Source of the DNA: a virus | Direction: 5' to 3' (one strand) | Virus record (IMG/VR): IMGVR_UViG_3300032116_000102 | Span: 1 to 64,000 of that record | Length of the DNA: 64,000 bases | In this document: in pieces, positions 1 through 64,000 of the stretch | How positions within the stretch are numbered: the stretch's first letter is position 1 | Layout of the letters: each line of letters begins with the position of its first letter | Made by a program: the position numbers and the translations under genes | Notes under the pieces: model-generated | The model's input: the letters and a program-made list of their open reading frames with translations, nothing else | Told to the model about the DNA's origin: nothing | The model's database searches: none

Positions 1-1738
1 TTTGTAAAGCCTCTAGAGTTCGATACAGATATGGAGTTAAATCCAACCTGGGATCGGCAGCCATCGGAAGGTTCGGTGACTGCGGGTGAGGGGTCTGCAT
101 CAGGCCACCCACCAGGCGAGAGAATTGGGCAAAAGCGCCTTGTAGTTCGCTCACCATCCTGAACGGGAACCCAGATAACATCTCGGCCCGTTCCTCATCC
201 GTCTTAGACGGAAAGAGGTATTTCAGTGCTTCAATGCTATCAACACCTAATTCTTGCAAGTTGCGTACCACAATGGAGTTGTTGAGTACGTCTTGCGTGG
301 AGTCCTCATAAACAGGTCCCGTCCACCTCCACAGCATAGTGACATCACCATCTGGGATGAGGCCAGTAACACCTGGAGGTACCGATTGCTCTTGGATAGC
401 AACGTTAATTGCTTCTTGGACTAACGCCTCAAACTGAGTTGCAGCTTCTGTATAAGCATCCTTTTCTTCTTTGGGTGCATCCGCCGCTGGCTCAACAGGA
501 CGCTCAATGCCAGCAGCGGCAGCAAGTGACATGCGGAACAGTTGCTCTTCCTGGTAAATAATTAGTTCAAGACAACGGCAGACACCATAGGTGTAAATTG
601 AATTCGCTTTCTTTTTCGATGTTGCAGATACGCGACCAAAAAGGGACTTGTATTCAGTTGCAGTTACACCAGCGGAAATCGATAGTTCGTCTACACCGCC
701 CAATGCAGTCCGAATTTCTTCACGGTATTGACGTGCAAAATTATTTTGGTCACCGGTAATAGCATCTGGAACAATGTAACCAACACGGTCGTTTGGCTCC
801 AGGTTTGCAATAACGCGTGGCACTCGGATCTGACCGTCGACACCACGGGAGACAGGATCAGACTTAAAAGTCGAACGGCTCAGTGGGCTGGCACCAGCAA
901 AACCTGAGTTGGCAGCAATCGATGGACGCTGCACCACTGATTCGCTACCTGCTTCCATCAGGTCCGTCTTGGGACGAGAGGACAGAAGGGTTGGGTTGCC
1001 AAAGAACTGGACGTTCTTGCGCATGGTGCGAACCAACTCATCATGCGTGACGATGTGATTGGCTAACGCATCAAATTCGCCAACGCCTTCTTTTGAGAAA
1101 CCTTTGGGATTATTAAAAATTTCAACACAGGGAATAAAACCAAGCGAGTTTTTAAAACTCTTGGTGCGGCCTGGCGCCATGGCTGAAGGCATCTCAAACG
1201 TCATCTCAGCGTCTGAGTGAGTTTCTTCGATTTCGTTTGCTTTGATCGATAGGCGGATGTAACGTTTAGCTCCCGGCTCACCAGAGATAGTGGTACCGCT
1301 GATATTGGAGACATTAATGCCGTCCTGCGGTCCACCAGCTCTGCGAACCTTGTAGCTGTAGATGATTACAACTTCCTCAAGTTCACCATCTACGTTGTAA
1401 TAACTACGATATTCGTGTTCGCGGAAATAATAAATTCGGTAATTTTGTTTTGTAGGACGGATGTAAAAAATGCCCTTGCCATCACAAAGGAAATAATCCC
1501 AGATGGAATCAAGGCGGATGTCAATTTGATTGTATTTAACTACGCGATCAACAAAGTCTTTACGTTGGGCACCAAAATTATCTTGCCCCGGAAAAAACTC
1601 AACCCCTTGGCGAATGCCAAAGAGTTTCATTTGCGCTAAGTGCGACGCAACAACGCCGGTATCAACAACCGTACCCGAGTCTTTCTCAAGGTATGACTGA
1701 ACGATTTCGTTAAGTCTGGCCTTAGCGTCTACAGCCAT
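1..1738 (-). CDS. Portal protein (3' end runs off window)
   Basis: Open frame from ATG 1738 (MAVDAKARLNEIVQSYLEKD...) to the left edge, >570 aa, not in the ORF track. Lies downstream of the terminase. Size, FIPCVEIFNNP...GVGEFD and W..PVYED segments are typical of portals. Confidence 0.75.
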   Translation of the reverse strand, partial: MAVDAKARLNEIVQSYLEKDSGTVVDTGVVASHLAQMKLFGIRQGVEFFPGQDNFGAQRKDFVDRVVKYNQIDIRLDSIWDYFLCDGKGIFYIRPTKQNYRIYYFREHEYRSYYNVDGELEEVVIIYSYKVRRAGGPQDGINVSNISGTTISGEPGAKRYIRLSIKANEIEETHSDAEMTFEMPSAMAPGRTKSFKNSLGFIPCVEIFNNPKGFSKEGVGEFDALANHIVTHDELVRTMRKNVQFFGNPTLLSSRPKTDLMEAGSESVVQRPSIAANSGFAGASPLSRSTFKSDPVSRGVDGQIRVPRVIANLEPNDRVGYIVPDAITGDQNNFARQYREEIRTALGGVDELSISAGVTATEYKSLFGRVSATSKKKANSIYTYGVCRCLELIIYQEEQLFRMSLAAAAGIERPVEPAADAPKEEKDAYTEAATQFEALVQEAINVAIQEQSVPPGVTGLIPDGDVTMLWRWTGPVYEDSTQDVLNNSIVVRNLQELGVDSIEALKYLFPSKTDEERAEMLSGFPFRMVSELQGAFAQFSRLVGGLMQTPHPQSPNLPMAADPRLDLTPYLYRTLEALQ

Positions 1739-1881
1739 TAACTATTTTCCTTTTCTTTTTTGATCTTAGCAGCTTTCGCTTGCTTCTTGTAAAAAAGCCA
1801 ACGCTCAAAATAAGCCAATTCAGCTGACGTAAATAAGTCAGGATGTTGAAGAGCTTGTTGAGCGAGCTTTTTCTTTTTCAT
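1738..1881 (-). CDS. Small basic hypothetical protein (47 aa)
   Basis: MKKKKLAQQALQHPDLFTSAELAYFERWLFYKK...; coupled by TAATG overlaps on both sides. Confidence 0.6.
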   Translation of the reverse strand: MKKKKLAQQALQHPDLFTSAELAYFERWLFYKKQAKAAKIKKEKENS

Positions 1882-2141
1882 TAAACACCACGGAAACCCG
1901 TGCCGCCGATACTAGTGCGCTGAAGGATGTCTTGAATTGCCTTATCGATCAACGGGCCAGAGCCCATTTCACCTTTTTGCAACGAGCGTAGAAGGATTTG
2001 ATCTTCTGCACGTTCGCGAGCAGTGTAAGGAGGATCCATGGCAATAGCATCAGCTGCCTGGCCAAACTGAGGACCCTTAAAGAATTGAGCGTTTGCCATA
2101 CCTGCCACATTACCAATGGGTGGCGTGGATTGGTAGTACAT
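1881..2141 (-). CDS. Hypothetical protein
   Basis: ORF track; tight packing in the minus-strand operon. Confidence 0.6.
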   Translation of the reverse strand: MYYQSTPPIGNVAGMANAQFFKGPQFGQAADAIAMDPPYTARERAEDQILLRSLQKGEMGSGPLIDKAIQDILQRTSIGGTGFRGV

Positions 2142-2142
2142 A

Positions 2143-2775
2143 TCAGAAGCGTCCCCCCATATTCATCATGGCTCCATAACCACCGGCACCTGGCATACCA
2201 GGCATCGGCTGAGTGCGCGTAACATTCACATCAAAACCAAAGGTTGGCGTTTGATAACCAAGGCCAAAACGGCCGCTTTGATCTTGAACGTTGTATTGGC
2301 CGCCAAAGTTAACGCTTTGATTTTTATCCAGCTGTGCACGGACATTGCCGCGAAGGTTTTTAACTTTTTCGTTTTCGATATCAACGCCAAAATTAACTGG
2401 AGGCTGACCGCCACCTTGCTGCTCCATTTGCTGCATCTGCTGCATCATTGCTTCGTAGTTTTGGGGGCCAACTCCCATTTGCCCACCAAGTGCTGCAGCA
2501 TTACCAAGTGCCTGCCCACCAGGATAAGCTTGGGCGATTAAAGTGCTTGAGTCAAGACCATAAGCCATGGGGAGTTGTGGACCCGTACGCTTCAAGAAAA
2601 TCTCCCGCTCATTAGGATTATCAGTTCCCATCCCTTTGTTATAAATTTTTTGTTGACGAGAGTCTTTTTTAAACGCCTCTGGATTGATGGCACTACCTTG
2701 ACCACCTAAGAAATTGCCACCGGCAAAAAGATTACCAGGTGCTCCAGGTACGTTTGACTCTCCGCTGTAATACAT
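2143..2775 (-). CDS. Gly/Gln-rich hypothetical (possible virion) protein
   Basis: 210 aa; TAGAAT -10 box about 22 nt upstream. Confidence 0.65.
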   Translation of the reverse strand: MYYSGESNVPGAPGNLFAGGNFLGGQGSAINPEAFKKDSRQQKIYNKGMGTDNPNEREIFLKRTGPQLPMAYGLDSSTLIAQAYPGGQALGNAAALGGQMGVGPQNYEAMMQQMQQMEQQGGGQPPVNFGVDIENEKVKNLRGNVRAQLDKNQSVNFGGQYNVQDQSGRFGLGYQTPTFGFDVNVTRTQPMPGMPGAGGYGAMMNMGGRF

Positions 2776-2799
2776 TTTTAATCCTTCAGTTTTTATATT

Positions 2800-2982
2800 C
2801 TACTCTTCTATAACTTCATAGCCAGATGAGTCGTGGACCTTTGAAAGGACGATGCCTTCACCGCGTACATCCCAATTAAGGATGTCGCCTTCTTGCCAGC
2901 CCAACTCTTCGATTACTTCTTCGGGGAACTCAATGTAAAGTTCTCCATTTTCGTCCTCTTGGACCTCAAGAATGTAACTCAT
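2800..2982 (-). CDS. AbrB/MazE-like swapped-hairpin domain protein
   Basis: LYIEFPEEVIEELGWQEGDILNWDVRGEGIVLSK pattern. Confidence 0.65.
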   Translation of the reverse strand: MSYILEVQEDENGELYIEFPEEVIEELGWQEGDILNWDVRGEGIVLSKVHDSSGYEVIEE

Positions 2983-3275
2983 TTTGCTTCGAGCAGTTTC
3001 TCAACTAGCTTATCAAGCTTCGCATTGATCTGATTAAAGTTATCATGCATCTGCTGGATCTCCCTCAAGAAGTCAACTTTAAGGACGTACTCTAGAGGCA
3101 TACGCTTTAAGTCGTCTTCCAAGATGTCAATCCTTCGTTTTTGAGATCCGATGTAATTAAAGGCTTGCTGGATTTGGTCGTTCTGTCTACCAAGTATTTT
3201 ACCTGCGACCCAACTTCCACCAGTAATAGCTGATACAACGGCCGTCAAGCCGATAGCAATGTATTCGGGACCCAC
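2979..3275 (-). CDS. Membrane-anchored coiled-coil protein
   Basis: N-terminal hydrophobic helix followed by a heptad pattern. Confidence 0.6.
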   Translation of the reverse strand: MGPEYIAIGLTAVVSAITGGSWVAGKILGRQNDQIQQAFNYIGSQKRRIDILEDDLKRMPLEYVLKVDFLREIQQMHDNFNQINAKLDKLVEKLLEAK

Positions 3276-3306
3276 GACCTAAAATGTATTTTTTCTAATT
3301 CTAAGT

Positions 3307-4833
3307 TCAGTAATCAAGCTGAAGCTGTCCTTTCCTTGCCAACCCAGTGACTAACCACACAAGTGCGTCGACCGTGTCATCGTGACTGCTAACGCCAAAA
3401 TTAGTCAGTTCTTCAAACATAGTAGTGAAATTCCTGTAGCGGTTAAAGATAATCTTGCGGTCTTCAAACATGCCCATGATTCCACGAAAGCGAGCAAGTT
3501 TATCGGCACGGAATCCTTTGACTGGATGCCAGATTAAGTTGTAAAGGCTCTCTTGATTTAAACAAACACGTTTGAAGTCGGCCTCCAGGGATGCCTGGTA
3601 CTGGACAGCTTCACTCCAAATGTCACACGTTGAATAGGTAGGGAAGTAATTATCGTTTGCATCCTTGCCAAGAATTGACCAGTCATTGAGAAGTTCTTTG
3701 AGGGCGTCCAGTTTCTCAAGGTTGCCCATGACGCGCAGGCGCCGATAATCAATGATGTGAATGCGATCTCCAATGCGACCACCAAGAACCATGACGGTGT
3801 AATCGTTCTTTTCCTTTGTACCAGCAGAAAGATCAACCCCAACTCCCAAGGTGTCAAACTCTGTAGAGATCTCAGCTTTAACAATCAGCTCAGGCGCAAG
3901 CGATAGCTCGTTCTGTCTGATGATTTGATTCATGTACTGGAATGAAAAAGCAATTGGTGCTTGCCTTTTCTTTTCCTTTAGGTAGTCCAATGACCACATC
4001 TCTGGCCAATAGGAAATTTCATCCCCAGTCTTGGGATCATTGCCAATGGCGGAAAGAACAATTTGCGTCCAGTTGTTTTGTTCGTTGAATGTAGTGGCAT
4101 GAATATCGTCATGTCGGAAGCGAGTGCCAAGGCAGATCGCCCTTGCACCCTCAAACATGGTTGGTGCAATCACAGCATTCCAGTTGTCCTGCATCATCTT
4201 TCGGATGTCAGGGTTAGAAATATCCGCAGCTGATTTAATAGCGTCATCAATCATGACGAGGTGAGAACGCTTGGAGGTCACCGAACCCTTAAGACCTGCG
4301 GCGCAAAGCGTAAATTGTTCGTCACCTGTTACGTCAATACCAGCAAACTTGTGATCAATGGACCAGTACTCATTACTGGTGACATTCTTGAGCAGACGTA
4401 CCTCAGGGAATACTTCTTGATATCGTTTGCTTTCAATGATTCTTTTAATGGTTGCCGACTTAGAGCGAGCAATATCAACCGTATAGGACAAATACAGGAT
4501 TTGAAGCGGACGCTTGGCTTGCGTGTGGATTCCAATAGCCCAAGCTGTCAACAAGCCAAGGACTGTACTTTTGGCTGAACCCCGTGGGGCAAGTAGATCA
4601 ACGTTGGGTCCAGCAATCCGAAGCAGGCAGCTACTGTCCTCTTCTGTTACAAAGTGACGATGCCAGTCTTTATGGTGTTGAGCAGGAGGCTTATCAGCTA
4701 CGTACTCACAAAAGAAACCAAAATCTTCCCGTGCCTTTTTAAGGGAATCAATATCTTTATGTGGCTTGATCGCGTAGTTTTTGGAAGCAGCACGTGCGTT
4801 CCTTCGATAAGCCAGATGAAGATAAGAAGGCAC
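3307..4833 (-). CDS. terL: Terminase large subunit
   Basis: Walker A APRGSAKST, Walker B LVMIDD, GTRF coupling motif, RNase H-like GVDLS and HDDTVDA. Confidence 0.93.
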   Translation of the reverse strand: MPSYLHLAYRRNARAASKNYAIKPHKDIDSLKKAREDFGFFCEYVADKPPAQHHKDWHRHFVTEEDSSCLLRIAGPNVDLLAPRGSAKSTVLGLLTAWAIGIHTQAKRPLQILYLSYTVDIARSKSATIKRIIESKRYQEVFPEVRLLKNVTSNEYWSIDHKFAGIDVTGDEQFTLCAAGLKGSVTSKRSHLVMIDDAIKSAADISNPDIRKMMQDNWNAVIAPTMFEGARAICLGTRFRHDDIHATTFNEQNNWTQIVLSAIGNDPKTGDEISYWPEMWSLDYLKEKKRQAPIAFSFQYMNQIIRQNELSLAPELIVKAEISTEFDTLGVGVDLSAGTKEKNDYTVMVLGGRIGDRIHIIDYRRLRVMGNLEKLDALKELLNDWSILGKDANDNYFPTYSTCDIWSEAVQYQASLEADFKRVCLNQESLYNLIWHPVKGFRADKLARFRGIMGMFEDRKIIFNRYRNFTTMFEELTNFGVSSHDDTVDALVWLVTGLARKGQLQLDY

Positions 4834-4865
4834 GGATAATATTCAATCAGTTACTGAATACTAAC

Positions 4866-5027
4866 TCAATCTTCTTGTTCTTTACGTTTCTTGTTTTGAT
4901 ACTTACGTGCTTTATCAAGAGCAGCGCGACGTTTTTCTTTGTCGTTCATCTCTGTGCCGTCCTCATTTTTTGCTTCTTTTTTCTTGAAGTGTTCAAGAAG
5001 TTGAGGCGGCATTTTTCCTTTGGCCAT
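4866..5027 (-). CDS. Small Lys-rich protein (53 aa)
   Basis: MAKGKMPPQLLEHFKKKEAK...; own TAAAAT box upstream; below ORF-track cutoff. Confidence 0.6.
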   Translation of the reverse strand: MAKGKMPPQLLEHFKKKEAKNEDGTEMNDKEKRRAALDKARKYQNKKRKEQED

Positions 5028-5058
5028 AACAAATGTTTTTCTTTATTTTAATGTCCGT

Positions 5059-5613
5059 TTATTCTTCTAGTTGCATGCGAGCCCAAACGCTCATGCTTGC
5101 TTCATGCAAAGGAGATTCCACAGGGTCATCTTTAAAGATAAACATTAACTCGCGAATGGCGCGATCAGCTCCAGCCATCAACAAGCCTTTGCGATCTTTG
5201 ACTGAAGTGTACTGTTCAACTTGATTGATTGTGCCGCGCAATTCTTTTTCCATTGCGGCAATACGGGCAACACCTGCATCGCGTTTAACAACACAGTTTT
5301 CAATATCATCTCGAAGCTTGCGGATATCCTCCCGCATTTCTTCAATTTCCATAAGAAGCATTTTCCTATGATCAGGCTTTGGATACTGATTCTTAATCCA
5401 TGCTTCGCACGAAATAATATTGCCTACATAGCCAAGGAAACGAGCATAGAGAAAACATTCAATGAATGAATAGTTCTCACAGGAGAAGGCATGAAAAGAT
5501 TCTTGAACAGCAGAAGACTGCTCAAGAAACCACTCTTCAAAAGCGTTCGTATCAAGCGAGTTAACGCCGTCAGTTTTTTTAGTAGGTGTATGCCGCTTTT
5601 GCTGTACGCTCAT
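5059..5613 (-). CDS. Hypothetical helical protein, possible terminase small subunit
   Basis: Size, coiled-coil and position upstream of terL; function inferred from position only. Confidence 0.4.
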   Translation of the reverse strand: MSVQQKRHTPTKKTDGVNSLDTNAFEEWFLEQSSAVQESFHAFSCENYSFIECFLYARFLGYVGNIISCEAWIKNQYPKPDHRKMLLMEIEEMREDIRKLRDDIENCVVKRDAGVARIAAMEKELRGTINQVEQYTSVKDRKGLLMAGADRAIRELMFIFKDDPVESPLHEASMSVWARMQLEE

Positions 5614-6520
5614 TCCACTGCTTTTGGCGGTACTTGGAAGATTCTAACTCGCCCAAGAGGTTTCTAAAGAGATCAGGGTCAAATGCCCCGGTGTCTTTTA
5701 CTTCAGAGAAAGATTGAAGCCAATTATCAAATTCACTTGGACCGGCAGCCACAGGCTCTTGTGTTGGAGTGGTAACCGCTTCAGGTTCTTGACGTTGACT
5801 TAATTGTGTAGTCAAATCACCAAGTTGTGTTTTAAGGCCACCAATTTCTTCTCCATAACTGGATTTTAGCTCTTCCAGGAGTTTATCTAGTTCTTCTTGG
5901 GTGTAGCCACCAGGAGGATTGCCTCCTGGAGGAGGGTTTTCTCCTGGTGGAGGATTGCCTCCTGGAGGAGGTTGTTGAGCTGCTGCATCACGTGCTGCTG
6001 TTACTGCAGTTTTCTTTTGCTCTTGAAGACTTTCAACACGTCCACCTTTGCCAAGATCTTTTAACTTGCCAAGAATGTCTTTAAATTTACCTGGATCTGC
6101 AATGCCTTCACTAGTCGCGCCCGCGATCATACCCTTGGCTTTTTCAGTCAAGGTCTGAACACGATCTTGTTTCTTATCAGTTTGCTTTGCTGGCGTACCT
6201 GTTTTTTGTTGTGCTACGGGCGTAGGCGTTGGCATAGCCGCCTGATACGTCTTTGCGACCTCGACAGCTTTTTGTCCCTTAGGTTTATCATCTTTCTTGT
6301 CATCTTTTTTGCCTCCACCCCCAGTGTCTTTTTTCTGGGCAGGAGATGGCTCTACAGCGCGGGGAGTTGGTGCCGGGGGAGGTGCAGGCCTTGGAGCGGG
6401 AGCAGGTGCGGGCGCTGGTGCAGGGGCAGACCGTGCTCCGCCACCACCACCTCCACCCCCTCCTCCGGAAGGAGCACCGCCACCGCCGCCACCTTTGTTG
6501 CCGCCGCCACCTTTTGCCAT
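5579..6520 (-). CDS. Gly/Pro-rich low-complexity protein
   Basis: Poly-G, (PA)n and 3x G(G/E)NPP repeats; coiled-coil C-terminus. Confidence 0.7.
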   Translation of the reverse strand: MAKGGGGNKGGGGGGAPSGGGGGGGGGGARSAPAPAPAPAPAPRPAPPPAPTPRAVEPSPAQKKDTGGGGKKDDKKDDKPKGQKAVEVAKTYQAAMPTPTPVAQQKTGTPAKQTDKKQDRVQTLTEKAKGMIAGATSEGIADPGKFKDILGKLKDLGKGGRVESLQEQKKTAVTAARDAAAQQPPPGGNPPPGENPPPGGNPPGGYTQEELDKLLEELKSSYGEEIGGLKTQLGDLTTQLSQRQEPEAVTTPTQEPVAAGPSEFDNWLQSFSEVKDTGAFDPDLFRNLLGELESSKYRQKQWNERTAKAAYTY

Positions 6521-6522
6521 AT

Positions 6523-6669
6523 TTATTCCTCTGGGTTGTATACAGGTTTTGCTTTAGTTTCTTGCTGCTCTTTTGATCTTTTTAAGGTGTCAAGCAAGTT
6601 CTTGAAACCTTGCACATCAAAAGGAGAATCTTGAGAAGATTCCTGAGTAGCAGAAGAATTAAAGTCCAT
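6523..6669 (-). CDS. Small hypothetical protein (48 aa)
   Basis: MDFNSSATQ...FDVQGFKNLLDTLKRSKEQQ; shares a motif with the C-terminus of 5579-6520. Confidence 0.55.
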   Translation of the reverse strand: MDFNSSATQESSQDSPFDVQGFKNLLDTLKRSKEQQETKAKPVYNPEE

Positions 6670-6701
6670 CGTATTAACTAAAATTAATTATATCAGCAGC
6701 T

Positions 6702-7445
6702 TTAGAAAGCAGAAGGAATCAAGTTGTACAGATAATTAGCTTGTTGCATGCGTGATTTGGTCAAGTCGGTTGCTTGCTCCATGCGTGCACGGCGCTCTGC
6801 CGATTTAGCTTGAATTTTATAAGGATCAATTTGAGCCATATACTCCATTTCTGCAATGGTTGAGCCTGGCGCGTCATCTGGGTTGATGCCCGCATAAATA
6901 CCGCTAACAGTTCCAGGGGGGACCGTAGTGATCGCGGAAGAAGTGTCAGTACCTGTCACTGTGATTTCTGGCTTTGCAGACCAGCGGCCGGTTGTTGGGT
7001 CAAGCTGATAATTGCCTTGGCCCATAAACTTAGATACTTGTTCGTCTAGTTCACCTTGAGCAAATTTGCCGGCAAGATATGAACGAATATCTTTCTCGCC
7101 AAAACCTGCACCCGTCGCTTTACTTAAAACATCTTGCGTAATATTCCCCGCTTTAGTGTAATACCCATCCTGCTGGGTATACCCTTGTTTTTCAAACTTC
7201 TTGCGGAGATCTTTTGCTAATTGATTGGCAGCATAAGTACGGCCAACGGTAGAAAGATAATCAGTGCCACCTGATTTTTCATAAACTTTTTGACCACCGC
7301 GCACTTCGGCAGCGGTAATAGTCTTCCCTTTGCCTTTTTTGCCGGATTGTTGAATTGCCTTTGTTAGTTCTTTCCTTGGCGCACCACTTAACTGTACACC
7401 TTTGCGACGAGCCTGTTCAATTAAAGACTCAAGAGCGTCTGCCAT
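6702..7445 (-). CDS. Putative internal virion protein
   Basis: 247 aa in the late minus-strand cluster; TATACT box upstream. Confidence 0.55.
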   Translation of the reverse strand: MADALESLIEQARRKGVQLSGAPRKELTKAIQQSGKKGKGKTITAAEVRGGQKVYEKSGGTDYLSTVGRTYAANQLAKDLRKKFEKQGYTQQDGYYTKAGNITQDVLSKATGAGFGEKDIRSYLAGKFAQGELDEQVSKFMGQGNYQLDPTTGRWSAKPEITVTGTDTSSAITTVPPGTVSGIYAGINPDDAPGSTIAEMEYMAQIDPYKIQAKSAERRARMEQATDLTKSRMQQANYLYNLIPSAF

Positions 7446-7483
7446 TTAATATCTATCCGTTATCTATAGTATAAAAGATACAA

Positions 7484-8221
7484 TCAACTGTAATTTACGG
7501 TTGAGCCAGGTTTAAAGCGGTAAGTACCGGTAAATGTACCTCCAGGGGTTTGGTAGCCTACACCGTACTTTCCACCACCAGGCAGGTTAGCTGCAAATGC
7601 CAGGGGGTTCTTGCGGATATATTCCGGAGAAGACAGCATCTTCTGCCCCAGGAATTGAGAAAAGGCCTCTGGCGATGTCTTACCCAGAGCACGCGCTGCT
7701 GCTTCCGTAGACTTGATGTCTTCTTCTGATAAACCAATACCCAAAGAACGGGCTGCAAACTCCTGGAATGGGCGATATTTTTCTACAGTACCTTCAGGGG
7801 CAAGACCTGCTTTTAGGCTTCCAAGTTGCTCAGCAGTCTTAAATGCATCGGGAATGTTGTAGGCCAGGCCAAAGTCTGCATATAAATCAGAAGCTTCAAT
7901 TGCGCTACGCTCTCCACGTCCAATTTGACCGGCAAGAAACTGAGCGTAATCAGCAGCAGACTCTCTGGTTACTTTTTCTGTTTCTTGAATTTCTTTAACA
8001 GGAAGAGCACCAATTTTCTTAATGTCTTTAATGGCTGCTTTATATCCTGTTCGATCTTTCTTTTCAGTGGGTTTTGGTTGGCCACCACCAAAGAAGCTGC
8101 CGAGCGCAGTGACAGGTGCAATGCCTAACTTTTCTTCAATTGCCCCAAGGCGATCCGAAACCTCTGTGGTATCGGTACCGGTGCGCTTGGTAGCATAATC
8201 AAAATAGTTATTGGCTGGCAT
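7484..8221 (-). CDS. Putative internal virion protein
   Basis: 245 aa, Ala/Gly-rich, same cluster. Confidence 0.55.
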   Translation of the reverse strand: MPANNYFDYATKRTGTDTTEVSDRLGAIEEKLGIAPVTALGSFFGGGQPKPTEKKDRTGYKAAIKDIKKIGALPVKEIQETEKVTRESAADYAQFLAGQIGRGERSAIEASDLYADFGLAYNIPDAFKTAEQLGSLKAGLAPEGTVEKYRPFQEFAARSLGIGLSEEDIKSTEAAARALGKTSPEAFSQFLGQKMLSSPEYIRKNPLAFAANLPGGGKYGVGYQTPGGTFTGTYRFKPGSTVNYS

Positions 8222-8251
8222 AGCGCTTCATCGACTTGTATTTATTTTATA

Positions 8252-8767
8252 TCACGCAAACAAAGCGGAAGGAGGCATGAATCCAGGCATTGCATTGCGA
8301 AGACGATCTTCGTAACGCTCAACAGAACGCAACGTATTAAATGCCGGATTATTTGCTTCGATATTTGCTTTTTGAACAAGATCTCGTGCAGCATTTACAC
8401 GGGCAAGTGCGCCACCTGCTCCTCCTTCATAACGAGAAGTCAGATAGTCATAACCAAAGCCTGCTTGCTTGCCCCGCAAAGAAGCAACGGCACCTGTTTG
8501 AGCAGCTTTCTCAGTAGCCGCAGCAGCTGTTTTTGCAGCATCTTCTACTGCTTGAGCTTGTTCTCGTGCAGCTTGTTCTTGTTTGGAAGCACCAAAGATA
8601 CCTGCTCCGATACTTGCAACACTTAAGCCAATTGTAACGGGATCCATACCTGTAGGTTTAGCTGACGATACTGCTGAGCCGGTAAAACCAGTTGATGAAA
8701 CTGGAGAAGAAACATTTGAATAGCTAGTATTTGGAATACTGCTTAGTGGTGTGCCGAATCCAGCCAT
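8252..8767 (-). CDS. Putative ejection/internal virion protein
   Basis: MDPVTIGLSVASIGAGIFGASKQEQAAREQA: hydrophobic Gly helix followed by Q/A-rich helix, as in podovirus ejection proteins. Confidence 0.55.
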   Translation of the reverse strand: MAGFGTPLSSIPNTSYSNVSSPVSSTGFTGSAVSSAKPTGMDPVTIGLSVASIGAGIFGASKQEQAAREQAQAVEDAAKTAAAATEKAAQTGAVASLRGKQAGFGYDYLTSRYEGGAGGALARVNAARDLVQKANIEANNPAFNTLRSVERYEDRLRNAMPGFMPPSALFA

Positions 8768-8787
8768 GACTTAATTATATGCCAGTG

Positions 8788-9243
8788 TTAGCTAAAGGTC
8801 CGGCCACGAGGAATATCAATGGCTGGCATCGAACCGTAGGCAGAACGAATCTGATCTGGAATGCCTGCCAGGATCTGGAGACGTGGGGCGTTGTAGCGCA
8901 TTTGCGCCAAGCTGCTTCCAATTTGAGTAATGGTTTGCGGAATGCTTGCCATCAGGTTGTACTGGAATGAACGCTTGTCACGTTCAGCCTGAATCTTGGC
9001 GGCACCAGCAGCTTCCTCTGCGCGGAACTCCTTCATTACCTTGAGTAATTCACCGAAACGTGAAGGATCGTTGTAAATATCTTCCCGTTTACGGTTTAAA
9101 AGAAGAGCACCAGCAATATCTGGACTCATCTTCTTTAAGATATCCTGCTCCCAAGGATCGTACGCACCTGCTTGCGGAGTCATGGCACTACCCATGCCAG
9201 ACGAAGCAGAAACAAAGCTTCCAAACATAGAGGGGTCTGCCAT
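8788..9243 (-). CDS. Putative virion protein
   Basis: ORF track; operon context. Confidence 0.55.
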   Translation of the reverse strand: MADPSMFGSFVSASSGMGSAMTPQAGAYDPWEQDILKKMSPDIAGALLLNRKREDIYNDPSRFGELLKVMKEFRAEEAAGAAKIQAERDKRSFQYNLMASIPQTITQIGSSLAQMRYNAPRLQILAGIPDQIRSAYGSMPAIDIPRGRTFS

Positions 9244-9254
9244 GAATCTATACC

Positions 9255-10151
9255 TCAGCTAATAGAAATGTTTGGAGCACCAAGTGCAACCACGTAGGGA
9301 TTCGTGGCCAGAGCCTGACGCATTGTTGCACCACGCTCGCGTTGAGCGCCAAGAGCAAGATTGGCTTGTGCGCCAACCATCATCTGTTGGATATAAGCAT
9401 TGTTCTGAGTGTTAACCATTGCTTGTGCACGGGTTAACTGATCGTTTGCAAGTTTCGTGGTGATAGGAAGCATTGACTTTGCCATTGTCACCTCTTGCTC
9501 ATTCTGGAACTGCGTCAGGTCCTTCAGATTGGAGGTGGTCATGCCCATCATGGTGCCGTAATAATCAAGCTGACGCTTTTGATTACGGTTCGTGAAATCT
9601 TCTTGGGCTGCGGCATCATTAAGGTTGATGCGTCCCAGGGGGGTATCAATGAAACGAGGTGGTTGAGCAACTTCGGTCCCCGTCTTGCCGGTGGGTGGTT
9701 TACCGGTGTAAGCAGAGACTGCTGCTTCTGCTGCGCCACCACCCAGGATGCCACCAAGAGCAGAGCCAGCAAGGCCGCCAATCACAGTGCCAACACCTGG
9801 AAGAAGTGCGGTACCAAGAGCGGCTCCAGCTGCACCACCTGCGGCAGAACCTACAAGGCCACCAGCGGCTTCAGCAGGACGGCCTTCCATCAAGGAAGGG
9901 ATAGCCATCAAAGCACCGCCGGCTAAACCGCCACGCAGGCCAGCGCGCATCGGTTTGTTACGAATATATTCCCCAGCGCCTTTAGCTTTTTCTTGTACAG
10001 ACTCAATGGTCCCGCCAAGACCGGCTTGAAGACGTGCAGCTTGTTCGTTCAAGAACTGTTGTGCCTGTTCACGGCGACCAGAAGACTGGGCTGGAGCTGC
10101 CCCGCTTGCTACTGGAGTGACAATGGGCCTGCCGTATTGATCAACTAACAT
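9255..10151 (-). CDS. Glycine-zipper protein, putative ejection protein
   Basis: GGLVGSAAGGAAGAALGTALLPGVGTVIGGLAGSALGG glycine zipper plus Gln-rich tail. Confidence 0.6.
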   Translation of the reverse strand: MLVDQYGRPIVTPVASGAAPAQSSGRREQAQQFLNEQAARLQAGLGGTIESVQEKAKGAGEYIRNKPMRAGLRGGLAGGALMAIPSLMEGRPAEAAGGLVGSAAGGAAGAALGTALLPGVGTVIGGLAGSALGGILGGGAAEAAVSAYTGKPPTGKTGTEVAQPPRFIDTPLGRINLNDAAAQEDFTNRNQKRQLDYYGTMMGMTTSNLKDLTQFQNEQEVTMAKSMLPITTKLANDQLTRAQAMVNTQNNAYIQQMMVGAQANLALGAQRERGATMRQALATNPYVVALGAPNISIS

Positions 10152-10186
10152 TGAATCGACCGCCGTTTGCTTATATTTCTTATATC

Positions 10187-11137
10187 TTAAATTTTATCAG
10201 TAGTCATTTCGTATTCTGCAACTGTTGGTAGTTTTGGTCTATTTCCAGAAGCAATGACTTCGTTGGCAATATTGCCACTGGTTATGCCAAGGAGAGAACC
10301 CGCTGCACCCCCAATGATTCCACGGATGGCACGTTGACGTGATGTCCCAGGAATAGAAGAACCGATTTTTGCACCTGCCGCACCAACAGCAAAACCACCT
10401 GCCATCGGAAGGTTGATTGGGAAGCCAAGCATCCGGGCTTCTGGATAACCTTGGAGATTCTCCATCGTTCCTTTAACGACACCAAGGCCAAGCAGACCCT
10501 TATCTTGGTATAGATAATTCAGATAGTTGCCGTAACGCTCTGGCGTTAAGCTTGGAATTTCTTCTTTGGCAGTGGCATACTTAAGTGGATCACCAGTACG
10601 TCCTAAGAAGAAACGTTCAAATAACTCTTGAACAGGTTGACCTGTTTGACGGCGATCTTCTGCGCCCTTTGGTGAATAGGTTTGAGCATAGCCCTCAGGG
10701 CGGAACTGCTCTTCTGGATTGGTAATGTCATAGGAACCAGCGGCTGCAATTGCCGGCACTGCAATAGCAAGTCCAGTGACTGCCTTAGCGGTTGGGCTTT
10801 CAATTTTGCCAAGACCAGCTTCTACGACACGTTGCGCGATAGCTAGCGGATGGTTCCAACGCCACCAGTAGGTCCGTGTACCGTCATTAGCTGCATCAAC
10901 CAATGCACGAGACGTATAGGCACCTGCAGCTTGCGCAGGAGTCTGCCTGACGCTGACGCCTTGTTTCTTAATATCTTCTTTAAAACGTGGATCCAGGACA
11001 CTCTGTCCGTAACCAAGGCTCCCCTGGCTGAGAATTTCGTCTCTTGCTTTGATCATTTCCCGCTGAACACGGTCGGCAGTTTTAACGCCACTGACGTATT
11101 CACCAGAAAATTCTTTTAAAAATTGAAAAGGATTCAT
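10187..11137 (-). CDS. Putative virion protein with C-terminal glycine-zipper helices
   Basis: AGGFAVGAAGAKIG...GIIGGAAGSLLG. Confidence 0.55.
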   Translation of the reverse strand: MNPFQFLKEFSGEYVSGVKTADRVQREMIKARDEILSQGSLGYGQSVLDPRFKEDIKKQGVSVRQTPAQAAGAYTSRALVDAANDGTRTYWWRWNHPLAIAQRVVEAGLGKIESPTAKAVTGLAIAVPAIAAAGSYDITNPEEQFRPEGYAQTYSPKGAEDRRQTGQPVQELFERFFLGRTGDPLKYATAKEEIPSLTPERYGNYLNYLYQDKGLLGLGVVKGTMENLQGYPEARMLGFPINLPMAGGFAVGAAGAKIGSSIPGTSRQRAIRGIIGGAAGSLLGITSGNIANEVIASGNRPKLPTVAEYEMTTDKI

Positions 11138-11715
11138 TAGCCTGCCCCTCCTGTCATGATCAATTGATCAATGTAACCAGGGGGGAGATTTGGGAGCATC
11201 TTAGTAACTTGAGCGCGATAGTCATCAAGGAAGGTTTGCTCAATCCCTTGTGCTTGAAATTGCGTACCGGGGGCCACAGCCTGCGGTACTTCAAGATTAT
11301 TAACAGCTTGTCGTTGCATCATTTGCTGCATGATCTGCTGTTCTTGCGAGATCTGCGTTGGTGTTGGCTGAGAACCTCCAAGCATACCGCCTGCAACAGT
11401 TTCAGTCAGTAAAGGTGAAATCAAAGAGCCACCAAGATTGGCTGCTGATTCCAGCCTGGACGGTGCAATTTCTGCTTCGAACTTACCAGGGGATACTTCA
11501 ATACGACGACCAGTTGCTTTAGGTGGCCGAAGCTTGCGTGCCCCAAGGGTCAAAGGTAACGCAACCGCCATGTCCCCTAAGCCATAAGCCAGTCCGACGC
11601 CAGGACCACCGGCCATCGCACCAAAGCCTGCGGATAATGCACTGCCTGCTGCAACACTACCAACAACATCTTTATTCTTTGCTGCGTAACCAAGCAGGCG
11701 TGCAAAGGGATTCAT
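11137..11715 (-). CDS. Putative virion protein
   Basis: N-terminal Gly/Ala hydrophobic helices; Gln-rich. Confidence 0.55.
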   Translation of the reverse strand: MNPFARLLGYAAKNKDVVGSVAAGSALSAGFGAMAGGPGVGLAYGLGDMAVALPLTLGARKLRPPKATGRRIEVSPGKFEAEIAPSRLESAANLGGSLISPLLTETVAGGMLGGSQPTPTQISQEQQIMQQMMQRQAVNNLEVPQAVAPGTQFQAQGIEQTFLDDYRAQVTKMLPNLPPGYIDQLIMTGGAG

Positions 11716-11753
11716 ATTGTTTGCCTATATTCTTTTATTTTAAATTGCTTAGC

Positions 11754-12284
11754 TCAGATCGACAGAGAAGCCTGAGGATTCTCATTAATGAGCTCCGGGA
11801 ACTTAGGAATATCAGTATTGGTTCCTTCTGCCAGCATGGCGGAGAGGTAACCGTTTGGATCAATGTTGTCCTGACGTGGGAAAGGATTTTTAATCTTTTC
11901 GCCAGGGGGGATGACCGGGCTTAGTCCATAGGAATTATTCCACTCCGGATCAAAGTCAGGTTGCTGCTCTGGATAATTTGGAGTGGACGGACGACCGATG
12001 GTGAAGTCGTAATCCGTTTCCATGTTGAAACGTCCTCGCCCTGGAAACATTTCATAACCATCTTGAAGCTCACCTTCTGGAACGAAGTTAAGCTCGTTGA
12101 GATTTAACCGTCTGTTAGCAACACGTTTAGTTAGATCTTGCGGACCAAAACGCGACGTGATCCAAGGCGTTTCTTGTACTGCCGCCTTGAGATCGTACTG
12201 ATCTTTGAAGTTTAATTTTTTATCTTTATTGCCGCCAAACTTAATGTAATCACCCGGTGTAGTGCGCGGCCTTTCTATTTTCAT
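11754..12284 (-). CDS. Hypothetical protein
   Basis: ORF track; operon context. Confidence 0.6.
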   Translation of the reverse strand: MKIERPRTTPGDYIKFGGNKDKKLNFKDQYDLKAAVQETPWITSRFGPQDLTKRVANRRLNLNELNFVPEGELQDGYEMFPGRGRFNMETDYDFTIGRPSTPNYPEQQPDFDPEWNNSYGLSPVIPPGEKIKNPFPRQDNIDPNGYLSAMLAEGTNTDIPKFPELINENPQASLSI

Positions 12285-12499
12285 TTAGCTTTCTTTTTCT
12301 TGTGTAAGCCTACCAAGGTTTTACGTAAGTTTGCTTGCTTTACAGTTTTTTCGTCATACTTGTCTGGGCTAGACAGTACATTCTCCTGAAGCTGGGCTGC
12401 GCTGATGCCACGGGATTTGGCCTTGGCCGTAAAAGCGCCTTCCTTGATATCAGCACCCTGGATCCACTTTTTATCTTTTTTCTTTTCAGCCATGATCAA
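12281..12499 (-). CDS. Small basic protein
   Basis: KKWIQGADIKEGAFTAKAK...KQANLRKTL, typical of small basic phage proteins. Confidence 0.6.
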   Translation of the reverse strand: MIMAEKKKDKKWIQGADIKEGAFTAKAKSRGISAAQLQENVLSSPDKYDEKTVKQANLRKTLVGLHKKKKAK

Positions 12500-14481
12500 A
12501 TACCAATACCAAATTGTTTGAGAATTGATTGGGGATCGCGTCCTTCAATTGTAGCTCGACGCAATGCTTCACTTACTTCCAGGGACTTGCGTTTTTGTTC
12601 TGGAGTCGAGGTGATGGTTGTTTTAAATTCAGGGTAACTTCCCTGGCGCAATGTCAGCTTGGTCTCTTCACGTTGAAGAGCTGTGGGCCTTAACTCTGGA
12701 TCGGCAATGGGTTTGTCACGTGGTTCAATTCCATAAATCCCAATAGAACGTCCAGTTTGCGAACGATCTCCTTCAAAGATTTGGGGAAGACCGCCCGTTT
12801 CAATATCAAAGTCACGAACACGTGTTTTTTGTCCGCCTTGAAGAATTTCACGAACAGCTTCAGCGGTTGGATTACCACCACCAGCAACAAACTCAGCAAG
12901 ATTCCTGCCGCCACCACCTCTGGCTTTTGTTTCAATTGAAGGACGACCGCCACGAATCTCAAGAGTTTCAGGAATAATTTCACCAGTTGCTTCGTCCACC
13001 TCAAAGAAGGGGCGCACACCTTCCTCTCTCTTCAGCGGTTTGTATTGAGTGCCAAGGGATTCCAGGGATTCCATCCGCCCACGCACGTAGTCGCGTTCTG
13101 CGAGTGCGTCACCAAGATCGACATTGACAGAGTCTGGATTGAGAGACTGTTTCTCATTCATCATTTTGTTAAGAAGGCGGGTGTAATACCCACCCTGCCC
13201 TGGTTCATCTGCTGCGGCAAACCGGAACTGAGGCTCTAATTGATCGATTTCTTCCAGTCGATTAATAATTGCTTGTTTCTGCTCGCCAAGCTCAGAAATC
13301 CGGTTGGTTAAGTTAATATCTTTTTCAACAAGATTATCAATAAACTCCCCTTGGCCGGTCGGTTTATAAAACTTGCCGGTTGGGATGGTTTCTTCTAATA
13401 ACTCCGTTTGCACACGCGGTTGAATGGTCAAAGGAGAAGACGGTGTTTGTGACAGACGGGAAAGAACGGCTGGATCACCGGTTGAGGCGTAAAGCTCTAT
13501 AGCTTCTGCAATTGCAGGATCGGTACCCATTACACGTTCACGCCGATAACGTCCTGGGATAGTGGCACCTAATTCTTCAAACTTAGATTGAAGGAAAGAT
13601 TGTGCTTGCTCACGAGGACTGGCGGCAGCAGCAGGAAGGAGAGGAATGGTTTGCTGTTGGTTAACAGCGTCGGGAGGAATGGTTGCCTCGCCCCAGGGAT
13701 CAGCAATATTGACTTGTTTAACAATGCGGCCGGTTAGTTGATCTTCTCCGGATTCAACAGCGTTAATGAATTGATCCGCTGTGACAGGAGCTTGAATCTT
13801 TTGTAGGTCGGTTAGGGTTGCAGTATTTGTTTCAAGCCGAGCAGCTGCATTCAATAGATCTTGTTGTGCCGTGGCACGGCGGGCAGCTTGCAGTTCGGGA
13901 GACGGGGGATATTTCTTTTCAAAAGCGGCAAGTGCAGCCGAGCGGTAACCAGGTTCCGCTTGGCGCTCCCGATAACCAACACCATAGAAACGAGAGGTTG
14001 GAGCAGGGAAATTTAATTCTTCTGCCGTAGGTTCTGGCAGTTCAGATTCCAGTTGACGCCTGTATTGCGTAAAGGCCTCTTCCTCCGTAGGCATGACGCT
14101 ACGGCTTGCAATCTTTGATGGTGCTGGCACAGGGGTTGCAGGTGCAGGCTCTGCAGCAACACGACGAACAGCCTGCTCCATGTCCGCAAGATTAACTTGG
14201 CGTACACCAGCGGTTGCAGATTTGGCTGGACCCTTGGGAAGCTGTTGCCTGCGGCCCATCAAAGCCCTGGCACCAAACCCCACACCAGCCAATGCACCCA
14301 AGCCGAGAGCTGCAGTACCCAACGCGGCAAGTGGGTTGAACTCTTGTTGTGGTGCTTTGAGTTGATTACGGCGGAATTCAAGAACTTCTGGGGCCATCTG
14401 CGCCCTTTCCTGCTCATCTTCTGGAATTGGCGCTCCAGTGGCACGACTGTAGGCGTAAAAGTCAGCAGGGGAGATCGCCAT
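12496..14481 (-). CDS. Large putative internal virion protein
   Basis: 661 aa; one N-terminal hydrophobic Gly/Ala segment; first gene of the late cluster. Confidence 0.6.
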   Translation of the reverse strand: MAISPADFYAYSRATGAPIPEDEQERAQMAPEVLEFRRNQLKAPQQEFNPLAALGTAALGLGALAGVGFGARALMGRRQQLPKGPAKSATAGVRQVNLADMEQAVRRVAAEPAPATPVPAPSKIASRSVMPTEEEAFTQYRRQLESELPEPTAEELNFPAPTSRFYGVGYRERQAEPGYRSAALAAFEKKYPPSPELQAARRATAQQDLLNAAARLETNTATLTDLQKIQAPVTADQFINAVESGEDQLTGRIVKQVNIADPWGEATIPPDAVNQQQTIPLLPAAAASPREQAQSFLQSKFEELGATIPGRYRRERVMGTDPAIAEAIELYASTGDPAVLSRLSQTPSSPLTIQPRVQTELLEETIPTGKFYKPTGQGEFIDNLVEKDINLTNRISELGEQKQAIINRLEEIDQLEPQFRFAAADEPGQGGYYTRLLNKMMNEKQSLNPDSVNVDLGDALAERDYVRGRMESLESLGTQYKPLKREEGVRPFFEVDEATGEIIPETLEIRGGRPSIETKARGGGGRNLAEFVAGGGNPTAEAVREILQGGQKTRVRDFDIETGGLPQIFEGDRSQTGRSIGIYGIEPRDKPIADPELRPTALQREETKLTLRQGSYPEFKTTITSTPEQKRKSLEVSEALRRATIEGRDPQSILKQFGIGI

Positions 14482-14602
14482 AACCTTTACAGATGTATTT
14501 ATGTTCTTTTGATGGTTACATTCTAACTTTGGATAATTAAAAAACGTAATTATCCTGTAAACTAAGGAATATAAACCGTTAACGGCGGTAAAGAACGCAA
14601 AA

Positions 14603-14815
14603 ATGGACGAAGCACTTAGGGAAAGGCGCGAAAACGTACGTCAAACAATTGACCAACGCGCCAATGAACTGCGTGAAGGGGGCATGCACCCGTTCGAAGT
14701 CCAGAATCTACGGTCAGCCGCGAACCAGGAACTGGCCATGGCCGTGCCAGATACTGCAAAATACCAACAAGCACTCAACTTGGCCGCACAGCACGTACAA
14801 AAAGGCGCCGTCTAA
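14603..14815 (+). CDS. Hypothetical protein
   Basis: Divergent from the late cluster; followed by a terminator. Confidence 0.6.
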   Translation: MDEALRERRENVRQTIDQRANELREGGMHPFEVQNLRSAANQELAMAVPDTAKYQQALNLAAQHVQKGAV

Positions 14816-14842
14816 AACAACAGTGTAATTTTTAAGTCAAAC

Positions 14843-14866
14843 GCCGGGGTTGCACCCGGCTTTTTT
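14843..14866 (+). terminator. Intrinsic terminator
   Basis: GCCGGG-gttgca-CCCGGC-TTTTTT. Confidence 0.8.
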
Positions 14867-15074
14867 GTGTGAATTTTTGGGGTAAGTAGGGAGTTTACGT
14901 ACAAATTAGGGAAAATAGTACATATTTATACAAAAAGCGGCCCTATACAGTTCTGAAAAGGGTACAAAATTACCTGACGCTTCTCCCACCCCCCAACCGA
15001 GGGAGATGCTGTGTAGAAAAAAAGAACAGCATGAGTTATCTAAGGATGATTCTCATTAATATCACCGGAATTTT

Positions 15075-15090
15075 GATACGAATTCGTATC
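15075..15090. promoter_or_regulatory. Perfect 16-bp palindrome GATACGAATTCGTATC (copy 1), putative operator
   Basis: The 19-mer at 15073-15091 recurs identically at 16690-16708. Confidence 0.55.
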
Positions 15091-15224
15091 GACCGAGGAA
15101 TGTCACGGTTTCCTGACATGTTTGGGGCAAACTTAGCGCCCCGCTCTCCCGCGCTCGAAATAGGACAGTGAGCGGAACGGACTTCAAGCATTCTCTTGTT
15201 TTATCAAGGGAGTTGATTGAGTTC

Positions 15225-15250
15225 ACGTCGAGCTGGACGTTAAACGTAGC
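15225..15250 (+). ncRNA. Degenerate copy of pseudoknot leader (family D)
   Basis: ACGTC-gagctg-GACGT-TAAAC-gtagc, 23 nt before ATG 15274. Confidence 0.35.
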
Positions 15251-15273
15251 GCTACCCCATCGCAACTTCACTC

Positions 15274-15456
15274 ATGTTTGCAGTTACCTACTTCGACTAC
15301 GGCTGCCCCGACTTCGGTGGTCAAGAGTATTACGAGGAGGAGAAGTTGTTCTCCAACTGGCCTGCTGCCGAAAGGTACATTCGTTCCCTCGAGGATTACG
15401 AATTCATCTCGGCGGTATATCACTTCAGCTGCTTCGAAGACGACATTCCGTTCTGA
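15274..15456 (+). CDS. Small acidic early protein ending in an SSB-like tail (FEDDIPF)
   Basis: 60 aa, acidic/aromatic; first gene of the plus-strand early region. Confidence 0.65.
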   Translation: MFAVTYFDYGCPDFGGQEYYEEEKLFSNWPAAERYIRSLEDYEFISAVYHFSCFEDDIPF

Positions 15457-15519
15457 GTACCAGGCGTGACGCCAGGGGATCGAATCCCCTACTCAGTATT
15501 GCCCCCAGCGGAGATGGGC
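15453..15519 (+). ncRNA. Structured leader family A, copy 1 (T-loop-like junction)
   Basis: CTGAGTA/TACTCAG closing stem, GGCG/CGCC hairpin, AGGGG-ATCGAAT-CCCCT, then TATTGCC hairpin. Confidence 0.55.
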
Positions 15520-15528
15520 GCCGCACAC

Positions 15529-15693
15529 ATGGAGAAATCCGTGATGGTCTACGTTGTCACATTGTGTGATCTGTATGCTGATCACCTGATGAATGTCTTT
15601 AGCAGCAAAGAAGCTGCTAATGCATGGATAGCGAAACAGGACAAGGAGGAGGGCGAGTATTGGCTTATCAATGCCATGGTCGTCATCAACTGA
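15529..15693 (+). CDS. Small early hypothetical protein
   Basis: MEKSVMVYVVTL...VFSSKEAANAWI; start reassigned downstream of the RNA element. Confidence 0.55.
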   Translation: MEKSVMVYVVTLCDLYADHLMNVFSSKEAANAWIAKQDKEEGEYWLINAMVVIN

Positions 15694-15754
15694 TCCGTCA
15701 AAGCGGGTTCCAGGGTGCAAACCCCTGGACAGTTATTGCCACAATCCCGTGGCA
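15688..15754 (+). ncRNA. Structured leader family A, copy 2
   Basis: AACTG/CAGTT, ATCCG/CGGGT, TCCAGGG-TGCAAAC-CCCTGGA, then TATTGCCAC...GTGGCA. Confidence 0.55.
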
Positions 15755-15769
15755 TCCACTCAACGCAAC

Positions 15770-15937
15770 ATGATTCGTCAGCGATTGTCCCAGCTTCTTG
15801 CCGTAGCAGCGGTCAAGGTAGCTCAAGATCAAACTCCTGAGCGCATCAAAGCTCAACTCAAAGTGCGGCGTGATGCATTGACTCATGAGGTCAATGATTA
15901 TCGCAACGCACTGTCCAACTTCATCGCAGCTAAGTAA
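15770..15937 (+). CDS. Small early hypothetical protein
   Basis: MIRQRLSQLLAVAAVK...; CA-rich leader. Confidence 0.55.
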   Translation: MIRQRLSQLLAVAAVKVAQDQTPERIKAQLKVRRDALTHEVNDYRNALSNFIAAK

Positions 15938-15939
15938 CC

Positions 15940-16182
15940 ATGAAACCTGTCATGATCTACCAGCCTTCCTGCGAACATAACTTACGTGTCGCATGGTATG
16001 GCGGTGAGAGTACACAACTTCACTTCGAGAAGCTCAACATCCAGGGCGAGTGGTACGACAGAGATGTCCGTACCCTTGGCCATGGTATCCCCACAGGGAT
16101 CAAGGAGATGCTTCTCGAGATGGAGAACTACTATCACGAAGGTATCATCCTTGAACAAGAACGTATTTACCAAATGATGTGA
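15940..16182 (+). CDS. Early hypothetical protein
   Basis: ORF track; tight packing. Confidence 0.6.
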   Translation: MKPVMIYQPSCEHNLRVAWYGGESTQLHFEKLNIQGEWYDRDVRTLGHGIPTGIKEMLLEMENYYHEGIILEQERIYQMM

Positions 16183-16185
16183 ATG

Positions 16186-16235
16186 ATTCCTGCTCTAAGG
16201 GGCTACGGCCCTTTACTGCAGGAATTAACTCCTGC
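16186..16235 (+). ncRNA. Structured leader family B, copy 1
   Basis: TCCTGC-TC-stemloop-CT-GCAGGA-N6-TCCTGC. Confidence 0.55.
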
Positions 16236-16259
16236 TTCATTCAACTCAACTCAAGTCAA

Positions 16260-16661
16260 ATGTCTGACTACAAGAAGCTCCCTGACTTCCAGCAAACCGT
16301 ACTGCACGGACGCATTGCTCACATGGAGGTGGTCGACTACCAGGATCAGAAGTTCCTCTCTGTATCCCTGGTCCACACCATCTCCGAAGCAACGGACGTA
16401 CGTGTACGGTTTACCAACAGCAACGGCCTGCTTACGGCATTCAACAATGGCACTCTTGTCGTAGGACAGGAGCTGACCATCAGCGGTACCATCAAGGGCA
16501 TTCGTTCCTTCTACATGAAGGACGATGTCCTGACACCGCTCAAGATGCCGGAACTTCAATTCCGTTGCATGAGTTATGCCTTTGGTTCCAAGCCTCAGCC
16601 CAAAGCTGAAGCTGTAATCACACCAGTGGCAGAACCTACGCTGGAAGAAATTCCCTTCTGA
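16260..16661 (+). CDS. SSB-like OB-fold protein
   Basis: VLHGRIA...VGQELTISGTI strand pattern; acidic C-terminal EEIPF. Confidence 0.6.
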   Translation: MSDYKKLPDFQQTVLHGRIAHMEVVDYQDQKFLSVSLVHTISEATDVRVRFTNSNGLLTAFNNGTLVVGQELTISGTIKGIRSFYMKDDVLTPLKMPELQFRCMSYAFGSKPQPKAEAVITPVAEPTLEEIPF

Positions 16662-16669
16662 GACAGCAC

Positions 16670-16741
16670 TCCTGCTCTTAACCCTTCCGTTGATACGAAT
16701 TCGTATCGGCGGTGGGTTTACTGCAGGACTGAACATCCTGC
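16670..16741 (+). ncRNA. Structured leader family B, copy 2 (contains palindrome copy 2 at 16692-16707)
   Basis: TCCTGC-TC-stemloop-CT-GCAGGA-N7-TCCTGC. Confidence 0.55.
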
Positions 16742-16760
16742 ATCCACCTCATACAACACT

Positions 16761-17045
16761 ATGCCAATCACCATTGATCATCACGACATCCTCAAAGCAC
16801 TTGGGCTTTACAAACTTGAGGTAACAGACTACTACCTTGAATTTGATAACAACCATGTTTATATGCATTGGGTTTCCTGTCCCAATGACATCGAAGAGTA
16901 CTTGAAGAATGAGAATGATATTTATTTATGCCTTGACTTTCAAGTCAAGGGCAAATGGTTATCTGCTGAGTACTTTGTCAACGACAAAGAGGCGGTAACT
17001 GAACGTCCTTTCATTAACTGCCGTTATCTTTTGGAGATCAACTGA
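16761..17045 (+). CDS. Early hypothetical protein
   Basis: ORF track; follows a family B element. Confidence 0.6.
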   Translation: MPITIDHHDILKALGLYKLEVTDYYLEFDNNHVYMHWVSCPNDIEEYLKNENDIYLCLDFQVKGKWLSAEYFVNDKEAVTERPFINCRYLLEIN

Positions 17046-17046
17046 C

Positions 17047-17250
17047 ATGAAACACACAACCAGGCTCGGACCCAACCGTTACATCAGACTTGATTCTTAC
17101 GGTGAGTCTCGTGAGACACGCCGTTTCAATATCCTTTGCACCCTCTTCGTCATTGCCATCACGGTTATGACGGCTGGTGCAATGGTCGGCGTCGACATCA
17201 CTAACCTCAACCCACAGAACAATGAGAACACACATCGCCCTGGTCGCTGA
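17047..17250 (+). CDS. Small membrane protein
   Basis: One hydrophobic helix ILCTLFVIAITVMTAGAMVGV. Confidence 0.55.
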   Translation: MKHTTRLGPNRYIRLDSYGESRETRRFNILCTLFVIAITVMTAGAMVGVDITNLNPQNNENTHRPGR

Positions 17251-17449
17251 TCGTTCCGGTCGTTATGCCCATGTCTGGGGCACAGCCCAAACCTTTTCTC
17301 TGTTTCATGATCAACTCGAAGACATTGGCTGCGAGGTGATCGAAAACCAATCCGATGATTGGGACGGCTGCACCAGAGATGAAATTGCTGAGGACTGCCT
17401 GTCAGTGCATCAGCTGCTCAACGACTCGGACTTCATCCCACACGACTGA
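17222..17449 (+). CDS. Small acidic hypothetical protein
   Basis: MRTHIALVADRSGRYAHVWG... Confidence 0.55.
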   Translation: MRTHIALVADRSGRYAHVWGTAQTFSLFHDQLEDIGCEVIENQSDDWDGCTRDEIAEDCLSVHQLLNDSDFIPHD

Positions 17450-17556
17450 CTACATCTGGTGTCTCGCAAACACAAGACGCTAAGGCTGGTGCTTGCATCT
17501 TTGTACGTACCAGCTATTCTCTACCTGCATCCACTGCACACAGCTCACCCAAAGCC

Positions 17557-18036
17557 ATGGAAGCCCTTAGCCAACTTGATGTCACAGCACCCGATCACGT
17601 CTCTGTCATTACCAGGGACGGCAAGGTGACCATCTCTGTCCTCAAGGACGGAACCTCTGTCACTCTTGGTTTCCCGATCAAAACACCTTGGATTGATACG
17701 CATCCCCGTCCCCCTTTGCAGCAGTCGCCAGCGGAGGAGATTGGGCGGCGGATTACCAAGGAAGAAGGCCTTGCCTACTTCGAAGAGCTGGCACGGAAAG
17801 ACTCAAAGAACACCACTGTTGTTACCAAGACCAAACGCAGGTCTCCCATTGGTAATTGCAAGTTGACTCCCGAAGCTGTTCGTGAAATCAAGCTGATCCT
17901 GGCTGATAACAAGACGATGAGTCGTTTTGGTTCCAGGCAGCAAGCTTACGAAAAGATTGCCGAAGGCTATTCGGTGAGTCACCATACAATTTCCAACATC
18001 CATAAGGGACTGGCCTGGCGCCAAGTCATCGTGTAA
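17557..18036 (+). CDS. DNA-binding protein with C-terminal HTH of the type appended to HNH endonucleases
   Basis: KLTPEAVREIK...IAEGYSVSHHTISNIHKGLAW; no HNH motif. Confidence 0.55.
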   Translation: MEALSQLDVTAPDHVSVITRDGKVTISVLKDGTSVTLGFPIKTPWIDTHPRPPLQQSPAEEIGRRITKEEGLAYFEELARKDSKNTTVVTKTKRRSPIGNCKLTPEAVREIKLILADNKTMSRFGSRQQAYEKIAEGYSVSHHTISNIHKGLAWRQVIV

Positions 18037-18058
18037 TCAACAGCAACAACACAAACAT

Positions 18059-18108
18059 CTGGGCCTCCACTCTTGAGAATCATTCTCAGTAAGTGGTATA
18101 AGTCCCAG
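18059..18108 (+). ncRNA. Structured leader family C, copy 1
   Basis: CTGGG-CCT-CCACT...AGTGG-TATAAGT-CCCAG. Confidence 0.65.
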
Positions 18109-18132
18109 GACATTCATTCAGTTCACCTCAAC

Positions 18133-18339
18133 ATGACTGAAGACAACAAACGGTATCACCTCATCATCAACGTTGATGAGAAGTATGCCATCGTCAATGC
18201 ACTAGCTTTTTATCATGCTCATCACACGCTTGGTTCTTTGCTTGACGAAGACGAGCGTGAACAATATGAGCTTGCATTCAAAGAAGATGGTCCAACTCTT
18301 GTTGATACATTAGCCACAAGAGTTGCCAATACCTTCTGA
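18133..18339 (+). CDS. Early hypothetical protein
   Basis: MTEDNKRYHLIINVD...; start placed after the RNA element. Confidence 0.6.
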   Translation: MTEDNKRYHLIINVDEKYAIVNALAFYHAHHTLGSLLDEDEREQYELAFKEDGPTLVDTLATRVANTF

Positions 18340-18367
18340 AAACCACACACTTCACTCAATTCAAACC

Positions 18368-18505
18368 ATGACTAACCTTCAAACACTTGACGAAAATTAC
18401 AATGCTGATCTTCTAGATGCAATGGCTGACATTGCAGCTGAACAAGAAGAATCAATGCGTAACTCAGATCCACAAGAATGGGAGGGTTACGATGACGAAT
18501 CGTAA
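18368..18505 (+). CDS. Small acidic protein
   Basis: MTNLQTLDENYNADLLDAMAD...; CA-rich leader. Confidence 0.5.
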   Translation: MTNLQTLDENYNADLLDAMADIAAEQEESMRNSDPQEWEGYDDES

Positions 18506-18580
18506 GCACGAAGATGACATCGTTATTGTCATCATTGCCATCATCTCCATTCTGATCACCACACTCATCGACGCAATCCA

Positions 18581-18949
18581 ATGTCTTACATCTCTGAACT
18601 CCAAAAGTTCTACCCCAGAACCTACAAAGCTCGTCTCGCCATCCAACGATACGAAACCCACAAAGAGTGGGAACACGAAATCCCAACGACTGTCACCGTC
18701 CACGAAACCACGCTCAACTACGGCGGTCCAGAGGAAGGTGGATGGTGGTACCAAGCAGGACTCCCGGTCCTTACCCACTGCATCTTCTCCAAGAAGCAAG
18801 CGGTCCAAACCTTCATCCAATACTTCGACGAATACGAAGTCGCGGACCAGCCAAGCCTCGGGCTTTCAACAACATATCACAACTACGAAGTCAACTTCGC
18901 CAATGGATACGCTACTGTCTACCCCGAATCCAAACCACACTACTGCTGA
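18581..18949 (+). CDS. Phage hypothetical protein
   Basis: YGGPEEGGWWY motif; normal composition, unlike the overlapping frames. Confidence 0.65.
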   Translation: MSYISELQKFYPRTYKARLAIQRYETHKEWEHEIPTTVTVHETTLNYGGPEEGGWWYQAGLPVLTHCIFSKKQAVQTFIQYFDEYEVADQPSLGLSTTYHNYEVNFANGYATVYPESKPHYC

Positions 18950-19197
18950 TGACTCTAACTCAGATCAAACCACCCGTAGGGTTGAGCATCAACCAACGGA
19001 ACCTCTACACATACTTTCTAAACCACAGGAAGAAGTACAAGCACACACCGTGCTACGTACCAAGGTGTCCCGGTCAAAACTCAAGGGTTGAACAATATCT
19101 CAATGCATTAATCAAGCTGGAACAATACGGCTTGATACGCGTTGACAGAAGCAGTGATCACTACACAAGTTGGATCATGCTTCCACCAAAGAACTAA
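18949..19197 (+). CDS. Small winged-helix-like protein
   Basis: LSINQRNLYTYF...YLNALIKLEQYGLIRVDR. Confidence 0.5.
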   Translation: MTLTQIKPPVGLSINQRNLYTYFLNHRKKYKHTPCYVPRCPGQNSRVEQYLNALIKLEQYGLIRVDRSSDHYTSWIMLPPKN

Positions 19198-19276
19198 TCA
19201 CCTACGTCATATAACACTTCCGTTATATTGTTTGCTATTCGCAAATAGCGAATACATGCCAATACTTCAATCCACA

Positions 19277-19317
19277 CCTGGGCATCACCAACGTAAGTAC
19301 GGTGTGTAAGTCCCAGG
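19277..19317 (+). ncRNA. Structured leader family C, copy 2
   Basis: CCTGGG-CAT-CACC...GGTG-TGTAAGT-CCCAGG. Confidence 0.65.
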
Positions 19318-19345
19318 ATTTACTCAAACTTTACCTCACTTCACC

Positions 19346-19549
19346 ATGTCTCAAAGCGAGTACTTCTACCTTGAAGAAGTTCGTTCCATCTTGAAGAATG
19401 TCCTTGCACGTGAGAGCAAGAGACATCAGATGGACCAACATCTCACGCCACATACCGAAGATGTGATCGAAGAGATCCTCAACATGCTTGAAGAGGAGCT
19501 CGACTACGATCCAACGCCTCAATACGATCCAAGCCTTGCTGGCATCTAA
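19346..19549 (+). CDS. Small acidic hypothetical protein
   Basis: ORF track; follows a family C element. Confidence 0.6.
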   Translation: MSQSEYFYLEEVRSILKNVLARESKRHQMDQHLTPHTEDVIEEILNMLEEELDYDPTPQYDPSLAGI

Positions 19550-19682
19550 GTCAGCCCCCTACAACCCCCGAGGAAGTACCAGGGGGGATACCTTTAGTTC
19601 TATAAGAAACTATTATGTATTCCCCCTTATCCACTCCTTGACAACCCTGGTAGACTCAACACACTTACCACACACTCAACTC

Positions 19683-19889
19683 ATGTCTTCCAACAAACCA
19701 ACCATTCCCAACTCTGTAGATCCTCAAAAGCTTCAGTTCATGCAACTGACTGCAAAGATGAAAGAATCTGCAGACAAATATGGCGTCGGCTTCATCGGAG
19801 GCTTTGTTGCCTCCGATGGAGAAGTCTTTTACATGTCAAATATGAATGACGAAGACACCCAAGCATTGATGCCGGACAGTCTCAAATGA
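19683..19889 (+). CDS. Hypothetical protein
   Basis: MSSNKPTIPNSVDP...; CACTCAACTC leader. Confidence 0.55.
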   Translation: MSSNKPTIPNSVDPQKLQFMQLTAKMKESADKYGVGFIGGFVASDGEVFYMSNMNDEDTQALMPDSLK

Positions 19890-20052
19890 AACAAGTTATT
19901 TACAAAGAAATCATTACTATTGATGGACGTGAATACACAGTTGCTAACTGTGATTATTCTGAATCAATCTACGAATTACTTAAAGACAATGTCTTAGAAG
20001 ATGACAACCAAGAGATTGTTAATCACATTGTTGATGACATTGTTAATTCCCA

Positions 20053-20250
20053 ATGACTAAGAAATCAATCATCAGTTTTGATCGCACCATCCATGGTGTA
20101 AACATCACCGAACACGGTATCAAATCTGTATCTAAAGCAATCAAGCTTGGGCCATTTCAACTCACACTCAACGCCAATCCCAATGGTGTCAAAGGATCAC
20201 TCAGTATTCCTGGCACAGGCTTGAGCATCCCAAACATTAAATTAATCTAA
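20053..20250 (+). CDS. DUF4236-like small protein
   Basis: KLGPFQLTLN...SLSIPGTGLS. Confidence 0.55.
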   Translation: MTKKSIISFDRTIHGVNITEHGIKSVSKAIKLGPFQLTLNANPNGVKGSLSIPGTGLSIPNIKLI

Positions 20251-20251
20251 A

Positions 20252-20313
20252 GATCTGGGCGTCTGTACTCGTTGTGCAAACAGCACAGAAAGAGACAGTG
20301 TAAGTCCCAGATC
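20252..20313 (+). ncRNA. Structured leader family C, copy 3
   Basis: GATCTGGG-CGT-CTGT...ACAG-TGTAAGT-CCCAGATC. Confidence 0.65.
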
Positions 20314-20335
20314 CTGTCCACTTACTCAACTCAAC

Positions 20336-20524
20336 ATGTCACTATTCCTCGACGAACTTACGTTGTTTGATCGCATCAATCTTGCTGCCTGCGCTGCACG
20401 CAGGGCACAGGACAACACACTTGATGCTGATCGATTCCACAATGAGTACAAGACTGCACGTCTGTGGCATAACCACAAGTGCGTCATCACCAAAACTTAT
20501 TCCTACGTGGATGACAACTCATGA
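20336..20524 (+). CDS. Hypothetical protein
   Basis: ORF track; follows a family C element. Confidence 0.55.
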   Translation: MSLFLDELTLFDRINLAACAARRAQDNTLDADRFHNEYKTARLWHNHKCVITKTYSYVDDNS

Positions 20525-20769
20525 CAATCCTTGCCATCGAAGACACTCACTTCACTGATACCCATGTCACAGTTACAGCAGTTGTGGAGGACATGCGTCT
20601 GCTCTATCGGGCGACTCGCTTCGACCCTGAAGAGTGGGCTCCTGCATTGTGTACAACAACTGTCGAACTGGATCCAGAGGAACCAATCCCTCTTGATGAA
20701 GATGGGTTCGCTGAGTATCTTGATCACCTCGATCCTCAATGGCAACTCGTTGACATGAGCGAAGAATGA
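20521..20769 (+). CDS. Acidic hypothetical protein
   Basis: ORF track; ATGA overlap. Confidence 0.6.
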   Translation: MTILAIEDTHFTDTHVTVTAVVEDMRLLYRATRFDPEEWAPALCTTTVELDPEEPIPLDEDGFAEYLDHLDPQWQLVDMSEE

Positions 20770-20891
20770 TTGGTTTCTCAATTGAATTCAAACGCTGGTA
20801 CTTTGTACTGCGTGGTCCCAGGGGCAGGATCTACCTAGCCACTGGCTTCATGAAGTGACGTGTTAAAACAACACCGCTTTAGTTAACACAT

Positions 20892-20919
20892 CGTCCTGGA
20901 CATGACGTTAAACTGTCCA
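20892..20919 (+). ncRNA. H-type pseudoknot leader (family D)
   Basis: CGTC-C-TGGACA-T-GACG-TTAAAC-TGTCCA. Confidence 0.7.
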
Positions 20920-20941
20920 TTCCTTTTACCCATTCAATTCA

Positions 20942-22648
20942 ATGCATTTCCAACTTCCCTCCAACCTCCAACAAGAACTCCTGGCTTATGATCCAAAGCT
21001 CAAGGCTTTGGTTAAGCAGGATGACAACAAGAAGCCTGCTAAGAAAGCTAAGTATCCCCTTGGCAACATCCCGCATCTCATCCCTGAAGACATCGTGCGC
21101 TCCAGCTACCAACAGGATGCAATCAACTACATCAACTCACAGCTAGCACCAGGGCGCTTTCGTTTGTTTACCAAGCTTGTGGACGTAGCAAGTTCACAAG
21201 CACGCACTGTACCTATTGCTGTTATTTATCACTTCGAGCAATGCTGGTACGCAGCATGGCTTCCACAGAAAGGCGAAGACTATGTCTATGGCTACGCCTA
21301 CGCATTCAAGAACACCTCAGCTGCTGCTAAGCAAGTTCCAAACAGCATCTGGAACAGCAAAGAACAGTGCACTGAACACACCATCGGTCGTGGTGCACAG
21401 GTCTTTACCTACTCAAGAACAGTAACTAAGCAAGACATTATCAACGGCAAGGACGGTCGCAACTGGCGTGCGATGGGTATAGCTAGCTACTACCAGAAGA
21501 CATGCGATATCAATGAAGCAATCAACTCGTTTGATTCTGCATTGATGGAAACCATTCCTACATGGAGTGACTGTCGTTCTATGTTTGATCGCTTGCGTTG
21601 CAACAACATTGTTGATGCACTTGATATGCCTTCTTTCTTTAGCAAGCCTATTGCCGATAAGACTAAGTATGAACTCACGATTGATAACTTGATTGCAACA
21701 TCTAAGTTACTAAAGAATGACTATGGTTATTCTTCTTACGGTACATGTTTAACCAAGACTGAAGCAATCATTACTACTCCGTATATTAAGAAGCAGCTTC
21801 AAGCAATGCTTGATCGTTCAACTGCTGAGTACAGCAACCCAGAGAATACACAACGGAAGGCTATCAAGTATGGCTTCAAGGAATTTGAGCAGACCTGTAA
21901 TTCTATTGAATTCATTATTCGTATCTGGCCTGATTGCCCTATTGACCACTACCGTACTTACTTCAATGAACTACGTTGCATCAACTTAAACAACCTGAGG
22001 TATGACGAACGTCTTGTCGAATGGCTACGCACCAACATGTCTGTTGCATCGTTCTTCAACATGCTGCGTAAGTTCAATGAGGCAGAACCTACCTCTCATC
22101 GCAGTTCATACAGTGACTATGATTACCACGTCAAATCATTCTTTGAAATGAATGACACTTTCTCCATGATCATGCGCATCCTGGAGAACGACAAACAAAT
22201 CGAGGCACCTAAGCGCTGGCGCATGCCTGACTTCCATGACTACGTGCAAGCCGAAGCATGGAAGGTAACCAACCGCAAGGAATCACTGCACCAGGATTTG
22301 TTCCCTACTCCGATCAAGGTCAACGTAGACGGCAGTGACTGGACATTCTTCCAGCCTGTCGACACACACCAGCTGGCACAGTGGGGACAAGCAGTCCGTA
22401 ACTGTGTGGGTTCTGCAGGACGCTATGCAGATGACATCAAGAAACGCAAGCACTTCATTGTGCTCTGCATGATTGATGGCAAGCCCACCTTCACCATCCA
22501 ACTGGATGTATCCATGGGTGTCATGAACGTCGTACAGATTGCTGGCGTAGCGAACCAGCGCCTGTCTGTTGACCAACATGAGCAGTACTCCACTGCCTTC
22601 AAGCAAGCCTTGCAATCTCGTGAATCTGAGCTAAGCTCTAAGAGCTGA
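20942..22648 (+). CDS. PcfJ-like domain protein
   Basis: C-terminal FHDYV...LAQWGQAVRNCVGS...FTIQL...VQIAGVAN. Confidence 0.7.
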   Translation: MHFQLPSNLQQELLAYDPKLKALVKQDDNKKPAKKAKYPLGNIPHLIPEDIVRSSYQQDAINYINSQLAPGRFRLFTKLVDVASSQARTVPIAVIYHFEQCWYAAWLPQKGEDYVYGYAYAFKNTSAAAKQVPNSIWNSKEQCTEHTIGRGAQVFTYSRTVTKQDIINGKDGRNWRAMGIASYYQKTCDINEAINSFDSALMETIPTWSDCRSMFDRLRCNNIVDALDMPSFFSKPIADKTKYELTIDNLIATSKLLKNDYGYSSYGTCLTKTEAIITTPYIKKQLQAMLDRSTAEYSNPENTQRKAIKYGFKEFEQTCNSIEFIIRIWPDCPIDHYRTYFNELRCINLNNLRYDERLVEWLRTNMSVASFFNMLRKFNEAEPTSHRSSYSDYDYHVKSFFEMNDTFSMIMRILENDKQIEAPKRWRMPDFHDYVQAEAWKVTNRKESLHQDLFPTPIKVNVDGSDWTFFQPVDTHQLAQWGQAVRNCVGSAGRYADDIKKRKHFIVLCMIDGKPTFTIQLDVSMGVMNVVQIAGVANQRLSVDQHEQYSTAFKQALQSRESELSSKS

Positions 22649-22698
22649 AGCCACAGCAGGGGCATCCTATCCTCGTAAATGGGATGCCTCTTTAACTC

Positions 22699-22917
22699 AT
22701 GTCTGATTACACCGACGAACAACTCCTTGCCATGGCCATGGCAAACATTGGTGAGTACATCACAGATAACTCACCTCAATACATCCTGATCGAAGACGAT
22801 CCTCGTAATGAGGATGATTACGACACATGGAGTTACGGTACTGAACCGTTACCTCATGATCACACTTGGCACTCCACATCGATTGATGTAGAGGTAAGCC
22901 CAAGTCAGGCCGACTAG
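22699..22917 (+). CDS. Small acidic protein
   Basis: ORF track. Confidence 0.55.
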   Translation: MSDYTDEQLLAMAMANIGEYITDNSPQYILIEDDPRNEDDYDTWSYGTEPLPHDHTWHSTSIDVEVSPSQAD

Positions 22918-22936
22918 TCCAACGGCAGAGACAAGC
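22908..22936 (+). pseudogene. Orphan 5' fragment of tRNA-Leu (acceptor 5' strand plus D arm)
   Basis: GGCCGACTAGTCCAACGGCAGAGACAAGC parallels the tRNA 5' end at 23306-23336; compensatory D stem GTC/GAC vs GCC/GGC. Confidence 0.7.
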
Positions 22937-23323
22937 ATGAAACTCTATGGTCCATACACTCGCAAAGATGGCAGACAACATGTCATTCTTTACGAGAACG
23001 GCAAACGCAAAACAGTAAGCTATCCCAAGTATTTACTTGAGACAAAGCTTGGTCGATCTCTTTTGCCTCATGAAACCTGCGATCACATTGATGGAGATCC
23101 TTTAAACAATTCTTTAGATAACTTGCAGATGCTATCCAGATCGGATAACGTACGCAAGCACGCAGCTCTTTCACCTGCAGAGCTGGGGACTTTCACTTGT
23201 CCTATTTGTTTGTGTTCATTTACCAAACGAATGCATAGCACTAGGCACAATCGAAAGCAAGGAAAACGTGGACCTTATTGTTCACGTTCATGCGCAGGTA
23301 AAGCTGGCCGACTAGCCCAATAG
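22937..23323 (+). CDS. HNH homing endonuclease
   Basis: CDHIDGDPLNNSLDNLQMLSRSDNVRKH; C-terminal CPIC...YCSRSC Zn finger. Confidence 0.85.
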   Translation: MKLYGPYTRKDGRQHVILYENGKRKTVSYPKYLLETKLGRSLLPHETCDHIDGDPLNNSLDNLQMLSRSDNVRKHAALSPAELGTFTCPICLCSFTKRMHSTRHNRKQGKRGPYCSRSCAGKAGRLAQ

Positions 23324-23383
23324 GAAGCAGGCAAGTGACTTAAAATCACTCCAGTCCCGGTTCGAATCCGGGGTCGGCTACCA
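23306..23383 (+). tRNA. trnL: tRNA-Leu(TAA), CCA encoded, short variable loop
   Basis: Acceptor GGCCGAC/GTCGGCT, anticodon arm AGTGA-CTTAAAA-TCACT, T arm CCCGG-TTCGAAT-CCGGG, ACCA end. Confidence 0.9.
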
Positions 23384-23412
23384 ACTCAACACTCAACACT
23401 CAACACAACATC

Positions 23413-23775
23413 ATGCAACTCTTTGCAGCCTTCAAGCATCTCATCCCTGAATTCCACGCTTACTCTGATGAAGAGCAGCGTTACAACCTTGGAGCAACCT
23501 GGACAGCGGCTGACGGCCTTAAGGACTATTACAACCTCGAACTACGGTACGTTCATAACTCAGAGCGTCTTGCCCTCAACGGCGATCCCCAGCCTGATGG
23601 CAGCTGGAAATATGTGGAACCCTCCGGCCGTGTCCATACCATGTCGGCAGAGCGAGCCAAGATGTTCATGGAACAAACCCATGCCCATGCCACTATCATG
23701 TGCGGCATGCTGGATCGCCTCAAAGAATCAGGATTGATGGACCAGGTGGTAGACACCAACGCCCAACCTGCCTAA
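23413..23775 (+). CDS. Hypothetical protein
   Basis: ORF track; (CTCAACA)x3 leader. Confidence 0.65.
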   Translation: MQLFAAFKHLIPEFHAYSDEEQRYNLGATWTAADGLKDYYNLELRYVHNSERLALNGDPQPDGSWKYVEPSGRVHTMSAERAKMFMEQTHAHATIMCGMLDRLKESGLMDQVVDTNAQPA

Positions 23776-23793
23776 GATCACAGCGGAATGTTC

Positions 23794-23819
23794 GGCCCCT
23801 GCGCAAGCGGGGGTCTTTT
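23794..23819 (+). terminator. Intrinsic terminator
   Basis: GGCCCCTGC-GCAA-GCGGGGGTC-TTTT. Confidence 0.65.
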
Positions 23820-23823
23820 CTTC

Positions 23824-24147
23824 ATGATCTCCAAATCAATTATCTATCACGATGTAACCGAACTCATTGCTGATTGCATACCAGACAAAGCATGGCCTGC
23901 AGTACGTCATGAAATCATTCAGCAAATGCTAGACAACATGCCGTCAGATGTCATGATTCAATTGACTGGAAGACCTGATGCATTTGATACTGCTGAGCAA
24001 TTGCTCCAACAGTTTTATATGAATGAACCAGGTCACAAACTGATACAAGATTCATTTGATCTTGTTGGCAAAGAAGAAACTGCATTCATTCTTGATTCAC
24101 TGAACCTCACATCATCTGATGGCGTTTCAGAAACAGATCCTTCCTGA
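23824..24147 (+). CDS. Hypothetical protein
   Basis: ORF track, start moved past the terminator. Confidence 0.55.
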   Translation: MISKSIIYHDVTELIADCIPDKAWPAVRHEIIQQMLDNMPSDVMIQLTGRPDAFDTAEQLLQQFYMNEPGHKLIQDSFDLVGKEETAFILDSLNLTSSDGVSETDPS

Positions 24148-24469
24148 CTGTCCACAATGTAATCAACCTGGATTACGTGTCATCGAATCCAGGAAGACAC
24201 ACCACAGTACACGCCGCCGCAAGGCATGTGAGTGCTGTGACTACCGCCTCACAACGCATGAAGTATCTGCTGACTTTTACAACGAAGCACAGCAGAACTT
24301 GATCTTGGTCTCTAAGCTTTATGCGCTGCTGGGTACTGGTTCTTTGCCACAAGAAACCATGGCAATCAAATGCAATGACTGCACTCACAACCAAGGGGGT
24401 GCATGTGCATTTGATTTCCCTGAATACGACACTGCTCAATCATTCGACTGCAATCACTATGTCAACTAA
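24119..24469 (+). CDS. NrdR-like zinc-ribbon protein
   Basis: CPQC...RVIESR...RRRKACECCDYRLTTHE matches the NrdR N-terminal ribbon; no ATP cone. Confidence 0.65.
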   Translation: MAFQKQILPDCPQCNQPGLRVIESRKTHHSTRRRKACECCDYRLTTHEVSADFYNEAQQNLILVSKLYALLGTGSLPQETMAIKCNDCTHNQGGACAFDFPEYDTAQSFDCNHYVN

Positions 24470-24758
24470 ACGTCAATTCACTTACACCGTTGGTGATCGC
24501 GTAGCAGAACGCCCCAAGGCTCATGGCATTTTTGCTGTTCGCAATGAAGTCAAAGAACGTATTGCTCAATACCGTACACAAAGGTATGGTCACGTTCTAA
24601 ACATTGTTGAGAAACCAAATAGCCTTGGTCGCAAACAAAAGTTCTTAGTGATCCAGTGGGATCACCTGTCATCACCAACAGAACACGCTACGATGCGTAT
24701 CTGTCCAGCATCAGAACTCCAGCGTCTGATGAAGGAAGTCATTGTTCCAGGGGAATGA
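24459..24758 (+). CDS. Hypothetical protein
   Basis: MSTKRQFTYTVGDRVAERP... Confidence 0.6.
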   Translation: MSTKRQFTYTVGDRVAERPKAHGIFAVRNEVKERIAQYRTQRYGHVLNIVEKPNSLGRKQKFLVIQWDHLSSPTEHATMRICPASELQRLMKEVIVPGE

Positions 24759-24962
24759 CATGGATCATCGCACAGATATGATTATGCGAGCTGTTGTAAC
24801 TTCCATTGCAATCCTTGGATTTCTGCTTCTCACCTATGCAATTGTTGAGAGCAATTCTGAACCTGTAGAAAAGTTTAAAGTTGTAGATAAATACAAGAAT
24901 TGCAACGTAGTCAGATACACTGATCCCAGTAATCAATGGCACTACCTACTGCACTGCGGTCT

Positions 24963-25601
24963 ATGAACGTTCAACTCATTTGGTCTACACCCAATGCAGA
25001 AGAAATGATTACGAGAATGGCGCGTGTTTCAGCACCCAGCAATCAAGACAACATGGATACTGCACCACGCCTACTTAGGTATCTGATCAATAACAAACAT
25101 TGGTCACCGTTTGAGATGGCAAACATGTGCGTTGAGATTGAAACAACACGTGCAATCTCACCTCAAATCTTGCGTCATCGTTCCTTCTCGTTCCAGGAAT
25201 TCAGCCAGCGCTATGCAGATACCACTGAGCTTGGCTCTGCTGTAATACCGCATTTGCGTCGGCAAGATTACAAGAACAGACAGAACAGTATTGATGACCT
25301 ATCAGCAGAAGACATTGCTTCTTATTACAGACGCATCAGTGCGTTGTATGAAGATGCTGAACATCTCTATCGCGAGATGCTAAGCAACGGCGTGGCAAAG
25401 GAATGTGCTCGTTCCATTCTGCCACTTTCGACACAGACACGTCTTTTTATGAATGGCACAATCAGGTCATGGATCCACTACCTTGATCTCAGAACTGACA
25501 ATGGAACTCAACTCGAACACAGACAAATTGCAGGAGAAATCAAACGAATCTTCTGCAAACAATTCCCCATCATCGGAGAAGCAGCCTTCTCCGAAGAATG
25601 A
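24963..25601 (+). CDS. thyX: FAD-dependent thymidylate synthase
   Basis: HWSPFE, QILRHRSFSFQEFSQRY, KECARSILP, TQLEHR. Confidence 0.95.
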   Translation: MNVQLIWSTPNAEEMITRMARVSAPSNQDNMDTAPRLLRYLINNKHWSPFEMANMCVEIETTRAISPQILRHRSFSFQEFSQRYADTTELGSAVIPHLRRQDYKNRQNSIDDLSAEDIASYYRRISALYEDAEHLYREMLSNGVAKECARSILPLSTQTRLFMNGTIRSWIHYLDLRTDNGTQLEHRQIAGEIKRIFCKQFPIIGEAAFSEE

Positions 25602-25730
25602 CACACCATGGCTTGATTGTATGGATGGGTTTAAATACAGTGAACCCTCTGATTCAGTTAAAGAACCAGAGGATGACGTAGACAACTGGCGATCAGAAGG
25701 TCGCGGTTGTTTGTTTTTCTAATTGTTTGA

Positions 25731-25776
25731 CGGCATGCTTGGATTCCACATCCTTGCGTGCCGCTTTCTTTTTTTT
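25731..25776 (+). terminator. Intrinsic terminator between convergent genes
   Basis: CGGCATGC...GCGTGCCG followed by a T-tract. Confidence 0.6.
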
Positions 25777-25805
25777 ATCTACCAGGTAAATGATTAATGC
25801 TTTGT

Positions 25806-25958
25806 TCATTTGATTTGACCTCCGGTGACATATGGAAAGTAGCAGATGTTACGGTACGTCAGGCAGAGCCAGGGGCGGTGGGCTAAGTTCCACCAGGCCC
25901 TGTCTGCCTTGGCCTGATCCTCCTGTTCGTACTTGACACCACGGTATGTAAGCGTCAT
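25806..25958 (-). CDS. DUF4278-like small protein (50 aa)
   Basis: MTLTYRGVKY start with a second LTYR repeat. Confidence 0.7.
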   Translation of the reverse strand: MTLTYRGVKYEQEDQAKADRAWWNLAHRPWLCLTYRNICYFPYVTGGQIK

Positions 25959-25964
25959 TATTCT

Positions 25965-25978
25965 GTAGCGGTTTATAC
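25965..25978. promoter_or_regulatory. Candidate NtcA box
   Basis: tGTA-gcggttta-TAC, 7-20 nt upstream of the DUF4278 start. Confidence 0.4.
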
Positions 25979-26380
25979 GGAAAGTATATGACCGTTGCTG
26001 TATATGATGTCGTTCACCACGTAACACAACCATGATTTCAATTTCTAAAACTTGCACAGAATTCCGTAAAGCCTTGGGCTTTAAGGGAAGACTCATGTTA
26101 TTTGTCCTTGGTTTTGTAGGTCTTCTCTTCCCTGGTTGGGTAGCCTATGTTGTCATCGCTGGTCTAGCCAAGTGCACCAAGGATCAAGACATGTTTAAGT
26201 TCTTAGTACAATTTGCTGATTGAACCATGACTGAAGAACAGCTTGATGCTTTACGTCATCTAATCCAACAAGAGATTAACTGTGCCCAAATTGATGGCAT
26301 GGAACATGGTGTCTGGGGCTGGGCAGAAAAACAACTAGATGAAGGATGGCAAGACTTGAAAGATAGTTTTAAATCCACCT

Positions 26381-26395
26381 AAGTTCTACACACTA
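26381..26395. repeat. Putative recombination core site AAGT-tctacac-ACTA
   Basis: Overlaps a TAA stop (26380-82); left border of the cassette block. Confidence 0.55.
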
Positions 26396-26407
26396 CGAGG
26401 TTCACCA

Positions 26408-26767
26408 ATGACTCAACGACACCCAATCACTCCGCCGCCTGAGCTTGTACAGCAGTGGCTTGGCACCTACTTCGGTGCCACCGTTACTGGTGAAGTAAGC
26501 GATGTTGAGCTTGCTCTTGCCACCCAATCCGCCCGCTGGGGCGCTGATCAGGAGCTGGAGGCGTGCTGTGAGTTGCTGAACTGTGAACTTGGCACTGGCT
26601 GGGGGCATGGAACCAAACTCCGCGCCGCCCGCCGCCCCAAGCCGCCGAGCTTGAAGGAGCAGGCGCTAGGTGCCCTCTATGCCATAGCCACAGGCGCTGA
26701 TGACACTAGAGAGTTTCACCAAGACCTTGAAACCATTAAGCAAGCTCTTGAATCCCTGCCCGATTAG
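26408..26767 (+). CDS. Hypothetical protein (cassette 1)
   Basis: HPITPPPELVQQW...WGADQELEACC...RPKPPSLKEQAL; GC-rich. Confidence 0.7.
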   Translation: MTQRHPITPPPELVQQWLGTYFGATVTGEVSDVELALATQSARWGADQELEACCELLNCELGTGWGHGTKLRAARRPKPPSLKEQALGALYAIATGADDTREFHQDLETIKQALESLPD

Positions 26768-26779
26768 TCAACATCACTA
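26765..26779. repeat. Putative recombination core site TAGT-caacatc-ACTA
   Basis: TAG is the stop of 26408-26767. Confidence 0.6.
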
Positions 26780-26791
26780 CAAGGTTCAACA

Positions 26792-27178
26792 ATGACTCAA
26801 AAACAATCACCTACACAGGCAGAGCCAACAGACAAAGAGCTGGCAGAGCTGTACCGCAAATCCTATTACGAATGCGAAGACAGACAAGGTGATGCGGCGC
26901 AAGTATTTGCGCTACGTGCTGTTCTCGCCCGCTGGGGCAACCATCCGGAATCTCCAGGTAGTTCAACGCCGCAGCCCATCCCAGTGAGTGAGCGCCTGCC
27001 AAGACCGGAGGATTGGGATGAAGAAGGGAGGTGTTGGGGTTTTCACCAGTACAACCCGGAAGACGACGACATTTGGGAATCTTGGTATTTAGTACCAACT
27101 CAACACCTGTTGCCTTCTGTCCAATGGCTGGGCTTTTCCCACTGGCTCCCCGCCAACGCTTTGCCCCAGCCCTCTTAG
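26792..27178 (+). CDS. Hypothetical protein (cassette 2), DUF551-like C-terminus
   Basis: PIPVSERLP...SHWLPANALP. Confidence 0.65.
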   Translation: MTQKQSPTQAEPTDKELAELYRKSYYECEDRQGDAAQVFALRAVLARWGNHPESPGSSTPQPIPVSERLPRPEDWDEEGRCWGFHQYNPEDDDIWESWYLVPTQHLLPSVQWLGFSHWLPANALPQPS

Positions 27179-27190
27179 TCCGATCAACTA
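27176..27190. repeat. Putative recombination core site TAGT-ccgatca-ACTA
   Basis: TAG is the stop; next ATG follows immediately at 27191. Confidence 0.6.
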
Positions 27191-27472
27191 ATGAAACTTG
27201 AAATCAAGCTCACCGATGAGCGCTACAAGCATACAAGCATTGATGAGCCCGCTGAAATGACCACCACTTGGGAAGCCGAGATGGATGACTGCTCAGTTCA
27301 CGCTTGGTTCAAAGTGTTTGAGAGCGTGCTCGGTGCTGCTGGCATGACCGAAAAGCTGATCATGCGCGGCGCTTGCCAGCTCGCCTTTAACGAGTGCCGC
27401 GACTTTGAGGAGATGAAGAAGCTGAGCAGCGACTACGACCTTGACTTCAGCGACAACGCTGCTCCCCAGTAG
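27191..27472 (+). CDS. Hypothetical protein (cassette 3)
   Basis: ORF track; GC-rich codons. Confidence 0.65.
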   Translation: MKLEIKLTDERYKHTSIDEPAEMTTTWEAEMDDCSVHAWFKVFESVLGAAGMTEKLIMRGACQLAFNECRDFEEMKKLSSDYDLDFSDNAAPQ

Positions 27473-27484
27473 TCAGACCCACTA
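27470..27484. repeat. Putative recombination core site TAGT-cagaccc-ACTA
   Basis: TAG is the stop; right border of the cassette block. Confidence 0.6.
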
Positions 27485-27487
27485 CTT

Positions 27488-27784
27488 ATGAAAGGATTTA
27501 GTTCAACACAAAAACACACACGTTCATCTAGTTATTGGGTGGCAGCGTATGTTAAAGATAATGACGATGAACCAATCAACATTCACAAAAAGATCTTGAT
27601 CTATAAACAAGGTCAAGACAAAGAAGCATTGATGACAAACTATTGTAACTCCATCATGAAGATCAACAGAAACATATGGGAGATCCTGGTGCACCAGGGA
27701 CCATCTGAGATCCCAGACTCGGGTGATCAGATTGTGATTCGTTTATCCCGTGAACCATTCAAGGGCTCTCACATCCTGAAGTAA
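27488..27784 (+). CDS. Hypothetical protein
   Basis: ORF track. Confidence 0.6.
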   Translation: MKGFSSTQKHTRSSSYWVAAYVKDNDDEPINIHKKILIYKQGQDKEALMTNYCNSIMKINRNIWEILVHQGPSEIPDSGDQIVIRLSREPFKGSHILK

Positions 27785-27803
27785 TAGTCCCGAACGGGAA
27801 GAT

Positions 27804-27831
27804 GGACCTGAGCACGTCCTTAAACTACTCA
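27804..27831 (+). ncRNA. H-type pseudoknot leader (family D)
   Basis: GGAC-C-TGAGCA-C-GTCC-TTAAAC-TACTCA; stem 1 compensated relative to the other copies. Confidence 0.65.
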
Positions 27832-27864
27832 TTAGTTTTATTTATCATTCAATTCATCACAATC

Positions 27865-28632
27865 ATGAAACTCCTCAAGTTCTCCAGTGGTAATGCCAAG
27901 CTGCGTAATCGTTTGATCTTCAGCCTGCCAGCTGGTTATTCGTGTCCACATGCTGGTGTCTGCAAGACCATGGCTGATCGGGTCACTGGTGAGATCCGTG
28001 ACCTGCCTCAGCTTACAGGCACACAAGCAGATGACTACCGCTGCTTTGCTGCTATGGCAGAGACCAGGCCCAACGTACGTGATGCTCGTTGGCACAACTG
28101 GGATCTGCTGCGTGAAACTATCCACATGAACGGCAATCAAGTCACACTTCTCCGTGACCTGATCGATATGTCCCTCTTGATGCACGCACCAAAACCTTTG
28201 GTACGCATCCATGAGTCAGGTGACTTTTGGACTGAGAACTACATGAGGGCTTGGATGATGGTTGCCAGGGAACGGCCCAACCAAAAGTTCTACGCATTTA
28301 CAAAATCATTAGGCATGTGGATTAATCTGCGTGAGCAGATCCCATCCAACTTCTATCTCACCGCATCCTTCGGTGGGACACTTGATTACCTCATTCCAAA
28401 GTATCCACACGTTTTTCAACGAGTTGCTTATGTGGTTTACACAGAAGCTGAGGCAGCAGAGCGTGGGCTGGAGATCGACCATGACGACAGCCATTGCTTA
28501 GGTGACAAACCGTTTGCACTCCTGGTCCATGGGTCCCAGAGGGCTGGGTCCGACGCAAGCAAAGCCATCTCTCAACGCAAGAAGGAAGGTGGCTTTGTGG
28601 GATACAGCACATCAAAACAAAAGACAACTTGA
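27865..28632 (+). CDS. Gp88-like phage protein
   Basis: GNAKL, FSLPAGYSCP..C..C, RIHESGDF, FYAFTKS. Confidence 0.7.
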   Translation: MKLLKFSSGNAKLRNRLIFSLPAGYSCPHAGVCKTMADRVTGEIRDLPQLTGTQADDYRCFAAMAETRPNVRDARWHNWDLLRETIHMNGNQVTLLRDLIDMSLLMHAPKPLVRIHESGDFWTENYMRAWMMVARERPNQKFYAFTKSLGMWINLREQIPSNFYLTASFGGTLDYLIPKYPHVFQRVAYVVYTEAEAAERGLEIDHDDSHCLGDKPFALLVHGSQRAGSDASKAISQRKKEGGFVGYSTSKQKTT

Positions 28633-28687
28633 AGGACCTTGACGGGAATGAAAGATCGGATAGTATCTGTCCGTCTTTCATTCCTTT

Positions 28688-28921
28688 ATGTCTTACGTCA
28701 TTGCTGCCTGGAAGGATGGTCGTCCATTCGCCATCACTGCCTGTCAAACTTCTAATCAATTCCATTTAATTCCGTTAGATTCAGAAGTAGCTCTGAACAA
28801 GATCTTCTCCCACCCATACCGGGCTGGTGCTCAGCAGATCTTGACGTGGATTAACAAAAATGACAGCAGCCTTGCCAGTGAAAACCTCCAGGTTCGAGAT
28901 GAAGCCCAGTTCAGAAAATGA
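28688..28921 (+). CDS. Hypothetical protein
   Basis: ORF track. Confidence 0.55.
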   Translation: MSYVIAAWKDGRPFAITACQTSNQFHLIPLDSEVALNKIFSHPYRAGAQQILTWINKNDSSLASENLQVRDEAQFRK

Positions 28922-30725
28922 AAGGTGGTACGTTTTCGATTTGGAAACGAATGGGTTGTATGACCAAGCCACCGTGGTTCACTGTGCTGTCCTCTATGAC
29001 ATCAACAGCAACAGCATTTTGTCTTTTGGTCCTGACGACATTGACTCTGCTCTTGAGCATTTGCGTAACGCTGATGTTCTTATTGGCCACAACATCTGCT
29101 TTTACGATGTACCCGTCCTAAAGAAACTGTATCCAACATTTGAAACAAAAGCTCGCATCGTTGACACGCTCATCTGTTCACGTTTGATCTGGCCCAAGGA
29201 GGTTCTCTATGAGCTTGACATTGAACAATATCCGCAGGTTCCAAAGGCAAACCGTGGATCCCCATCGCTTAAGGCCTGGGGATGGCGCTTGGCCAGCCAC
29301 AAGCTTGACTTCAAGGACTTCACGGAATACTCGCAAGAGATGCTTGACTACTGCATCCAAGACGTGGTGGTTACCTTCAATCTCTGGCAACTTATTGTTG
29401 CGCAAAACTATGCAGAGTCCTCCCTTCTGCTGGAGCACAACTTTGCTTTGGCGATTAACAAACAAATTCGATCAGGTGTTCCTTTCGATTTGGATGCTGC
29501 TCTTGATCTGGTGGATAGCCTCCGAGCAAAGGAAACACAACTTGAATCACATCTAAAACAAATCTTTCCACCTATCAAACATGAATCAACATTTGTTCCT
29601 AAGGTAAATAACAAGAACCGTGGTTATGTCAAAGGACAACCTTTCACTAAGGTCAGCTACGAAGAGTTCAATCCTGGATCTCGTCAGCAGATTGCTGATC
29701 GACTCCGCAAAAAATACGGATGGATTTCAGAGAAAACAACTGAGAAAGGAAATCCAGTTCTTGATGACGAAGTATTAGAGAAGCTTCCGTATCCAGAAGC
29801 CAAAGCATTAGCAGAATATATGTTGGTCAAGAAACGCCTTGGTCAAATTGCTGATGGTAACAATGCTTGGATCAAGCTCTTCAACAATGACACTGGTCGT
29901 ATCCACGGCGACCTTATTACTAACGGTTGCATTACTGGGCGCTGTGCACACCGCAATCCAAATATGGGTCAAGTGCCAGCGGGTTACTCCCCTTATGGAA
30001 AGGAATGTCGAAGTCTGTTCATTCCTCCTGACGGCTGGGATCTCATTGGTATTGACGCTAAAGCACTTGAGTTACGTTGCCTTGCTGGATACCTTGCCGT
30101 CTGGGATGGTGGTGAATACGCAAAGCTGGTAACGGATGAATCCGTTGACATCCATACCTACAACCAAAAACAATTTGGGGTAGAGACCAGGGACATTTCT
30201 AAGCGTCTGCTATACGGAATGTTATACGGGTGTGGATCTGTAAAAGCTGGTTCGATCATTGATCCAAACCTTAAGGATGAAGATGAACTACGTATGCTTG
30301 GTCGTAATGCCATCGATGGTTTTATGCGTGGTGTCCCAGCATTGAAAGCTCTTAAGTTAGAGATCGATAAGACCATTGGCCTGCGTGGTTACTTGATTGG
30401 TCTGGATCGTCGTCAGTTGTATTGCCGTTCTGCATTCAAAGGATTAAATGTATTGTTGCAATCAGCTGGTGCAATCTTAATGAAGCAAGTTGTTATCAAC
30501 ATCCAGAACAATATCAAAACAAACCTTGGCCTGGAATACGATCACGACTGGCAGCAACTGTTGATGGTGCATGATGAAGTCCAACTAGCATGCAAGCCTC
30601 AACACACAGAAGCCATCAGGGAGCAGGCCATGCTTGCCTTCCCGCAGGCACAGGAATTCTTTGGTTTCCGCTGCAGTATTGAAGGTGATTCCAGGGTAGG
30701 ATCTGACTGGTCGCAGACCCATTAA
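28899..30725 (+). CDS. polA: Family A DNA polymerase, T7-type, with 3'-5' exonuclease
   Basis: Exo motifs FDLETNG, GHNICFYD, YCIQD; Pol motifs GIDAKALELR, KRLLYGMLYG (Tyr at the 762-equivalent position), MVHDEVQ. Confidence 0.95.
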   Translation: MKPSSENERWYVFDLETNGLYDQATVVHCAVLYDINSNSILSFGPDDIDSALEHLRNADVLIGHNICFYDVPVLKKLYPTFETKARIVDTLICSRLIWPKEVLYELDIEQYPQVPKANRGSPSLKAWGWRLASHKLDFKDFTEYSQEMLDYCIQDVVVTFNLWQLIVAQNYAESSLLLEHNFALAINKQIRSGVPFDLDAALDLVDSLRAKETQLESHLKQIFPPIKHESTFVPKVNNKNRGYVKGQPFTKVSYEEFNPGSRQQIADRLRKKYGWISEKTTEKGNPVLDDEVLEKLPYPEAKALAEYMLVKKRLGQIADGNNAWIKLFNNDTGRIHGDLITNGCITGRCAHRNPNMGQVPAGYSPYGKECRSLFIPPDGWDLIGIDAKALELRCLAGYLAVWDGGEYAKLVTDESVDIHTYNQKQFGVETRDISKRLLYGMLYGCGSVKAGSIIDPNLKDEDELRMLGRNAIDGFMRGVPALKALKLEIDKTIGLRGYLIGLDRRQLYCRSAFKGLNVLLQSAGAILMKQVVINIQNNIKTNLGLEYDHDWQQLLMVHDEVQLACKPQHTEAIREQAMLAFPQAQEFFGFRCSIEGDSRVGSDWSQTH

Positions 30726-30727
30726 TC

Positions 30728-30976
30728 ATGGTATCCAAACGTAAGCCAACTCTTAAACAACTATTTAAAGAATGGATTTGCTATGAAAAAAAGAAAAGTG
30801 AGCTTACAAAACTTAAATGGAACTTAGATGCCCTTGGTAATCAGGTTGCGTCAGGTACTGAATTAATTGTTTATGAGGATGATGTGTATCGAATTACTAA
30901 GACAAATTATTCAAGATACGGAATGAACTATAGCGTTGAACGTATTGCTAGCGCTGAAGAACTTCCTGAGAAATAA
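30728..30976 (+). CDS. Hypothetical protein
   Basis: ORF track. Confidence 0.55.
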   Translation: MVSKRKPTLKQLFKEWICYEKKKSELTKLKWNLDALGNQVASGTELIVYEDDVYRITKTNYSRYGMNYSVERIASAEELPEK

Positions 30977-31240
30977 ATGGATTACCTTGACATCACCAAA
31001 ATAGAGCAGTGCCCAGTCTGCGAAGTCAGCTGGATTCATTCCTATATTCCTCAAGAATCTATTGACAAAGGTTATTATTCACCAGAGTCAAAATTCTTTA
31101 GCCGTGTTATTGGTGTGGAGTATCTGGGCACTGACCGTATTAATCATTATCAGTGTCCTGATTGTGGTCAATGTTGGAATAGAAAAGGTGAGATGATTGA
31201 AGTTAAACATAAACCAGTTGATCTCTCGTCCTTGAGGTAA
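30977..31240 (+). CDS. Small zinc-ribbon protein
   Basis: CPVC...CPDC. Confidence 0.6.
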   Translation: MDYLDITKIEQCPVCEVSWIHSYIPQESIDKGYYSPESKFFSRVIGVEYLGTDRINHYQCPDCGQCWNRKGEMIEVKHKPVDLSSLR

Positions 31241-31256
31241 GACGTTAAACTGCCTC
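31227..31256 (+). ncRNA. H-type pseudoknot leader (family D)
   Basis: CGTC-ctt-GAGGTA-a-GACG-TTAAAC-TGCCTC. Confidence 0.65.
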
Positions 31257-31278
31257 TCACACAACCTTCTGGCATCAC

Positions 31279-32094
31279 ATGAACCAAGCTTTTGTCTGTG
31301 CTCAAACCACAGAAGAACCCCGTGAGGTTTCTATCTCTGCAACCTCGTACGCCCTGCGTTGCAACATCCTTCTACCACCTGTTGGTAATAAGGCACCTAC
31401 TCCAATTGAACTCAACGTCTACGGCAAGAACTCTGAGCGATTTGCACGCACTGCAAAGAACTCATTGATCTATATCCATGGCGCCAAGTTGCGTTATGAC
31501 TTGGAGTCACGCACCCATTCACTTCATGGTGGTGTGATTACCACGGTCACAGAATCCTTTCCGATTTTGAACACAATCATCCTCAGTGGTCGTTGTGTTA
31601 AAGACATTCAACAGGATGATACGCGTGCCTTTAAGACAACAGCAGAAGGCCTGATGATTTGCAATCAGACGCTCTCTGTTAATACAGGGCGTAACCAAGC
31701 AGATCTCTTTAACTTTTACGCAATCAACTCCCATCAAGACAAGCTGAATAATGCTCAGCTTTTGGTAGACTTCACTCGCAAGGGCACAGGCCTGACGATC
31801 AATGGTCGTCTGGTTACTGATGCCTGGCAAGATAAGGAAACCAATCAGCGCCGCAGCATCACCAAGATTCAACTGGTTTCCATGACCTTGGCACCAAAAG
31901 CATCGGGTGATACAGCAGCTCAGCCGATCAAGGCACAGACTGTGGTCGCTAATGCAGATAACGTCACTCCACTCTGGGGTGGACGCACCGCTGAAGAACC
32001 AACAGATCCCTGGAACGCAGCATCGGGTGGTGGACTGCCAGATCTGCCTGGGCAATACGGCAATGCACCTGACCTTGAAGAGGTTCCTTTCTGA
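31279..32094 (+). CDS. ssb: Single-stranded DNA-binding protein (tandem OB folds)
   Basis: NTIILSGRCVKD...RKGTGLTINGRLVTDAWQDKETNQRRS; C-terminal DLEEVPF. Confidence 0.75.
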   Translation: MNQAFVCAQTTEEPREVSISATSYALRCNILLPPVGNKAPTPIELNVYGKNSERFARTAKNSLIYIHGAKLRYDLESRTHSLHGGVITTVTESFPILNTIILSGRCVKDIQQDDTRAFKTTAEGLMICNQTLSVNTGRNQADLFNFYAINSHQDKLNNAQLLVDFTRKGTGLTINGRLVTDAWQDKETNQRRSITKIQLVSMTLAPKASGDTAAQPIKAQTVVANADNVTPLWGGRTAEEPTDPWNAASGGGLPDLPGQYGNAPDLEEVPF

Positions 32095-32336
32095 TGTCAA
32101 CACCAACTCACGATCAATTCACTTTTCTTTACGAAGACGAAGGCAAAAAAGTTTTGTGCGAATTCCAGGCGGTCTTCACTGAAGAAGTCGTCCGGGAATT
32201 TGCAGACTTTGTACGGGGCTGTGGGCATCATGACGACAATGTTTTTGGTGCCATGGCTCAGTTAGCTGCAGACTACTTTGAGTGTAAAGAGAATCCTGTC
32301 CTTCCAATTGCTAAGGACAATGAGGATCTAGACTGA
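32094..32336 (+). CDS. Hypothetical protein
   Basis: ORF track; TGATG overlap. Confidence 0.6.
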   Translation: MSTPTHDQFTFLYEDEGKKVLCEFQAVFTEEVVREFADFVRGCGHHDDNVFGAMAQLAADYFECKENPVLPIAKDNEDLD

Positions 32337-32341
32337 GCCTC

Positions 32342-32369
32342 CGTCCTGGGATGACGTTAAACTCATCCA
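32342..32369 (+). ncRNA. Pseudoknot leader (family D), variant
   Basis: CGTC-CTGGGAT-GACG-TTAAAC-TCATCCA. Confidence 0.55.
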
Positions 32370-32389
32370 CTCCTGACTACGAACAAACC

Positions 32390-33406
32390 ATGACTACCTC
32401 CATGACCACCAAGAAAACTGCTGCGCTTGCAACACGTGGACTCGACTCCTTCCGGATGTTTCAGTCCAAAGAATTTGTATCTGGCTACCAGAACCTCGTC
32501 ACAATTCAACCTCTCAACAAATCAAAAGTACGCGGATGGTTCATCCGTAAATCCGATCTTGATACCTGCGGTTGGCTTGCAACTGAAGATCAGTTTGCTA
32601 AAGGCTCAGTCATCTGGGATTACAAGCAAACGTTTGGCATGGCACCCAACACCTCCGTTGAAGAGGGCTTGAACTTTACTGAGCCACGCATTCAAATCCT
32701 GTTGCGTTCTCCTCTGATGGTTGAAGAAACCACAGGAATGCGTCAAACGATTGGTACCTTTGAGCACCCAGAGGTTAAGGAATTGTTTGATGCCGACAAG
32801 ATTGCAGCCGACCTTGCCAACAGCAAGGGCGAGATGTACAAGCGTAAGTACAGCGTACGCACCAAATACCTCATCTACATTGTGACTGAGGACAACAAGC
32901 GTGCCCATAAGATCCCAATGGTCCTTACCCTCAAGGGTCTAAACGGTACCGATGTATCCGATAAGGTCAAGCTGTACGAGAAAGAAATGTCCAAGTGCCT
33001 GAGCAAGGCGCTGGATTCTGAAGTGCCCCTTGCCTTTAATGAAAAGTTCTACGCCACTACCGTATTTGCTCCGGTACTTGCCAATGAGATGCGTGGAGCC
33101 AACAACGTTGAGATCTGCGCAATTGAATCTTTTGACATCCCTGATTACAGCGATCAAGACGCCGCCGTCGAATCGCTGAGCCGCATGTCAATTCCTGATG
33201 AAGATCGTGAATCAACCTGGAAGTTCCAGGAGATGTTTGGTGATTACATCAATCAACATGCACGTCAAGATGCAGAGAAGTTGGGTGGTGCCTATGGCAT
33301 CAAGCAAGGTGTCGAGATTCTGCCTGTGTCCCGTACCACGGATACAGTTGATGTGAAGGCTCTGCCCTCTCGTGATCCAATGACTGGAGAAGACAGCTCA
33401 CTTTGA
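32390..33406 (+). CDS. Hypothetical protein of the replication/recombination module
   Basis: 338 aa next to ssb; family not recognised with confidence. Confidence 0.65.
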   Translation: MTTSMTTKKTAALATRGLDSFRMFQSKEFVSGYQNLVTIQPLNKSKVRGWFIRKSDLDTCGWLATEDQFAKGSVIWDYKQTFGMAPNTSVEEGLNFTEPRIQILLRSPLMVEETTGMRQTIGTFEHPEVKELFDADKIAADLANSKGEMYKRKYSVRTKYLIYIVTEDNKRAHKIPMVLTLKGLNGTDVSDKVKLYEKEMSKCLSKALDSEVPLAFNEKFYATTVFAPVLANEMRGANNVEICAIESFDIPDYSDQDAAVESLSRMSIPDEDRESTWKFQEMFGDYINQHARQDAEKLGGAYGIKQGVEILPVSRTTDTVDVKALPSRDPMTGEDSSL

Positions 33407-33658
33407 GTTGACATCTGGGTTAGCCAATCCGTCAGGTTCAACTGAAACATTGTTGAAAATGAACATGTCTTGGACTAACCCACGAATTACACCTTGACGT
33501 TGCGTAGCGATCCTTGCTAAAAGGGTCGCTATTTCCTTTAACGTATTAACCGAATCACAATCTTGAATTGATCGTTTGACTTTTTCTTCCCAGAACTTGT
33601 CATCAAGCGTTGGTTCGATTTGAAATTTGGTTAAAGGTACGTATTTAATTTCGTCCAT
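33398..33658 (-). CDS. NblA-like phycobilisome degradation adaptor (putative)
   Basis: PTLDDKFWEEKVKRSIQDCDSVNTLKEIATLLARIATQRQGVIRGLVQ fits the NblA helix-loop-helix pattern; own TAGAAT box. Confidence 0.5.
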   Translation of the reverse strand: MDEIKYVPLTKFQIEPTLDDKFWEEKVKRSIQDCDSVNTLKEIATLLARIATQRQGVIRGLVQDMFIFNNVSVEPDGLANPDVNSK

Positions 33659-33739
33659 TTTGTATTAATTTGTTGCAACAATTCTACTTACCTAATCAAC
33701 TACCACGCAAACTTTCCATTTGTGTTAAGGATTCCTAAC

Positions 33740-33949
33740 ATGAAACCTGAAGAAACGTCAGCGATTAAAACAGCTGGTGCAACATTTGCAGCTAGTGCAG
33801 TAGTTGCTTCTATCATTGGAAACCCCGTGTGCTGGGCCGCTGTTCTCTACGGCACCTACCGCATGGGCAAGGCTGCGTACAAACACGCCAAAGCCAATGC
33901 TAAGATCAAACCGAATCAGGAAGAAGACACGTCGTTTTGGCACGTCTGA
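33740..33949 (+). CDS. Small membrane protein
   Basis: MKPEETSAIKTAGATFAASAVVASIIG... Confidence 0.5.
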   Translation: MKPEETSAIKTAGATFAASAVVASIIGNPVCWAAVLYGTYRMGKAAYKHAKANAKIKPNQEEDTSFWHV

Positions 33950-33979
33950 TTTCCGTTCCACTCAACCCAACTCAAACTC

Positions 33980-34924
33980 ATGTCGATCCAGGCGCAGACC
34001 GAACTCCATTCGGCGCAAGCTCTTATTTATTCTCGCTCCAACATCCGGAGGGCGTATCCGGAATTTGATGACACCGCAATTGCTGGGATTTATTTGCGAG
34101 GCGACAATTGCATTGTGGTGCGTCATGATGGTAGCGAGCAAAGCTACGACCGGACACTAATCAAAGCTCGGTTCCAGACTTACACCAATCGTCTCAAAGA
34201 TTTCTTTTCTTACCTTGGTCCCAATTACCGTGGCCCTAGTGTATGGCATAACAATGCTTACATTCTTTTTAAGGGCTGGCACTACACGCACGCACTCGGA
34301 CATCTGACCTCCAATGCAAAACTACAAGCTCACTGGGCAGACAAATTTATACACGTATCAGACCCCGCTAAAATCACAGCGCTCCTTCAGTCTGACCAAA
34401 CGGACCTGGGCCATCTGGTGGCGCCAGACGGACTTCGGCTTCCGAATCGGCCGCTTGATATGGACACTGAGCTGGACGACAGCCAAGAACAACAGCCGTT
34501 GTTTGGCAAACCTAGCTGCTCGTGTGGGTCGTTTCAACGTCAGCTCAACAACCTATCTGCTTTCCAAGAAGAGATCGAGGGATTTAAACCCTGGTGCATC
34601 CATCTGACTTGGTTCAACAAGTACAGGGAACTATTGTGTAAGCGCACGGATGTCCGGAATGCCAGTCCTAGTGGTACCCCAGATAAGTGTGTGGCCTGGT
34701 GGTATGCACCGACCGCTGATCACGTCAGTGACGGACGCTTTGTTTTATTGCATACTAAGTCAGGGGCACAGGCTCCACTGACGCACTGGCGTACTTACAA
34801 ACCCAAAGAAGTGTTCACACAGCATGATGCTTGGGATTTATTTTTCAATATGATGGAGGCGGGTTACACACCATTCCCTGGTACATCACTGCCACAACTC
34901 AAAGCTGCTATCAAAAAACAATGA
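33980..34924 (+). CDS. SWIM zinc-finger domain protein
   Basis: CSCGSF...WCIH. Confidence 0.6.
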   Translation: MSIQAQTELHSAQALIYSRSNIRRAYPEFDDTAIAGIYLRGDNCIVVRHDGSEQSYDRTLIKARFQTYTNRLKDFFSYLGPNYRGPSVWHNNAYILFKGWHYTHALGHLTSNAKLQAHWADKFIHVSDPAKITALLQSDQTDLGHLVAPDGLRLPNRPLDMDTELDDSQEQQPLFGKPSCSCGSFQRQLNNLSAFQEEIEGFKPWCIHLTWFNKYRELLCKRTDVRNASPSGTPDKCVAWWYAPTADHVSDGRFVLLHTKSGAQAPLTHWRTYKPKEVFTQHDAWDLFFNMMEAGYTPFPGTSLPQLKAAIKKQ

Positions 34925-35178
34925 CACCTGACACAAAAGAACTGGTTGACAAAGCACTTGAGTTGCTTGATAAACCAGTTGAAGCTAAAGCAACCACTGA
35001 ATTTCACACCTATCACCTTGAAATCCCTGATGATATCCACTGGATTTTGGTGGCATTGGGGGCAGGATCCAAACAACATCAAGAAGATTATGCAGAAAAA
35101 GTATTGATTGATTACGCTGTCTTGTGTTATGACCGCATGGCAGCTATGGATTCAGACAAAACTAAACAAGAAAAATGA
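34921..35178 (+). CDS. Hypothetical protein
   Basis: MTPDTKELV...; paralogous to the next ORF. Confidence 0.55.
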   Translation: MTPDTKELVDKALELLDKPVEAKATTEFHTYHLEIPDDIHWILVALGAGSKQHQEDYAEKVLIDYAVLCYDRMAAMDSDKTKQEK

Positions 35179-35342
35179 TGTTATCTAACGGCAAATACTC
35201 TTTGCACCTTGAGGTTGATGAAGACACCTACTGGGGTCTTGTTAAACTTGGTGCCGAGATTAGAACCGATTGTGAAACCTATGCAGAAAACCTACTTGGA
35301 GGACATGTTGAATCTGAACTCGATCGAAAAGCTGCAGATTGA
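35175..35342 (+). CDS. Small hypothetical protein (55 aa)
   Basis: MMLSNGKYSLHLEVDEDTYWGLVKLGA...; not in the ORF track. Confidence 0.5.
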   Translation: MMLSNGKYSLHLEVDEDTYWGLVKLGAEIRTDCETYAENLLGGHVESELDRKAAD

Positions 35343-35485
35343 ATACATTGATGAAGAGGATGGTACCGGTACCATTCATATTGAATGGGATGACACAGAT
35401 CCTGATCTTCAATGGTGGACCGACTTGGGTCCAGAAGGTCAAGAAACCTTTATAATTGATGCACTCTATGCTGCCCTTGAGTGCT

Positions 35486-35878
35486 ATGTCGATTGACACC
35501 TACGGACTCCCGTCCGAGCAATACGAAGAGTTCTTTGAAGACAACCTACAATTTTCTGCAAAGCTCTACGTCAAGGCCTGTCAGATCCTTAGGGATAACG
35601 GTGCTGGTGCCATTGATTTCAAGACGACTCTTGATCTGTATCAAGAAGCTATCTATGGAACCAATGATGACTGTCGCAAGTACCAGAAGGTCAACAACCC
35701 TGAAGCCGTCAAGGACAACGATTTGTTTGGCCTGACCCCATCCAGGGAAGAGCTGATGGAAGAGATCCAGGCTGTCAACGTCAAGGTTGAAGCGCTGGTC
35801 GACTACATCGCACGGCTAGTCGAGACCACAACCGATGGTCTCGATCGACTAGCTGAAGCCATGGATAAAGACGCTTGA
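35486..35878 (+). CDS. Hypothetical protein
   Basis: MSIDTYGLPSEQY... Confidence 0.6.
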   Translation: MSIDTYGLPSEQYEEFFEDNLQFSAKLYVKACQILRDNGAGAIDFKTTLDLYQEAIYGTNDDCRKYQKVNNPEAVKDNDLFGLTPSREELMEEIQAVNVKVEALVDYIARLVETTTDGLDRLAEAMDKDA

Positions 35879-35914
35879 CTGGCCTGGTAGACTAATATCC
35901 CACGGGGGTGTGGG

Positions 35915-35942
35915 CGTCCTGGTCATGACGGTAAACTGACCA
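35915..35942 (+). ncRNA. H-type pseudoknot leader (family D)
   Basis: CGTC-C-TGGTCA-T-GACG-GTAAAC-TGACCA. Confidence 0.7.
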
Positions 35943-35961
35943 CTCCACTTCATCTCAACTC

Positions 35962-36081
35962 ATGTTTGAATCCTTGTTTGCTGCTGTACTTCCAGTTGTT
36001 AAAGATCTTCTTTGGGCCGCCGCAGGCATGGCCCTTACCTACTTGCTCAACAAAATCCAAACTCAATTCAACACCATTTGA
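35962..36081 (+). CDS. Small hydrophobic peptide (39 aa)
   Basis: MFESLFAAVLPVVKDLLWAAAGMALTYLLNKIQTQFNTI, after the pseudoknot and a CA-rich leader. Confidence 0.55.
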   Translation: MFESLFAAVLPVVKDLLWAAAGMALTYLLNKIQTQFNTI

Positions 36082-36083
36082 TC

Positions 36084-36797
36084 ATGGCTCACATCACTCA
36101 GACTAAACTTGAAGATCTAAATATCATCAAGCTATACGAGCACTATGGTGCCCTGGAACGCTCTCTTCCTCTCCTTACTCCTGAGTCCCAGGAACTGGCA
36201 AAGGCCGAGCTGGAATGTTGCGCCAACCTACGGTCTGAAAAGATTGATCGTGTCCATTACGCGATGGCTGCCCATGAAGATGCTCTGGAGCGAATTAAGA
36301 AAGAAGGAGATCTGATCGCCCAGGCCAAGCGTCACCATGAGTCGCAACTAAATCAACTCAAGAACTTGCTAGGTTGGCTACGGCGTGCATTGCCGCTGGA
36401 CTGCAACAGAATTCAAGGCAGGAACTATGAGTTTGTCCTTTCCAAGAAGAAGGACCTCACGGTCGAGATCACATCGGATCCGGAGTTTTGGCACACTGAC
36501 GAAAGAAAAAAGTACTGCATCCAGCAGGAAGTCACCACAACCAAAAGAATCGTGGTACGTTCAATGTCAGGAGAAGTTCTATCCGATAGAACAGAACCCA
36601 AAACAAAAACAGAAACCCTCCCAAACCTTGATGCAATCCGCAACGCTTACCAAAACGGTGAACACCTACCGACTGGAGTCAAAGTCGAGCAACAATATGC
36701 AATCCGAAAAAATCGCCTCTTCTCTACCAAGTGGATGGAAGCACAAGCACCCGAATATTTCGGAGAGCTTCTACCGGAACCTGACTCCGCCGACTGA
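36084..36797 (+). CDS. Siphovirus Gp157-like protein
   Basis: EKIDRVHY...IKKEGDLIAQAKR coiled coil; PNLDAIRNAYQNGEHLPTGVKVEQ. Confidence 0.65.
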   Translation: MAHITQTKLEDLNIIKLYEHYGALERSLPLLTPESQELAKAELECCANLRSEKIDRVHYAMAAHEDALERIKKEGDLIAQAKRHHESQLNQLKNLLGWLRRALPLDCNRIQGRNYEFVLSKKKDLTVEITSDPEFWHTDERKKYCIQQEVTTTKRIVVRSMSGEVLSDRTEPKTKTETLPNLDAIRNAYQNGEHLPTGVKVEQQYAIRKNRLFSTKWMEAQAPEYFGELLPEPDSAD

Positions 36798-37047
36798 CTT
36801 GGAAGATGCACACATCATGATGTGCTGCCATCAACAATCCGTTGATGACTTCCAGATGCAGATCGATATGCTGGATATTGAAATCAGCATGCTCTGTGAA
36901 GAGGGGCGTGAAGTTCCCGCCTATCAAGAAGCCAAGCTTGATGAGCTAGAAGAACGTAAACTCAAACTGCTTTCGGGTAAACGGTTTCATCAGAATGCAC
37001 GCCATGCCTATTGGTATGTCACTGCACGTGGTGATAAAAACAACTGA
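36697..37047 (+). CDS. Hypothetical protein
   Basis: 3' part of ORF-track 36385-37047. Confidence 0.5.
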   Translation: MQSEKIASSLPSGWKHKHPNISESFYRNLTPPTDLEDAHIMMCCHQQSVDDFQMQIDMLDIEISMLCEEGREVPAYQEAKLDELEERKLKLLSGKRFHQNARHAYWYVTARGDKNN

Positions 37048-37080
37048 AGTAAAATAACCTAACAGTGCAGTTGGGGTTCC

Positions 37081-37344
37081 ATGGCAAATGAAGAGCTGAT
37101 CAGTAAATTACTGCAGAGCTTCACGGCAGATGGGACCCCACTTCCTGCGTTAATCGGTAATAAGTTGGAATGGTCGGTCACAATCTTGACCGCTGCCATG
37201 CTTTCCAATGAAAACCTGGCATCATCAATGGATGCAGAAGAGATGGTTGATGCTGCAATCAACTACTCCAATCTGATCCAAGAACGTCTTGGTTATTACG
37301 AAAGCGTCAAGGTCCATTCTTTAGAACGACTTCTCGGTACTTGA
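37081..37344 (+). CDS. Hypothetical protein
   Basis: ORF track. Confidence 0.6.
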   Translation: MANEELISKLLQSFTADGTPLPALIGNKLEWSVTILTAAMLSNENLASSMDAEEMVDAAINYSNLIQERLGYYESVKVHSLERLLGT

Positions 37345-37385
37345 TAAAAGTTACTGCTACAGTATTTGAGTCTTCTTTGGATTAA

Positions 37386-37583
37386 ATGGAACCTGTTGTT
37401 GTGCCAAGGTTGACCGTATCCTTTGCGGTTGACATTGACGTTGAATATAATTCCTTCGGTGGTAAAACTGCCGATGAAATTGCAGACGCTCTACAAGATG
37501 ATCTTGATGATCTGTTATTTGAGTTGAGCCCTTACGTCAAAGGCGTCTATACTTCTACAACAGCCGTTAACTTCAATGACTGA
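37386..37583 (+). CDS. Small acidic protein
   Basis: ORF track. Confidence 0.55.
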   Translation: MEPVVVPRLTVSFAVDIDVEYNSFGGKTADEIADALQDDLDDLLFELSPYVKGVYTSTTAVNFND

Positions 37584-37866
37584 CAACCTCGAAAAGAAGC
37601 TCCGCACTGCCGGTGCCTTTGATACGCCTTGGCTGAAAGAGCAGCTCCGTAATTGGAACACCAAAGCCGAGCAAAAGAAAGCAGACTTTATGGAGCACAT
37701 GTATCAGTGCTCTGGTCGTAGCAACGGTTTGTACACCGGCCTGTGGCAAGACTTCTGCCTGACAGAAGCTGGTCCTTACTGCCGTGATGAATACTTCCGT
37801 CGCGTTGAATTTGTCAAAGATTTAGAAGCCGGTAAGTTTGCAGGACAAGAAGTTATTCTTTCTTGA
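37576..37866 (+). CDS. Hypothetical protein
   Basis: KADFMEHMYQCSGRSNGLYTGLWQ. Confidence 0.6.
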   Translation: MTDNLEKKLRTAGAFDTPWLKEQLRNWNTKAEQKKADFMEHMYQCSGRSNGLYTGLWQDFCLTEAGPYCRDEYFRRVEFVKDLEAGKFAGQEVILS

Positions 37867-38072
37867 CAACGTAACTGAAGCTACAACTTAGAATAGGGGA
37901 GTGCTTCATTATTAAAGCATTCCCTTTTTTATGGATGAGCGATCTCCTATCGCTGCTCTTAGGCAGCTTGATATCAATTACATCCTTTATGTAACAGAAA
38001 GAAATAACCCCAAATGTAAACAACCGGTGTCAGATGATTGGTTGCAGGGCTATCATCAAGCTGTAAAGGATC

Positions 38073-38498
38073 TTGCTTCTTACCTTGGCACAAACCACGC
38101 AACCTGATACGCTTAACCAGGTTTATTCAGAAGCCTTTGAAGAGTTCAATAAAAAATTACGTGCACCTGATGGGCTAACGGCTAAAGACCGTAGAGAATC
38201 CACCAAAGAAAAATCAGACTACATCAAACAAAACTTCAAACCAGAGGCTGATGTGCTTAAAGCCCCAGACAACAAATGGTCGGACTTTTTTCAGGAGTCC
38301 AAGAGCAAAGCAAAAGAACGCCTGCGTGAACACCTAGGCGATACCGTTAGCGAATTTGTTGACACCAACGTCTTGACTGGCAATGAATTTTTTGAGGTAT
38401 TGCTTGAAGTGGTCTATGACAACTGGCAATACTACCAAAAAAATGCAAACGAAAATCAAGCTTTACTCAAGCTTTTGCAGAATGTAAATAACGATTAA
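38073..38498 (+). CDS. Hypothetical protein
   Basis: ORF track; start uncertain. Confidence 0.5.
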   Translation: MLLTLAQTTQPDTLNQVYSEAFEEFNKKLRAPDGLTAKDRRESTKEKSDYIKQNFKPEADVLKAPDNKWSDFFQESKSKAKERLREHLGDTVSEFVDTNVLTGNEFFEVLLEVVYDNWQYYQKNANENQALLKLLQNVNND

Positions 38499-38517
38499 TT
38501 ACATTTGATGCGTATTT

Positions 38518-38545
38518 GCAGTGGCCGTAAGGTCACTGCTTTTTT
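38518..38545 (+). terminator. Intrinsic terminator ending the early/middle region
   Basis: GCAGTGGCC-GTAA-GGTCACTGC-TTTTTT. Confidence 0.8.
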
Positions 38546-38592
38546 ATGTCAAACATACTGAACCTAAAATAAAATCACGTAGCTAAAGACTA

Positions 38593-39912
38593 ATGCCTAA
38601 CTATAGAGATCCAACGGACGAGAACTTATACCCCGTACATAAAGTTCAGACTTGTAGTGGGCGTCCATTAGAAGTAATTACTGCAAGTGGAAATAATGTT
38701 TACGTCCAGCCAGCTGGCATGGCAGGCGATGCTTTTGGACGTACTCGCGTATCAGCGCCTTTAACTTTATTTGATTCAAGCCATCGTTATAACGACAATG
38801 GTTTGTGGTCGACATCCAGTGGCACAGGGGCAACTTATGCATTTAATGCAAACGAAGGCCTTGTTGATCTCAATGTAACCACTGCATCTGGATCTGAAAT
38901 CATCCGGGAAACAACTAAGGTTTGTTCATATCAACCAGGGAAATCCCTGTTGTTTATGTCAACCTTTGTCATGAATCCTGCAAAGGCAAACCTACGACAG
39001 CGAGTTGGTTACTACGGTGCTGCCAATGGCATGTACCTGGAAGTCAGTGGTACTACAGGACCAGCCCTGGTCGAACGTAGCTCAGTAAGCGGAAGCGTTA
39101 ATGAGACACGGGTGCTACAAGCCAACTGGAATATTGACAAACTGGATGGCAACGGACCATCTGATTTTACCCTTGATATCAGCAAGGCGCAAATCCTTTG
39201 GTTTGATATTGAATGGCTTGGTCTTGGTACTGTGCGTGCAGGGTTTGTAATCAATGGTTCATTTATTCACTGCCATTCATTCCATCACGCCAACTTAATT
39301 ACATCCACCTATATAACAACGGCATCGTTGCCGTTGCGTTATGAAATTACCAATGTAGGTACTACGGCAAGCAGTAGTACCTTAAAGCAAGTCTGCTCAA
39401 CCGTACTGTCGGAAGGCGGCTATGAACTGCGTGGTGCACAGTCTGCAATCGGAACTCCAGTTGCCTCTCCGCGTGATTTGACAAACGCTTCTACTGAGTA
39501 TCCTGTCATCTCTATCCGCCTTAAATCAACCCGTCTTGACGCAATTGTCATCTTGACTGCGTTGTCAATTATGGGTATCACCAATAACGCAAACTACAAC
39601 TGGAAAGTGATTGTTGGTGGTACAACCTCAGCTGGTTCATGGGATACCACGGGAACTAATTCATCCGTTGAATACAACATCACTGGTACATCCTTTACGA
39701 TTGGTACAGGACGCATCCTGGCCAGTGGTTTTGCCACCGGTTCCAACCAAGGGTCGACTGTTATTGACATCTTGAAAGAAGCATTGTTTTCATTCCAGCT
39801 AGAGCGTAATGGTCTGACTGGTACGCCCATAGAATTAACTTTGGCGTGCAGTACTGCACAAGCTGGTTCTGACATCCTTGCCTCTATGGACTGGGAAGAG
39901 ATCAGTCGTTAG
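38593..39912 (+). CDS. Virion structural protein (beta-rich)
   Basis: DAFGRTRVSAPLTLFDS, YQPGKS, WLGLGTVR motifs; S/T/G-rich. Confidence 0.65.
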   Translation: MPNYRDPTDENLYPVHKVQTCSGRPLEVITASGNNVYVQPAGMAGDAFGRTRVSAPLTLFDSSHRYNDNGLWSTSSGTGATYAFNANEGLVDLNVTTASGSEIIRETTKVCSYQPGKSLLFMSTFVMNPAKANLRQRVGYYGAANGMYLEVSGTTGPALVERSSVSGSVNETRVLQANWNIDKLDGNGPSDFTLDISKAQILWFDIEWLGLGTVRAGFVINGSFIHCHSFHHANLITSTYITTASLPLRYEITNVGTTASSSTLKQVCSTVLSEGGYELRGAQSAIGTPVASPRDLTNASTEYPVISIRLKSTRLDAIVILTALSIMGITNNANYNWKVIVGGTTSAGSWDTTGTNSSVEYNITGTSFTIGTGRILASGFATGSNQGSTVIDILKEALFSFQLERNGLTGTPIELTLACSTAQAGSDILASMDWEEISR

Positions 39913-39964
39913 CATGAAATTGTGTAATTAGTTCCCGTTACAATAGAATTACTGCTAAAAAATT

Positions 39965-40516
39965 ATGTATACTCCTGGTCCTCAAACGGTTCCTATCCCA
40001 CAAACCCCTGGACCTGAAGCGTTGCCTGAACCCCAGGCTAAGCCAAAAGGTCCGGCGCGTTCAAAGAATGGTGATGTTGGGGCCTTCATCCAGCAGTGCA
40101 TCTCCCTCTGCTCCTACCTCAAGGAACTTCAGACACAATCCCATCTGATTCACTTGAACTACGAGGGGCCGAACTTCCTCGGGGTGCATGCCTTCCTTGG
40201 AGATCAGTACGAAGCTCATCTGACTCAATTCGATACGTTGGCTGAATTCATCAGGTCGATGGATTACCTGATGCCAATGTGCGCCAGGGGTTTGGCTGAT
40301 GCCGGCCCTGGTATCCAACACGTTACCAGCTACAAGGGAACCGATCAACTCACCACGTACTACAAGAACCTGGAGGAGCTGGGCATGAAGACCAAAAAGC
40401 TGGAGCCCATTGCCGCCAAGGTGGGTGCCATTGATATCCAGAACTACATGGCTGACCTCTGTGGTCAAGCCTTTAAGGCCGCTTGGTTCGTTAAGGCTAC
40501 GTTGCGGAATGGTTGA
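39965..40516 (+). CDS. dps: Dps/ferritin-like protein
   Basis: HLIHLNYEGPNFLGVHAFLGDQYE...DTLAEFIR ferroxidase-centre pattern. Confidence 0.8.
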   Translation: MYTPGPQTVPIPQTPGPEALPEPQAKPKGPARSKNGDVGAFIQQCISLCSYLKELQTQSHLIHLNYEGPNFLGVHAFLGDQYEAHLTQFDTLAEFIRSMDYLMPMCARGLADAGPGIQHVTSYKGTDQLTTYYKNLEELGMKTKKLEPIAAKVGAIDIQNYMADLCGQAFKAAWFVKATLRNG

Positions 40517-41097
40517 TGGAATTTTTTAATGAAGAATCACTAGCCAATCTTCCTGTTGATTACGGTGATATTGCAATGACGCGTGGACAAGCGCGTCAAA
40601 TCATTGATCGGTTTGCCCAGGAAGCTGTTAAGAAAAACATCACGCCAGATGCTTTGTATGATGGTCTTTATTACTTAGGACAAGTTGGACAAAGTCCTGA
40701 CTTTTCTCGTAGCATGATTCGCAACACGTTAAAGAGTCCTATGGGATCTTTAGTTGTGGAAAATCCTGGGCTTGCATCTCAAGTTGTTGGTCAATTTGGG
40801 GGGATGCTTCAAGCCGGTGGTGTTAATCCAGCCTTAGCTGGTAAACATATGGGATTAATTGGAAGCCTTTTACAAGAAGCAAAAAAAGATAATCTACTCC
40901 GTTCAAACGTAACAACTGAAGAGGTTCGTAAAGAAATTCAACAACCTATGCACGGTGCCTTGCAAGACTGGTTAAAAGCAAATCAAAAAAACTCTGCAGT
41001 TGCTGATGTTTTATTAAAGTCTCGTTTCGGTGCTGCAAACATCGGTGCAGCAGCAGCAACTAAGTTTGACCTACCACGTCTTGCTGTTGATTTTTAA
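40513..41097 (+). CDS. Hypothetical protein
   Basis: ORF track. Confidence 0.6.
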   Translation: MMEFFNEESLANLPVDYGDIAMTRGQARQIIDRFAQEAVKKNITPDALYDGLYYLGQVGQSPDFSRSMIRNTLKSPMGSLVVENPGLASQVVGQFGGMLQAGGVNPALAGKHMGLIGSLLQEAKKDNLLRSNVTTEEVRKEIQQPMHGALQDWLKANQKNSAVADVLLKSRFGAANIGAAAATKFDLPRLAVDF

Positions 41098-41112
41098 TTA
41101 AGGAGTAAATAA

Positions 41113-43107
41113 ATGGCTGGCTTTGAAACACGTGCAATTTGGGGTTCTGATCCGGGACTCGTATCAGATCGTTTCCGCTACACAGGTGTAAGTGTTCCGC
41201 TTCTTGATGAAGAAGCAATTAAACGTATCCAAGAAGGTGCCAAGGAGTTGGAAAAAACACCTTTTGCGCCTGCGGAAGATTACCCTGCAATTTCGGAACT
41301 CCAGTCACGCGGTCAAGTAGGACTGCCTAGCCCTTCTGAAATTATTGCAATACAAGATATTAACCGTCTCAAAGCGTTTGAAGATGTAATAAACCAACGA
41401 CAACAACCTGTAGTTCCTTCTTCTCTTAATACAAACCAGCTAAACCTCGAGGGAACTAATCCATTTGAACCTGGGCGTCAGGCAGCGGAGAAAGAATGGA
41501 AACGGCGCATTGATGCAGGTGAACCAGAAGGATCTGTTTTTGATCGCTTAATGAGCGTTCGCGATAAAGCCATAGAGTGGGACGCAATGAAACAAGGCGC
41601 TCTTCAACCAGGGCGTATTGCAGGAATTAAACCAGAACCCAGAAACCTAAATGTTTATAGCGGTTCGCAGCCAGGGAGTCCCTTTGATAACATGCGGACT
41701 TCTCAAGTAGAAGCCGCGCTTAATCAACAAAAAGCAATCTCTGCTGCAGAAAATAATCCCAATGTTTTCCAGCAACTACTAAATGAAGTCGGCAAAGAAC
41801 TAAAAGGTGCTGGTTCTGGTATTAAAGAACTTGGGCGCATGGCAGCTGACGTTGTTGTGCCAAATAGAAATAAAGTTCCTGACTACATGCTCGATGTAGT
41901 AGAAACACCTGAATTTATAGAAGCAAAAAAACAACTTAAATTCTTTGGTTCGCTTCCAGGGGAATCAATTGCTCCTGGTGTTCTTTCTGAAAAACAAAGT
42001 CGCTGGCTTGTTGATAACAGACGTACTCCTGTTGTTGGTGGTGGTGCTTTTGGCGCTGTAATGGTGCCTGAACGCAGCGGAAAGGCATTTAAAGTACAAG
42101 AAGGTCAAAGCAAACGATTCCTAGAAAATGAAATTGAAATGGCTTTGCGGACGGCGGAGCTTGGCCTTGGCCCTCAGGTTCATGCCGCTACTCTTCAGCC
42201 AACAGGTAAACCACTTTCTCACTTAGGCAGTTCTGATCCCGAAGGAGAGGCTTATCGTGCAATCGTGCGGACAGAAGCTGTACCTCATCGCAAATTCAAA
42301 GATCTATCTCCCGAAGAACAGCAGTTTTTAGAGCTGGAAAAATTTAAATTAAACGAAGGTTTATATCGAGGTGGTGTTGAAAATAGGGACAGTCACTTTG
42401 AAAACATTTTATTAAATGATGCAACTAAAAAAGCAGTACAAGTAGACTCGGGCTTGGCTCGTGAGTATGACGCATTTAATGAAGAGCATCTGCAAAATCG
42501 TCTTAGAAATATTGTCTACGGTTTAGAAACCGTAGGTCTTAAAGAAGTTGCACGTGATACCAGTGAACTTGGTAATGCTTTAATTGATGAAGCCTGGAAA
42601 ACAAAAACTCCTGAGTTATACGCTGAAGTAGAAAACTTCTTCAACAGAAGTGGAAATATCTTAATGAGTCAATCCAGGCCTCTTGCAAAAGCTGTGCCTC
42701 CCGCAATTAAAGGAACCAATAAAATCCCTATGTTAAAAACAGGAACAGCTGCTATTGGTGTAGATGCTCTTCTTGGTTATGCTCTTGGGCAACCCAAAGA
42801 ACAGGCGGTAGTTGATGCTGTTACCGCACCAATTAGCGCTGATGCAATTGGCGGAATACCATTAGCTTCCATTGAACGCCTTGGTCCCAGGGGGGAATTT
42901 GTTGATACGCGCACAAATACAGTCCTCAATCCACAAGGTCGTTACACCAACACTGGTATTGCAATTAAAGGCGGTAAACCAATCATTGTTCCCCGTGGTT
43001 CCGTTGCAGGTGAAGGCAATATCCTGACGCAAGGCGCTGGGGTTCTTCGTAATGCAGCCAATGTCTGGAAGCAACGTTTAGGTGCATTGGGTATCTTTGG
43101 ACGTTAA
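41113..43107 (+). CDS. Large protein with a central protein-kinase-like domain
   Basis: VGGGAFGAV (Gly loop), AFK, ENE (helix C), NRDSHFENILL (catalytic loop), VDSGLA (DFG-like). Confidence 0.7.
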   Translation: MAGFETRAIWGSDPGLVSDRFRYTGVSVPLLDEEAIKRIQEGAKELEKTPFAPAEDYPAISELQSRGQVGLPSPSEIIAIQDINRLKAFEDVINQRQQPVVPSSLNTNQLNLEGTNPFEPGRQAAEKEWKRRIDAGEPEGSVFDRLMSVRDKAIEWDAMKQGALQPGRIAGIKPEPRNLNVYSGSQPGSPFDNMRTSQVEAALNQQKAISAAENNPNVFQQLLNEVGKELKGAGSGIKELGRMAADVVVPNRNKVPDYMLDVVETPEFIEAKKQLKFFGSLPGESIAPGVLSEKQSRWLVDNRRTPVVGGGAFGAVMVPERSGKAFKVQEGQSKRFLENEIEMALRTAELGLGPQVHAATLQPTGKPLSHLGSSDPEGEAYRAIVRTEAVPHRKFKDLSPEEQQFLELEKFKLNEGLYRGGVENRDSHFENILLNDATKKAVQVDSGLAREYDAFNEEHLQNRLRNIVYGLETVGLKEVARDTSELGNALIDEAWKTKTPELYAEVENFFNRSGNILMSQSRPLAKAVPPAIKGTNKIPMLKTGTAAIGVDALLGYALGQPKEQAVVDAVTAPISADAIGGIPLASIERLGPRGEFVDTRTNTVLNPQGRYTNTGIAIKGGKPIIVPRGSVAGEGNILTQGAGVLRNAANVWKQRLGALGIFGR

Positions 43108-43358
43108 CTAACCCAGTGCTCAAGCCTGTGGCAGTTGCAGCAAAGCGGGATGCATTTCTCGATCTCTTGCTCGACCCTGCTCCAGGCGTAGCCATGATTC
43201 ACCATGCTTGAGATGTTGTTATCCTTATCACCTACGTGGTGGAACTCAAGGACACGGTGATCATCCAACCCACACTGCTTGCACTCCAAAGTCTTCTTGT
43301 ACTCCAGAAGCTTTTGTCGGTTTTTATCGATACGTTTTTTGGCATCAACCCAAGCCAC
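43104..43358 (-). CDS. Small HNH endonuclease
   Basis: CKQCG...LEFHH...KCIPLCCNCHRLEH. Confidence 0.75.
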   Translation of the reverse strand: MAWVDAKKRIDKNRQKLLEYKKTLECKQCGLDDHRVLEFHHVGDKDNNISSMVNHGYAWSRVEQEIEKCIPLCCNCHRLEHWVS

Positions 43359-43433
43359 GTATAGTTTTTTGTCAGACGTACATATAATTTATCAGTATTC
43401 TTGATAAACGCAATTTATTAGGATTCTCGATAA

Positions 43434-43507
43434 TCGGAGATGCAGGATTTGAACCTGCGACCCATTGCTCCCAAAGCAATTGCGCTACCAAGCTGCGCTA
43501 ATCCCCG
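43434..43507 (-). tRNA. trnP: tRNA-Pro(TGG), no encoded CCA
   Basis: CGGGGAT/ATCTCCG acceptor, ATTGC-TTTGGGA-GCAAT anticodon arm, GCAGG-TTCAAAT-CCTGC T arm. Confidence 0.92.
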
Positions 43508-43771
43508 TTAAAGGGCAAGGATGTCCGCCTACGATGAGCGACTTGGCAGCTTATGCTGAAGCTAGTTTCGCCATTTTACGATGCGGCCGAGGGGATCCTT
43601 CGTTTAATGCAACGTTCCTTGTTGCACCCTTGATAATAGATGGAGCAAGTGTGATACACCTCAAGGATGTAACAGGGACTTGCCCTCTATCTCAACCAGG
43701 GAAGGTGACCCGCAACCAACGACGGACCTCAGAACTGGCTGACTGCCCCATCGAAAAGAGAGGGGGAACGC
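43508..43771 (-). ncRNA. Putative structured RNA(s) upstream of tRNA-Pro
   Basis: Several hairpins (43608-43626, 43636-43690) between a TAGAAT box and the tRNA; no credible ORF. Confidence 0.45.
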
Positions 43772-43773
43772 AA

Positions 43774-44403
43774 TTATTCTACATGCTTCACTTCGTACAT
43801 GTAATGGTCTGAGGTCTCCAGCTTCCTTTTGTTTTCAACGGAGTACACTGTCATGTCAATCTCATATCCTGGGTTCTCCTTGATTCGATTGAAGGTCCAG
43901 GCATTGTCGTACCAGATGATTCGGTTATTGGGATACGCGTAGTAATTACCGCTCTCCATCTTGAAGAGGTGCGCACATTTATGCTCAGGCGTCTCTGAGA
44001 AACTAAAGTCGGTGGTACCCTTATTCTCCCATGACCAGTCAAGGGTAAACATGTAAGCCCCAAGAGCTTTCTCGCCGTTGGGTTTGATCAACTCCGCCTG
44101 CAAGCCAGCGAGGCGAGCCCGTTTCTGCACATCAATATAAGGGGAGAAACAATCCCAATACATCACATCTTCCAGCGGTTCGATGGGTGCATCAGGCTTC
44201 CAGCAGAAGGCATGCAGTGGGCGCCGTGTCCAATTCACACCGTTCTCAAGGAATGCTTCAAAGAGGGGCACACGCTTTTCAATGCTGGCAACAGAGTGCA
44301 CGTCACATTTTGTTACTTCGCCGTGACCCTGCTTGTGGTTGTAGAGAAACTCATTACGGATGTAGCAAGACCAATCGGGAAGATTGTGATTCAAATACGC
44401 CAC
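43774..44403 (-). CDS. Phage hypothetical protein
   Basis: MAYLNHNLP...WDCFS...EHKCAH...YPNNRIIW; GTG start. Confidence 0.7.
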   Translation of the reverse strand: MAYLNHNLPDWSCYIRNEFLYNHKQGHGEVTKCDVHSVASIEKRVPLFEAFLENGVNWTRRPLHAFCWKPDAPIEPLEDVMYWDCFSPYIDVQKRARLAGLQAELIKPNGEKALGAYMFTLDWSWENKGTTDFSFSETPEHKCAHLFKMESGNYYAYPNNRIIWYDNAWTFNRIKENPGYEIDMTVYSVENKRKLETSDHYMYEVKHVE

Positions 44404-44407
44404 GCAC

Positions 44408-44533
44408 AAAAAATCCCGGTTGTTATACCGGGATCATAACTTCCTTCTCGCTCAACCGCTGTAAGCACCACGTTCGTAACGTGGAAGGGGTTTCGACTAT
44501 TACCCCTAGAGCGGTATTGCTCCGCTGTCAGGA
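44408..44533 (-). ncRNA. Putative small structured RNA ending in an intrinsic terminator
   Basis: 3-way junction ACCGCT/AGCGGT, AGGGGT/ACCCCT, CCACG/CGTGG; terminator ATCCCGG...CCGGGAT-TTTTT. Confidence 0.5.
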
Positions 44534-44535
44534 TA

Positions 44536-44736
44536 TCATGACTTTGATTGTTTGTAACGCCGGGCTGCACGACCAGCTAATTTTGCTTTCTGGGTGTTCG
44601 GTACAAATTGCTTGCCCTCGCGACTAGCGGCGCGTTTCTTTTGGTCTGTCTCCGCACGTTCTTCTGGGGATAAGGAGGCCCAGGCGCTCTCTGGTAGGTA
44701 TCGCTTGGTGTATCCCTTTTGAATTGCTTTATCCAT
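44536..44736 (-). CDS. Small basic protein (DUF5872-like C-half)
   Basis: RYLPESAWASLSPEERAETDQKKRAASREGKQFVPNT. Confidence 0.6.
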   Translation of the reverse strand: MDKAIQKGYTKRYLPESAWASLSPEERAETDQKKRAASREGKQFVPNTQKAKLAGRAARRYKQSKS

Positions 44737-45017
44737 TACTTTGAATCTTTGTATTTCTGCGCAGCAGACTTAGCTTGTTTCCTTTTTTCATACTCATCTT
44801 TCGTCATCCAAGATTCACGGCCCCACTTCTCTAAAGACTTTTGCTTCTCTCCTTTGCCGCCTTTGTATCCGCCACCAGCTTTTTTATACTCCTGAGCTAC
44901 AAGCTGAGCCTTACGCCCGGACCATTGACCTGGTTTCCCTCCACGAGAGCCAGACATTACGCGATCTTTGATGCGTTCGCGCAACTCTGGTTTGGTATAT
45001 TTATTCTCCTGAGACAT
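44736..45017 (-). CDS. Small basic protein (DUF5872-like N-half)
   Basis: YTKPELRERIK...GGKPGQWSGRKAQLVAQEYKKAGGGYKG. Confidence 0.65.
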   Translation of the reverse strand: MSQENKYTKPELRERIKDRVMSGSRGGKPGQWSGRKAQLVAQEYKKAGGGYKGGKGEKQKSLEKWGRESWMTKDEYEKRKQAKSAAQKYKDSK

Positions 45018-45582
45018 CAGGATTATCTTTACGTTCTTTTAGTATTTTAGCCCACTTGCACTCCTTAGCATTTACCGCCCAGTTCGCAGGCGGATTAGGG
45101 ATTAATTTTTCTAAATCCCAAAAATATTTTTGGAGGCGATCAGCCTCCGTTAAACGATGACGCTCTGGCTTAGCCAAGATCTTGGGGTGAAGGTAAGTTA
45201 CCTGTCTTTGATTTAGAGCCAAAGCGCTGCATAATCTCATCCATTGATTCAATACTTTCGCAACGAACCAAAAGATCGGAGAGTGTTGCGATGGTCATCG
45301 AATGTTCCGACCGCGATGCAAACGCCAGTGCATCACGCAGATGGTGAATTGCTTGCTCCACTGATTCCTTGACTTGAGTCGAGAGAGACATCTGAGCTTC
45401 CGTTGGTTGTTTGGTCAGTATAAACGTTGTTGTCATTGGCTTGCCTCGATAGCAATAAACTTTCCAAAAGCTTGTTGTGGTTTGCGACCAGGGTTTTGCC
45501 CTCTTCTATCGCTTGGATATAGTCTGGCAGTTTTTCCATTTAGATCAAATACGGAGAACTCGAATGAACAGTGCGGTTTACT

Positions 45583-46320
45583 TTAATTCCCTAGGTGGGT
45601 CAAGAGAATATTGTAGAGTCCGATGCGATCATACCCACGCATGCTGAACTCATAACAGATGTTTGTGGTGTCGCAGTCCCAGGAATCTGTCCATGGGTTA
45701 ATGCCTGAGAAGCGGGCGCCTTCTGCAAAAGGTTTCCCTCGATAAATACAAAAACAATTAAATGTTGCCACTACATCCAGGCGGGGTGGCATCTCATAAA
45801 TTCTGGGGCCTTTGAAGATATCATCCTCAACGGAAAGGCGGGTGGCCCAGCTGTCATAAATCCAACGATGACTTTGGATGTTCATGGGATGCACGCTGTA
45901 AGGCGATGCAATGTCGTCATCGGTAAAGAAAAGCTGACTAATTTCCTCCGGATCAAAGTCAATGTCAGGTTCAATGAATAAAACTTTGTCGTACTGCTTG
46001 AGTCCAACTTCTTGTTCAGCTTTTTCCAGGCATTCATTCCGTGCCTCAGCTAAATACTTGACGCGATCCTCGGCACGCACTGAGCCAAAGTAAGGCCAGT
46101 CCTTTTTGACACACTGGATCCAGACCTTGTTAAGTTCAGCCTTTAGTTCGGGTTCGATCATCTGCAGATAATCAACACTGCCGTCGTCTGAATCGTTTTC
46201 AAAAACGGAAAGATCAAATGTGATGCCAGGGTTTTCGTCCTTGAGGCAAAGGATTTGATCCTTCCATCCAAACAGGAATGGTTCCCTGTTGCGAATAATG
46301 CTGCAAATCAGTATCCGCAT
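45583..46320 (-). CDS. GT-A fold glycosyltransferase
   Basis: FENDSDD, LAEARN, FIEPDIDF (DxD-like), YDSWATR. Confidence 0.75.
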   Translation of the reverse strand: MRILICSIIRNREPFLFGWKDQILCLKDENPGITFDLSVFENDSDDGSVDYLQMIEPELKAELNKVWIQCVKKDWPYFGSVRAEDRVKYLAEARNECLEKAEQEVGLKQYDKVLFIEPDIDFDPEEISQLFFTDDDIASPYSVHPMNIQSHRWIYDSWATRLSVEDDIFKGPRIYEMPPRLDVVATFNCFCIYRGKPFAEGARFSGINPWTDSWDCDTTNICYEFSMRGYDRIGLYNILLTHLGN

Positions 46321-47510
46321 CGGTCCATTACTTTCGAGAGTTCTTTGATGTCGGCTTCTTTAATGAAGTGGTTATTGCCGATGTAAAACGAATGGGTATG
46401 CATCCGCTCGCTATTGGGCAGAGGAATCAACGATTCGTAGTCCTCCATGAAGGGCTGACGTAGGAGGTTGCCCACCAGGAACGGACGGGTCTCAATGCCA
46501 ATCAATTGGAGAAACTTCTTGATTTCAAACGCAATGTCGGGATCTGTGCAATGGAATGGAAGGGTCATGGCACTGTTACCGGTCGGCTCGGGCAGCGTGT
46601 CGAACCAAGGGCGACCCATCATTTCTTTTCGGAACGTCACATAGTTTTTGCTGCGTTGTTCATTCCAGCTGTCTAGCTTTTTAAGTTGGACGCGCCCCAG
46701 GACTGCCCCGGTTTCAACGTTACGGAAGTTGTATCCCTTGGTGGGAAACAGGAACGTAGGGTCAATGTCCGGATATTTCTCTTGGATTTCGGTTCGATAG
46801 GCAGGCAGCATTTCACGCGACAAACCATGAGAACGCTTGGCACGCAAGAGGTTATATAGTTTTTCGTTTTGTACGCAAATCATGCCACCTTCAATGGTGG
46901 TCATGTGATGCCCAAAGTAAAACGAGAAGGTTGAGCCGATGCCTGTATTGCCAACCTTGACACCGGTTTTGGCATCACGGGCACCATGTGATTCACAGCA
47001 GTCTTCAATAATGGCGGCATGGGGCCACAGTTCCTTAATCCTCTCCATGTCGTTGGAGATGCCAAGGACGTGTGTCAGGTAGATAACATCAGGCTGGAGT
47101 CCTTTCAGAGATAACTGATGGACTGACTCAGGCGTTGGACTATAAGTCTCGTAATCAATGTCATAAAAATACACATTGTGGTTCTGTTGGCAGAACGTCG
47201 AGATGTTTGTGGCCCAGTTAATGGCTGGGGCAAAGATAGTCAGCTGTTTTTTGGTTGGGAAATAATACTCATGTATTGCATCAAGCAGTAGGAAGTTGGC
47301 GACAGAACCGTTGGCTACATACAAGGAATACGGTGCACCCTGCCATTCACTCCACTCGTTCTCAAATTGCCGACACTCCGGGCCATTAGTAAAACGGTCG
47401 GAAGTCAAAATAAATTTTGTCAGCGCCAGGCGCTCTTTCCAACCGATGGTGTTTTTCTGGAGGGGCCAATCAAACACCGAGTAAGCCGTCATAACCAAAC
47501 GTCGTTTCAA
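46308..47510 (-). CDS. DegT/DnrJ-family PLP enzyme, ColD-type sugar 3-dehydratase
   Basis: ANGSVAN, EDCCESHGA, FSFYFGHHMTTIEGG (His at the usual Schiff-base Lys), GYNFR. Confidence 0.8.
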   Translation of the reverse strand: MKRRLVMTAYSVFDWPLQKNTIGWKERLALTKFILTSDRFTNGPECRQFENEWSEWQGAPYSLYVANGSVANFLLLDAIHEYYFPTKKQLTIFAPAINWATNISTFCQQNHNVYFYDIDYETYSPTPESVHQLSLKGLQPDVIYLTHVLGISNDMERIKELWPHAAIIEDCCESHGARDAKTGVKVGNTGIGSTFSFYFGHHMTTIEGGMICVQNEKLYNLLRAKRSHGLSREMLPAYRTEIQEKYPDIDPTFLFPTKGYNFRNVETGAVLGRVQLKKLDSWNEQRSKNYVTFRKEMMGRPWFDTLPEPTGNSAMTLPFHCTDPDIAFEIKKFLQLIGIETRPFLVGNLLRQPFMEDYESLIPLPNSERMHTHSFYIGNNHFIKEADIKELSKVMDRCGY

Positions 47511-47541
47511 TGGTTATACTTTAACCACGCAGATATGGCAA

Positions 47542-48564
47542 ATGAAACGCGCATTAATTACCGGAATTACCGGCCAAGATGGTGCCTATTTGGCACGAAA
47601 CCTGATCGATAATGGCTACAAAGTCTGCGGTGTTGTTAGAAACCACACGCAACCAAACCATCTCAACAAGCTGAAATGGGTTTTTGGTGGTGACATCCCA
47701 GGGGATGTTCAGCTGGAATACTCTGATCTGACTGATGCGCCATCTTTGACCAGGGTTGTCCAGGACTTTGTGCCTGATGAGGTCTATAACTTGGCTGCCC
47801 AAAGCCATGTTGGCGTCAGCTTTAAGTCTCCCGTCAGCACTGCTTCTGCAAATGCCATCGGTGTCATGAATGTCCTGGAGGCATGCCGGGCCGGGTCTTC
47901 TAATCCACGGTTCTACCAGGCATCAACCTCCGAGATGTTTGGGAAAGTCCAGTCGTTCCCGCAAAATGAAGAGACCGGCTTCTATCCCAGGAGTCCCTAT
48001 GGTGTCGCCAAGCTCTTTGGCTACTGGCTGACGGTGAATTACCGTGAGAGCTACGACATGTTTGGTGCAAACGGAATCCTCTTCAATCATGAGAGCCCAA
48101 TCCGTGGTGATAACTTTGTCACTAAGAAAATTACTAAAGGATTAGTTTCTGTTATCAGAGGTAAACTTCCTGTTCTTGAGCTGGGAAACCTGGAGGCAAA
48201 ACGTGACTGGGGCCATGCCAAAGACTATGTCGATGCCATGCGTCTGATCTTGCAACAATCACAGCCCAAAGACTATGTCATTGCAAGTGGCATCCAGCAC
48301 AGCGTTCGGCAATTCTGTGAAATTGCCGCTGACTACTTGGATCTTGGCTTGGAATGGCGGGGGGAAGGCGTCAATGAAACTGGGTACAGCACCAAGCTGG
48401 ATAAGACGATCATCACCATCAACCCTCAGTTCTATCGTCCGGCTGAAGTTGATACTCTCCTGGGTGACTGCACCAAGGCGCATCGGGAACTTGGTTGGGA
48501 GCCTCGAATCTCCTTTGAAGACATGGTAAAAGAGATGATCACCTACGATCTAGCAACCGTCTAA
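47542..48564 (+). CDS. gmd: GDP-mannose 4,6-dehydratase
   Basis: GITGQDGAYL, NLAAQSHV, YQASTSE, PRSPYGVAK, LFNHESP, RDWGHAKDY. Confidence 0.95.
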   Translation: MKRALITGITGQDGAYLARNLIDNGYKVCGVVRNHTQPNHLNKLKWVFGGDIPGDVQLEYSDLTDAPSLTRVVQDFVPDEVYNLAAQSHVGVSFKSPVSTASANAIGVMNVLEACRAGSSNPRFYQASTSEMFGKVQSFPQNEETGFYPRSPYGVAKLFGYWLTVNYRESYDMFGANGILFNHESPIRGDNFVTKKITKGLVSVIRGKLPVLELGNLEAKRDWGHAKDYVDAMRLILQQSQPKDYVIASGIQHSVRQFCEIAADYLDLGLEWRGEGVNETGYSTKLDKTIITINPQFYRPAEVDTLLGDCTKAHRELGWEPRISFEDMVKEMITYDLATV

Positions 48565-48981
48565 AGGTCAATGCGTAGATACAGCTCGCCTTCTTGGATC
48601 AACTTTTCCTCGAAGGCAGCTGCTTCTTGCGTTTCAATATCGTTAAAGGCCACACCATTGCGGCTTCGGTGTTCAAGCCTTATAAACGACTTGAGATCAA
48701 GGCTTGGATCACAGTAATAGAAACGAGTAATGTTGCAAGACATACAGTCAAAGCTTCCCAGTTCAATTTGATGGCAATCCAAACGATTTGCAGGAGGACC
48801 CCCAGGCAGCCCCACCACCCCTCAATCGAAAGCCTAATGCGCGTCAATGGATCCAATGGGGGACTAGCTCAACGACGACTGTAATGAGCATAGACAATAA
48901 AATAGTCAAAACGATGAGCTTGAATTCCTGCATTCTTAGTTTTATATCTGCTACATTGTAACCAATATACAAAACCTGTTA

Positions 48982-49836
48982 ATGGTTGCTAAACTGAATA
49001 CATCAGATCCTTGGATTCAAGCCAAAGAAGAGCAACCGGAAGTAATGCGGTCGATTAATCGGACCGCAGCCAGGATAACACTTAACGGAAAACGTCACTA
49101 CACAACTCCGTTACCCACTGGACCTGCACCGTCCGTAACCACTATCATCAGCGAGACAGCTTCCGAAGCAAACAAACGGAAGCTTGAAATGTGGTCGAAA
49201 GCAAATCCAGGTGTCAAAGAACAAGCAGCCGAGCGGGGCACTGCCATTCACTATGGTATGGAGCAGTACCTCAAAGGGAATAAAACGCCGGAAATCAAAG
49301 ATGAATATGCGGACTTTTGGGCTGGCATGCCGGCGATTCTGGATCAATTCCAGGAAATCCTTTGGGCCGAGTCTCCAGTTCTGGATAAGTTTGACTTTAC
49401 TATTGGTGCTGATGACGTTGCTCGCGTCTGGGGTTGTGACGGAGAAGGACGCGCTTGGGCTGGTGCTCCTGATATTATTGCTGTGGCTAACAATAAGCTG
49501 ACGCTTGCTGACTTAAAAACCAGCGTCAAACCCTATAGCCGCAAGTGGCCTAAAGACCTGGAAAAAGGTTCGCCTGAATGGCGTGATCTCCTCGGGGGTC
49601 ATCTTAAATTCAAAAAGACTTGCAAACAACTCGCTGCGTATGATATAGCTATTACCCAGACATTGGGAATAAAAGTTCAACAAGCAGCAATCCTAGTTTC
49701 TACACCAGTAAGAACTCAGGTTTTTAAAATATCACGCAGGTTCTTAGACTCTTTGCATGAAGATTGGTACAAAATTGTTGAAGAGTATTATGCGCAAATA
49801 GAAAATTGCAATGCGTATGACCCTGATCTAATTTAA
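48982..49836 (+). CDS. PD-(D/E)XK exonuclease
   Basis: PSVTTII, RGTAIH, AGAPD, LADLKTS, QLAAY. Confidence 0.85.
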   Translation: MVAKLNTSDPWIQAKEEQPEVMRSINRTAARITLNGKRHYTTPLPTGPAPSVTTIISETASEANKRKLEMWSKANPGVKEQAAERGTAIHYGMEQYLKGNKTPEIKDEYADFWAGMPAILDQFQEILWAESPVLDKFDFTIGADDVARVWGCDGEGRAWAGAPDIIAVANNKLTLADLKTSVKPYSRKWPKDLEKGSPEWRDLLGGHLKFKKTCKQLAAYDIAITQTLGIKVQQAAILVSTPVRTQVFKISRRFLDSLHEDWYKIVEEYYAQIENCNAYDPDLI

Positions 49837-49839
49837 AAA

Positions 49840-50334
49840 ATGCAAAACAAAGTCTGTACAATTTGCAAAGAATTAAAAGATTTGTCTTGCTTTAGCAAAG
49901 CGGGCAGAAAAGACGCTTTACGTAGTAATTGTAAAACTTGTGACGCTAAAAAGTATAAAGAATGGAAAAATAAAAATAGAACAAAATATCTACGTAGTTC
50001 TAGTAATTCTGGATTAAAAATACGATATGGAATCGGGCTTGAAGAATATGAAAAACTTTTAGCGCAGCAAAACCATAGCTGTAAAATTTGTGGAACAAAA
50101 AAACCTGGCAGAAAAGATGTTAAAAGATTTGCTGTAGATCATTGCCATAAGACAAACAAAATCAGAGGCTTGCTTTGCATGGCATGCAATACTGCAATAG
50201 GACTGTTAAACGAAGACCCAAAACTTTTTGATGCTGCTCAAAACTATTTGAGAGAGCATCGAGCAGACCCTTGGTATGAAAGTACAACAGGCGGCAATCT
50301 TGGTATCGACGCCTGTTCGTACTCAAGTCTTTAA
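49840..50334 (+). CDS. Endonuclease VII-family homing endonuclease
   Basis: YGIGLEEYEKLLAQQNHSCKIC...VDHCHKTNKIRGLLCMACNTAIG; AT-rich. Confidence 0.88.
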   Translation: MQNKVCTICKELKDLSCFSKAGRKDALRSNCKTCDAKKYKEWKNKNRTKYLRSSSNSGLKIRYGIGLEEYEKLLAQQNHSCKICGTKKPGRKDVKRFAVDHCHKTNKIRGLLCMACNTAIGLLNEDPKLFDAAQNYLREHRADPWYESTTGGNLGIDACSYSSL

Positions 50335-50443
50335 GATCTCCAGGCGATTCCTGGATTCCTTACGGGATGATTGGCTCAAGATCGTTGCCGAGTACTACAC
50401 CCAAATTGAAAATTGTGGTGTTTATGACCCTGATCTCATTTGA
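50258..50443 (+). pseudogene. Displaced duplicate of the exonuclease 3' end (61 codons plus stop)
   Basis: Translates IEQTLGMKVQQAAILVSTPVRTQVFKISRRFLDSL...YDPDLI*, 52/61 aa identical to 49651-49836. Confidence 0.9.
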
Positions 50444-50941
50444 TCACTGGAAGCCGTAGTTCATGTTGCTGCCCAGTCCAATATTTGGAGTGGTGCCGAG
50501 TCCAATATTGGGTTTGGTGCCAAGGGCGGAACCGGTTTGTGCAGCAACCGACTGCGAACGCATCTGGTCCAGCATGTTCATGTAGCTGGACTGAGTACCA
50601 GTGCTGCCGCCAAGCTGAGTTGGTTTCGCTGCGCCACTGGGAGTTGGCTTGGTAGGAGCAGGACGCTTGGGCGCTGCAGTTGCACCGGTCGTTGGACGTG
50701 CTCCTGCTTTACCTTTGTTTTCTACTGCGCGACGCACTGGTTTTTCAGCCGGGCGAGCCGCTGGTTTTGGAGTACGTGCAGTAGGTGCCGCAGCTTGGCG
50801 TGGAGCTGGGGTGCCGGCTTTGGCAGTTGGGCGCTTGGCTTCTTGTTTTTTCGTAGGTGCTGGCATTGCTTTCTTGCCTGCTTTATCAACAGCACCCTTG
50901 ACAGGTTCTTTGCGTGCTGCGCCGGTACGCTTCTCTTTCAT
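50444..50941 (-). CDS. Lys/Ala/Pro-rich basic (histone H1-like) protein
   Basis: Composition; C-terminal LGT.PNIG repeats; TATAAT box upstream. Confidence 0.6.
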   Translation of the reverse strand: MKEKRTGAARKEPVKGAVDKAGKKAMPAPTKKQEAKRPTAKAGTPAPRQAAAPTARTPKPAARPAEKPVRRAVENKGKAGARPTTGATAAPKRPAPTKPTPSGAAKPTQLGGSTGTQSSYMNMLDQMRSQSVAAQTGSALGTKPNIGLGTTPNIGLGSNMNYGFQ

Positions 50942-50981
50942 GGTTATAAAACTTATAAACTAATTATATCGAAACAACGTT

Positions 50982-51266
50982 ATGTTCAAACTTCTATTCA
51001 AAGACATCATCGATGCCGTAATCAAATGGTGGAAACGCACCTGGTTTGAAGCCAAAATTAAAGCTAAATTGGATATGATCGAGCTTGAAAACCGTATTGA
51101 ATCCGAATTAGAACGAGAAGAACAAAACAAGCCAATCTACAGAGAGCATCCGATTGATCCTGTACTCCAAGCCGGTGAATCCCAAAAGCTGGGTGGAGCC
51201 ATGCAATTGACAGCGCCTTGGTATAAAGATGAACAGCAACAAGATCAGCAAACTGGAGAGTCGTAA
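50982..51266 (+). CDS. Hypothetical protein
   Basis: ORF track. Confidence 0.6.
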   Translation: MFKLLFKDIIDAVIKWWKRTWFEAKIKAKLDMIELENRIESELEREEQNKPIYREHPIDPVLQAGESQKLGGAMQLTAPWYKDEQQQDQQTGES

Positions 51267-51376
51267 ACGTCACGCTTGGGATGTGGCGTGCCAGACCGTG
51301 GTGGTCACGAGAGAAGATGTGCTGCAGGTTTATGACCGGTTAATGAAACAATTTGACACCATTGATCCGATTAATG

Positions 51377-51965
51377 AGTCTCATAAGACTCGCTAATTCC
51401 GGTAAAATTTAAGGACAGCGGTGCGTCAACACCCTGCCCACGGCAACCACTACCACTGGTTACATGCATAAACTAACTGATTTTAAGGTCTGTCGCAAAG
51501 GCTTGCATCAATACCCTTTAAACCTAAGGCAATGCCCTGAGTGTAGAAAAATAGCTAAAGAAAAATGGTACAAAAATAATAAAGAACTTTGTAAAACATT
51601 TAGAAAAACTTGGAACGAAAAAAATAAACAACAAAGAAACAAATTAAATCAAAAATGGAAGCAAAATAATAAAAATAAAATAAACGCAATAAATTCTAAA
51701 CGTCGAGCAAACAAAAGAAAGGCTGTCCCTGCTTGGGCTGATTTAAAAGAAATATTTAAAATTTATCAAGAGGCTGTAGAGCTCACCAAAAAAACGGGTG
51801 TTAAGCATGAAGTTGATCACATATATCCGCTTCAAAATAAATATATGTGCGGTTTGCACGTACAAGAGAACTTGCAAATTTTAACAAAGAAAGAAAATCT
51901 TGCAAAAGGTAATCGAACTTGGCCTGGGCAGCTTGATTGCCAAAGAGAATAGTCTCATAAGACTC
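51377..51965 (+). mobile_element. HNH insertion bounded by 15-bp direct repeats AGTCTCATAAGACTC
   Basis: Repeats at 51377-51391 and 51951-51965 flank an AT-rich HNH gene. Confidence 0.65.
51464..51952 (+). CDS. HNH endonuclease
   Basis: HEVDHIYPLQNKYMCGLHVQENLQILTKKENLAKGN. Confidence 0.85.
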   Translation: MHKLTDFKVCRKGLHQYPLNLRQCPECRKIAKEKWYKNNKELCKTFRKTWNEKNKQQRNKLNQKWKQNNKNKINAINSKRRANKRKAVPAWADLKEIFKIYQEAVELTKKTGVKHEVDHIYPLQNKYMCGLHVQENLQILTKKENLAKGNRTWPGQLDCQRE

Positions 51966-52037
51966 ATAACTTAAGGATTGTTTTGAGAGTGCTTTGGTTT
52001 AGGCCGTCTAGGATAAGAAAACAGCGCAAAAACCACC

Positions 52038-52226
52038 ATGAGCACCTACGTCATTGGCGTAGGCGAATGGATGCAGACCCTCTCAAGCCGCATGGAAACT
52101 GCGGTTGATGGGGATCTCTTTGTCCTTCCGTCTGCAATGCACCTTCACGCATACAACATATTGAAAGAAAGCCTTTTTTCAACTCAAGACTTTAAAGTAG
52201 AAGTTCGAATCGACAACCAGGCATGA
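52038..52226 (+). CDS. Hypothetical protein
   Basis: ORF track; ATGA overlap with the primase gene. Confidence 0.55.
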   Translation: MSTYVIGVGEWMQTLSSRMETAVDGDLFVLPSAMHLHAYNILKESLFSTQDFKVEVRIDNQA

Positions 52227-54850
52227 CCAATACCAACCAGCAAGCCCTCAAGCCTGGCGAAATTAAGCTTGATTACATCCCGGTTGACTGGCCCTTGACT
52301 CCCTTGGGTCCAAATAAAGATCCGTATATTGCAGGCTGGCAAAACAAACCACTTAGCCCAAAAGAAATAGAAGATGAGATTCTGAGCGGACGTTGCAAGG
52401 CAATTGGTCTGCTCGGTGGTCCCGTCTACAACCATCCCTACGGTTTTGTCTGGGTTGATGTTGACGGCCCTACCGTCTATCAACTCATCGAAGATCTCTC
52501 GGAACTTCCGTTTGAGCAGGCACTCCCCCCAACACTGACAATCCTCAGTGGAAAAGAGGGGCGTGAGCGTAAATTATACAAATTGTCACGAGATCAACAC
52601 AAACAATTCGTACGAAATAAGTACACCTGGCACTCGGAGGGGCCAAAAGAAAAACTTGAGATCCTCTGGAAGCGGCACCAGGGTGTTCTCATGGGTCTGC
52701 ACCCTGAAACCGAAGGGTATTTCACCGCTCCAGATCAAGGGTTTGAGTGGATCCAGCAGTTGCCTGAGTTTCCGGACTGGCTACTGAATGCCATCGTCCA
52801 GAAAAATGTCAAGCAGGGTGTTCCCGCCAAGGAAACGACACGCATCATCGGTCCTTCCTTTGCCATTAATGCTGAGATTTCCCTTGAGCGGGACATGCAG
52901 CTGGCCTTGGAAGCAATGTGGGGCATGCCACCAGAAGCAACTGATGATTACGACATCTGGATCACGGTTGGTCAGTCGCTTCATTCATTGGATGAATCAC
53001 TGCTCGATCACTGGGATGAATGGTCCCGGCAATCGGATAAATATCAGGATGGTGAATGCCAACGGCGTTGGCTTTCCTTCTCAAAAGGTGGCGGTCGGGG
53101 TGTTGGATCTTTGGTGCACGTCGCCAAGGAGAACGGATGGAAGCCGTCTGAAAATCACAAGGCAATGAATGTGGACGATTCAATGCTTGATCATGTGTCC
53201 AAACTGTTAAACGAATTAGAAAAAGATTTGGGTATGACAAATACTGCAACCGTTCCCGAAGTAGACAGTGCACCCGTTAATCGGTGGGCTGCAACAAGTG
53301 CATACAAAGAAAAAGAAGGGAAAAAACAAAAGACTCGCAATCCATCGTCTGATGTCATTGCTGGAATCCTGCTTCAGGATTACAAAGGGAACCTGCGCTA
53401 CAGCCAAGCTCATGACGCATTCTTCATGTATGAGTACCAGCGGAAGGGTCTTTGGTCTCAGCTGTCTGACTATGAGGTGAAGGGTGACATCAAAGGTCGG
53501 TTGGATGCCATCAAAGAAGGTCTTCTGCACAGCGGCTACTCCATGAATCTGATCTCTGATTTGATGGAGCAATTGAGGATTTCAACTATTTTTGATGATT
53601 GGTATGAAAGCAATGATTATCTGCTCTTTACCAACGGAATCCTGAAAGTTGATACGCGAGAGTTGCTTCCTTTTGACAGGGAAATGCACATCACGCAACA
53701 GCTGCCTTACGAATACGATCCCTACGCCACATGTGAACCCATCATTAAATGGCTCAAGAGTACACAACATGACAGCTGGGGTCGGGTCCAGGTGCTGCGG
53801 GCTTGGTTGCGGGCAGTGCTGTTAAGTCACTCCGACATTCAAAAGTTTGTTGAGATTGTTGGTCCAGGTAAATCAGGGAAGTCCACCTACAGCAACCTTG
53901 CTCACGCACTGGTCGGTGATGACAACGCAATGATCTCCTCGCTAGAGCACCTGGAAAAGAACAGATTTGAAACATCAAACCTCTATAAGAAAAAGCTTCT
54001 GCTCTTTAATGATGTGGAGCGTTATGGCGGCTCGGTTTCAGTCCTTAAAGCGATCACCGGTCGTGACCTGATTCGTAATGAGCGTAAGTTCCAGGCCGGC
54101 AGCCAGAAACCATTCAAGTTCAATGGTCTGGTCATGATCACCGCCAACGAACCAATCCAAACAACTGACCCAACATCTGGTTTAGCGCGTCGTCGCCTCA
54201 CCATTCCTTTTGACAAACCATTCACTGGTAGTTCTGCTGAGCAGCGCACGTTGATTGATATGGATGATCGTGGTCATCCCTTCGGTGAATTTGCTGCTTT
54301 GCTGCCAGGTCTTGTCAACTGGGTCTTGGATATGACTGAGGCAGAGATGCGGGAATACTTGATGGAGACCAATGACAAAGTTGACTTCTTCGCCAAGCAT
54401 CACCGTGAACAGATCCTTAAATCCAACCAGATCCTTGATTGGATGCAGCATTGTGTTGTGTTTGATCCAGGTATTGCCACTCCTGTGGGCCTTGCAAAAC
54501 ACGCGCCAGGTGGTGTCTCCAACCTGTACATCAACTGGGACAAGTGGTTGTATGCCAGCTACTGCGAATTCTCACGTGGTTCAAACAGCAACATCCTTGG
54601 TCGCAGCCGGTTTGAATCCCTCTTGATGGACGTATGTGTGCATCAGCTCAAGCTGAATGTCTATCAATTTAAGAACAGTCGTGGCATGCGGGTTGTCAAC
54701 ATCGCATTGCGAGCATCCGGCCCTAAGTACGAGCAATATCCTTCCCTTGTGGAAGTGGGTCTGAACAAGGAAGAGTGGCGTGCGTTCTATGGGGACATCA
54801 TTGACAAAGCATCTAATGCGACAATGGAAGAGGCTGCTGAAGAACTGTGA
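52223..54850 (+). CDS. Primase-polymerase / PriCT-2 / D5-type SF3 helicase
   Basis: WVDVDG prim-pol; DYDIWITVGQSLH...WDEWS PriCT-2; GPGKSGKST Walker A; ITANE; RRRLTIPF. Confidence 0.9.
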   Translation: MTNTNQQALKPGEIKLDYIPVDWPLTPLGPNKDPYIAGWQNKPLSPKEIEDEILSGRCKAIGLLGGPVYNHPYGFVWVDVDGPTVYQLIEDLSELPFEQALPPTLTILSGKEGRERKLYKLSRDQHKQFVRNKYTWHSEGPKEKLEILWKRHQGVLMGLHPETEGYFTAPDQGFEWIQQLPEFPDWLLNAIVQKNVKQGVPAKETTRIIGPSFAINAEISLERDMQLALEAMWGMPPEATDDYDIWITVGQSLHSLDESLLDHWDEWSRQSDKYQDGECQRRWLSFSKGGGRGVGSLVHVAKENGWKPSENHKAMNVDDSMLDHVSKLLNELEKDLGMTNTATVPEVDSAPVNRWAATSAYKEKEGKKQKTRNPSSDVIAGILLQDYKGNLRYSQAHDAFFMYEYQRKGLWSQLSDYEVKGDIKGRLDAIKEGLLHSGYSMNLISDLMEQLRISTIFDDWYESNDYLLFTNGILKVDTRELLPFDREMHITQQLPYEYDPYATCEPIIKWLKSTQHDSWGRVQVLRAWLRAVLLSHSDIQKFVEIVGPGKSGKSTYSNLAHALVGDDNAMISSLEHLEKNRFETSNLYKKKLLLFNDVERYGGSVSVLKAITGRDLIRNERKFQAGSQKPFKFNGLVMITANEPIQTTDPTSGLARRRLTIPFDKPFTGSSAEQRTLIDMDDRGHPFGEFAALLPGLVNWVLDMTEAEMREYLMETNDKVDFFAKHHREQILKSNQILDWMQHCVVFDPGIATPVGLAKHAPGGVSNLYINWDKWLYASYCEFSRGSNSNILGRSRFESLLMDVCVHQLKLNVYQFKNSRGMRVVNIALRASGPKYEQYPSLVEVGLNKEEWRAFYGDIIDKASNATMEEAAEEL

Positions 54851-55197
54851 GCAATGGGCGTCACCTGATCCTCGATCTCTACGATTGCGATAAGGATCTA
54901 CTGGATAATTACGAAGAGCTAGAGCGGTTGCTCCAGGTGGCGCTCAACATGGCGGGTGCAAAGATTCTGCGGGTCTTTGGTGAGAAGTTTCAGCCGCAAG
55001 GCGTGACACTCTTGGCATTACTGGCGGAATCACATGCATCCATCCACACATGGCCCTGTGAAGGTTATTGTGCCATTGACCTTTATACCTGTGGTGATAC
55101 AACCCATACCCATCGGGCTGCCGAATTCTTGAAGACGAAACTAAAAGCGAAGCAATCAGAGGAAAAAGAACTAGTGCGGTCTATAACTCCTCAATAA
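54847..55197 (+). CDS. speD: S-adenosylmethionine decarboxylase proenzyme family
   Basis: GRHLILDLYDC, FQPQGVT, LAESHASIHTWP, DLYTCG. Confidence 0.92.
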   Translation: MSNGRHLILDLYDCDKDLLDNYEELERLLQVALNMAGAKILRVFGEKFQPQGVTLLALLAESHASIHTWPCEGYCAIDLYTCGDTTHTHRAAEFLKTKLKAKQSEEKELVRSITPQ

Positions 55198-55230
55198 TTC
55201 GTATACTGTTTTCAGTCAATAAACAATTAA

Positions 55231-56502
55231 ATGACTGAAAATAAACCCAAGCTCCTATGGGTGGGTGACATTGTTGCCACCACTGGTTTTGCGCGTGTCA
55301 CTGAAAACGTACTGAGCCGCTTGAAGGATCGGTATGAAATTCATGTATTGGGTTGCAACTGGCACGGTGATTACACTCCGCTGCAGCAGGAGTACTTCAT
55401 GTATCCAGCTGCAAACATGTACCAGAACCAACCGTTTGGTGAGGCACGGATTCGTGAAATCACTGAACGAGTGCGGCCTGATGTGATCTTCACGATCAAT
55501 GACTGCTGGATCATCAACAATCAGTGGAATCAAATTAAAGACCTAAAAGAAGATATTGGCTTTAAGTTTGTCGGCTACTACCCCATGGACTCCTATGGCT
55601 GGTATGGGTGTCTGACGGAGACCATGCATGAATGGGACGCAGCTGTTTGCTACACCAAATTCGGTGCAGAAGAAACGTTGAGTTCTGGAGTGGACCGCCC
55701 CATCTGGGTCATTCCCCATGGCGTTACCGCTGGTCAGTTCTATCCCAAGGACAAGGCTGAGTGCCGGAAGGAACTGAACCTGGACCCCGATGATTTCATT
55801 GTGTTCAATGGGAACAGGAATCAATTCCGCAAACGCATCGATTTAACAATTTCCGCGTTTGCCAAATTTGCAGTTGATAAGCCTGACGCAAAGCTCTACC
55901 TGCATATGGGTCAAAAGGACCAGGGATGGGACATCATGCCTCTCTTCCACCGGGAGATGACCCGTCAAGGGTTGGATCCCAATGGCCGCATCATCATGAC
56001 GACGCCCACTCCGCACGGCCCATCGGTGCCAGTGGAACTGCTCAATACCATCTATAACGTTGCTGACGTTGGTATCAATACCTGCAAAGGTGAGGGCTGG
56101 GGTCTGGTCAACTTCGAGCATGCAGCCTGCCGCGTTGCTCAGGTGGTACCCGATCACACCTCCTGTAAAGAAATCTTTGATGGCTGCGGTCCCCTCATTC
56201 GCAACATCCATGCCGATGTGGATACGAACTTCGGTCGGATCATGCCGTGTCCCGACGACAACCATCTGGCCAGCATCCTGACAGATCTTTACGAAAACCG
56301 GGACAAGCTCGATGACGTGGCACAGAAGTGCTACGACCGCGTCACTGATTCTTGCTTCAACTGGGACACCGTCGCATCTGACTTCAACGATGTGTTCCAA
56401 GAGGTGCTAACCCAGAAGGAGGAACCGCAGATCAAGACGAGCAAGCGGAAGAAGCCGCGCAAAGAAGCTGAGAATAAGGAGTTGGCTGAGGTGACTGCAT
56501 GA
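55231..56502 (+). CDS. GT-B (GT4-like) glycosyltransferase
   Basis: TGFARV, IPHGV, NRNQFRKRID, GEGWGLVNFE. Confidence 0.85.
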   Translation: MTENKPKLLWVGDIVATTGFARVTENVLSRLKDRYEIHVLGCNWHGDYTPLQQEYFMYPAANMYQNQPFGEARIREITERVRPDVIFTINDCWIINNQWNQIKDLKEDIGFKFVGYYPMDSYGWYGCLTETMHEWDAAVCYTKFGAEETLSSGVDRPIWVIPHGVTAGQFYPKDKAECRKELNLDPDDFIVFNGNRNQFRKRIDLTISAFAKFAVDKPDAKLYLHMGQKDQGWDIMPLFHREMTRQGLDPNGRIIMTTPTPHGPSVPVELLNTIYNVADVGINTCKGEGWGLVNFEHAACRVAQVVPDHTSCKEIFDGCGPLIRNIHADVDTNFGRIMPCPDDNHLASILTDLYENRDKLDDVAQKCYDRVTDSCFNWDTVASDFNDVFQEVLTQKEEPQIKTSKRKKPRKEAENKELAEVTA

Positions 56503-56840
56503 CCTATGCGGAAGAGCGGCCTTGGGGGACGTTTGAAACGATCTCTTCGGGGCCGACGTACAAAGTCAAACGAATCTCAGTTAAGCCTCAATCGAGACTG
56601 AGTCTTCAGAGGCACGAACATCGCTCGGAACACTGGGTGGTGGTAACAGGTACGGGTGTGATCACCGTGGAGGACGCGGAAATCCTCGCTTCCCCTGGTA
56701 CGACTGCCTTTATCCCCGTTGGTGCCGTCCATCGTCTAGAGGCTGGGGACATAGAACTCGTGCTGATTGAGGTCCAGAGGGGTACCAAGCTGTACGAGGA
56801 GGACATCACCCGCCTTAGTGACGACTACGGCCGCAAATAG
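56499..56840 (+). CDS. Cupin, type II mannose-6-phosphate isomerase C-terminal domain
   Basis: RPWG, LSLQRHEHRSEHWVV, LIEVQ.G..L.E.DI.RL.DDYGR. Confidence 0.88.
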   Translation: MTYAEERPWGTFETISSGPTYKVKRISVKPQSRLSLQRHEHRSEHWVVVTGTGVITVEDAEILASPGTTAFIPVGAVHRLEAGDIELVLIEVQRGTKLYEEDITRLSDDYGRK

Positions 56841-56872
56841 GGGCTAAGGTGCCCCAGGAGACGATCCGGGTA

Positions 56873-56901
56873 GGGAGCTGTTGGACGCGGCTCCCTTTTT
56901 T
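56873..56901 (+). terminator. Intrinsic terminator
   Basis: GGGAGCTG...CGGCTCCC-TTTTTT. Confidence 0.7.
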
Positions 56902-57147
56902 ATGCATTGGACACCCCTTTTTTTACGCATTGAATCTCATGTTGAGACTAGTGTGAGGTGCATGAGAACAGAGAATAGGACCCCGCCTACTCCCCCCCTA
57001 AGGCAAATGACACTATGGCAAACGGTGTAATGTTCAAAAGTTCGGAAAGAAAGCAAAGAGAAATAAAACACGTACACTTTGGTCAAGCGGCGTCATTTAA
57101 CTGTATATAAAGAGTAAATTCCCCCATTCTTAGTTTTCTCTGCACAC

Positions 57148-57176
57148 TTGACCTCCCTTGGCACTCCCATTACTAT
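57148..57176 (+). promoter_or_regulatory. Sigma70-type promoter
   Basis: TTGACC-N17-TACTAT upstream of ATG 57201. Confidence 0.5.
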
Positions 57177-57200
57177 GTTTTTCAACCCCAACGCATCCAA

Positions 57201-57557
57201 ATGTCCCGCAACCACAAGGAAATGCCGCCCCTCTGGCGTGTCCAAGAGTTGCTCCGACTTTCGGATCAGTACCCCAGTGGCTTGGAGTGGCGCATCAAGA
57301 AGGCATGTAACCCCGCTGGGAGCCAGGCAGGCCGCCTCAACAAGGTCAGCGGCTATTACATGGTCTGTATTGATAACGTCGTCTACCTTGCGCACCGGGT
57401 GGTGTACTACTTACGTACTGGCACCGACCCAATCAACATGGACGTACTGCACGAAGAATCCAATAAGTCCAAAGACAACCGAAAGTCCCTGGTCACCACC
57501 AACAAATACTCAAAAAAGAAACAACCTCACCCTGAGACTCAATTGATACAGCTGTAA
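57201..57557 (+). CDS. HNH-family endonuclease (degenerate)
   Basis: GYYMVCIDNVVYLAHRVVYYLRTG...DVLH...DN. Confidence 0.65.
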   Translation: MSRNHKEMPPLWRVQELLRLSDQYPSGLEWRIKKACNPAGSQAGRLNKVSGYYMVCIDNVVYLAHRVVYYLRTGTDPINMDVLHEESNKSKDNRKSLVTTNKYSKKKQPHPETQLIQL

Positions 57558-57562
57558 CTGCT

Positions 57563-58225
57563 ATGGCAAACCTCCATCGGTCCGAACGGAAGCTGTTTGA
57601 ATCCGTTGCTTTCCGCTTCGTACCTGATATTGATAGTCTCAATGATGACGCACTTGAGACGCACGGGTACTACCGAGGTTTCGTGTGTCCTCACAACCAT
57701 GTGATCAGGGATATTGCTGAAAACTGGTGTTATCACTGCGTTCACAAGATCCAATCCAACATCTGTGGCTTTGATATCAACTACCTCCATGTTGAATACA
57801 AGGCCAAATATCAGAAATTGTGGCAAAAAATCACGGTTGGCGGTCCAGATGACTGCTGGCCTATCGATGCACCTGGCCCCTACACACCCAAGCGTGTATG
57901 CATGCCCTCCTATCGCTCTGCCTACAGTCACCAAAAGTCTGAAAACCTAAGCTTCCATAAGGCGATCTACAACTGTGCCTGGGGGGATGTGGGGGGAATG
58001 GTGGTGACACGTCTGTGTGGGAATCCAAGATGTGGCAATCCTCTCCACATGGTCTCCAGTTGGAATAAACTCTTCCCGCCATCGGTCGTCCATCCCTTTG
58101 AGCTTGAGTTTCAAGCAGAAAAACTCATGGCATACGGCCATAACAAAGAACAACCTTTAGTCTTTAACCAGTCCTTTCGTAACACCATTACTTTCCCAGA
58201 GGGTATAGAAATACCAGACGAGTAG
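57563..58225 (+). CDS. His-Me finger/Zn-binding protein
   Basis: DDCW...FHKAIY...VVTRLCGNPRCGNPLHM. Confidence 0.6.
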   Translation: MANLHRSERKLFESVAFRFVPDIDSLNDDALETHGYYRGFVCPHNHVIRDIAENWCYHCVHKIQSNICGFDINYLHVEYKAKYQKLWQKITVGGPDDCWPIDAPGPYTPKRVCMPSYRSAYSHQKSENLSFHKAIYNCAWGDVGGMVVTRLCGNPRCGNPLHMVSSWNKLFPPSVVHPFELEFQAEKLMAYGHNKEQPLVFNQSFRNTITFPEGIEIPDE

Positions 58226-58253
58226 AATACATACAAAGGTTTACAAAATATAA

Positions 58254-58994
58254 ATGGCACGTAATCAGGATGTTCAACGTCAAAGGACGCAGGACAATCC
58301 TTTAAGTATGGGTCAGTTCTCCCAACTTTCCCTGCGCAATTTAAAAGGAAGTCTTGGGCCTAAAAGCCAGGTTGTTGGTCGTAGGGATACAAACCAAAAT
58401 TCCAATGGTGGTTATGGTGGCGGTGCGTACAATCACTGGTTTAGCTTTACGATCACATCAAAGGCTTGGATTATTGTTGCCAAGGGTGGTCCAAGGCCTA
58501 AGTACATCAACACATCAGTGTACGACCTGAACCTAACACCCATTGAAGGCAGGGGAATTTTTCAGGACGATAGTATTACGGTCGATATTAACGGCGAGGT
58601 TTACAACCCGTATGTCGGCCATGTCATGAACGCTCAATCAGATCTGTACAACCTGTTCAATCCCAATCGTTTAGACAAGGGAGATGAACGGTACTATCCT
58701 TTGAACTCTGGGACGTATCTTTTGTGCGTCTCAACGACACGCAATGAACCACTTGATTATGAGGTGGGGGTTGTCATTGAGTTTCCATCCGGTGACTTTG
58801 AGTTGCTACTGGAGGATTTTGCTTATATTCTGCTTGAGAACAATGATTTTATTGAGAACGACCATACAGAATTCTACGAAGGCCAAGATGCCCACGACCA
58901 CTCCTTAAGTGAATGGGAAGAAGCATGGCAACGTGAGCACCAGGCCGATGATCGGTTTCCAGCGTTTCTTGTACCCCTTGCCACTGTACCGTGA
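58254..58994 (+). CDS. Hypothetical (possible virion) protein
   Basis: 246 aa; TAGAAT box upstream. Confidence 0.6.
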   Translation: MARNQDVQRQRTQDNPLSMGQFSQLSLRNLKGSLGPKSQVVGRRDTNQNSNGGYGGGAYNHWFSFTITSKAWIIVAKGGPRPKYINTSVYDLNLTPIEGRGIFQDDSITVDINGEVYNPYVGHVMNAQSDLYNLFNPNRLDKGDERYYPLNSGTYLLCVSTTRNEPLDYEVGVVIEFPSGDFELLLEDFAYILLENNDFIENDHTEFYEGQDAHDHSLSEWEEAWQREHQADDRFPAFLVPLATVP

Positions 58995-59128
58995 TCAAGT
59001 TCTACAACTGGTTTATCTGTAAGTTGTCCAGGCGTTTTCACCTTGGCACGCCAAGTCCAGCAAAAGCATTTGAGACATATTGCGATCGCAACCCTTGGGA
59101 ACGTGCCTGCCGCATTTATGAAGATTAA
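58991..59128 (+). CDS. Mini CP12-like protein (45 aa)
   Basis: ...AFETYCDRNPWERACRIYED*: the C-x8-C-R-x-Y-[DE] CP12 C-terminal motif; GTGA overlap. Confidence 0.65.
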   Translation: MIKFYNWFICKLSRRFHLGTPSPAKAFETYCDRNPWERACRIYED

Positions 59129-59180
59129 ATAAAATCTTTAGTACGCAGTCATAGAATATAAACAGATCCGGAGATCAACC

Positions 59181-59345
59181 ATGCATGATTTTAATCGTTA
59201 TCTAGAAGTAGCACTGGCTATTCATGCCGCATGTTCTGCTATTTGTGCTCTCACCCCAACCCCCAAAGATGATGCTGCAGTTCGTAAGCTGTATCGTCTC
59301 ATTGAAATCTGTGGCCTTGTGATTGGCCGCGCCAAGCAGCGTTAA
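59181..59345 (+). CDS. Small membrane protein, possible holin
   Basis: Hydrophobic helix plus LTPTPKDD motif; near the endolysin. Confidence 0.5.
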   Translation: MHDFNRYLEVALAIHAACSAICALTPTPKDDAAVRKLYRLIEICGLVIGRAKQR

Positions 59346-59503
59346 TCAGGTAACGCCTGAAACCAGAAACAAACACCATTGTTTCGTTCAACCCAATCCC
59401 TTGTTGCGTACGCTTGCTCTTTGGGCAGTGTTACGCATTTTTTTTCAGTGCCAACTTCATAACATACGTTGACGCGTATGTATGGCTCCTTGTATTTCTT
59501 CAT
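59342..59503 (-). CDS. Small hypothetical protein (53 aa)
   Basis: MKKYKEPYIRVNVCYEVG...; abuts the endolysin stop. Confidence 0.5.
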   Translation of the reverse strand: MKKYKEPYIRVNVCYEVGTEKKCVTLPKEQAYATRDWVERNNGVCFWFQALPD

Positions 59504-60526
59504 TTAATAATCCCATCTGACTCGAGGCTTTCCTTCTCTCATTCCCAAATGCAAGAACCCCTTTGGAGCGCCGTATCCAACTGAGTACGGCCAATTTTTA
59601 TCGCACCAGGCTTGCACCTTATAGATATCGACTCCCTCAATGTAAAAATCTATCGCTCCTTTGGAGGGCGCATTGTAAGTGTGCTCGCTATTTTTTGCTC
59701 CTCCAACTTGTGTATTGATGGGTTCTGGACGTGATGCACTTGTAATGATTAACGGTTTATTTCCAAATGCAGTTCTAACTTTCTCAAGAAATCGACAAAG
59801 CTCCAAGGCTGTATCGCATTGATACTGTTTACTGAAACGACGCGCCTCCTGGTTGAGTGTTAATTCTCCGTAAGTAATGTGAGGGGTGATCTTATATGTA
59901 AAAGGGCTCCAAGGATTAAACTTTGGTTTCTCAACTGGTTTAGGTGCTGGTTCAGCTGGTTTGTTTCCGGCAGTACCAAGCTGCCGATCCATGATCTGAA
60001 TTAATTTTGTGCTGTATTCAGGATCGGTGGCGTATTTTTCCTTTACTAAAAACTGCGCACACTCATTCCTTGTCTTTGCTCTATTAACACCTTGATATGT
60101 ACTGAAGTCTTTATACCAACGATCTACAAGGTAGTAAATGCAGGTCTTGAGATCAGGAAAGTCAATGAACCCAGCTTTGATTGTGACCCATTGACCGTTA
60201 AGGAATTCCTGCGTATTGACGCTTGTGCCAGATCCTTTTAAACCAAATGCGTTCCAGGTACCTGAGAAATGCTGACCCCAGCCTGATTCAAGTGCCCATT
60301 GTGCTGCAACAACTTCAGGGAATTTGGCTCCTGCTTCTTTTGCTGCTGCTTGAACACCGGCCCAATTATTTTCAATTTTAGGTTGCGGTTTAAGAGAAGC
60401 TCGGTATTTAGTAGCAAAAGACTCCAAAACCTCAGAAGAAATCTGAGACTGGAGCCAGTTCCAAGCATCAATCTGATGGTTTTCTTTTTTAAAAAATTCA
60501 GCAGCGTCTGTTAGTTTAATTGACAT
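59504..60526 (-). CDS. Endolysin: glucosaminidase (GH73-like) plus peptidase M15A
   Basis: AAQWALESGWG, NAFGLKG, YATDPEY; ITSASR...N..VGGAKNSEH...AIDF...FLHLG. Confidence 0.88.
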   Translation of the reverse strand: MSIKLTDAAEFFKKENHQIDAWNWLQSQISSEVLESFATKYRASLKPQPKIENNWAGVQAAAKEAGAKFPEVVAAQWALESGWGQHFSGTWNAFGLKGSGTSVNTQEFLNGQWVTIKAGFIDFPDLKTCIYYLVDRWYKDFSTYQGVNRAKTRNECAQFLVKEKYATDPEYSTKLIQIMDRQLGTAGNKPAEPAPKPVEKPKFNPWSPFTYKITPHITYGELTLNQEARRFSKQYQCDTALELCRFLEKVRTAFGNKPLIITSASRPEPINTQVGGAKNSEHTYNAPSKGAIDFYIEGVDIYKVQAWCDKNWPYSVGYGAPKGFLHLGMREGKPRVRWDY

Positions 60527-60569
60527 ATCGCCCCAGGGTCTTTTATTGACTCTAGGTCAACTTAATAGA

Positions 60570-60764
60570 TTAAACAGAGGCACTACCTGCGTCTTCTTCT
60601 TGTGCTTGTTTCACTTCTGGGGGCTCTTCTGGATCAAACTCAAGTGTTTCAATAAGCTGACCAATAAGATTGCCAGAAAAAACAATTAAATTTCGATCAC
60701 TAGTAGAAGAAGCGGCACCAAAAGAATTGATGGCGCTAATCAACTCAGACTTTTTGCAAGCCAT
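60570..60764 (-). CDS. Small hypothetical protein
   Basis: MACKKSELISAINSFG... Confidence 0.55.
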   Translation of the reverse strand: MACKKSELISAINSFGAASSTSDRNLIVFSGNLIGQLIETLEFDPEEPPEVKQAQEEDAGSASV

Positions 60765-60798
60765 AGGGAACAAATAACTTCAAAAAGTATAACAAAAA

Positions 60799-61122
60799 TT
60801 ACCAAGGTACGCCAGCTTCGGAAGTAGGGTTGATTTTTTGTTGGATCTGTTGGTACAAAGATTCCTGAATAGAAGTCACTTGATCAACACCTAAAACTTC
60901 AAATACCCAATTCAGTACCTCTTCTTTGGTCAGTTCACTAAAAGGGACAAATGTTGACGGATCAGGATCACCAAATCCCACGGAGCCATAAGCACTAGCA
61001 GACTCACCATCTTCTTCCAAAGATACGGTCCAATGTGCAGTATAGACAGCACCATCGGGACAGGTGTCACCATCGGGAAGATGGCGCTCAAGTTGAGCAA
61101 TATCCCAAGTTGCGTTAGCCAT
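60799..61122 (-). CDS. Tail-fibre-associated small protein
   Basis: W.IAQLER...VYTAHW...FVPFSELTKEEVLNWV...GVPW. Confidence 0.6.
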   Translation of the reverse strand: MANATWDIAQLERHLPDGDTCPDGAVYTAHWTVSLEEDGESASAYGSVGFGDPDPSTFVPFSELTKEEVLNWVFEVLGVDQVTSIQESLYQQIQQKINPTSEAGVPW

Positions 61123-61149
61123 AACAAATGTTTTTTCTTATTCTAACAA

Positions 61150-62004
61150 TCAAAGCTCAGGTATTTCATATTCTTTTGTGCTGTTGCAATAGTGTTTGAA
61201 AATAATTTCACTTGTGTTTCCGGCCCAAGATGCTACCTGAGGCACGGGAATACCAGCCTCAATCCAGCGGCTAATTGCAGTGTGTCGACAGTCATAAGGA
61301 CGATATAAATGCGTAATCAGTTCAGCTTGATAAAAAGGTTGCAACTTTTTGCGAAAGTAACTTTGAAAAGCAAGCCTATCCCATGGAAAAACAAAACGAT
61401 CACTCTGTGGTAATTGCTTTAAAATTTCTTGGCATTTACCGTTTAATGGAACCCAGCGACGTTTGTTGGTTTTGGTGCTGTCTTTTAAACCATGTGTCAA
61501 GGTGTAGTTTTGATGCACCAGGATTTTATTGTCTTTAATGTCGTCCCAGAGTAATGCGCGTACTTCTCCGGTACGCATTGCAGTTTGAAGCATAAACTCT
61601 GTGTACCAAGCCCAGTTAACATTCTTGTAAGTTAATTTTGCTTCCAAAGCTGCAAGTACTAAACCTACTTCGTTGCGTGGAATAACCACGACTTCCTCAT
61701 CCCGTTGAGGAGCTTTTGGCATTTTAAAACTTGCCAAAGGATTTCTGTTGATGTAAGCGACATCTTCTTGTGCTGCCCATTTGTACATTGTTTTTGTGTA
61801 CATGGCAACGCGCCTAGAAGTAAGCACGGGTTTTTCTCCCAAAATCCAAATCATGATTTTGCGTGCCTCTTCAAAATCTTGTATGGGGCAGCGTCCCAGC
61901 CATTTGGTTACCTGTCTGTAATCTGACGTAAGGCTGGTCGGGCACAAAGAAATTGAACGCTCTTCGACGAAGGCGTTCCAAAGTTCAGAGAGCGTGGTTG
62001 GCAT
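61150..62004 (-). CDS. Tyrosine recombinase lacking an N-terminal arm-binding domain
   Basis: AMRTGE (R), TKT (K), PYDCRHT, WAGN, KHY (Tyr); 284 aa from ATG 62004. Confidence 0.92.
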   Translation of the reverse strand: MPTTLSELWNAFVEERSISLCPTSLTSDYRQVTKWLGRCPIQDFEEARKIMIWILGEKPVLTSRRVAMYTKTMYKWAAQEDVAYINRNPLASFKMPKAPQRDEEVVVIPRNEVGLVLAALEAKLTYKNVNWAWYTEFMLQTAMRTGEVRALLWDDIKDNKILVHQNYTLTHGLKDSTKTNKRRWVPLNGKCQEILKQLPQSDRFVFPWDRLAFQSYFRKKLQPFYQAELITHLYRPYDCRHTAISRWIEAGIPVPQVASWAGNTSEIIFKHYCNSTKEYEIPEL

Positions 62005-62017
62005 GATATGAGTTGAG

Positions 62018-62055
62018 AAGAGCGATACACTAAGACACCACTCTCCTTTTGTCAA
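62018..62055 (-). promoter_or_regulatory. Recombinase promoter TTGACA-N17-TAGTGT overlapped by the core-like site TAGT-gtatcgc-TCTT
   Basis: -35 at 62050-62055, -10 at 62027-62032, site at 62018-62032. Confidence 0.6.
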
Positions 62056-62193
62056 CCACGCACACTGGGGTCAAAGGTCGCTAGCTTTCAACAAATTATA
62101 GATGTCCGCAAGTTGATTAGCGACAACTGATGCCCATAGTAGAAAGCAAACAAACCACCAGTGGATAAGGCTGATTTTGTTCATGGTAAAACT

Positions 62194-62358
62194 TTAAGTG
62201 TCAGCAAGACGTTTCATGCCTTCGTCATTATCAACGTAAAGACGATAGAGTGCGGCCAGGGCGTCAGTCTCTTTAGTATCTTTCTTAATTGTTTTCGTCT
62301 CATGCCGCACCTTTTCAATGCAATAATCAAACGGTTCTAACCAGGTGTCGTCATTCAT
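62194..62358 (-). CDS. Small hypothetical protein (54 aa)
   Basis: MNDDTWLEPFDYCIEKVRHE...; starts 2 nt after a core-like site. Confidence 0.5.
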   Translation of the reverse strand: MNDDTWLEPFDYCIEKVRHETKTIKKDTKETDALAALYRLYVDNDEGMKRLADT

Positions 62359-62360
62359 AG

Positions 62361-62375
62361 AAGTGCAAGTGTCTA
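62361..62375. repeat. Putative recombination core site TAGA-cacttgc-ACTT (minus strand)
   Basis: TAG is the stop of 62373-62690. Confidence 0.55.
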
Positions 62376-62690
62376 GGAGTTTTGTTCGACCTTCATCTGG
62401 CCCAGCACTTCCTTCAACAAACGATGCACTTCGCCAGCGTCGTCGATGAACTCGCCTTTGTAGTAGAAACCTTCTTCGGTGAAGCGGGCAATTTCCTTAA
62501 GGGGTTCGCCGATGCTGAAGGCGATGGTAGAGGGATCCGTGTTTTCACCAACCCCAAGACCTTTGCTGGGCGCAACTACAAGCTTGTTTGAGGGGGTCAC
62601 GGATTTCCACGGTCCATTCCCGTCAACACGGGCGTACTCCTCACCGCTTGAACGGAAGACGAGATCGTTGTCGTAATCTTGTTGGGTCAT
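62373..62690 (-). CDS. Small protein made of tail-fibre-like repeats
   Basis: LVFRSSGEEYARVD and IAFSIG...EIARFTEEG. Confidence 0.6.
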   Translation of the reverse strand: MTQQDYDNDLVFRSSGEEYARVDGNGPWKSVTPSNKLVVAPSKGLGVGENTDPSTIAFSIGEPLKEIARFTEEGFYYKGEFIDDAGEVHRLLKEVLGQMKVEQNS

Positions 62691-62783
62691 GGTTTCTAGG
62701 GAATCGTGGCCAGGGGCAGGAGGTGAGAACTCGCTGCCCCACAACTATATGCGAGCTAGGGCCAGAGGAGAAGGGGACTACTC

Positions 62784-62817
62784 ACCGAGCAAGTTACCGA
62801 GCAAGTACCGAGCAAGT
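62784..62817. repeat. Tandem repeat 3x ACCGAGCAAGT
   Basis: accgagcaagt-t-accgagcaagt-accgagcaagt. Confidence 0.85.
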
Positions 62818-62831
62818 AGTGAGTAGGTCTA
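62817..62831. repeat. Putative recombination core site TAGA-cctactc-ACTA (minus strand)
   Basis: TAG is the tail fibre stop. Confidence 0.55.
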
Positions 62832-64000
62832 GGCGGCCTCAAGGGCTGCAACACGAGCGCGAAGCTGCTGAATCTCAGCGATCAGAAGAGGCACCAACAC
62901 CTGATGGTCCATTTGCTGGTAGATCGGATTGCCGTCATCATCAACGGCATCTTTTTCGCCCGTGACACAATAAGGCGCAACCTCCTGCGCCTCGTGTGCA
63001 ATCAGCATTGGGCGCTCAACGGTCGCGCCATTCATGACGCCTCTGTAAACTTTGAAGGCATCAATAGTGGCTCCGGCGTTCTCTAAATCGCCCAAGATGG
63101 TCTTAGAGCGATAATCCGAAGTAGTGTTGTATGCAACAACGCCGCCCCCACGGTTGTAAGTAATGCTGCCTCGTGGGGCATTTAAGTCTGTGGCAAACCT
63201 AGAAAAGATCTGATCCCCAGAGGTTTCGTTGCCCCAGATATTGAGAATAGCCGCTGATGTCGAAGCGTCTGACCTGAGCGCACACGTATTTACGCCTGTC
63301 TGGGAAAGCACAGAAAAGGTTGCACTAAGGACGGGGTCAGTAGAGTTAATAACCGTTTTGCCTGAACTCGTAATTCGCGCCCGCTCAGTCGGGCTGCTCG
63401 CTCCGTCGGCGGTAGTGGAGAACACTAATCTCGATCTATGGTTAGATCCAGAAGTCCAGCTACCGTCTGCGATGCCTTCAATAGATGCGCCAAGATTAGA
63501 TGAGTTGTCTGTAAAGTAAATTGCGCCAATTCCTGAAGTGCTCGCACTCGGCAAACTGTCTCGTGAAAGCTGGATGGTGCCATCAACACCGGAAGCAGCG
63601 GGGTTTCCTCTAATCACCACCCTTGCATTACTGAGAGTGTTACTAGACGTGCCAACTAACAACCTGCCGGAGCTGTCGATGCGGGCGCGTTCTGTTCCTT
63701 GTATTCCAAATAGAAGTGGAAATGCCCCACGAGTTTCTAATGTCCCCGTGCCTGCGTCTGAACGAAGCTCTACGCCCTGCGTATTGCTACTGACACGGAT
63801 AGTAGAAACACCGGAACGAGCTACCTCTAAGCCATCACCAACACCAAACGCAGGACTAGTAGTGCCAATCCCTACACGGCCTCCCGTTGTGATGTTTAGA
63901 ACTTCAGTGTTAGATACTCCTTCATAAAGGCGAAGATTACTAGAACCTGTTCCTCCGTTCGTGGGAATTAAGCGCCACTGGTTTCCGCCATCTGCCCTGC
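62829..64000 (-). CDS. Tail fibre with C-terminal intramolecular chaperone (peptidase S74); 5' end outside window
   Basis: Repeats VGIGTTSP, ERARIDSSGRLLVGTSS, RLVFSTT...ERARITSSG; YNTTSDYRSK...LIAHE...LIAEIQQL; frame open to the right edge. Confidence 0.9.
   Translation of the reverse strand, partial: RADGGNQWRLIPTNGGTGSSNLRLYEGVSNTEVLNITTGGRVGIGTTSPAFGVGDGLEVARSGVSTIRVSSNTQGVELRSDAGTGTLETRGAFPLLFGIQGTERARIDSSGRLLVGTSSNTLSNARVVIRGNPAASGVDGTIQLSRDSLPSASTSGIGAIYFTDNSSNLGASIEGIADGSWTSGSNHRSRLVFSTTADGASSPTERARITSSGKTVINSTDPVLSATFSVLSQTGVNTCALRSDASTSAAILNIWGNETSGDQIFSRFATDLNAPRGSITYNRGGGVVAYNTTSDYRSKTILGDLENAGATIDAFKVYRGVMNGATVERPMLIAHEAQEVAPYCVTGEKDAVDDDGNPIYQQMDHQVLVPLLIAEIQQLRARVAALEAA
63413..63427. 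repeat. Putative recombination core site TAGT-ggagaac-ACTA inside the tail fibre gene
   Basis: Perfect arms; encodes LVFSTT. Confidence 0.55.
63644..63658. repeat. Putative recombination core site TAGA-cgtgcca-ACTA inside the tail fibre gene
   Basis: Encodes LVGTSS; same codon phase as 63413. Confidence 0.55.
63860..63874. repeat. Putative recombination core site TAGT-gccaatc-CCTA inside the tail fibre gene
   Basis: Encodes VGIGTT; same codon phase; one arm mismatch. Confidence 0.45.

What the first reader, a model, noticed from the sequence alone, without database searches (positions are those of the whole stretch)
15225..35942. Repeated compact H-type pseudoknot in 5' leaders, with covariation in both stems (family D)
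Seen: consensus CGTC-C-TGnnnA-Y-GACG-TTAAAC-TnnnCA at 20892, 27804, 31227, 32342 and 35915, and degenerate at 15225. Stem 1 changes to GGAC/GTCC in one copy. Stem 2 varies with compensation (TGGACA/TGTCCA, TGGTCA/TGACCA, GAGGTA/TGCCTC, TGAGCA/TACTCA). The TAAAC linker is invariant. Each ends 19-33 nt before a start codon, followed by a G-poor leader. Known: the T4/T2 gene 32 operator is a pseudoknot with a 1-nt loop 1 and a 6-7 bp stem 2, followed by unstructured RNA on which SSB nucleates to repress translation. Inference: one copy precedes the phage ssb, so this may be a multi-gene translational regulon read by the SSB, or a 5'-exonuclease (RNase J) block that stabilises processed mRNAs.
Basis: partly seen in the sequence, partly recalled or inferred. 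Interest (0 to 1): 0.82.

Follow-up and report, generated by a model that had tools for sequence, protein, structure and literature searches.

The report
Coremin-like RNA pseudoknots between cyanophage genes
Five gaps between early genes of this lake cyanophage hold the same 28-base knotted RNA fold, which occurs in phages of many bacterial groups and matches the plant-virus 'coremin' RNA that physically stops RNA-degrading enzymes and ribosomes. It probably shields the message behind it and is not an SSB switch, but this job is untested in bacteria.

Summary
The window is the first 64 kb of an 85.6-kb S-EIV1-like cyanophage. It carries five solid copies of a 28-30 nt H-type pseudoknot at 20892, 27804, 31227, 32342 and 35915, plus a hairpin-and-linker-only copy at 15226. 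All are on the coding strand, 18-33 nt before an ATG.

No Rfam family matches. On 94 distinct sequences from many phages both stems covary:
- Stem 1, pair 1: CG 66, AU 7, GC 6, UA 6, UG 5.
- Stem 1, pair 3: UA 86, AU 8.
- Stem 2: four of six pairs covary.
- The loop C, the A-U pair and the linker AAAC are invariant.

Orthologous junctions in the isolate S-EIVl carry compensated changes.

The conserved core equals the coremin Xrn1-resistant motif of plant and fungal RNA viruses, with the same mutational tolerance. It is a Watson-Crick pseudoknot version of that motif.

The element is pan-phage. It occurs in about 87 S. aureus phages, Streptococcus, Lactobacillus and Enterococcus (pro)phages (there upstream of head-scaffold genes), Actinobacteria, Paracoccus and T4-like cyanophages. 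This variant gave no match in 28 Gb of E. coli genomes.

The SSB-operator reading is not supported. A 5'-to-3' roadblock (RNase J, or RNase E scanning) that protects the downstream cistron is the best-supported mechanism, and it is untested.

This scan found the same element in at least eight other windows, with the same reading.

The parts
20892..20919 (+). Pseudoknot copy 1: CGTC-C-TGGACA-T-GACG-TTAAAC-TGTCCA. It lies 22 nt before the ATG at 20942 (568-aa PcfJ-like protein).
   Evidence: Model R1 scores it at 49 bits, E 5.5e-10. Leader and start codon. Pfam PcfJ.
27804..27831 (+). Pseudoknot copy 2: GGAC-C-TGAGCA-C-GTCC-TTAAAC-TACTCA. Stem 1 is compensated and stem 2 has one C.A mismatch. 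It lies 33 nt before the ATG at 27865 (GP88-family protein). A TCCCG-AA-CGGGA hairpin fills the 19-nt gap after the upstream TAA stop.
   Evidence: R1 31.4 bits, E 1e-5. Leader and start. Pfam GP88. The ortholog in S-EIVl has TGTC/GACA and CAAGCA/TGCTTG.
31227..31256 (+). Pseudoknot copy 3: CGTC-CTT-GAGGTA-A-GACG-TTAAAC-TGCCTC, with a 10-nt loop. The upstream ORF's TAA stop (31238-31240) lies inside the loop. It lies 22 nt before the ATG at 31279 (SSB).
   Evidence: R1 28.5 bits. Leader, start and upstream stop. Pfam SSB. The S-EIVl ortholog has CAAGCA/TGCTTT.
32342..32369 (+). Pseudoknot copy 4, divergent: CGTC-CTGGGAT-GACG-TTAAAC-TCATCCA, with a 7-nt loop. Stem 2 in the family register gives 3-4 pairs, and an alternative hairpin GGATGA/TCATCC competes with stem 1. 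The upstream TGA stop ends 5 nt before it. It lies 20 nt before the ATG at 32390 (DUF5895 protein).
   Evidence: (28.5 bits). Orthologs in related contigs have the canonical form, for example L014.
35915..35942 (+). Pseudoknot copy 5: CGTC-C-TGGTCA-T-GACG-GTAAAC-TGACCA. A CCCAC/GTGGG hairpin abuts its 5' side. It lies 19 nt before the ATG at 35962 (39-aa hydrophobic ORF, MFESLF...), which is followed by a Gp157-like gene.
   Evidence: R1 39.7 bits. Leader and ORF. The S-EIVl ortholog has AGTC/GACT and TGAGCA/TACTCA.
15226..15255 (+). Degenerate or partial copy: hairpin CGTC-GAGCTG-GACG plus TTAAAC, then a GTA-GCGC-TAC mini-hairpin. There is no family-type stem 2. It lies 18 nt before the ATG at 15274 (60-aa ORF).
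   Evidence: R1 matches only GACGTTAAAC, 10.5 bits, E 1.2. Leader and ORF.
20920..20941 (+). Example of the G-poor leader without a Shine-Dalgarno sequence between pseudoknot and start codon. The other leaders are 27832-27864, 31257-31278, 32370-32389 and 35943-35961.
   Evidence: Family-wide leader composition is A 0.30, C 0.34, G 0.07, T 0.29. Similar G-poor CAACTCAA-type leaders also precede genes without a pseudoknot, for example 23413 and 33980, so the leader type is not specific to the element.

Best explanation
Each copy is transcribed as part of the phage's rightward early/replication message and folds into a compact H-type pseudoknot. The parts are:
- Stem 1: 4 bp, N-G-N-C / G-N-C-N.
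- Loop 1: one invariant C.
- Stem 2: 5-6 bp of free sequence, closed by an invariant A-U pair.
- A 1-nt junction.
- Loop 3: N-W-A-A-A-C, which would run along the stem 1 minor groove.

It is the phage counterpart of the coremin exoribonuclease-resistant RNA (xrRNA_C, and its Watson-Crick variant) of plant and fungal RNA viruses. Most likely it works without a dedicated protein, as a direction-dependent mechanical roadblock. After the long message is cut upstream, 5'-to-3' decay stops at the 5' edge of the knot. The decay agent would be RNase J exonuclease, and possibly 5'-end-dependent scanning by RNase E. This would leave the downstream cistron with a defined, stable 5' end about 20-30 nt ahead of its start codon and an unstructured leader free for ribosome loading.

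Shown here: the element, its fold by covariation, its coremin-like invariants, its gene-boundary position and its distribution. Inferred: that it blocks a nuclease, which nuclease it blocks, and that the downstream gene is the one that benefits.
For: Structure:
- 96.1% of cells are paired against 85.7% in shuffles (0/500), and 20-49% when partners are slid.
- There are compensatory changes in both stems.
- Stem 1 was not part of the search model's structure, so its covariation is unbiased.
- Orthologous junctions in isolate S-EIVl differ by compensated changes.

Coremin match:
- The core GUCC..GACGUUAAAC-U is the published coremin sequence.
- The phage family varies exactly where coremin tolerates mutation (the first two linker bases, the outer stem pairs). 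It is invariant where coremin is essential (AAA, C, the following U, a pyrimidine as first loop base, a C-G loop-closing pair).
- A Watson-Crick pseudoknot version of coremin is functional, and coremin stalls ribosomes in E. coli frameshift reporters.

The downstream gene as beneficiary:
- In the cyanophage group the ATG lies at a sharp 19-28 nt after the knot.
- In Firmicutes (pro)phages the element sits in the leader of head-scaffold genes from two PHROG families.
- In these contexts it often lies 4-9 nt after an intrinsic terminator that already ends the upstream unit.
- In S-CRM01 it starts 3 nt after a tRNA and 25 nt before a gene.
- Eight viral contexts have a divergent upstream gene.

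Hosts: isolates with the element infect Cyanobacteria, Firmicutes, Actinobacteria and Alphaproteobacteria. From general knowledge these lineages have RNase J. This variant gave no match in 28 Gb of E. coli genomes.
Against: - There is no RNA-level evidence. No RNA run holds the phage, and the contigs laid could not show RNA ends.
- The most constant spacing is to the upstream stop codon. The mode is 5 nt in metagenomic phages, and 5, 6, 6, 6, 6, 7 and 9 nt in annotated isolates. The distance to the next start is variable outside cyanophages, 11-150 nt.
- In one Firmicutes contig a type III hammerhead cleaves 6-7 nt after each of four copies. In phages Molivia and NMeng1 a tRNA starts 2 nt after the knot. 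Processing there would cut the knot off from the downstream RNA.
- Coremin needs a second hairpin for Xrn1 resistance, and the window copies lack one.
- Methylophilales phage Melnitz carries the element although its host is a betaproteobacterium. Most of that group are thought to lack RNase J.
- Copy 32342 may fold differently.
Confidence: 0.45

Rival explanations
1. Ribosome roadblock or insulator tied to termination of the upstream ORF. The knot sits at the mRNA entry of a ribosome whose A site holds the stop codon. It would stop read-through, frameshifted or post-termination sliding ribosomes from entering the next unit, and so uncouple translation of neighbouring genes.
For: - The upstream stop (TAA, TGA or TAG) ends 5 nt before the knot in 33 of about 110 cyanophage-group contexts, and 5-11 nt in most others. 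It ends 5-9 nt before the knot in seven annotated isolates from five host groups.
- This is the spacing of frameshift-stimulating pseudoknots (general knowledge).
- Coremin blocks scanning ribosomes and stimulates -1 frameshifting, including in E. coli.
Against: - A stop codon already ends translation.
- In scaffold-gene contexts the upstream stop is 30-125 nt away and a terminator intervenes.
- Some copies follow a tRNA or a divergent gene, with no upstream ORF.
- In 10 contexts, including window copy 31227, the stop lies inside the knot, so ribosomes must unwind it.
- The 5-nt minimum is equally expected if any very stable structure must simply not obstruct termination.
Confidence: 0.18
2. 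3'-end cap for the upstream cistron. After cleavage just downstream (by RNase E in the G-poor leader, RNase P at a tRNA, or a hammerhead), the knot with a very short tail blocks 3'-to-5' exonucleases and stabilises the upstream message.
For: - Tight spacing to the upstream stop.
- Four copies are each followed within 6-7 nt by a hammerhead cleavage site in L182.
- A tRNA starts 2 nt after the knot in Molivia and NMeng1.
- Convergent-gene contexts: 2 viral and 6 genomic.
- In L140 and L102 some copies are followed by terminator-like hairpins.
Against: - Pulling from the 3' side only unzips a 5-6 bp, A-U/G-U-rich stem 2. The reinforced side of such a knot, and the tested direction for coremin, is 5' (general knowledge of H-type knots).
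- Hammerhead or tRNA adjacency is rare: 1 contig and 2 isolates among more than 220 instances.
- Where a terminator precedes the knot, the upstream 3' end is already defined.
- The upstream genes are mostly small ORFs or low-copy head proteins.
Confidence: 0.15
3. Binding site for a factor or ligand: a riboswitch-like or protein-operated translational or termination control element. This includes the first reader's SSB operator.
For: - One copy precedes ssb.
- Compact knots with an A-rich loop 3 are typical small aptamers (general knowledge).
- L102 has three tandem copies, two of them followed by weak hairpin-plus-U-run sequences.
- In Erysipelotrichaceae MAGs the knot is bracketed by a TACCT...AGGTA helix that overlaps the Shine-Dalgarno sequence.
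Against: - Downstream genes are unrelated: PcfJ-like, GP88, SSB, DUF5895, a small membrane ORF, scaffold proteins, an ATPase and tRNAs.
- No phage-encoded partner is shared across host phyla.
- The same invariants work protein-free in eukaryotic virus RNAs.
- There is no expression platform in the window copies.
- There is no match to any riboswitch family.
Confidence: 0.07
4. A DNA-level site: a promoter, operator or recombination site.
For: Some S. aureus phage records annotate a BPROM-predicted promoter that overlaps it.
Against: - Compensatory changes preserve pairing, not sequence.
- Strict co-orientation with genes: 1 antisense context of about 170.
- No sigma-70-like site lies upstream of any window copy, and promoter-like sites in the region number 16 against a shuffle mean of 26.2.
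- G.U pairs are accepted, but their DNA complements would not pair.
Confidence: 0.02

Closest known systems
Coremin motif (xrRNA_C) of beny-, cucumo- and other plant and fungal RNA viruses, and its Watson-Crick variant xrRNA_WCC (Dilweg, Olsthoorn and co-workers: PMC6546385, PMC10520033, PMC10321173)
   Same: - Core sequence (C)GUC-C...GAC(G)-UUAAAC-U.
- A short hairpin with a C-G loop-closing pair, and a pyrimidine as first loop base.
- An adenine before the last loop base.
- The first two linker bases are free, and AAA-C-U is fixed.
- Pairing of loop with the bases after AAAC, as proposed for coremin and shown for the Watson-Crick variant.
- Location at gene boundaries or untranslated regions, sometimes in tandem.
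   Different: - The host is a dsDNA phage, not an RNA virus of eukaryotes.
- The loop is 8 nt rather than 4-6 nt, and its second base is U/C and paired rather than the required G.
- Stem 2 is 5-6 Watson-Crick pairs rather than 0-3.
- No second hairpin follows in the window copies.
- Xrn1 does not exist in bacteria, so the target enzyme must differ.
- Nuclease resistance is untested.
T4/T2 gene 32 translational operator pseudoknot
   Same: A small H-type pseudoknot in a 5' leader, followed by unstructured RNA. One copy precedes an SSB gene.
   Different: The gene 32 operator is a single site read by its own product. This element is multi-copy, precedes unrelated genes, occurs in phages where it is nowhere near ssb, and has sequence invariants shared with protein-independent viral RNAs.
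Pistol self-cleaving ribozyme (Rfam RF02679)
   Same: A hairpin whose loop forms a 6-bp pseudoknot with downstream sequence. Common near phage genes in Firmicutes (PMC6154101). One contig pairs the element with hammerhead ribozymes.
   Different: No P2 or P3 helices and no G-U cleavage junction. The Rfam model gives no match at E up to 10.
5'-terminal stabilisers and protein barriers to RNase J or RNase E: B. subtilis 5' stem-loops and ribosome-bound Shine-Dalgarno stabilisers, and chloroplast PPR10-type intercistronic barriers (general knowledge; PMC5737220 for hbs)
   Same: The proposed logic: a block placed 20-100 nt ahead of a start codon defines and protects a processed 5' end inside an operon transcript.
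   Different: Those are ordinary hairpins, bound ribosomes or proteins. This would be a self-contained, sequence-conserved tertiary fold shared across phyla.
GP20-b RNA motif (Rfam RF03003), a candidate cis-regulator upstream of phage scaffold (GP20) genes
   Same: Same genomic niche in Firmicutes phages: the leader of the head-scaffold gene.
   Different: The RF03003 model does not match any of ten pseudoknot-bearing scaffold leaders at E up to 1. It has no hit over cut-off in five host genomes.

Membership tests
Coremin / xrRNA_C | 5' hairpin of 3-4 bp (GUC/GAC core) in which pairing matters more than sequence, with a pyrimidine-purine (C-G or U-A) loop-closing pair | tested here: met
   Stem 1 is 98.9% paired. 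Pairs 1 and 3 covary, and the loop-closing C-G is 94/94. Requirement taken from PMC6546385.
Coremin / xrRNA_C | Loop consensus YGAD or YGNNAD: a pyrimidine first, G second, A before the last base | tested here: inconclusive
   The first base C is invariant and the penultimate A is 93/94. The second base is U (or C) and pairs in stem 2 instead of being G. The last base is U, A or C. The loop is 8 nt. An octaloop is tolerated in the BNYVV context.
Coremin / xrRNA_C | Conserved spacer G-UU-AAA-C-U-A-C: UU tolerant; AAA, C, U and A essential | tested here: met
   The linker is TT, CT, GT, AT or TA followed by an invariant AAAC. The next base is U in 93/94. The one after is G or A, pairing with the loop. 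Mutational data.
Coremin / xrRNA_C | Second hairpin (hp2) directly after the spacer, required for Xrn1 resistance | tested here: not met
   The window leaders are G-poor and unstructured. The position of hp2 is taken by the 3' strand of stem 2. Only the partial copy 15226 and some Firmicutes contexts have a following hairpin.
Coremin / xrRNA_C | Stalls a 5'-to-3' exoribonuclease at its 5' edge | not testable with these tools
   No RNA holder listed. The contigs laid cannot show RNA ends.
Watson-Crick coremin (xrRNA_WCC) | Canonical pairing between hairpin-loop bases and the bases after AAA(C) | tested here: met
   Four covarying pairs plus an invariant A-U, 94.1% paired. Here there are 5-6 bp rather than the 3 bp described.
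T4 gene 32-type SSB operator | A single operator in the SSB gene's own leader, read by SSB | tested here: not met
   One of five window copies precedes ssb. Elsewhere the element precedes scaffold genes, or follows ssb.
Pistol ribozyme RF02679 | P2 and P3 helices and a G-U cleavage junction; match to the Rfam model | tested here: not met
   No Pistol match at gathering score or at E up to 10 or 1.
GP20-b RNA RF03003 | Match to the Rfam covariance model | tested here: not met
   No hit at E up to 1 on ten scaffold-leader loci. The best hits in five host genomes are 16.8-19.3 bits against a cut-off of 36.2, and none lies at a pseudoknot.
preQ1-I and other pseudoknot riboswitches | Match to the Rfam models; a consistent downstream gene class | tested here: not met
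   No match. The downstream genes are unrelated.

The most novel reading that the evidence does not exclude
Phages of many bacterial phyla use the same self-contained RNA fold as plant and fungal RNA viruses (coremin) to stop 5'-to-3' RNA decay. This would be the first exoribonuclease-resistant RNA class in the bacterial world. It would act on RNase J and/or RNase E scanning, carve long phage transcripts into stable single-gene messages, and be shared or re-invented across domains of life.
Probability: 0.4. Interest if true: 0.9.

Novelty: new variant of a known kind. Interest (0 to 1): 0.8.

Why it matters
Exoribonuclease-resistant RNAs are known only from RNA viruses of eukaryotes. None of the coremin papers read here mentions phages or bacteria, and full-text searches found no report of one in phages.

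This element is tiny (28 nt) and absent from Rfam. It is present in hundreds of phage contigs and in cultured, tractable phages (S. aureus phiETA, 80, 55 and phiNM4 types, S-EIVl, S-SM2).

If it blocks RNase J, or RNase E scanning, three things follow:
- It would explain how phages set different levels for neighbouring genes on one transcript, for example scaffold against portal.
- It would give a portable mRNA stabiliser for bacteria.
- The natural covariation would supply the missing structural model for coremin itself, whose pseudoknot is still unresolved.

If it instead acts on ribosomes or on 3' ends, it is still a new, widespread class of gene-boundary RNA.

Tried and rejected
- Rfam: gathering thresholds on the window and on 19 loci, and E-value mode on the region and on 10 scaffold loci, gave only tRNAs and hammerheads. 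Nothing lay on the element.
- Expression data: no RNA holder listed. The one 'RNA?' run is probably DNA and is kept as contigs. One contig starts at 31254, but contigs break at repeats, so this is not evidence.
- Promoters: no sigma-70-like site lies upstream of any copy, and promoter-like sites in the region are fewer than in shuffles.
- Hammerhead adjacency occurs in only one contig. tRNA adjacency occurs in only three isolates. Both are too rare to define function.
- A looser descriptor with free stem 1 and a longer linker was too noisy (28 hits in reversed controls) and was dropped.
- Shine-Dalgarno-less, G-poor leaders as a mark of the element: rejected, because genes without the knot have them too.
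- E. coli genomes: no match, but the large database makes the E-value cut-off stricter, so weak variants could be missed.
- Vibrio phage D456 and Stenotrophomonas phage BUCT704 hits have atypical or incomplete folds and were not counted.
- Pistol ribozyme likeness: topological only.

Full report
**What the window is.** The window is the first 64 kb of an 85,559-bp IMG/VR virus record. Its DNA and gene content relate it to Synechococcus phage S-EIVl, a freshwater cyanophage isolate. The region 15-43 kb is a rightward block of small early genes and replication genes. These include a PcfJ-like protein, GP88, family A DNA polymerase, SSB, DUF5895 and a Gp157-like protein.

| Copy | Sequence |
|---|---|
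| 20892 | CGTC-C-TGGACA-T-GACG-TTAAAC-TGTCCA |
| 35915 | CGTC-C-TGGTCA-T-GACG-GTAAAC-TGACCA |
| 27804 | GGAC-C-TGAGCA-C-GTCC-TTAAAC-TACTCA (one C.A mismatch) |
| 31227 | CGTC-CTT-GAGGTA-A-GACG-TTAAAC-TGCCTC |
| 32342 | CGTC-CTGGGAT-GACG-TTAAAC-TCATCCA |

- The 28-nt consensus occurs twice, against zero in 100 shuffles.
- A covariance model built only from other phages (R1) finds these five at 28.5-49 bits. It finds nothing else credible in the window or in the rest of the genome.
- The sixth site, 15226, has only the hairpin and TTAAAC (E about 1). It is followed by a GTA-GCGC-TAC mini-hairpin.
- Copy 32342 has lost one loop base. It can form a competing hairpin (-7.4 kcal/mol) that overlaps stem 1. 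Its orthologs in related contigs are canonical.
- Leaders to the next ATG are 18, 22, 33, 22, 20 and 19 nt, with 0-2 G each.

**The element is a large family and the fold is supported.** An exact-pattern scan of viral contigs fixed only CGTCCT, a 4-9 nt gap and GACGTTAAAC.

- In most hits the six bases after TTAAAC complement the hairpin loop, with many different sequences.
- On the unfiltered 8-nt-loop hits plus three window copies (A1, 71 sequences), 93.5% of cells pair against 84.8% in shuffles (0/500). With slid partners only 20-50% pair.
- Because the loop is purine-rich and G.U is allowed, shuffled partners already pair fairly often. Perfect 6/6 stems occur in 35 of 68, against a shuffle mean of 14.7 and a maximum of 22. 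The signal is real but less extreme than it looks by eye.
- R1 models stem 2 only, so it cannot favour compensated stem 1 changes. It found 148 matches in 769 kb.
- The matches that depart from CGTC/GACG are GGTC/GACC, GGAC/GTCC, TGTC/GACA, AGTC/GACT and AGAC/GTCT.

Pair counts on 94 distinct sequences (A2):

| Pair | Counts |
|---|---|
| Stem 1, pair 1 | CG 66, AU 7, GC 6, UA 6, UG 5, unpaired 4 |
| Stem 1, pair 3 | UA 86, AU 8, unpaired 0 |
| Stem 1, pairs 2 and 4 | invariant G-C and C-G |
| Stem 2, four pairs | covary |
| Stem 2, pair next to the linker | A-U in 93/94 |
| Stem 2, outermost pair | U-A or U-G in 71/93 |

A strict descriptor finds 220 instances in the fetched loci and none in reversed sequence.

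**Orthologous sites.** The cultured phage S-EIVl has seven copies. Those ahead of its PcfJ-like, GP88, SSB, DUF5895 and MFE-peptide genes are orthologous to the window's five. They differ by compensated changes. Examples are GGAC/GTCC against TGTC/GACA, CGTC/GACG against AGTC/GACT, and GAGGTA/TGCCTC against CAAGCA/TGCTTT.

**What it resembles.** A full-text search for the invariant decamer led to papers on the coremin motif GUCCGAAGACGUUAAACUAC. This is an Xrn1-resistant RNA of plant and fungal RNA viruses.

Published mutagenesis shows the following:
- The hairpin stem needs pairing rather than sequence.
- The loop-closing pair must be C-G or U-A.
- The loop starts with a pyrimidine.
- The two U after the stem can be changed.
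- AAA, C, U and A cannot be changed.

The phage family varies and is fixed at exactly the corresponding places.

A later paper selected a 'Watson-Crick coremin' with canonical loop-to-spacer pairing. It showed that coremin stimulates -1 frameshifting, with the screen run in E. coli. Coremin also blocks scanning ribosomes.

The differences are:
- The second loop base is not G.
- The loop is longer.
- Stem 2 is 5-6 bp.
- The hairpin hp2 needed by coremin is absent from the window copies.

None of these papers mentions phages or bacteria. Searches for xrRNA with phage or RNase J found nothing relevant. I reached this link before reading earlier notes of this scan. Those notes report the same element and the same reading from at least eight other windows.

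**Distribution.**

- BLAST of two variants against isolate phages found about 87 S. aureus siphophages. These include B166, B122, B236, phiJB, phiETA, phiETA3, 80, 55, 29, 52A, 88, 92, X2, 96, phiNM4 and phiMR11.
- Other isolates with hits:
  - Firmicutes hosts: Streptococcus Javan407 and Javan384, Lactobacillus phiEF-1.1, Latilactobacillus phages, Geobacillus GR1, Moorella MTATph1.
  - Actinobacterial hosts: Mycobacterium Labelle, Arthrobacter Molivia.
  - Proteobacterial hosts: Paracoccus ParMal1 and ParKuw1, Methylophilales phage Melnitz.
  - Cyanobacterial hosts: Nostoc NMeng1, Microcystis Mwe-JY13, and the T4-like cyanophages S-SM2, S-CRM01 and S-H35.
- I read the sequences of fourteen of these. 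The fold is present in twelve.
- One genome per species, searched with an 18-base pattern, gave 69 loci, against my rough estimate of about 17 from the collection's size. 55 of the 77 matches have at least 5/6 stem 2 pairs.
- These loci are mostly Firmicutes, with Saccharibacteria, Chloroflexota, phytoplasmas and Alphaproteobacteria.
- Two matches lie inside CRISPR spacers.
- The commonest variant has no match in 28 Gb of E. coli genomes.

**Position.**

- The element is co-oriented with its neighbours. Only one context of about 170 has genes on the opposite strand on both sides.
- In the cyanophage group the next ATG lies mostly 19-28 nt downstream.
- The upstream ORF's stop codon ends most often exactly 5 nt before stem 1 (33 contexts, TAA and TGA about equally). 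Gaps of 6-11 nt account for most of the rest.
- In annotated isolates the gap is 5, 6, 6, 6, 6, 7 and 9 nt.
- With a stop codon in the A site, a 5-nt spacer puts the knot at about +11 from the P site. This is the mRNA entry of the ribosome, and the same spacing is used by frameshift stimulators (general knowledge).
- I read this as the shortest distance at which an unusually unwinding-resistant structure does not obstruct termination. It equally fits a ribosome-directed role.
- In window copies with longer gaps (19 and 36 nt), a GC-rich hairpin fills the gap.

**Who benefits.** In Firmicutes (pro)phages the element lies in the leader of the head-scaffold gene.

- Six of six tested downstream proteins hit PHROG scaffold families 194 or 172.
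- Annotated examples are B166, phiEF-1.1 and Javan407.
- The element lies 47-105 nt before the start, with a normal Shine-Dalgarno sequence.
- It is often 4-9 nt after an intrinsic terminator. There the upstream unit already has its 3' end, so the knot belongs to the downstream, highly expressed gene.
- In S-CRM01 the knot begins 3 nt after tRNA-Tyr and 25 nt before a gene.
- Eight viral contexts have a divergent upstream gene.

These cases favour a 5'-side role.

Against this, one Firmicutes contig has a type III hammerhead whose cleavage site lies 6-7 nt after each of four knots. In Molivia and NMeng1 a tRNA starts 2 nt after the knot. Processing there leaves the knot at the 3' end of the upstream RNA. 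These cases are rare, but they keep a 3'-cap or two-way barrier role alive.

**Mechanism.** The window has no promoter-like sites ahead of the copies, so the knots are probably internal to long transcripts.

- Each helix alone is marginal, -2 to -5 kcal/mol.
- The invariant C, the G-C pairs and AAAC suggest a triplex-type knot.
- The most economical reading is a protein-independent mechanical block to machinery arriving from the 5' side, as measured for coremin.
- In cyanobacteria and Firmicutes the obvious candidates are the 5'-to-3' exonuclease RNase J and 5'-end-dependent RNase E scanning (general knowledge).
- The host range of isolates fits RNase J, except for the betaproteobacterial host of Melnitz.
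- I commit to this reading at 0.45. Rivals are a ribosome barrier (0.18), a 3' cap (0.15), a factor or ligand site including SSB (0.07) and a DNA site (0.02).
- The G-poor leader is not specific to the element. Other early genes without a knot have the same CAACTCAA-type leaders, and Shine-Dalgarno use is low genome-wide.

**Verdict.** The SSB-regulon interpretation is not supported. The exonuclease-block alternative is the best available but rests on analogy. Relative to the literature and Rfam this is an undescribed phage variant of a known kind of RNA (coremin-type roadblock). Cultured S. aureus and cyanobacterial phages are available for a direct test.

Noticed in passing
L134:1168-2926 and L160:4787-5204: CRISPR arrays in a Bradymonadales MAG (37-nt repeat, at least 15 units) and a Calditrichia MAG (36-nt repeat). 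Each holds a spacer that contains the whole pseudoknot, so phages carrying the element are targeted in those hosts too.
   Followed up: partly
L182 (Firmicutes bacterium CAG:95 contig), four units at reverse-strand positions 2332, 2883, 4843, 5825: A repeated cassette: gene stop, 6-12 nt, pseudoknot, then 1-2 nt later a type III hammerhead (stem III CUGU/ACAG, cleavage after GUC). Rfam confirms two of the hammerheads over cut-off.
   Followed up: partly
L140 (Selenomonadaceae MAG), seven copies in 7 kb: The pseudoknots here are not next to long ORFs. Several are followed by strong intrinsic terminators and by a repeated unknown sequence ending CCGTTGAAACACGAAAAG. This may be a noncoding RNA array. 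There is no Rfam match.
   Followed up: no
L132, L133, L146, L148, L164, L167, L174, L191 (Erysipelotrichaceae/Bacilli MAGs): A variant with a weaker stem 2 is bracketed by a TACCT...AGGTA helix that overlaps the Shine-Dalgarno sequence of a conserved 70-79 aa protein (MKYYTL...). It looks like a possible switch arrangement.
   Followed up: no
L152, L161, L163, L188, L193, L196 (six alphaproteobacterial MAG species): A conserved chromosomal copy lies between convergent genes in high-GC genomes. It is not obviously in a prophage and may be the 3' part of a small RNA.
   Followed up: partly
window 35962-36081: A conserved 39-aa hydrophobic ORF (MFESLFAAVLPVV...) directly follows pseudoknot copy 5. 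The same ATGTTTGAA start follows the element in many related phages, including S-EIVl.
   Followed up: partly
window 23388-23412, 33955-33979, 36059-36083: G-poor leaders rich in CAACTCAA or ACTCAAC repeats precede early genes that have no pseudoknot. Classical Shine-Dalgarno sequences are rare in this genome (22 of 76 starts by a loose test).
   Followed up: partly
window 27788-27799 and 35899-35914: GC-rich hairpins (TCCCG-AA-CGGGA and CCCAC-GGGGGT-GTGGG) sit between the upstream stop codon and two of the pseudoknots. The first is conserved in related contigs L031 and L052.
   Followed up: no
L102:4620-4800: Three tandem pseudoknots about 75 nt apart. Two of them are followed by a CCCC...GGGG hairpin and a U-run.
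   Followed up: no

Follow-up and report, generated by a model that had tools for sequence, protein, structure and literature searches.

A covarying hairpin with a conserved asymmetric internal loop between the genes of cyanophages

A short hairpin motif, here called family C, is a real structured RNA motif of cyanophages, both stems of which covary around a conserved internal loop. It follows strict rules of strand and position, is restricted to phages, and is spread across different virus lineages, which describes a phage-specific structured RNA that would act in cis. The motif was studied in a window of 64,000 nucleotides, i.e., positions 1 to 64,000 of the IMG/VR record IMGVR_UViG_3300032116_000102, and in its relatives.

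Results

Copies of the hairpin in the phage genome

The first-pass annotation of the window had described three copies of the pattern CTGGG-CNT-[stem]-TRTAAGT-CCCAG, and exact matches do occur on the plus strand at 18059-18108, 19278-19316 and 20255-20310 (copies 1 to 3). The exact pattern, CTGGGCNT-N(x)-TRTAAGTCCCAG, is thus present three times in the window against an expectation of zero, given that 100 dinucleotide-preserving shuffles contained no match, and the whole 85,559-bp genome contains no exact-pattern match beyond these three. A covariance-model search of the window returned the same copies as its sole significant matches (37.3, 29.3 and 27.5 bits, E <= 5.5e-6). The number of copies needed correction, as a fourth at 22865-22904 had been missed.

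Copy 1 has a lower stem CTGGG/CCCAG, the loop CCT / TATAAGT, an inner stem CCACT/AGTGG and an apical hairpin TTGAGAA-TCA-TTCTCAG, and it folds at -20.4 kcal/mol (z -2.97; covariance-model score 27.5 bits). It is followed by a G-poor leader of 24 nt (18109-18132, plus strand), without a Shine-Dalgarno sequence, up to the ATG of a 68-codon ORF (18133-18339), homologues of which come after the motif in 8-10 related loci.

Copy 2, with the loop CAT / TGTAAGT and the inner stem CACC/GGTG, gave the model score of 37.3 bits (E 5.8e-9), and its apical loop ACGTAAGTA holds a second GTAAGT hexamer. The G-poor leader here has 29 nt (19317-19345, plus strand) and ends at the ATG of a 67-codon ORF (19346-19549), a family found downstream of the motif in about 27-31 related instances. 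Some 30-55 nt upstream of this copy, on the same strand, lies a -10-like box with a palindrome, GCTATT-CGCA-AATAGC (19223-19249); the box reads TTATAT/TATATT here and TAATAT or TAGTAT in relatives, and 12 related loci keep this non-coding block at the corresponding junction. The conservation of the box suggests that copy 2 lies within a 5' UTR that starts from an upstream promoter.

Copy 3 begins 4 nt past the stop codon of the ORF at 20053-20250 and combines the loop CGT / TGTAAGT and the inner stem CTGT/ACAG with a long apical arm (fold -27.7 kcal/mol, z -5.27), while relatives have, at this junction, the 56-nt form or else the 28-nt one. Its G-poor leader of 25 nt (20311-20335, plus strand) reaches the ATG of a 62-codon ORF (20336-20524), whose family is the commonest downstream of the motif (34-36 instances). 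The three inner stems and the distances of 24, 29 and 25 nt from hairpin to ATG agree with what had been read from the sequence at the outset.

The missed copy 4 (22865-22904, plus strand), recovered by a relaxed scan, is a variant that reads CTTGG-CAC-TCCACATC-GATT-GATGTAGA-GGTAAGC-CCAAG. It is situated within the last codons of the ORF at 22699-22917 and ends 3 nt ahead of an orphan 5' fragment of tRNA-Leu; taken by itself, its covariance-model score of 9.4 bits (for 22862-22907) is weak, and in related loci near-identical copies end 3 nt ahead of an intact tRNA-Leu(UAA). The relaxed scan also found a fifth copy on the minus strand of the same phage genome, outside the window (genome positions 78544-78571).

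Structure and conservation

Scans in which each part of the motif was freed in turn support the earlier reading of a covarying inner stem and an apical part of free length. The internal loop had been described as a conserved 3x7 loop, and its bases do remain conserved in the larger set; its last base, on the other hand, is variable (T 62, C 22, A 4 and G 2 in an unbiased scan), and the third base on the 5' side and the first on the 3' side form a pair, usually U.U and also C-G, G.U or A-U, so that the geometry is really 2x6, CA / RUAAGN. When the 3' side was left unconstrained, 68 of 95 matches were TRTAAGN, and when the 5' side was left unconstrained, 82 of 90 were CAT, with the C invariant; TGTAAG is found in 86% of the copies.

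In the alignment, 91% of the cells are paired, and the covariation score is 0.395 versus 0.129 in shuffles, a value reached by none of 500 shuffles; the aligned sequences are related, so these counts do not represent independent events, and part of the motif was fixed in several of the searches. When the search demanded the core alone, 111 of 142 copies still had a complete outer lower stem, in 17 different fully paired combinations. The inner stem, which was never demanded by any search, shows C-G 39 / U-A 15 at one pair and C-G 34 / A-U 8 / G-C 4 / U-A 3 at another.

The smallest and commonest form has 28 nt and about 7-10 pairs, made up of 5+2 canonical pairs and a few loop pairs, and it accounts for 119 of the 323 unique copies among the matches listed. 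Its apical loop is unconstrained in sequence (UUAC, UUCG and others), with a GNRA tetraloop in 31 of 90 minimal copies, and across the whole family the conserved halves are separated by 8 to more than 40 variable nucleotides. At orthologous junctions both flanks are kept and the tip alone changes. Folding is slightly more favourable for the top strand than for the complementary one (p 0.012). A downstream ACUUAC/CUUUAC with which the loop GUAAGU could pair is modestly enriched, an effect confounded with lineage.

Genomic position

Among the matches listed, a stop-codon triplet lies within 12 nt upstream in 242 of 323 copies and an ATG 25-34 nt downstream in 154 of 323, and the sense-strand bias is evident in a co-directional ORF just upstream in 216 of 299 and an ATG-started ORF of at least 40 codons that begins within 90 nt downstream in 228 of 299. 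In some loci the motif occurs at nearly every cistron junction. The features that it precedes are not limited to small ORFs, since they include a capsid gene, a tRNA-Leu(UAA) 3 nt after the end of the hairpin in 9 of the 12 distinct copies listed, a tRNA-Asn 5 nt after it and, in S-CBS-like contigs, about 350 nt of G-rich sequence in which no ORF is convincing. A function in translation only does not fit, given these copies ahead of tRNAs and a non-coding stretch. Contigs from three low-share RNA or possibly-RNA runs, when aligned to 15000-24000, gave patchy pieces of relatives, at 90-99% identity, with no usable ends.

Distribution and novelty

Scans of IMG/VR returned at least 435 structured matches in at least 236 loci, against 2 for a reversed control, in 2.36 Mb, with up to 7 copies per locus (per 15 kb) among the matches listed. 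The carriers include S-EIV1-like phages, to which the window itself belongs, S-CBWM1-like myoviruses, S-CBS1/3-like siphoviruses and other lineages; the cultured phage S-EIV1 (KJ410740) has hairpins on its minus strand at 41440-41474 and at about 40729-40784. The motif is absent from the cultured S-CBWM1, S-CBS1 and S-CBS3, and it must therefore be dispensable or mobile.

A search of Rfam (release 15) gave no match to the motif, which leaves it outside the known families: at gathering thresholds the whole window yielded two tRNAs only, and at E <= 10 nothing in 18000-20400 lay over copies 1 or 2, while the sole overlap with copy 3 was a 16.6-bit, chance-level snoRNA match. In 596 Gb of genomes there were 55 hits to the exact pattern, all without the inner stem except for one phage-like contig, and 150 genomes of one phylum gave 2 chance-like matches; a cellular RNA motif from which the phages could have copied the near-exact pattern was therefore not present in the genomes searched. 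No match to the region came from a megablast search of 50,697 phage records, a blastn of the 28-nt form against phage isolates gave two chance hits only, and a literature search by motif sequence strings and by topic found nothing relevant. Family C is a candidate for a new Rfam entry.

Discussion

A proposed punctuation module in phage transcripts

We tentatively favour the reading of family C as a punctuation module in phage transcripts, which would define or protect RNA ends and whose loop would be read by a factor. The motif would then act as RNA, and the outcome would be processing or stabilisation. The loop would be recognised by a trans-acting factor, the probable candidate for which is a host protein of Synechococcus/Cyanobium-type cyanobacteria, either an endoribonuclease or an RNA-binding protein; its host origin is probable because otherwise unrelated phage lineages carry the same motif. 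The RNA would be cut or capped beside the hairpin, with the result that the downstream unit, be it an mRNA with an unstructured leader of about 25-30 nt, a tRNA or a non-coding RNA, may gain a defined 5' end, while the upstream RNA would retain a protective 3' hairpin. The -10-like box upstream of the copy 2 junction would put the motif inside the transcript, and an asymmetric internal loop that an endoribonuclease can read exists in hp2 of the E. coli rne leader, which senses RNase E. The protein- or ligand-binding module or nuclease site that had been proposed from the nucleotide pattern is plausible, with ligand binding the least likely of these, given the lack of an expression platform and the copies directly before tRNA genes. 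Against the punctuation module stand the hairpins 3 nt upstream of a tRNA, which RNase P is not known to need, the invariant loop, which plain end protection would not require, the absence of the motif from three cultured relatives, and the lack of a protein of the phage genome that is shared near the motif across lineages.

The nearest precedents are the hairpins that RNase III processes in the early region of phage T7 and the corresponding sites of the Bacillus phage SP82. These are likewise repeated, related hairpins with an internal loop between small early cistrons, placed a few tens of nucleotides ahead of the next start codon, and the RNA upstream of them would keep a hairpin at its 3' end, as proposed here for family C. 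Sites of the T7 type, however, need mostly double-stranded RNA over some two helical turns (roughly 20 bp), and family C, though it shares their intercistronic position, falls far below this length. A classical RNase III site is therefore unlikely, as the commonest form has 28 nt and about 7-10 pairs; family C also differs in a loop that is invariant across unrelated phages and in its occurrence ahead of tRNAs, a capsid gene and a non-coding stretch.

Alternative explanations

The fixed loop may instead be the site of a phage or host RNA-binding protein that acts as an operator without cleavage, controlling translation or loading an antitermination factor onto RNA polymerase, and this we regard as a possible but less probable account. 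Protein sites typically show a conserved asymmetric loop of this kind flanked by variable stems, and with the ATG some 25-34 nt away the hairpin would lie at the edge of a 30S footprint. Furthermore, family C and the family D pseudoknot interchange before the same 568-aa gene in different genomes, which is expected of class-specific operators. The lambda nut boxB and the HK022 put sites are small stem-loops in early phage RNAs that influence, in cis, the polymerase transcribing them, and put has a conserved asymmetric internal loop. However, nut and put occur once per operon and are specific to one phage group, whereas family C is found in several virus lineages and in some loci at nearly every junction, and the 7 copies per 15 kb reached among the matches listed exceed what sites of this type would need. 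A purely translational operator would leave the copies before tRNA genes and the non-coding stretch without an explanation, and a tblastn of all ORFs of the phage genome studied here against the 187 non-S-EIV1-like loci found no protein in more than 6 loci and none beside the motif, i.e., no shared candidate for the binding protein.

The position of the hairpins also recalls the PeSL cassettes of T4-type phages, which combine near-consensus sigma-70 -35/-10 boxes with a simple G-run/C-run stem that is placed variably (PMC2839356, PMC4122927). Under this unlikely explanation, the hairpin would attenuate upstream transcription, TRTAAG would be a -10-like box with a start just after the hairpin, and CAU would be conserved merely through its partial pairing with that box. 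Family C resembles PeSL in its many repeats in the stop-to-start intervals of small ORFan early genes, in its patchiness among close relatives and in a plausible spread by recombination. TATAAG matches TATAAT at 5 of 6 positions, TTGAGA (in the 49-nt class) or TTGAC (in one lineage) lies 17 nt upstream of TGTAAG, the base following the hairpin is G in 75 of 157 copies, and a start at a fixed site would agree with the 3-nt spacing to the tRNA. The prevalent TGTAAG, on the other hand, puts a G at the key -11 A position and another at -7, and no -35-like box is present in the 33-, 39- and 56-nt classes, while its spacing elsewhere drifts from 16 to 20 nt, so that sigma-70 boxes at 16-18 nt are not found consistently. 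The fixed 2x6 geometry also contrasts with PeSL stem-loops in five different positions, a conserved canonical -10-like box is already present upstream of copy 2, and the motif is common to different virus lineages. A run of four T follows within 10 nt in only 16 of 157 copies (about 10%), by which a reading as a terminator was rejected.

It is improbable, although in keeping with the strict conservation of the loop, the lack of a protein partner and the GNRA tetraloops, that the RNA acts by itself, be it as a self-cleaving ribozyme of very small size, as an aptamer or as a module for tertiary docking. In the docking form, the CAU / UAAG loop, which resembles the 11-nt GNRA-tetraloop receptor UAUGG / CCUAAG, could dock on another RNA such as rRNA. 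Both have an asymmetric internal loop, and the UAAG of the receptor lies opposite YAU between two flanking G-C pairs, whereas two additional bases (UR) and a bulged N are present in family C, so that the likeness serves as a lead. No Rfam ribozyme or riboswitch matches, the apical loops vary freely, there is no expression platform, and 28 nt is below the size of any known natural self-cleaver. Still less probable is that the core of 28 nt functions autonomously as an RNA device and not as a passive protein site, either as a minimal self-cleaving ribozyme or as an AA-platform docking module on a host RNA-protein machine, which may be the ribosome, RNase E or RNA polymerase, bound directly. If so, cyanophages of different families would share it to punctuate and launch transcripts without Shine-Dalgarno sequences, and a ribozyme of this kind would be smaller than any natural self-cleaver known. 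The S8-binding site, K-turn, T-loop and T-box specifier were set apart by strand lengths or key bases that misfit.

Least probable of all would be an element that acts as DNA, such as a hairpin promoter of a phage RNA polymerase (as in N4, or in T7-like phages, e.g., Syn5) or a folded single-strand recombination site like the attC of integrons. The three copies of family C lie in the early region, as do those of N4, and a few conserved elements with hairpins in that region are common to these systems, the N4 early promoter hairpin being a 5-7-bp stem with a 3-nt loop. The 5' half of the motif resembles the Syn5 promoter ATTGGGCACCCGTAA, a string that was confirmed; both Syn5 promoters, however, lack the 3' half and lie outside any such hairpin, and no polymerase is encoded, so that this lead was dismissed as a coincidence. 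PF00940 is absent from the phage genome and from S-EIV1 in a search that finds that of Syn5 at E 4.2e-77, the six frames contain no DxDGD motif of a two-barrel RNA polymerase, and the largest ORF is an 875-aa primase. Myo- and siphovirus lineages also carry the motif, and from their cultured relatives no polymerase of their own is known. Its halves are split and its stems covary, where a T7-like promoter is a contiguous double-stranded recognition sequence at a set distance from the start. The conserved arms, unpaired spacer and variable tip do recall attC, but in place of R-boxes (RYYYAAC/GTTRRRY) and cassette ends there are arms, CTGGG/CCCAG, that covary freely and flanks that are conserved, with only the tip varying at orthologous junctions. 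The strict gene-sense orientation and the fixed distances point to expression.

Significance

Phages that infect Synechococcus/Cyanobium in fresh and estuarine waters are of ecological importance, and next to nothing is known of how gene expression is organised in those lineages that lack an RNA polymerase of their own. Family C is short, abundant and statistically solid, and it probably marks a common contact point with the host RNA machinery, given that podo-like, myo- and siphovirus lineages share it and that the cell genomes searched are without it. The motif therefore offers a handle on this biology, in which a 28-nt bait and a cultured carrier phage, S-EIV1, may serve to find the factor and to test the processing and expression of transcripts that lack Shine-Dalgarno sequences.

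Copies of the hairpin in the phage genome

The window covers positions 1 to 64,000 of a phage genome from IMG/VR that has 85,559 bp. The closest cultured relative of this phage is the Synechococcus phage S-EIV1 (DNA polymerase identity of 67%). The minus strand carries the structural genes as far as approximately 14.5 kb, and a series of small plus-strand genes starts at approximately 15.9 kb. The three hairpins of the first-pass annotation, referred to as family C, match the pattern CTGGG-CNT-[stem]-TRTAAGT-CCCAG exactly at 18059-18108, 19278-19316 and 20255-20310 (copies 1, 2 and 3), with no match in 100 shuffles and no further exact match across the whole genome. Their stems were found in the sequence as annotated, the distances to the ATG (24, 29 and 25 nt) hold in the sequence and the ORF frames, and folding reproduces the drawn hairpin in all three. 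The observation is thus confirmed, and considerably enlarged. A relaxed scan added copy 4 (22865-22904; CTTGG-CAC-...-GGTAAGC-CCAAG) and, outside the window, copy 5, on the minus strand at 78544-78571 of the genome, which has 28 nt (ACTGG-CAT-TG-CTTG-CA-TGTAAGA-CCAGC) and begins 3 nt downstream of where a 275-codon ORF on the minus strand terminates, in the late region.

The apical palindrome of copy 1 (TTGAGAA-N3-TTCTCAG, 18074-18090) is also present in some 20 related contigs, and its 5' half, TTGAGAA, is constant even where the 3' half has diverged (TTAGCAAG, TTCGCAAG), suggesting that the sequence is constrained by more than base pairing, for example by an operator or a -35-like box. The leaders at 18109-18132, 19317-19345 and 20311-20335, among others, are G-poor and have no Shine-Dalgarno sequence, and several family C leaders contain CACCUC/ACCUCA, which is presumably identical to, rather than the complement of, the 16S anti-Shine-Dalgarno sequence. 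Upstream of copy 2, a conserved non-coding block common to 12 related contigs (19223-19249) presents a -10-like TAnTAT box followed by the palindrome GCTATT-CGCA-AATAGC and CCAATAC repeats.

A separate element, the H-type pseudoknot of family D (CGTC-C-TGGACA-T-GACG-TTAAAC-TGTCCA type), is located at 20892, 27804, 31227, 32342 and 35915 (and 15225), with compensating changes in stem 2. Family D precedes a 568-aa PcfJ-like gene here (20942-22648), a place taken by family C in three other loci (L040, L019 and L209), so that the two families are interchangeable.

Structure and covariation

The first IMG/VR scan used the annotated pattern, with the loop and lower stem fixed, and matched at least 119 stretches, and the inner stem is paired in nearly all of them; most frequent among the matches listed is a form of only 28 nt (CTGGGCAT-CC-tetraloop-GG-TGTAAGTCCCAG). 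Given that these parts had been fixed, three more scans were run with one part free in each. With the 3' loop free, TRTAAGN was found in 68 of the 95 unique matches listed, the remainder being random-looking; with the 5' loop free, CAT was found in 82 of the 90 listed, its C being invariant; and with the outer three lower-stem pairs free, 111 of the 142 listed were fully paired, in 17 distinct combinations (including CTG/CAG, TTG/CAA, ATG/CAT, CTA/TAG, AAG/CTT and GGA/TCC).

The inner stem, which was never a requirement in any search, covaries, with pair 1 being C-G or U-A, and pair 2 C-G, A-U, G-C or U-A. In an alignment of 54 sequences, pairing holds in 91% of the cells, and the score for covariation, 0.395 versus 0.129 when shuffled, was reached by none of 500 shuffles; a one-column shift of the pairing partner leaves pairing at approximately 52%. 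The loop had been annotated as a conserved 3x7 internal loop, and its conservation was upheld by the freed-loop scans, but its size was not: base 3 of the 5' loop and base 1 of the 3' loop vary jointly (mostly U.U, with C-G in 9 copies, G.U in 17 and A-U in 4), so the real loop is 5'-CA / 5'-RUAAGN.

The 282 viral loci fetched (2.36 Mb) contain 435 structured matches, versus 2 for the reversed pattern. These comprise at least 299 unique copies, in at least 236 loci (up to seven in one locus among those); the sequences are related to each other, and every scan held part of the motif fixed. Predicted folding favours the top strand slightly over its complement, which lends weak support to a sense RNA.

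Distribution among phages and cells

The first-pass annotation had pointed to Rfam as the place where a known family would appear, and family C has no match there, at gathering thresholds or with the cut-off relaxed to E <= 10; a literature search by sequence strings did not find the motif. In prokaryote genomes totalling 596 Gb, there are 55 matches to the exact pattern, approximately the chance expectation, and the one match with an inner stem is on a short phage-like contig assigned to a MAG. This 2.5-kb contig (L161 / G001:C8), binned with a Melainabacteria MAG, carries the sole structured copy found in the cell-genome collection, and its S-EIV1-like G-poor leader indicates that it is probably mis-binned phage DNA. 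A covariance model run on 150 sampled genomes of the phylum of the MAG gave two matches, both chance-like.

Among 50,697 phage isolates, S-EIV1 was the only carrier found, and the motif occurs twice in the early region of that phage. The fetched loci comprise 95 that are S-EIV1-like and 187 that are not. The major capsid gene of S-CBWM1-like myoviruses has the hairpin 47-52 nt upstream, in S-CBS1/3-like siphoviruses (GC of approximately 61%) the hairpin comes after the gene that follows the large terminase, and in an AT-richer phage group it follows the portal gene; it is absent from cultured S-CBWM1, S-CBS1 and S-CBS3. Synechococcus is the host of all three named relatives. Covariation supports family C well, and the motif is restricted to phages and absent from Rfam and the literature searched.

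In the S-CBS1/3-like contigs, the hairpin heads a G-rich stretch of approximately 350 nt, rich in GGCNNGGC repeats and with no convincing ORF, which is possibly a phage non-coding RNA. It lies at 3375-3748 (minus strand) of one contig (L012), with similar GC-rich loci in four others (L080, L089, L284 and L299), and also has two CGGAGGG...CCCUCCCUG-type hairpins.

Position relative to genes and tRNAs

A co-directional ORF terminates just upstream of the hairpin in 216 of 299 copies, 242 of 323 have a stop triplet no more than 12 nt upstream, and the next ATG follows at 25-34 nt in 154 of 323. Twelve distinct copies listed from S-EIV1-like genomes precede tRNA-Leu(UAA), with a gap of 3 nt between hairpin and tRNA in nine of them and of 4-6 nt in the remaining three; a further lineage has the hairpin ending 5 nt ahead of tRNA-Asn. 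A conserved ORF runs through the tRNA-Leu-linked hairpin, which lies within its final 16 or so codons, and terminates inside the tRNA. Copy 4 is of this type, now facing an orphan tRNA 5' fragment only.

The orphan tRNA-Leu fragment lies beside copy 4 (22865-22936), and the intact tRNA-Leu(UAA) is at 23306-23383. In a relative, a contig from an RNA library connects 22934 directly with 23337 and leaves out 402 nt, which indicates that relatives without the inserted HNH gene exist. The conserved 72-codon ORF at 22699-22917 (…DPRNEEDYDTWxYGTEPLPHDHTWHSTSI…) reads through the copy 4 hairpin, and its relatives end at a TAG within the tRNA D-arm; coding, RNA-structure and tRNA constraints coincide here.

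Possible function of the hairpin

A role in translation only is ruled against by the tRNA and non-coding contexts, which it does not fit. The 5' half of family C resembles the promoter of Syn5, a phage with a T7-like polymerase, but both Syn5 promoters lack the 3' half and the likeness is a coincidence; a search that recovers the Syn5 enzyme found no single-subunit polymerase in this genome or in S-EIV1, and the DxDGD motif was not found. RNase III is an unlikely enzyme for a hairpin of only 28 nt.

The most serious DNA-level rival is a promoter/terminator cassette similar to the promoter-early stem-loops (PeSL) of T4-type phages: TRTAAG resembles a -10 box, and TTGAGA or TTGAC is present 17 nt upstream in some classes. 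On the other hand, the critical -11 position is G in 86% of the copies, the -35-like box is absent or wrongly spaced in most classes, the loop geometry is invariant, and some 30-55 nt upstream of copy 2 there is already a conserved TAnTAT box with a palindrome, so the hairpin would be inside the transcript; we regard such a cassette as improbable. A protein operator bound without cleavage is less doubtful than this, albeit still unlikely, an RNA acting by itself is very unlikely, and a DNA hairpin serving as a promoter or recombination site is more unlikely still.

We tentatively prefer to read family C as an RNA punctuation module acting in cis, a view in keeping with its repetition within operons, its tight placement between a stop codon and the unit that follows, and its short, constant distance to tRNAs. 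The first-pass interpretation is partly supported: the conserved loop between variable stems holds in the freed-part scans and the 54-sequence alignment, and a protein- or ligand-binding RNA module or a nuclease site is a plausible function. The loop would be read by a trans-acting factor, probably an enzyme or RNA-binding protein of the host, given that the motif recurs in unrelated phage lineages and that no phage protein common to these lineages was found near it. Such a module would mark or protect RNA ends at the junctions between expression units.

Follow-up and report, generated by a model that had tools for sequence, protein, structure and literature searches.

We have identified a gene for an HNH homing endonuclease that probably resides, as a free-standing element, in a phage gene for tRNA-Leu(UAA) and provides a new 5′ part for the tRNA that it splits. 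The locus was found in the window, namely positions 1–64,000 of the IMG/VR virus record IMGVR_UViG_3300032116_000102, which is 85.6 kb in length and rated complete. The closest cultured relative of the window phage is the Synechococcus phage S-EIVl (freshwater). The features at the locus are as follows.

22699–22917, + strand: upstream ORF of 72 aa from the ORF list, conserved; its TAG stop at 22915–22917 coincides with positions 8–10 of the orphan tRNA
22908–22936, + strand: orphan tRNA 5′ fragment of 29 nt, positions 1–29 of the resident short tRNA-Leu(UAA), T11–A24 allele
22937–23336, + strand: putative inserted mobile segment of 400 nt, composed of the HNH ORF and the new tRNA 5′ part
22937–23323, + strand: HNH ORF of 128 aa ending with GRLAQ and the stop; its ATG abuts the orphan, and an HNN-type active site is followed by a Cys-rich, zinc-finger-like part
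23306–23383, + strand: intact tRNA-Leu(UAA) of 78 nt with an encoded CCA (ARAGORN; Rfam tRNA model)
23337–23383, + strand: tRNA positions 30–76, read as the resident-derived 3′ part (“3′ exon”), varying with the backbone
23413–23775, + strand: downstream ORF of 120 aa, the conserved right neighbour, used as bait for relatives

This arrangement is the one that the earlier note had read from the letters of the window. The orphan fragment corresponds to the first 29 nt of a tRNA-Leu(UAA) and ends right at the HNH ATG (22937), and the intact tRNA located by ARAGORN indeed begins at 23306, inside the HNH ORF. The two genes overlap by 18 nt, and the last six HNH codons are hence also the start of the tRNA; the HNH stop codon (TAG, 23321–23323) falls in the D loop. 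In the insert, the new tRNA 5′ part is 31 nt long and represents the standard positions 1–29 with two extra bases in the D loop. The HNH ORF shares its frame with no host protein. The junction of the fragment and the ATG is spanned, with 0–3 differences, by contigs from independent freshwater metagenomes (X2, 22665–23358; X9, 22869–23335; X12, 22668–23127; X14, 22849–22961), and the arrangement is therefore considered to be real and not an artefact of assembly. Also, in two X14 contigs, 22933 or 22936 is connected to 23339 or 23337, as in an empty form; the connection of 22936 to 23337 skips 400 nt and has 30 nt on its shorter side. As the shorter side is only 27–30 nt in these contigs, they possibly derive from other phages that share this short tRNA, and they were left out of the empty alleles for the window phage. 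In a scan of 22500–23900 for promoters and terminators, the counts were not above those in shuffles.

The tRNA at 23306–23383 scores 51.6 bits against the Rfam tRNA model (gathering score, 29) and has the features of a bacterial-type tRNA-Leu, namely a cloverleaf, the UAA anticodon, and the discriminator A73 before the encoded CCA. Its variable loop is of 5 nt and thus class-I-like, and the long class II variable arm of tRNA-Leu is absent. The orphan is identical at 28 of 29 positions to the start of the intact tRNA of another phage locus (L068; blastn-short, E = 1.7e-8), and its D arm was found exactly in 30 IMG/VR contigs of unrelated phages, 28 of which carry it in an intact 76-nt tRNA-Leu(UAA). 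Because the same D arm is present in these 28 intact tRNAs, the T11–A24 orphan is considered to represent a natural allele of the target and not a product of decay. Furthermore, more than 40 HNH-free relatives have a homologue of the upstream ORF whose end lies 10 or 18 nt into their intact tRNA; the running of this ORF into the tRNA is therefore ancestral. Given that the stop codon of the upstream ORF lies in the orphan, there would be a reason for the initial 10 nt of this fragment, at a minimum, to be retained.

As a protein, the HNH ORF matches Pfam HNH_3 (PF13392; 30.5 bits against a cut-off of 24.8, E = 2.8e-7) and phrog_14913, “HNH endonuclease” (E = 1.5e-24), and H50, N62, and four Cys residues are invariant across 11 homologues. 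The top match of its AlphaFold model (pLDDT, 89.7) among the structures in the PDB is I-HmuI (1u3e; probability, 1.00; E = 3.4e-3), with an identity of only 18% over 120 aligned columns and a TM-score of 0.43. When the PDB was searched with the sequence, only weak C2H2 zinc-finger-like matches were obtained at residues 65–125. The dN/dS of HNH between the window and the locus L051, which is described below, is 0.17, which indicates a maintained protein. We also note that the 3′ strand of the orphan D stem is purine-rich, reads GAGG in four occupied alleles and GAGA in the window, and is located 5–9 nt before the ATG; this motif may act as a ribosome binding site of HNH.

In order to describe the locus in its empty form, we collected relatives in IMG/VR through the downstream 120-aa ORF (n = 48). 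A tRNA-Leu(UAA) is present at the locus in 43 of these 48 relatives, and none of the 48 has the window HNH. Among the HNH-free relatives with a tRNA but without another insert, 16–30 nt separate the end of the tRNA from the downstream ORF. The tRNA-Leu(UAA) at the locus can be categorized into two size classes: a short one of 76–79 nt and a class II one of 86–87 nt. In S-EIVl, neither tRNA nor HNH was found between the upstream and downstream ORFs, and this genome was hence not used as an empty allele. Five of the HNH-free relatives (L003, L005, L008, L033, and L035) have a 76-nt tRNA with the window-type acceptor stem, and this tRNA is of the orphan type up to position 29 and window-like from position 30. 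The earlier note had expected that HNH-free relatives would begin with the orphan-type 5′ half, and these five alleles agree with that expectation; one HNH-free relative (L062) has the D arm of the new, downstream type.

As to the occupied form, five alleles were found on four diverged backbones: the window and L051 from IMG/VR, and L175, L177, and L179 from JGI metagenomes. The junction between tRNA positions 29 and 30 (hereafter 29|30) is common to all five, and the cassettes are 96–100% identical among them, whereas the flanks differ by 11–41%. Between L051 and L179, no difference was found over the orphan, HNH, and tRNA (0/476), against 22/200 in the 200 nt upstream and 86/330 in about 330 nt downstream; this tract of identity starts within 3 nt of the first base of the orphan and stops within 3 nt of the CCA. 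Between the window and L175, similarly, there are 5/369 differences when HNH only is counted, against 56/206 in about 200 nt upstream and 139/341 in about 330 nt downstream. Between the window and L051, dS amounts to 0.12 in HNH but reaches 0.75 in the upstream and 1.07 in the downstream ORF. An occupied and an empty allele can furthermore be compared on nearly the same background, as L179 (occupied) and L003 (empty) are 98.3% identical over 1218 nt of the left flank and 97.7% identical over 1149 nt of the right flank. Of the two matches, the left one runs as far as tRNA position 29 and the right one sets in at position 1, so that they overlap by the 29-nt duplication; L179 thus differs from L003 by an exact 400-nt insert between tRNA positions 29 and 30.

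Near-identical cassettes at the same junction in diverged flanks are the signature of a recent, site-specific, homing-like spread, and this is how we read the five alleles from their sequences. The mobile segment is, by the same alignments, the HNH ORF together with tRNA positions 1–29, which has recently entered several diverged phages at 29|30; the end points of recombination lie in or beside the tRNA. Because the L179/L003 pair differs by a clean insert and the cassette is far less diverged than its flanks, we favor intron-less homing with a replacement 5′ half, and this reading fits the data. The proposal of the earlier note, in which the element repairs the gene that it splits by intron-less homing, is accordingly strengthened by the 400-nt insert, the low dS of HNH, and the complete identity of L051 and L179 over the cassette.

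The same note had also observed that the two 5′ halves differ by compensatory changes in the D stem. Such a difference is present in the window but is not a feature of the element, since the orphans in the four other occupied alleles have C11/G24 and are identical to the empty alleles at 29 of 29 positions. T11/A24 versus C11/G24 is, on this comparison, an allelic variation of the target. As the window has an orphan allele unlike those of the other occupied loci, moreover, the left crossover is placed within or beside the tRNA. The sole difference between the old and new 5′ halves that is common to all five occupied alleles is in the D loop, which is AACGGCAG in the old half and AATAGGAAGC in the new half. 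The new 5′ part is alike in the five alleles, except for T as its last base in the window, and the 3′ part (positions 30–76) varies with the backbone, the variable loop being CAAGT, ACAGT, or CCAGT. Between the tRNAs of the window and L051, a compensatory pair of changes is found in the anticodon stem (23336 and 23348).

We then looked at the HNH family beyond this locus. A profile-guided scan of IMG/VR gave 349 HNH relatives, and the best 80 of the 349 were checked for their context; most of these 80 are within tRNA clusters and on the same strand. Among the relatives with more than about 40% identity, three arrangements were found: HNH immediately precedes tRNA-Leu(UAA) at a distance of −36 to +13 nt, immediately follows it at a distance of 2–32 nt, or is enclosed by a split tRNA with inserts of 626–690 nt (ARAGORN with introns allowed). 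The HNH stop codon is inside the tRNA at positions 8–10 in L098–L102, L131, L142, L114, L156, L160, and L161, in the D loop in the window and L051, and at the anticodon (TAA) in L096. In L096, an intact HNH with 70% identity to that of the window is fused to an orphan-like D arm. 5′ orphans ending at tRNA position 27–29 were found at seven loci (the window, L051, L089, L055, L110, L112, and L127). In L059, a short tRNA is split at 31|32, and both halves are retained around HNH and a complete class II tRNA-Leu; in L055, a 5′ half is followed by a complete tRNA-Leu and then by HNH, the stop codon of which is the anticodon of the 3′ half. In these two distant relatives, therefore, the cassette supplies a whole tRNA-Leu and not a half. 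Only 3′ tRNA halves are present in L052 and L068, and HNH has decayed to a 60-nt remnant in L068.

Homologues with 48–51% identity are also found in the same arrangement in cultured phages, namely Salmonella phages of the PVP-SE1 group and Klebsiella phage KP2025; in the Salmonella phage PQ002170, the annotated HNH CDS overlaps tRNA-Leu by 38 nt. From their positions, we conclude that this family of HNH proteins is linked to the tRNA genes of phages and, among the members with more than 40% identity, especially to tRNA-Leu(UAA). As a separate observation, the Salmonella phage locus L180 has a stretch resembling a tRNA 5′ half just before the HNH ATG; the match to the tRNA panel is of 10–11 nt and is only a hint.

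As an alternative, the cassette might be passive: HNH would be inactive or not specific to tRNA-Leu, and a single illegitimate insertion would have been spread by ordinary homologous recombination among co-infecting phages. Indeed, unrelated small ORFs are found at the same spot in L009, L011, L030, L033, L036, and L043, and another type of HNH in L028 and L034, all with short duplications of local sequence; general illegitimate recombination can therefore leave similar footprints. The tract shared by L051 and L179, however, corresponds exactly to the split tRNA gene, and general recombination in flanks that are diverged by 11–26% is unlikely to stop there. A passive cassette would also not account for the HNH relatives at or in tRNA-Leu(UAA) of unrelated phages with the ends of the orphans clustered at positions 27–31, and the low dN/dS of HNH is at odds with an inactive gene. 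We thus regard a passive cassette as unlikely.

The window locus might otherwise be a decayed mobile intron, in which a group I intron bearing HNH has lost its ribozyme core and the tRNA has been rescued by recombination; the orphan would then be the old 5′ exon. Group I introns do occur in this family. In L056, the sequence immediately following the HNH ORF matches the Rfam group I intron model with 64.8 bits, which is above the gathering score, and matches below the threshold are present after the HNH ORF in L054, L058, L113, L140, and L144; also, L092 has an ORF-less intron in a short tRNA-Leu with a free-standing HNH downstream. In L054, L056, L058, and others, the homologous HNH ORF begins a few nucleotides past the 5′ exon and occupies the 5′ end of the group I intron in tRNA-Leu(UAA), and this layout resembles that of the window, where the orphan is followed by the ATG. 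A tree of 68 HNH proteins is unrooted and hence compatible with an intron-borne ancestry. In this tree, nonetheless, all of the 14 intron-borne forms are separated from the window HNH by a branch with 95% support, albeit with many of the forks weak, and the clade of the window HNH contains only free-standing genes, each with tRNA-Leu(UAA) directly after it. No match to the Intron_gpI model was found in the window at 21380–24900 (E ≤ 0.01) or in L051, and Rfam gave only the tRNA for the region of the window; a trace of the ribozyme is thus lacking at both loci. Furthermore, the orphan stops at position 29, whereas the site of the introns is 34|35, and the L179/L003 pair represents a clean gain of 400 nt. 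Decay of an intron is, therefore, a quite improbable origin of the window locus. Finally, the window is a part of a metagenome-derived record, but a chimeric assembly or a chance likeness of 29 nt to a tRNA is refuted by the junction being bridged in several independent studies with 0–3 differences, by the four further contigs with the same junction, and by the match of the orphan.

Based upon intron-less homing with a replacement 5′ half, we propose the following mechanism. In a mixed infection, the enzyme expressed from the occupied genome would cut or nick an empty tRNA-Leu(UAA) near the start of the anticodon stem, and the break would be repaired from the occupied allele, which would copy in HNH together with the new 5′ part. 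The ends of the orphans at positions 27–31 are an indirect hint of such a site. The pieces of the tRNA (29 and 47 nt), together with any similar flanks, would serve as homology arms like the exons of a mobile intron; arms of 29 and 47 nt are short, and we count this against homing. The 5′ part of the recipient would remain upstream as the orphan, in which the neighbouring ORF still has its stop codon, and an intact tRNA would be composed of the new 5′ part and the resident 3′ part (23337–23383). The tRNA gene would thus be made whole at the level of DNA, and neither splicing nor a ribozyme would hence be necessary. When the tRNAs of the donor and the recipient are unlike, the whole donor tRNA would be copied and both halves of the recipient be stranded, as in L059 and L055; when they are alike, as in the window, the right crossover would occur inside the tRNA, and the 5′ orphan alone would remain.

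It is another matter how the occupied allele would escape its own enzyme. The intact tRNA of the occupied allele is the same as the empty alleles from 8 nt upstream of 29|30 onward. As the tRNA is regenerated across 29|30, immunity has to come from the D loop or from a factor invisible in the sequence, and the only candidate determinant of self-immunity is the D loop that is altered in the new half; the earlier note had supposed this half to be cleavage-resistant. L062, which has the new D arm and no HNH, and L096, which has HNH with the orphan-like D arm, are nonetheless counted against immunity by the D loop, although the two loci do not point the same way. Also, a cut by RNase P at the 5′ end of the tRNA would strip the HNH ORF of its stop codon.

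More broadly, a large family of phage HNH proteins might “ride” on tRNA genes. The tRNA, or its half, fused to the end of the ORF would then be a repair patch and also a determinant of immunity, and each transcript would give either the enzyme or the tRNA through the removal of the stop codon by RNase P, which would act as a brake on the nuclease. The HNH family would, furthermore, drive the turnover between short and long tRNA-Leu(UAA) at one locus and be a source or a sink of the ORF-bearing group I introns in phage tRNA genes. Taken with all of its parts together, this broader reading is tentative, and we consider it possible but rather doubtful.

Integrating phages and islands that enter tRNA genes bring along, within attP, a substitute for the tRNA end; they use tyrosine or serine recombinases, the 3′ end is usually the one that is replaced, and the whole element is inserted reversibly. 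The window locus is similar to these in that an interrupted tRNA is restored by the element's own copy, but a recombinase is not involved. Among published cases, the nearest principle that we found is that of the mORF “gene hybrids” in fungal mitochondria (atp6 of Allomyces macrogynus and atp6, atp9, cox2, and nad3 of Glomus), where an endonuclease ORF enters a conserved gene and brings a foreign C-terminal end for it, and the native end is left behind (PMC3630166). The gene hybrids and the window locus have in common an endonuclease ORF, a foreign replacement for a gene end, and the native end kept as a duplicate, with no intron or intein. In the gene hybrids, nonetheless, the targets are mitochondrial and protein-coding, the 3′ (C-terminal) end is replaced, often in frame, and the enzymes are of the LAGLIDADG or GIY-YIG type, whereas the element in the window targets a phage tRNA gene, replaces its 5′ part, and encodes an HNH enzyme with an ORF that overlaps the RNA gene.

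Among phage enzymes, SegB of T4 is a free-standing homing endonuclease that recognises a T-loop motif of tRNA and drives the inheritance of the tRNA region (PMC2330249), and the “intronless homing” by free-standing homing endonucleases of T-even phages has been reviewed (PMC3984707). The genes of SegB and the window HNH are both free-standing and located in the tRNA region of a phage; SegB is, however, a GIY-YIG enzyme encoded between genes, splits no tRNA, and carries no replacement part, and no overlap between its ORF and a tRNA is described. In general, the window HNH is like the Seg/Mob type in being outside of an intron or intein, but its target gene is interrupted (29|30) and the site is not intergenic. 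I-HmuI, the best structural match, shares the HNN-type motif with the window HNH, and relatives of the window HNH are also encoded in introns. I-HmuI is encoded in a phage group I intron, whereas no ribozyme is present in the window, and the gene is restored by duplication of DNA and not by splicing. In collaborative homing, a free-standing endonuclease targets the insertion site of an intron (PMC3984707); this resembles the HNH family in that the enzymes are found both free-standing beside the target gene and inside the introns of that gene, but the target in the window has no protecting intron.

Homing endonuclease genes are thought to reside harmlessly in essential DNA only by way of an intron, an intein, or an intergenic site. 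The window HNH sits in the middle of an RNA gene and would compensate for this with the replacement part, namely an intron-free occupation. Replacement of a gene end has been documented for fungal mitochondrial protein genes (PMC3630166), and we found no description of it for a tRNA gene or a phage; in the literature, which was incompletely covered with most subscription journals absent, there was no account of an endonuclease gene that divides a tRNA gene and furnishes a substitute for one half. The window locus adds the replacement of the 5′ part only, a near-isogenic pair of empty and occupied alleles, and several recent transfers, which fix the mobile segment to the nucleotide. Given the before-and-after pair and the recent transfers, the target site, the homology arms, and the determinant of immunity are directly testable.

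In terms of introns, a review in 2014 (PMC3984707) stated that all phage introns observed to date were in protein-coding genes, even though phages have numerous tRNA genes, and the HNH-bearing group I introns in tRNA-Leu(UAA) of the phage relatives contradict this statement. One family of enzymes is thus found both free-standing and in tRNA-Leu(UAA) group I introns, which bears on how mobile introns are formed. The cultured Salmonella and Klebsiella phages with homologous pairs of HNH and tRNA-Leu offer tractable models, and the activity of such elements may explain why structurally different tRNA-Leu(UAA) genes are found at one phage locus.

In the relatives found through the 120-aa downstream ORF (loci L003-L050), the place just upstream of locus position 3001 is occupied by one of two alternatives, namely, a 76-79-nt tRNA(UAA) with a 5-nt variable loop (short form) or a canonical 86-87-nt class II tRNA-Leu(UAA) (long form). 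The short form is common across unrelated large phages (L065-L094), where one D-arm variant alone accounts for 28 intact copies. In more than 40 of the L003-L050 relatives, furthermore, the tRNA-Leu gene contains the end of the 72-aa upstream ORF (around locus position 2900; 22908-22917 in the window), and the stop codon of this ORF coincides with tRNA positions 8-10 where the tRNA is short and with positions 16-18 where it is long. Because the stop lies inside the tRNA, 5' processing of the tRNA would sever the message of the upstream ORF ahead of its stop codon. On the other side of the tRNA, the window spacer from the CCA end to the next ATG (23384-23411) is occupied by about three copies of a short tandem repeat, CTCAACA; in the relatives this repeat is shorter by one copy (alignment A3).

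Homologues of the HNH protein with 48-51% identity were found in cultured Salmonella and Klebsiella phages, and tRNA-Leu(UAA) either directly follows or overlaps the gene:

PQ002170.1, 60955-61497: HNH homologue locus L180
PP919962.1, 138191-138737: HNH homologue locus L181
NC_016071.1 (PVP-SE1), 66010-66387: HNH homologue match, in a region without any annotation

In one contig (L096, 1201-1645), the HNH ORF enters the tRNA for 36 nt, so that its TAA stop is at the same time the anticodon of the tRNA. The context is the same in another (L068, 440-700), with tRNA-Met upstream, and there the HNH gene is reduced to a 60-nt remnant, with a class II 3' orphan (a stranded tRNA half) also present; the two look like the intact and the decayed stage of one element. 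A composite tRNA is present in an HNH-free relative (L062, 8291-8368): its D arm is the HNH-associated one (AATAGGAAGC loop), and its acceptor arm and T arm are those of a different allele. This tRNA may have arisen when HNH was lost through recombination between the repeated halves, or it may be an immune allele that spreads independently. As a separate observation, a 9.9-kb "viral" contig (L132) carries a complete bacterial RNase P RNA (2296-2639; 304 bits) about 700 nt downstream of its HNH homologue, and the contig is either a cellular fragment or evidence of a phage-borne rnpB.

In L089 (9696-10100), a 5' orphan ends at tRNA position 29, as at other loci. Downstream of it lie, in turn, a duplicate of the upstream flank, a further complete tRNA-Leu(UAA), and an ORF that contains a PD-(D/E)XK-like motif (YTPDF...EIKG); the same break point may be used by another nuclease type. 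In L092 (5660-6560), the anticodon loop of a short tRNA-Leu(UAA) is interrupted by a group I-like insert that is about 170 nt long and contains no ORF, and a free-standing classical HNH gene comes after the interrupted tRNA, a layout that resembles collaborative homing.

In the L003-L050 relatives, further small ORFs are inserted either after the tRNA, ahead of locus position 3001 (L009, L011, L030, L033, L036, L043, and L039), or before the tRNA (L028, L034, L037, and L038), and the insert in L028 and L034 is an HNH-like gene of another kind (150-160 aa). The final 30-40 nt of the upstream ORF recur in degenerate form after or before each small inserted ORF, and a remnant of the tRNA 3' end is also retained in L039 (CGGCTACCA). 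The locus is a hot spot for insertions, and its boundary sequence is repeated.
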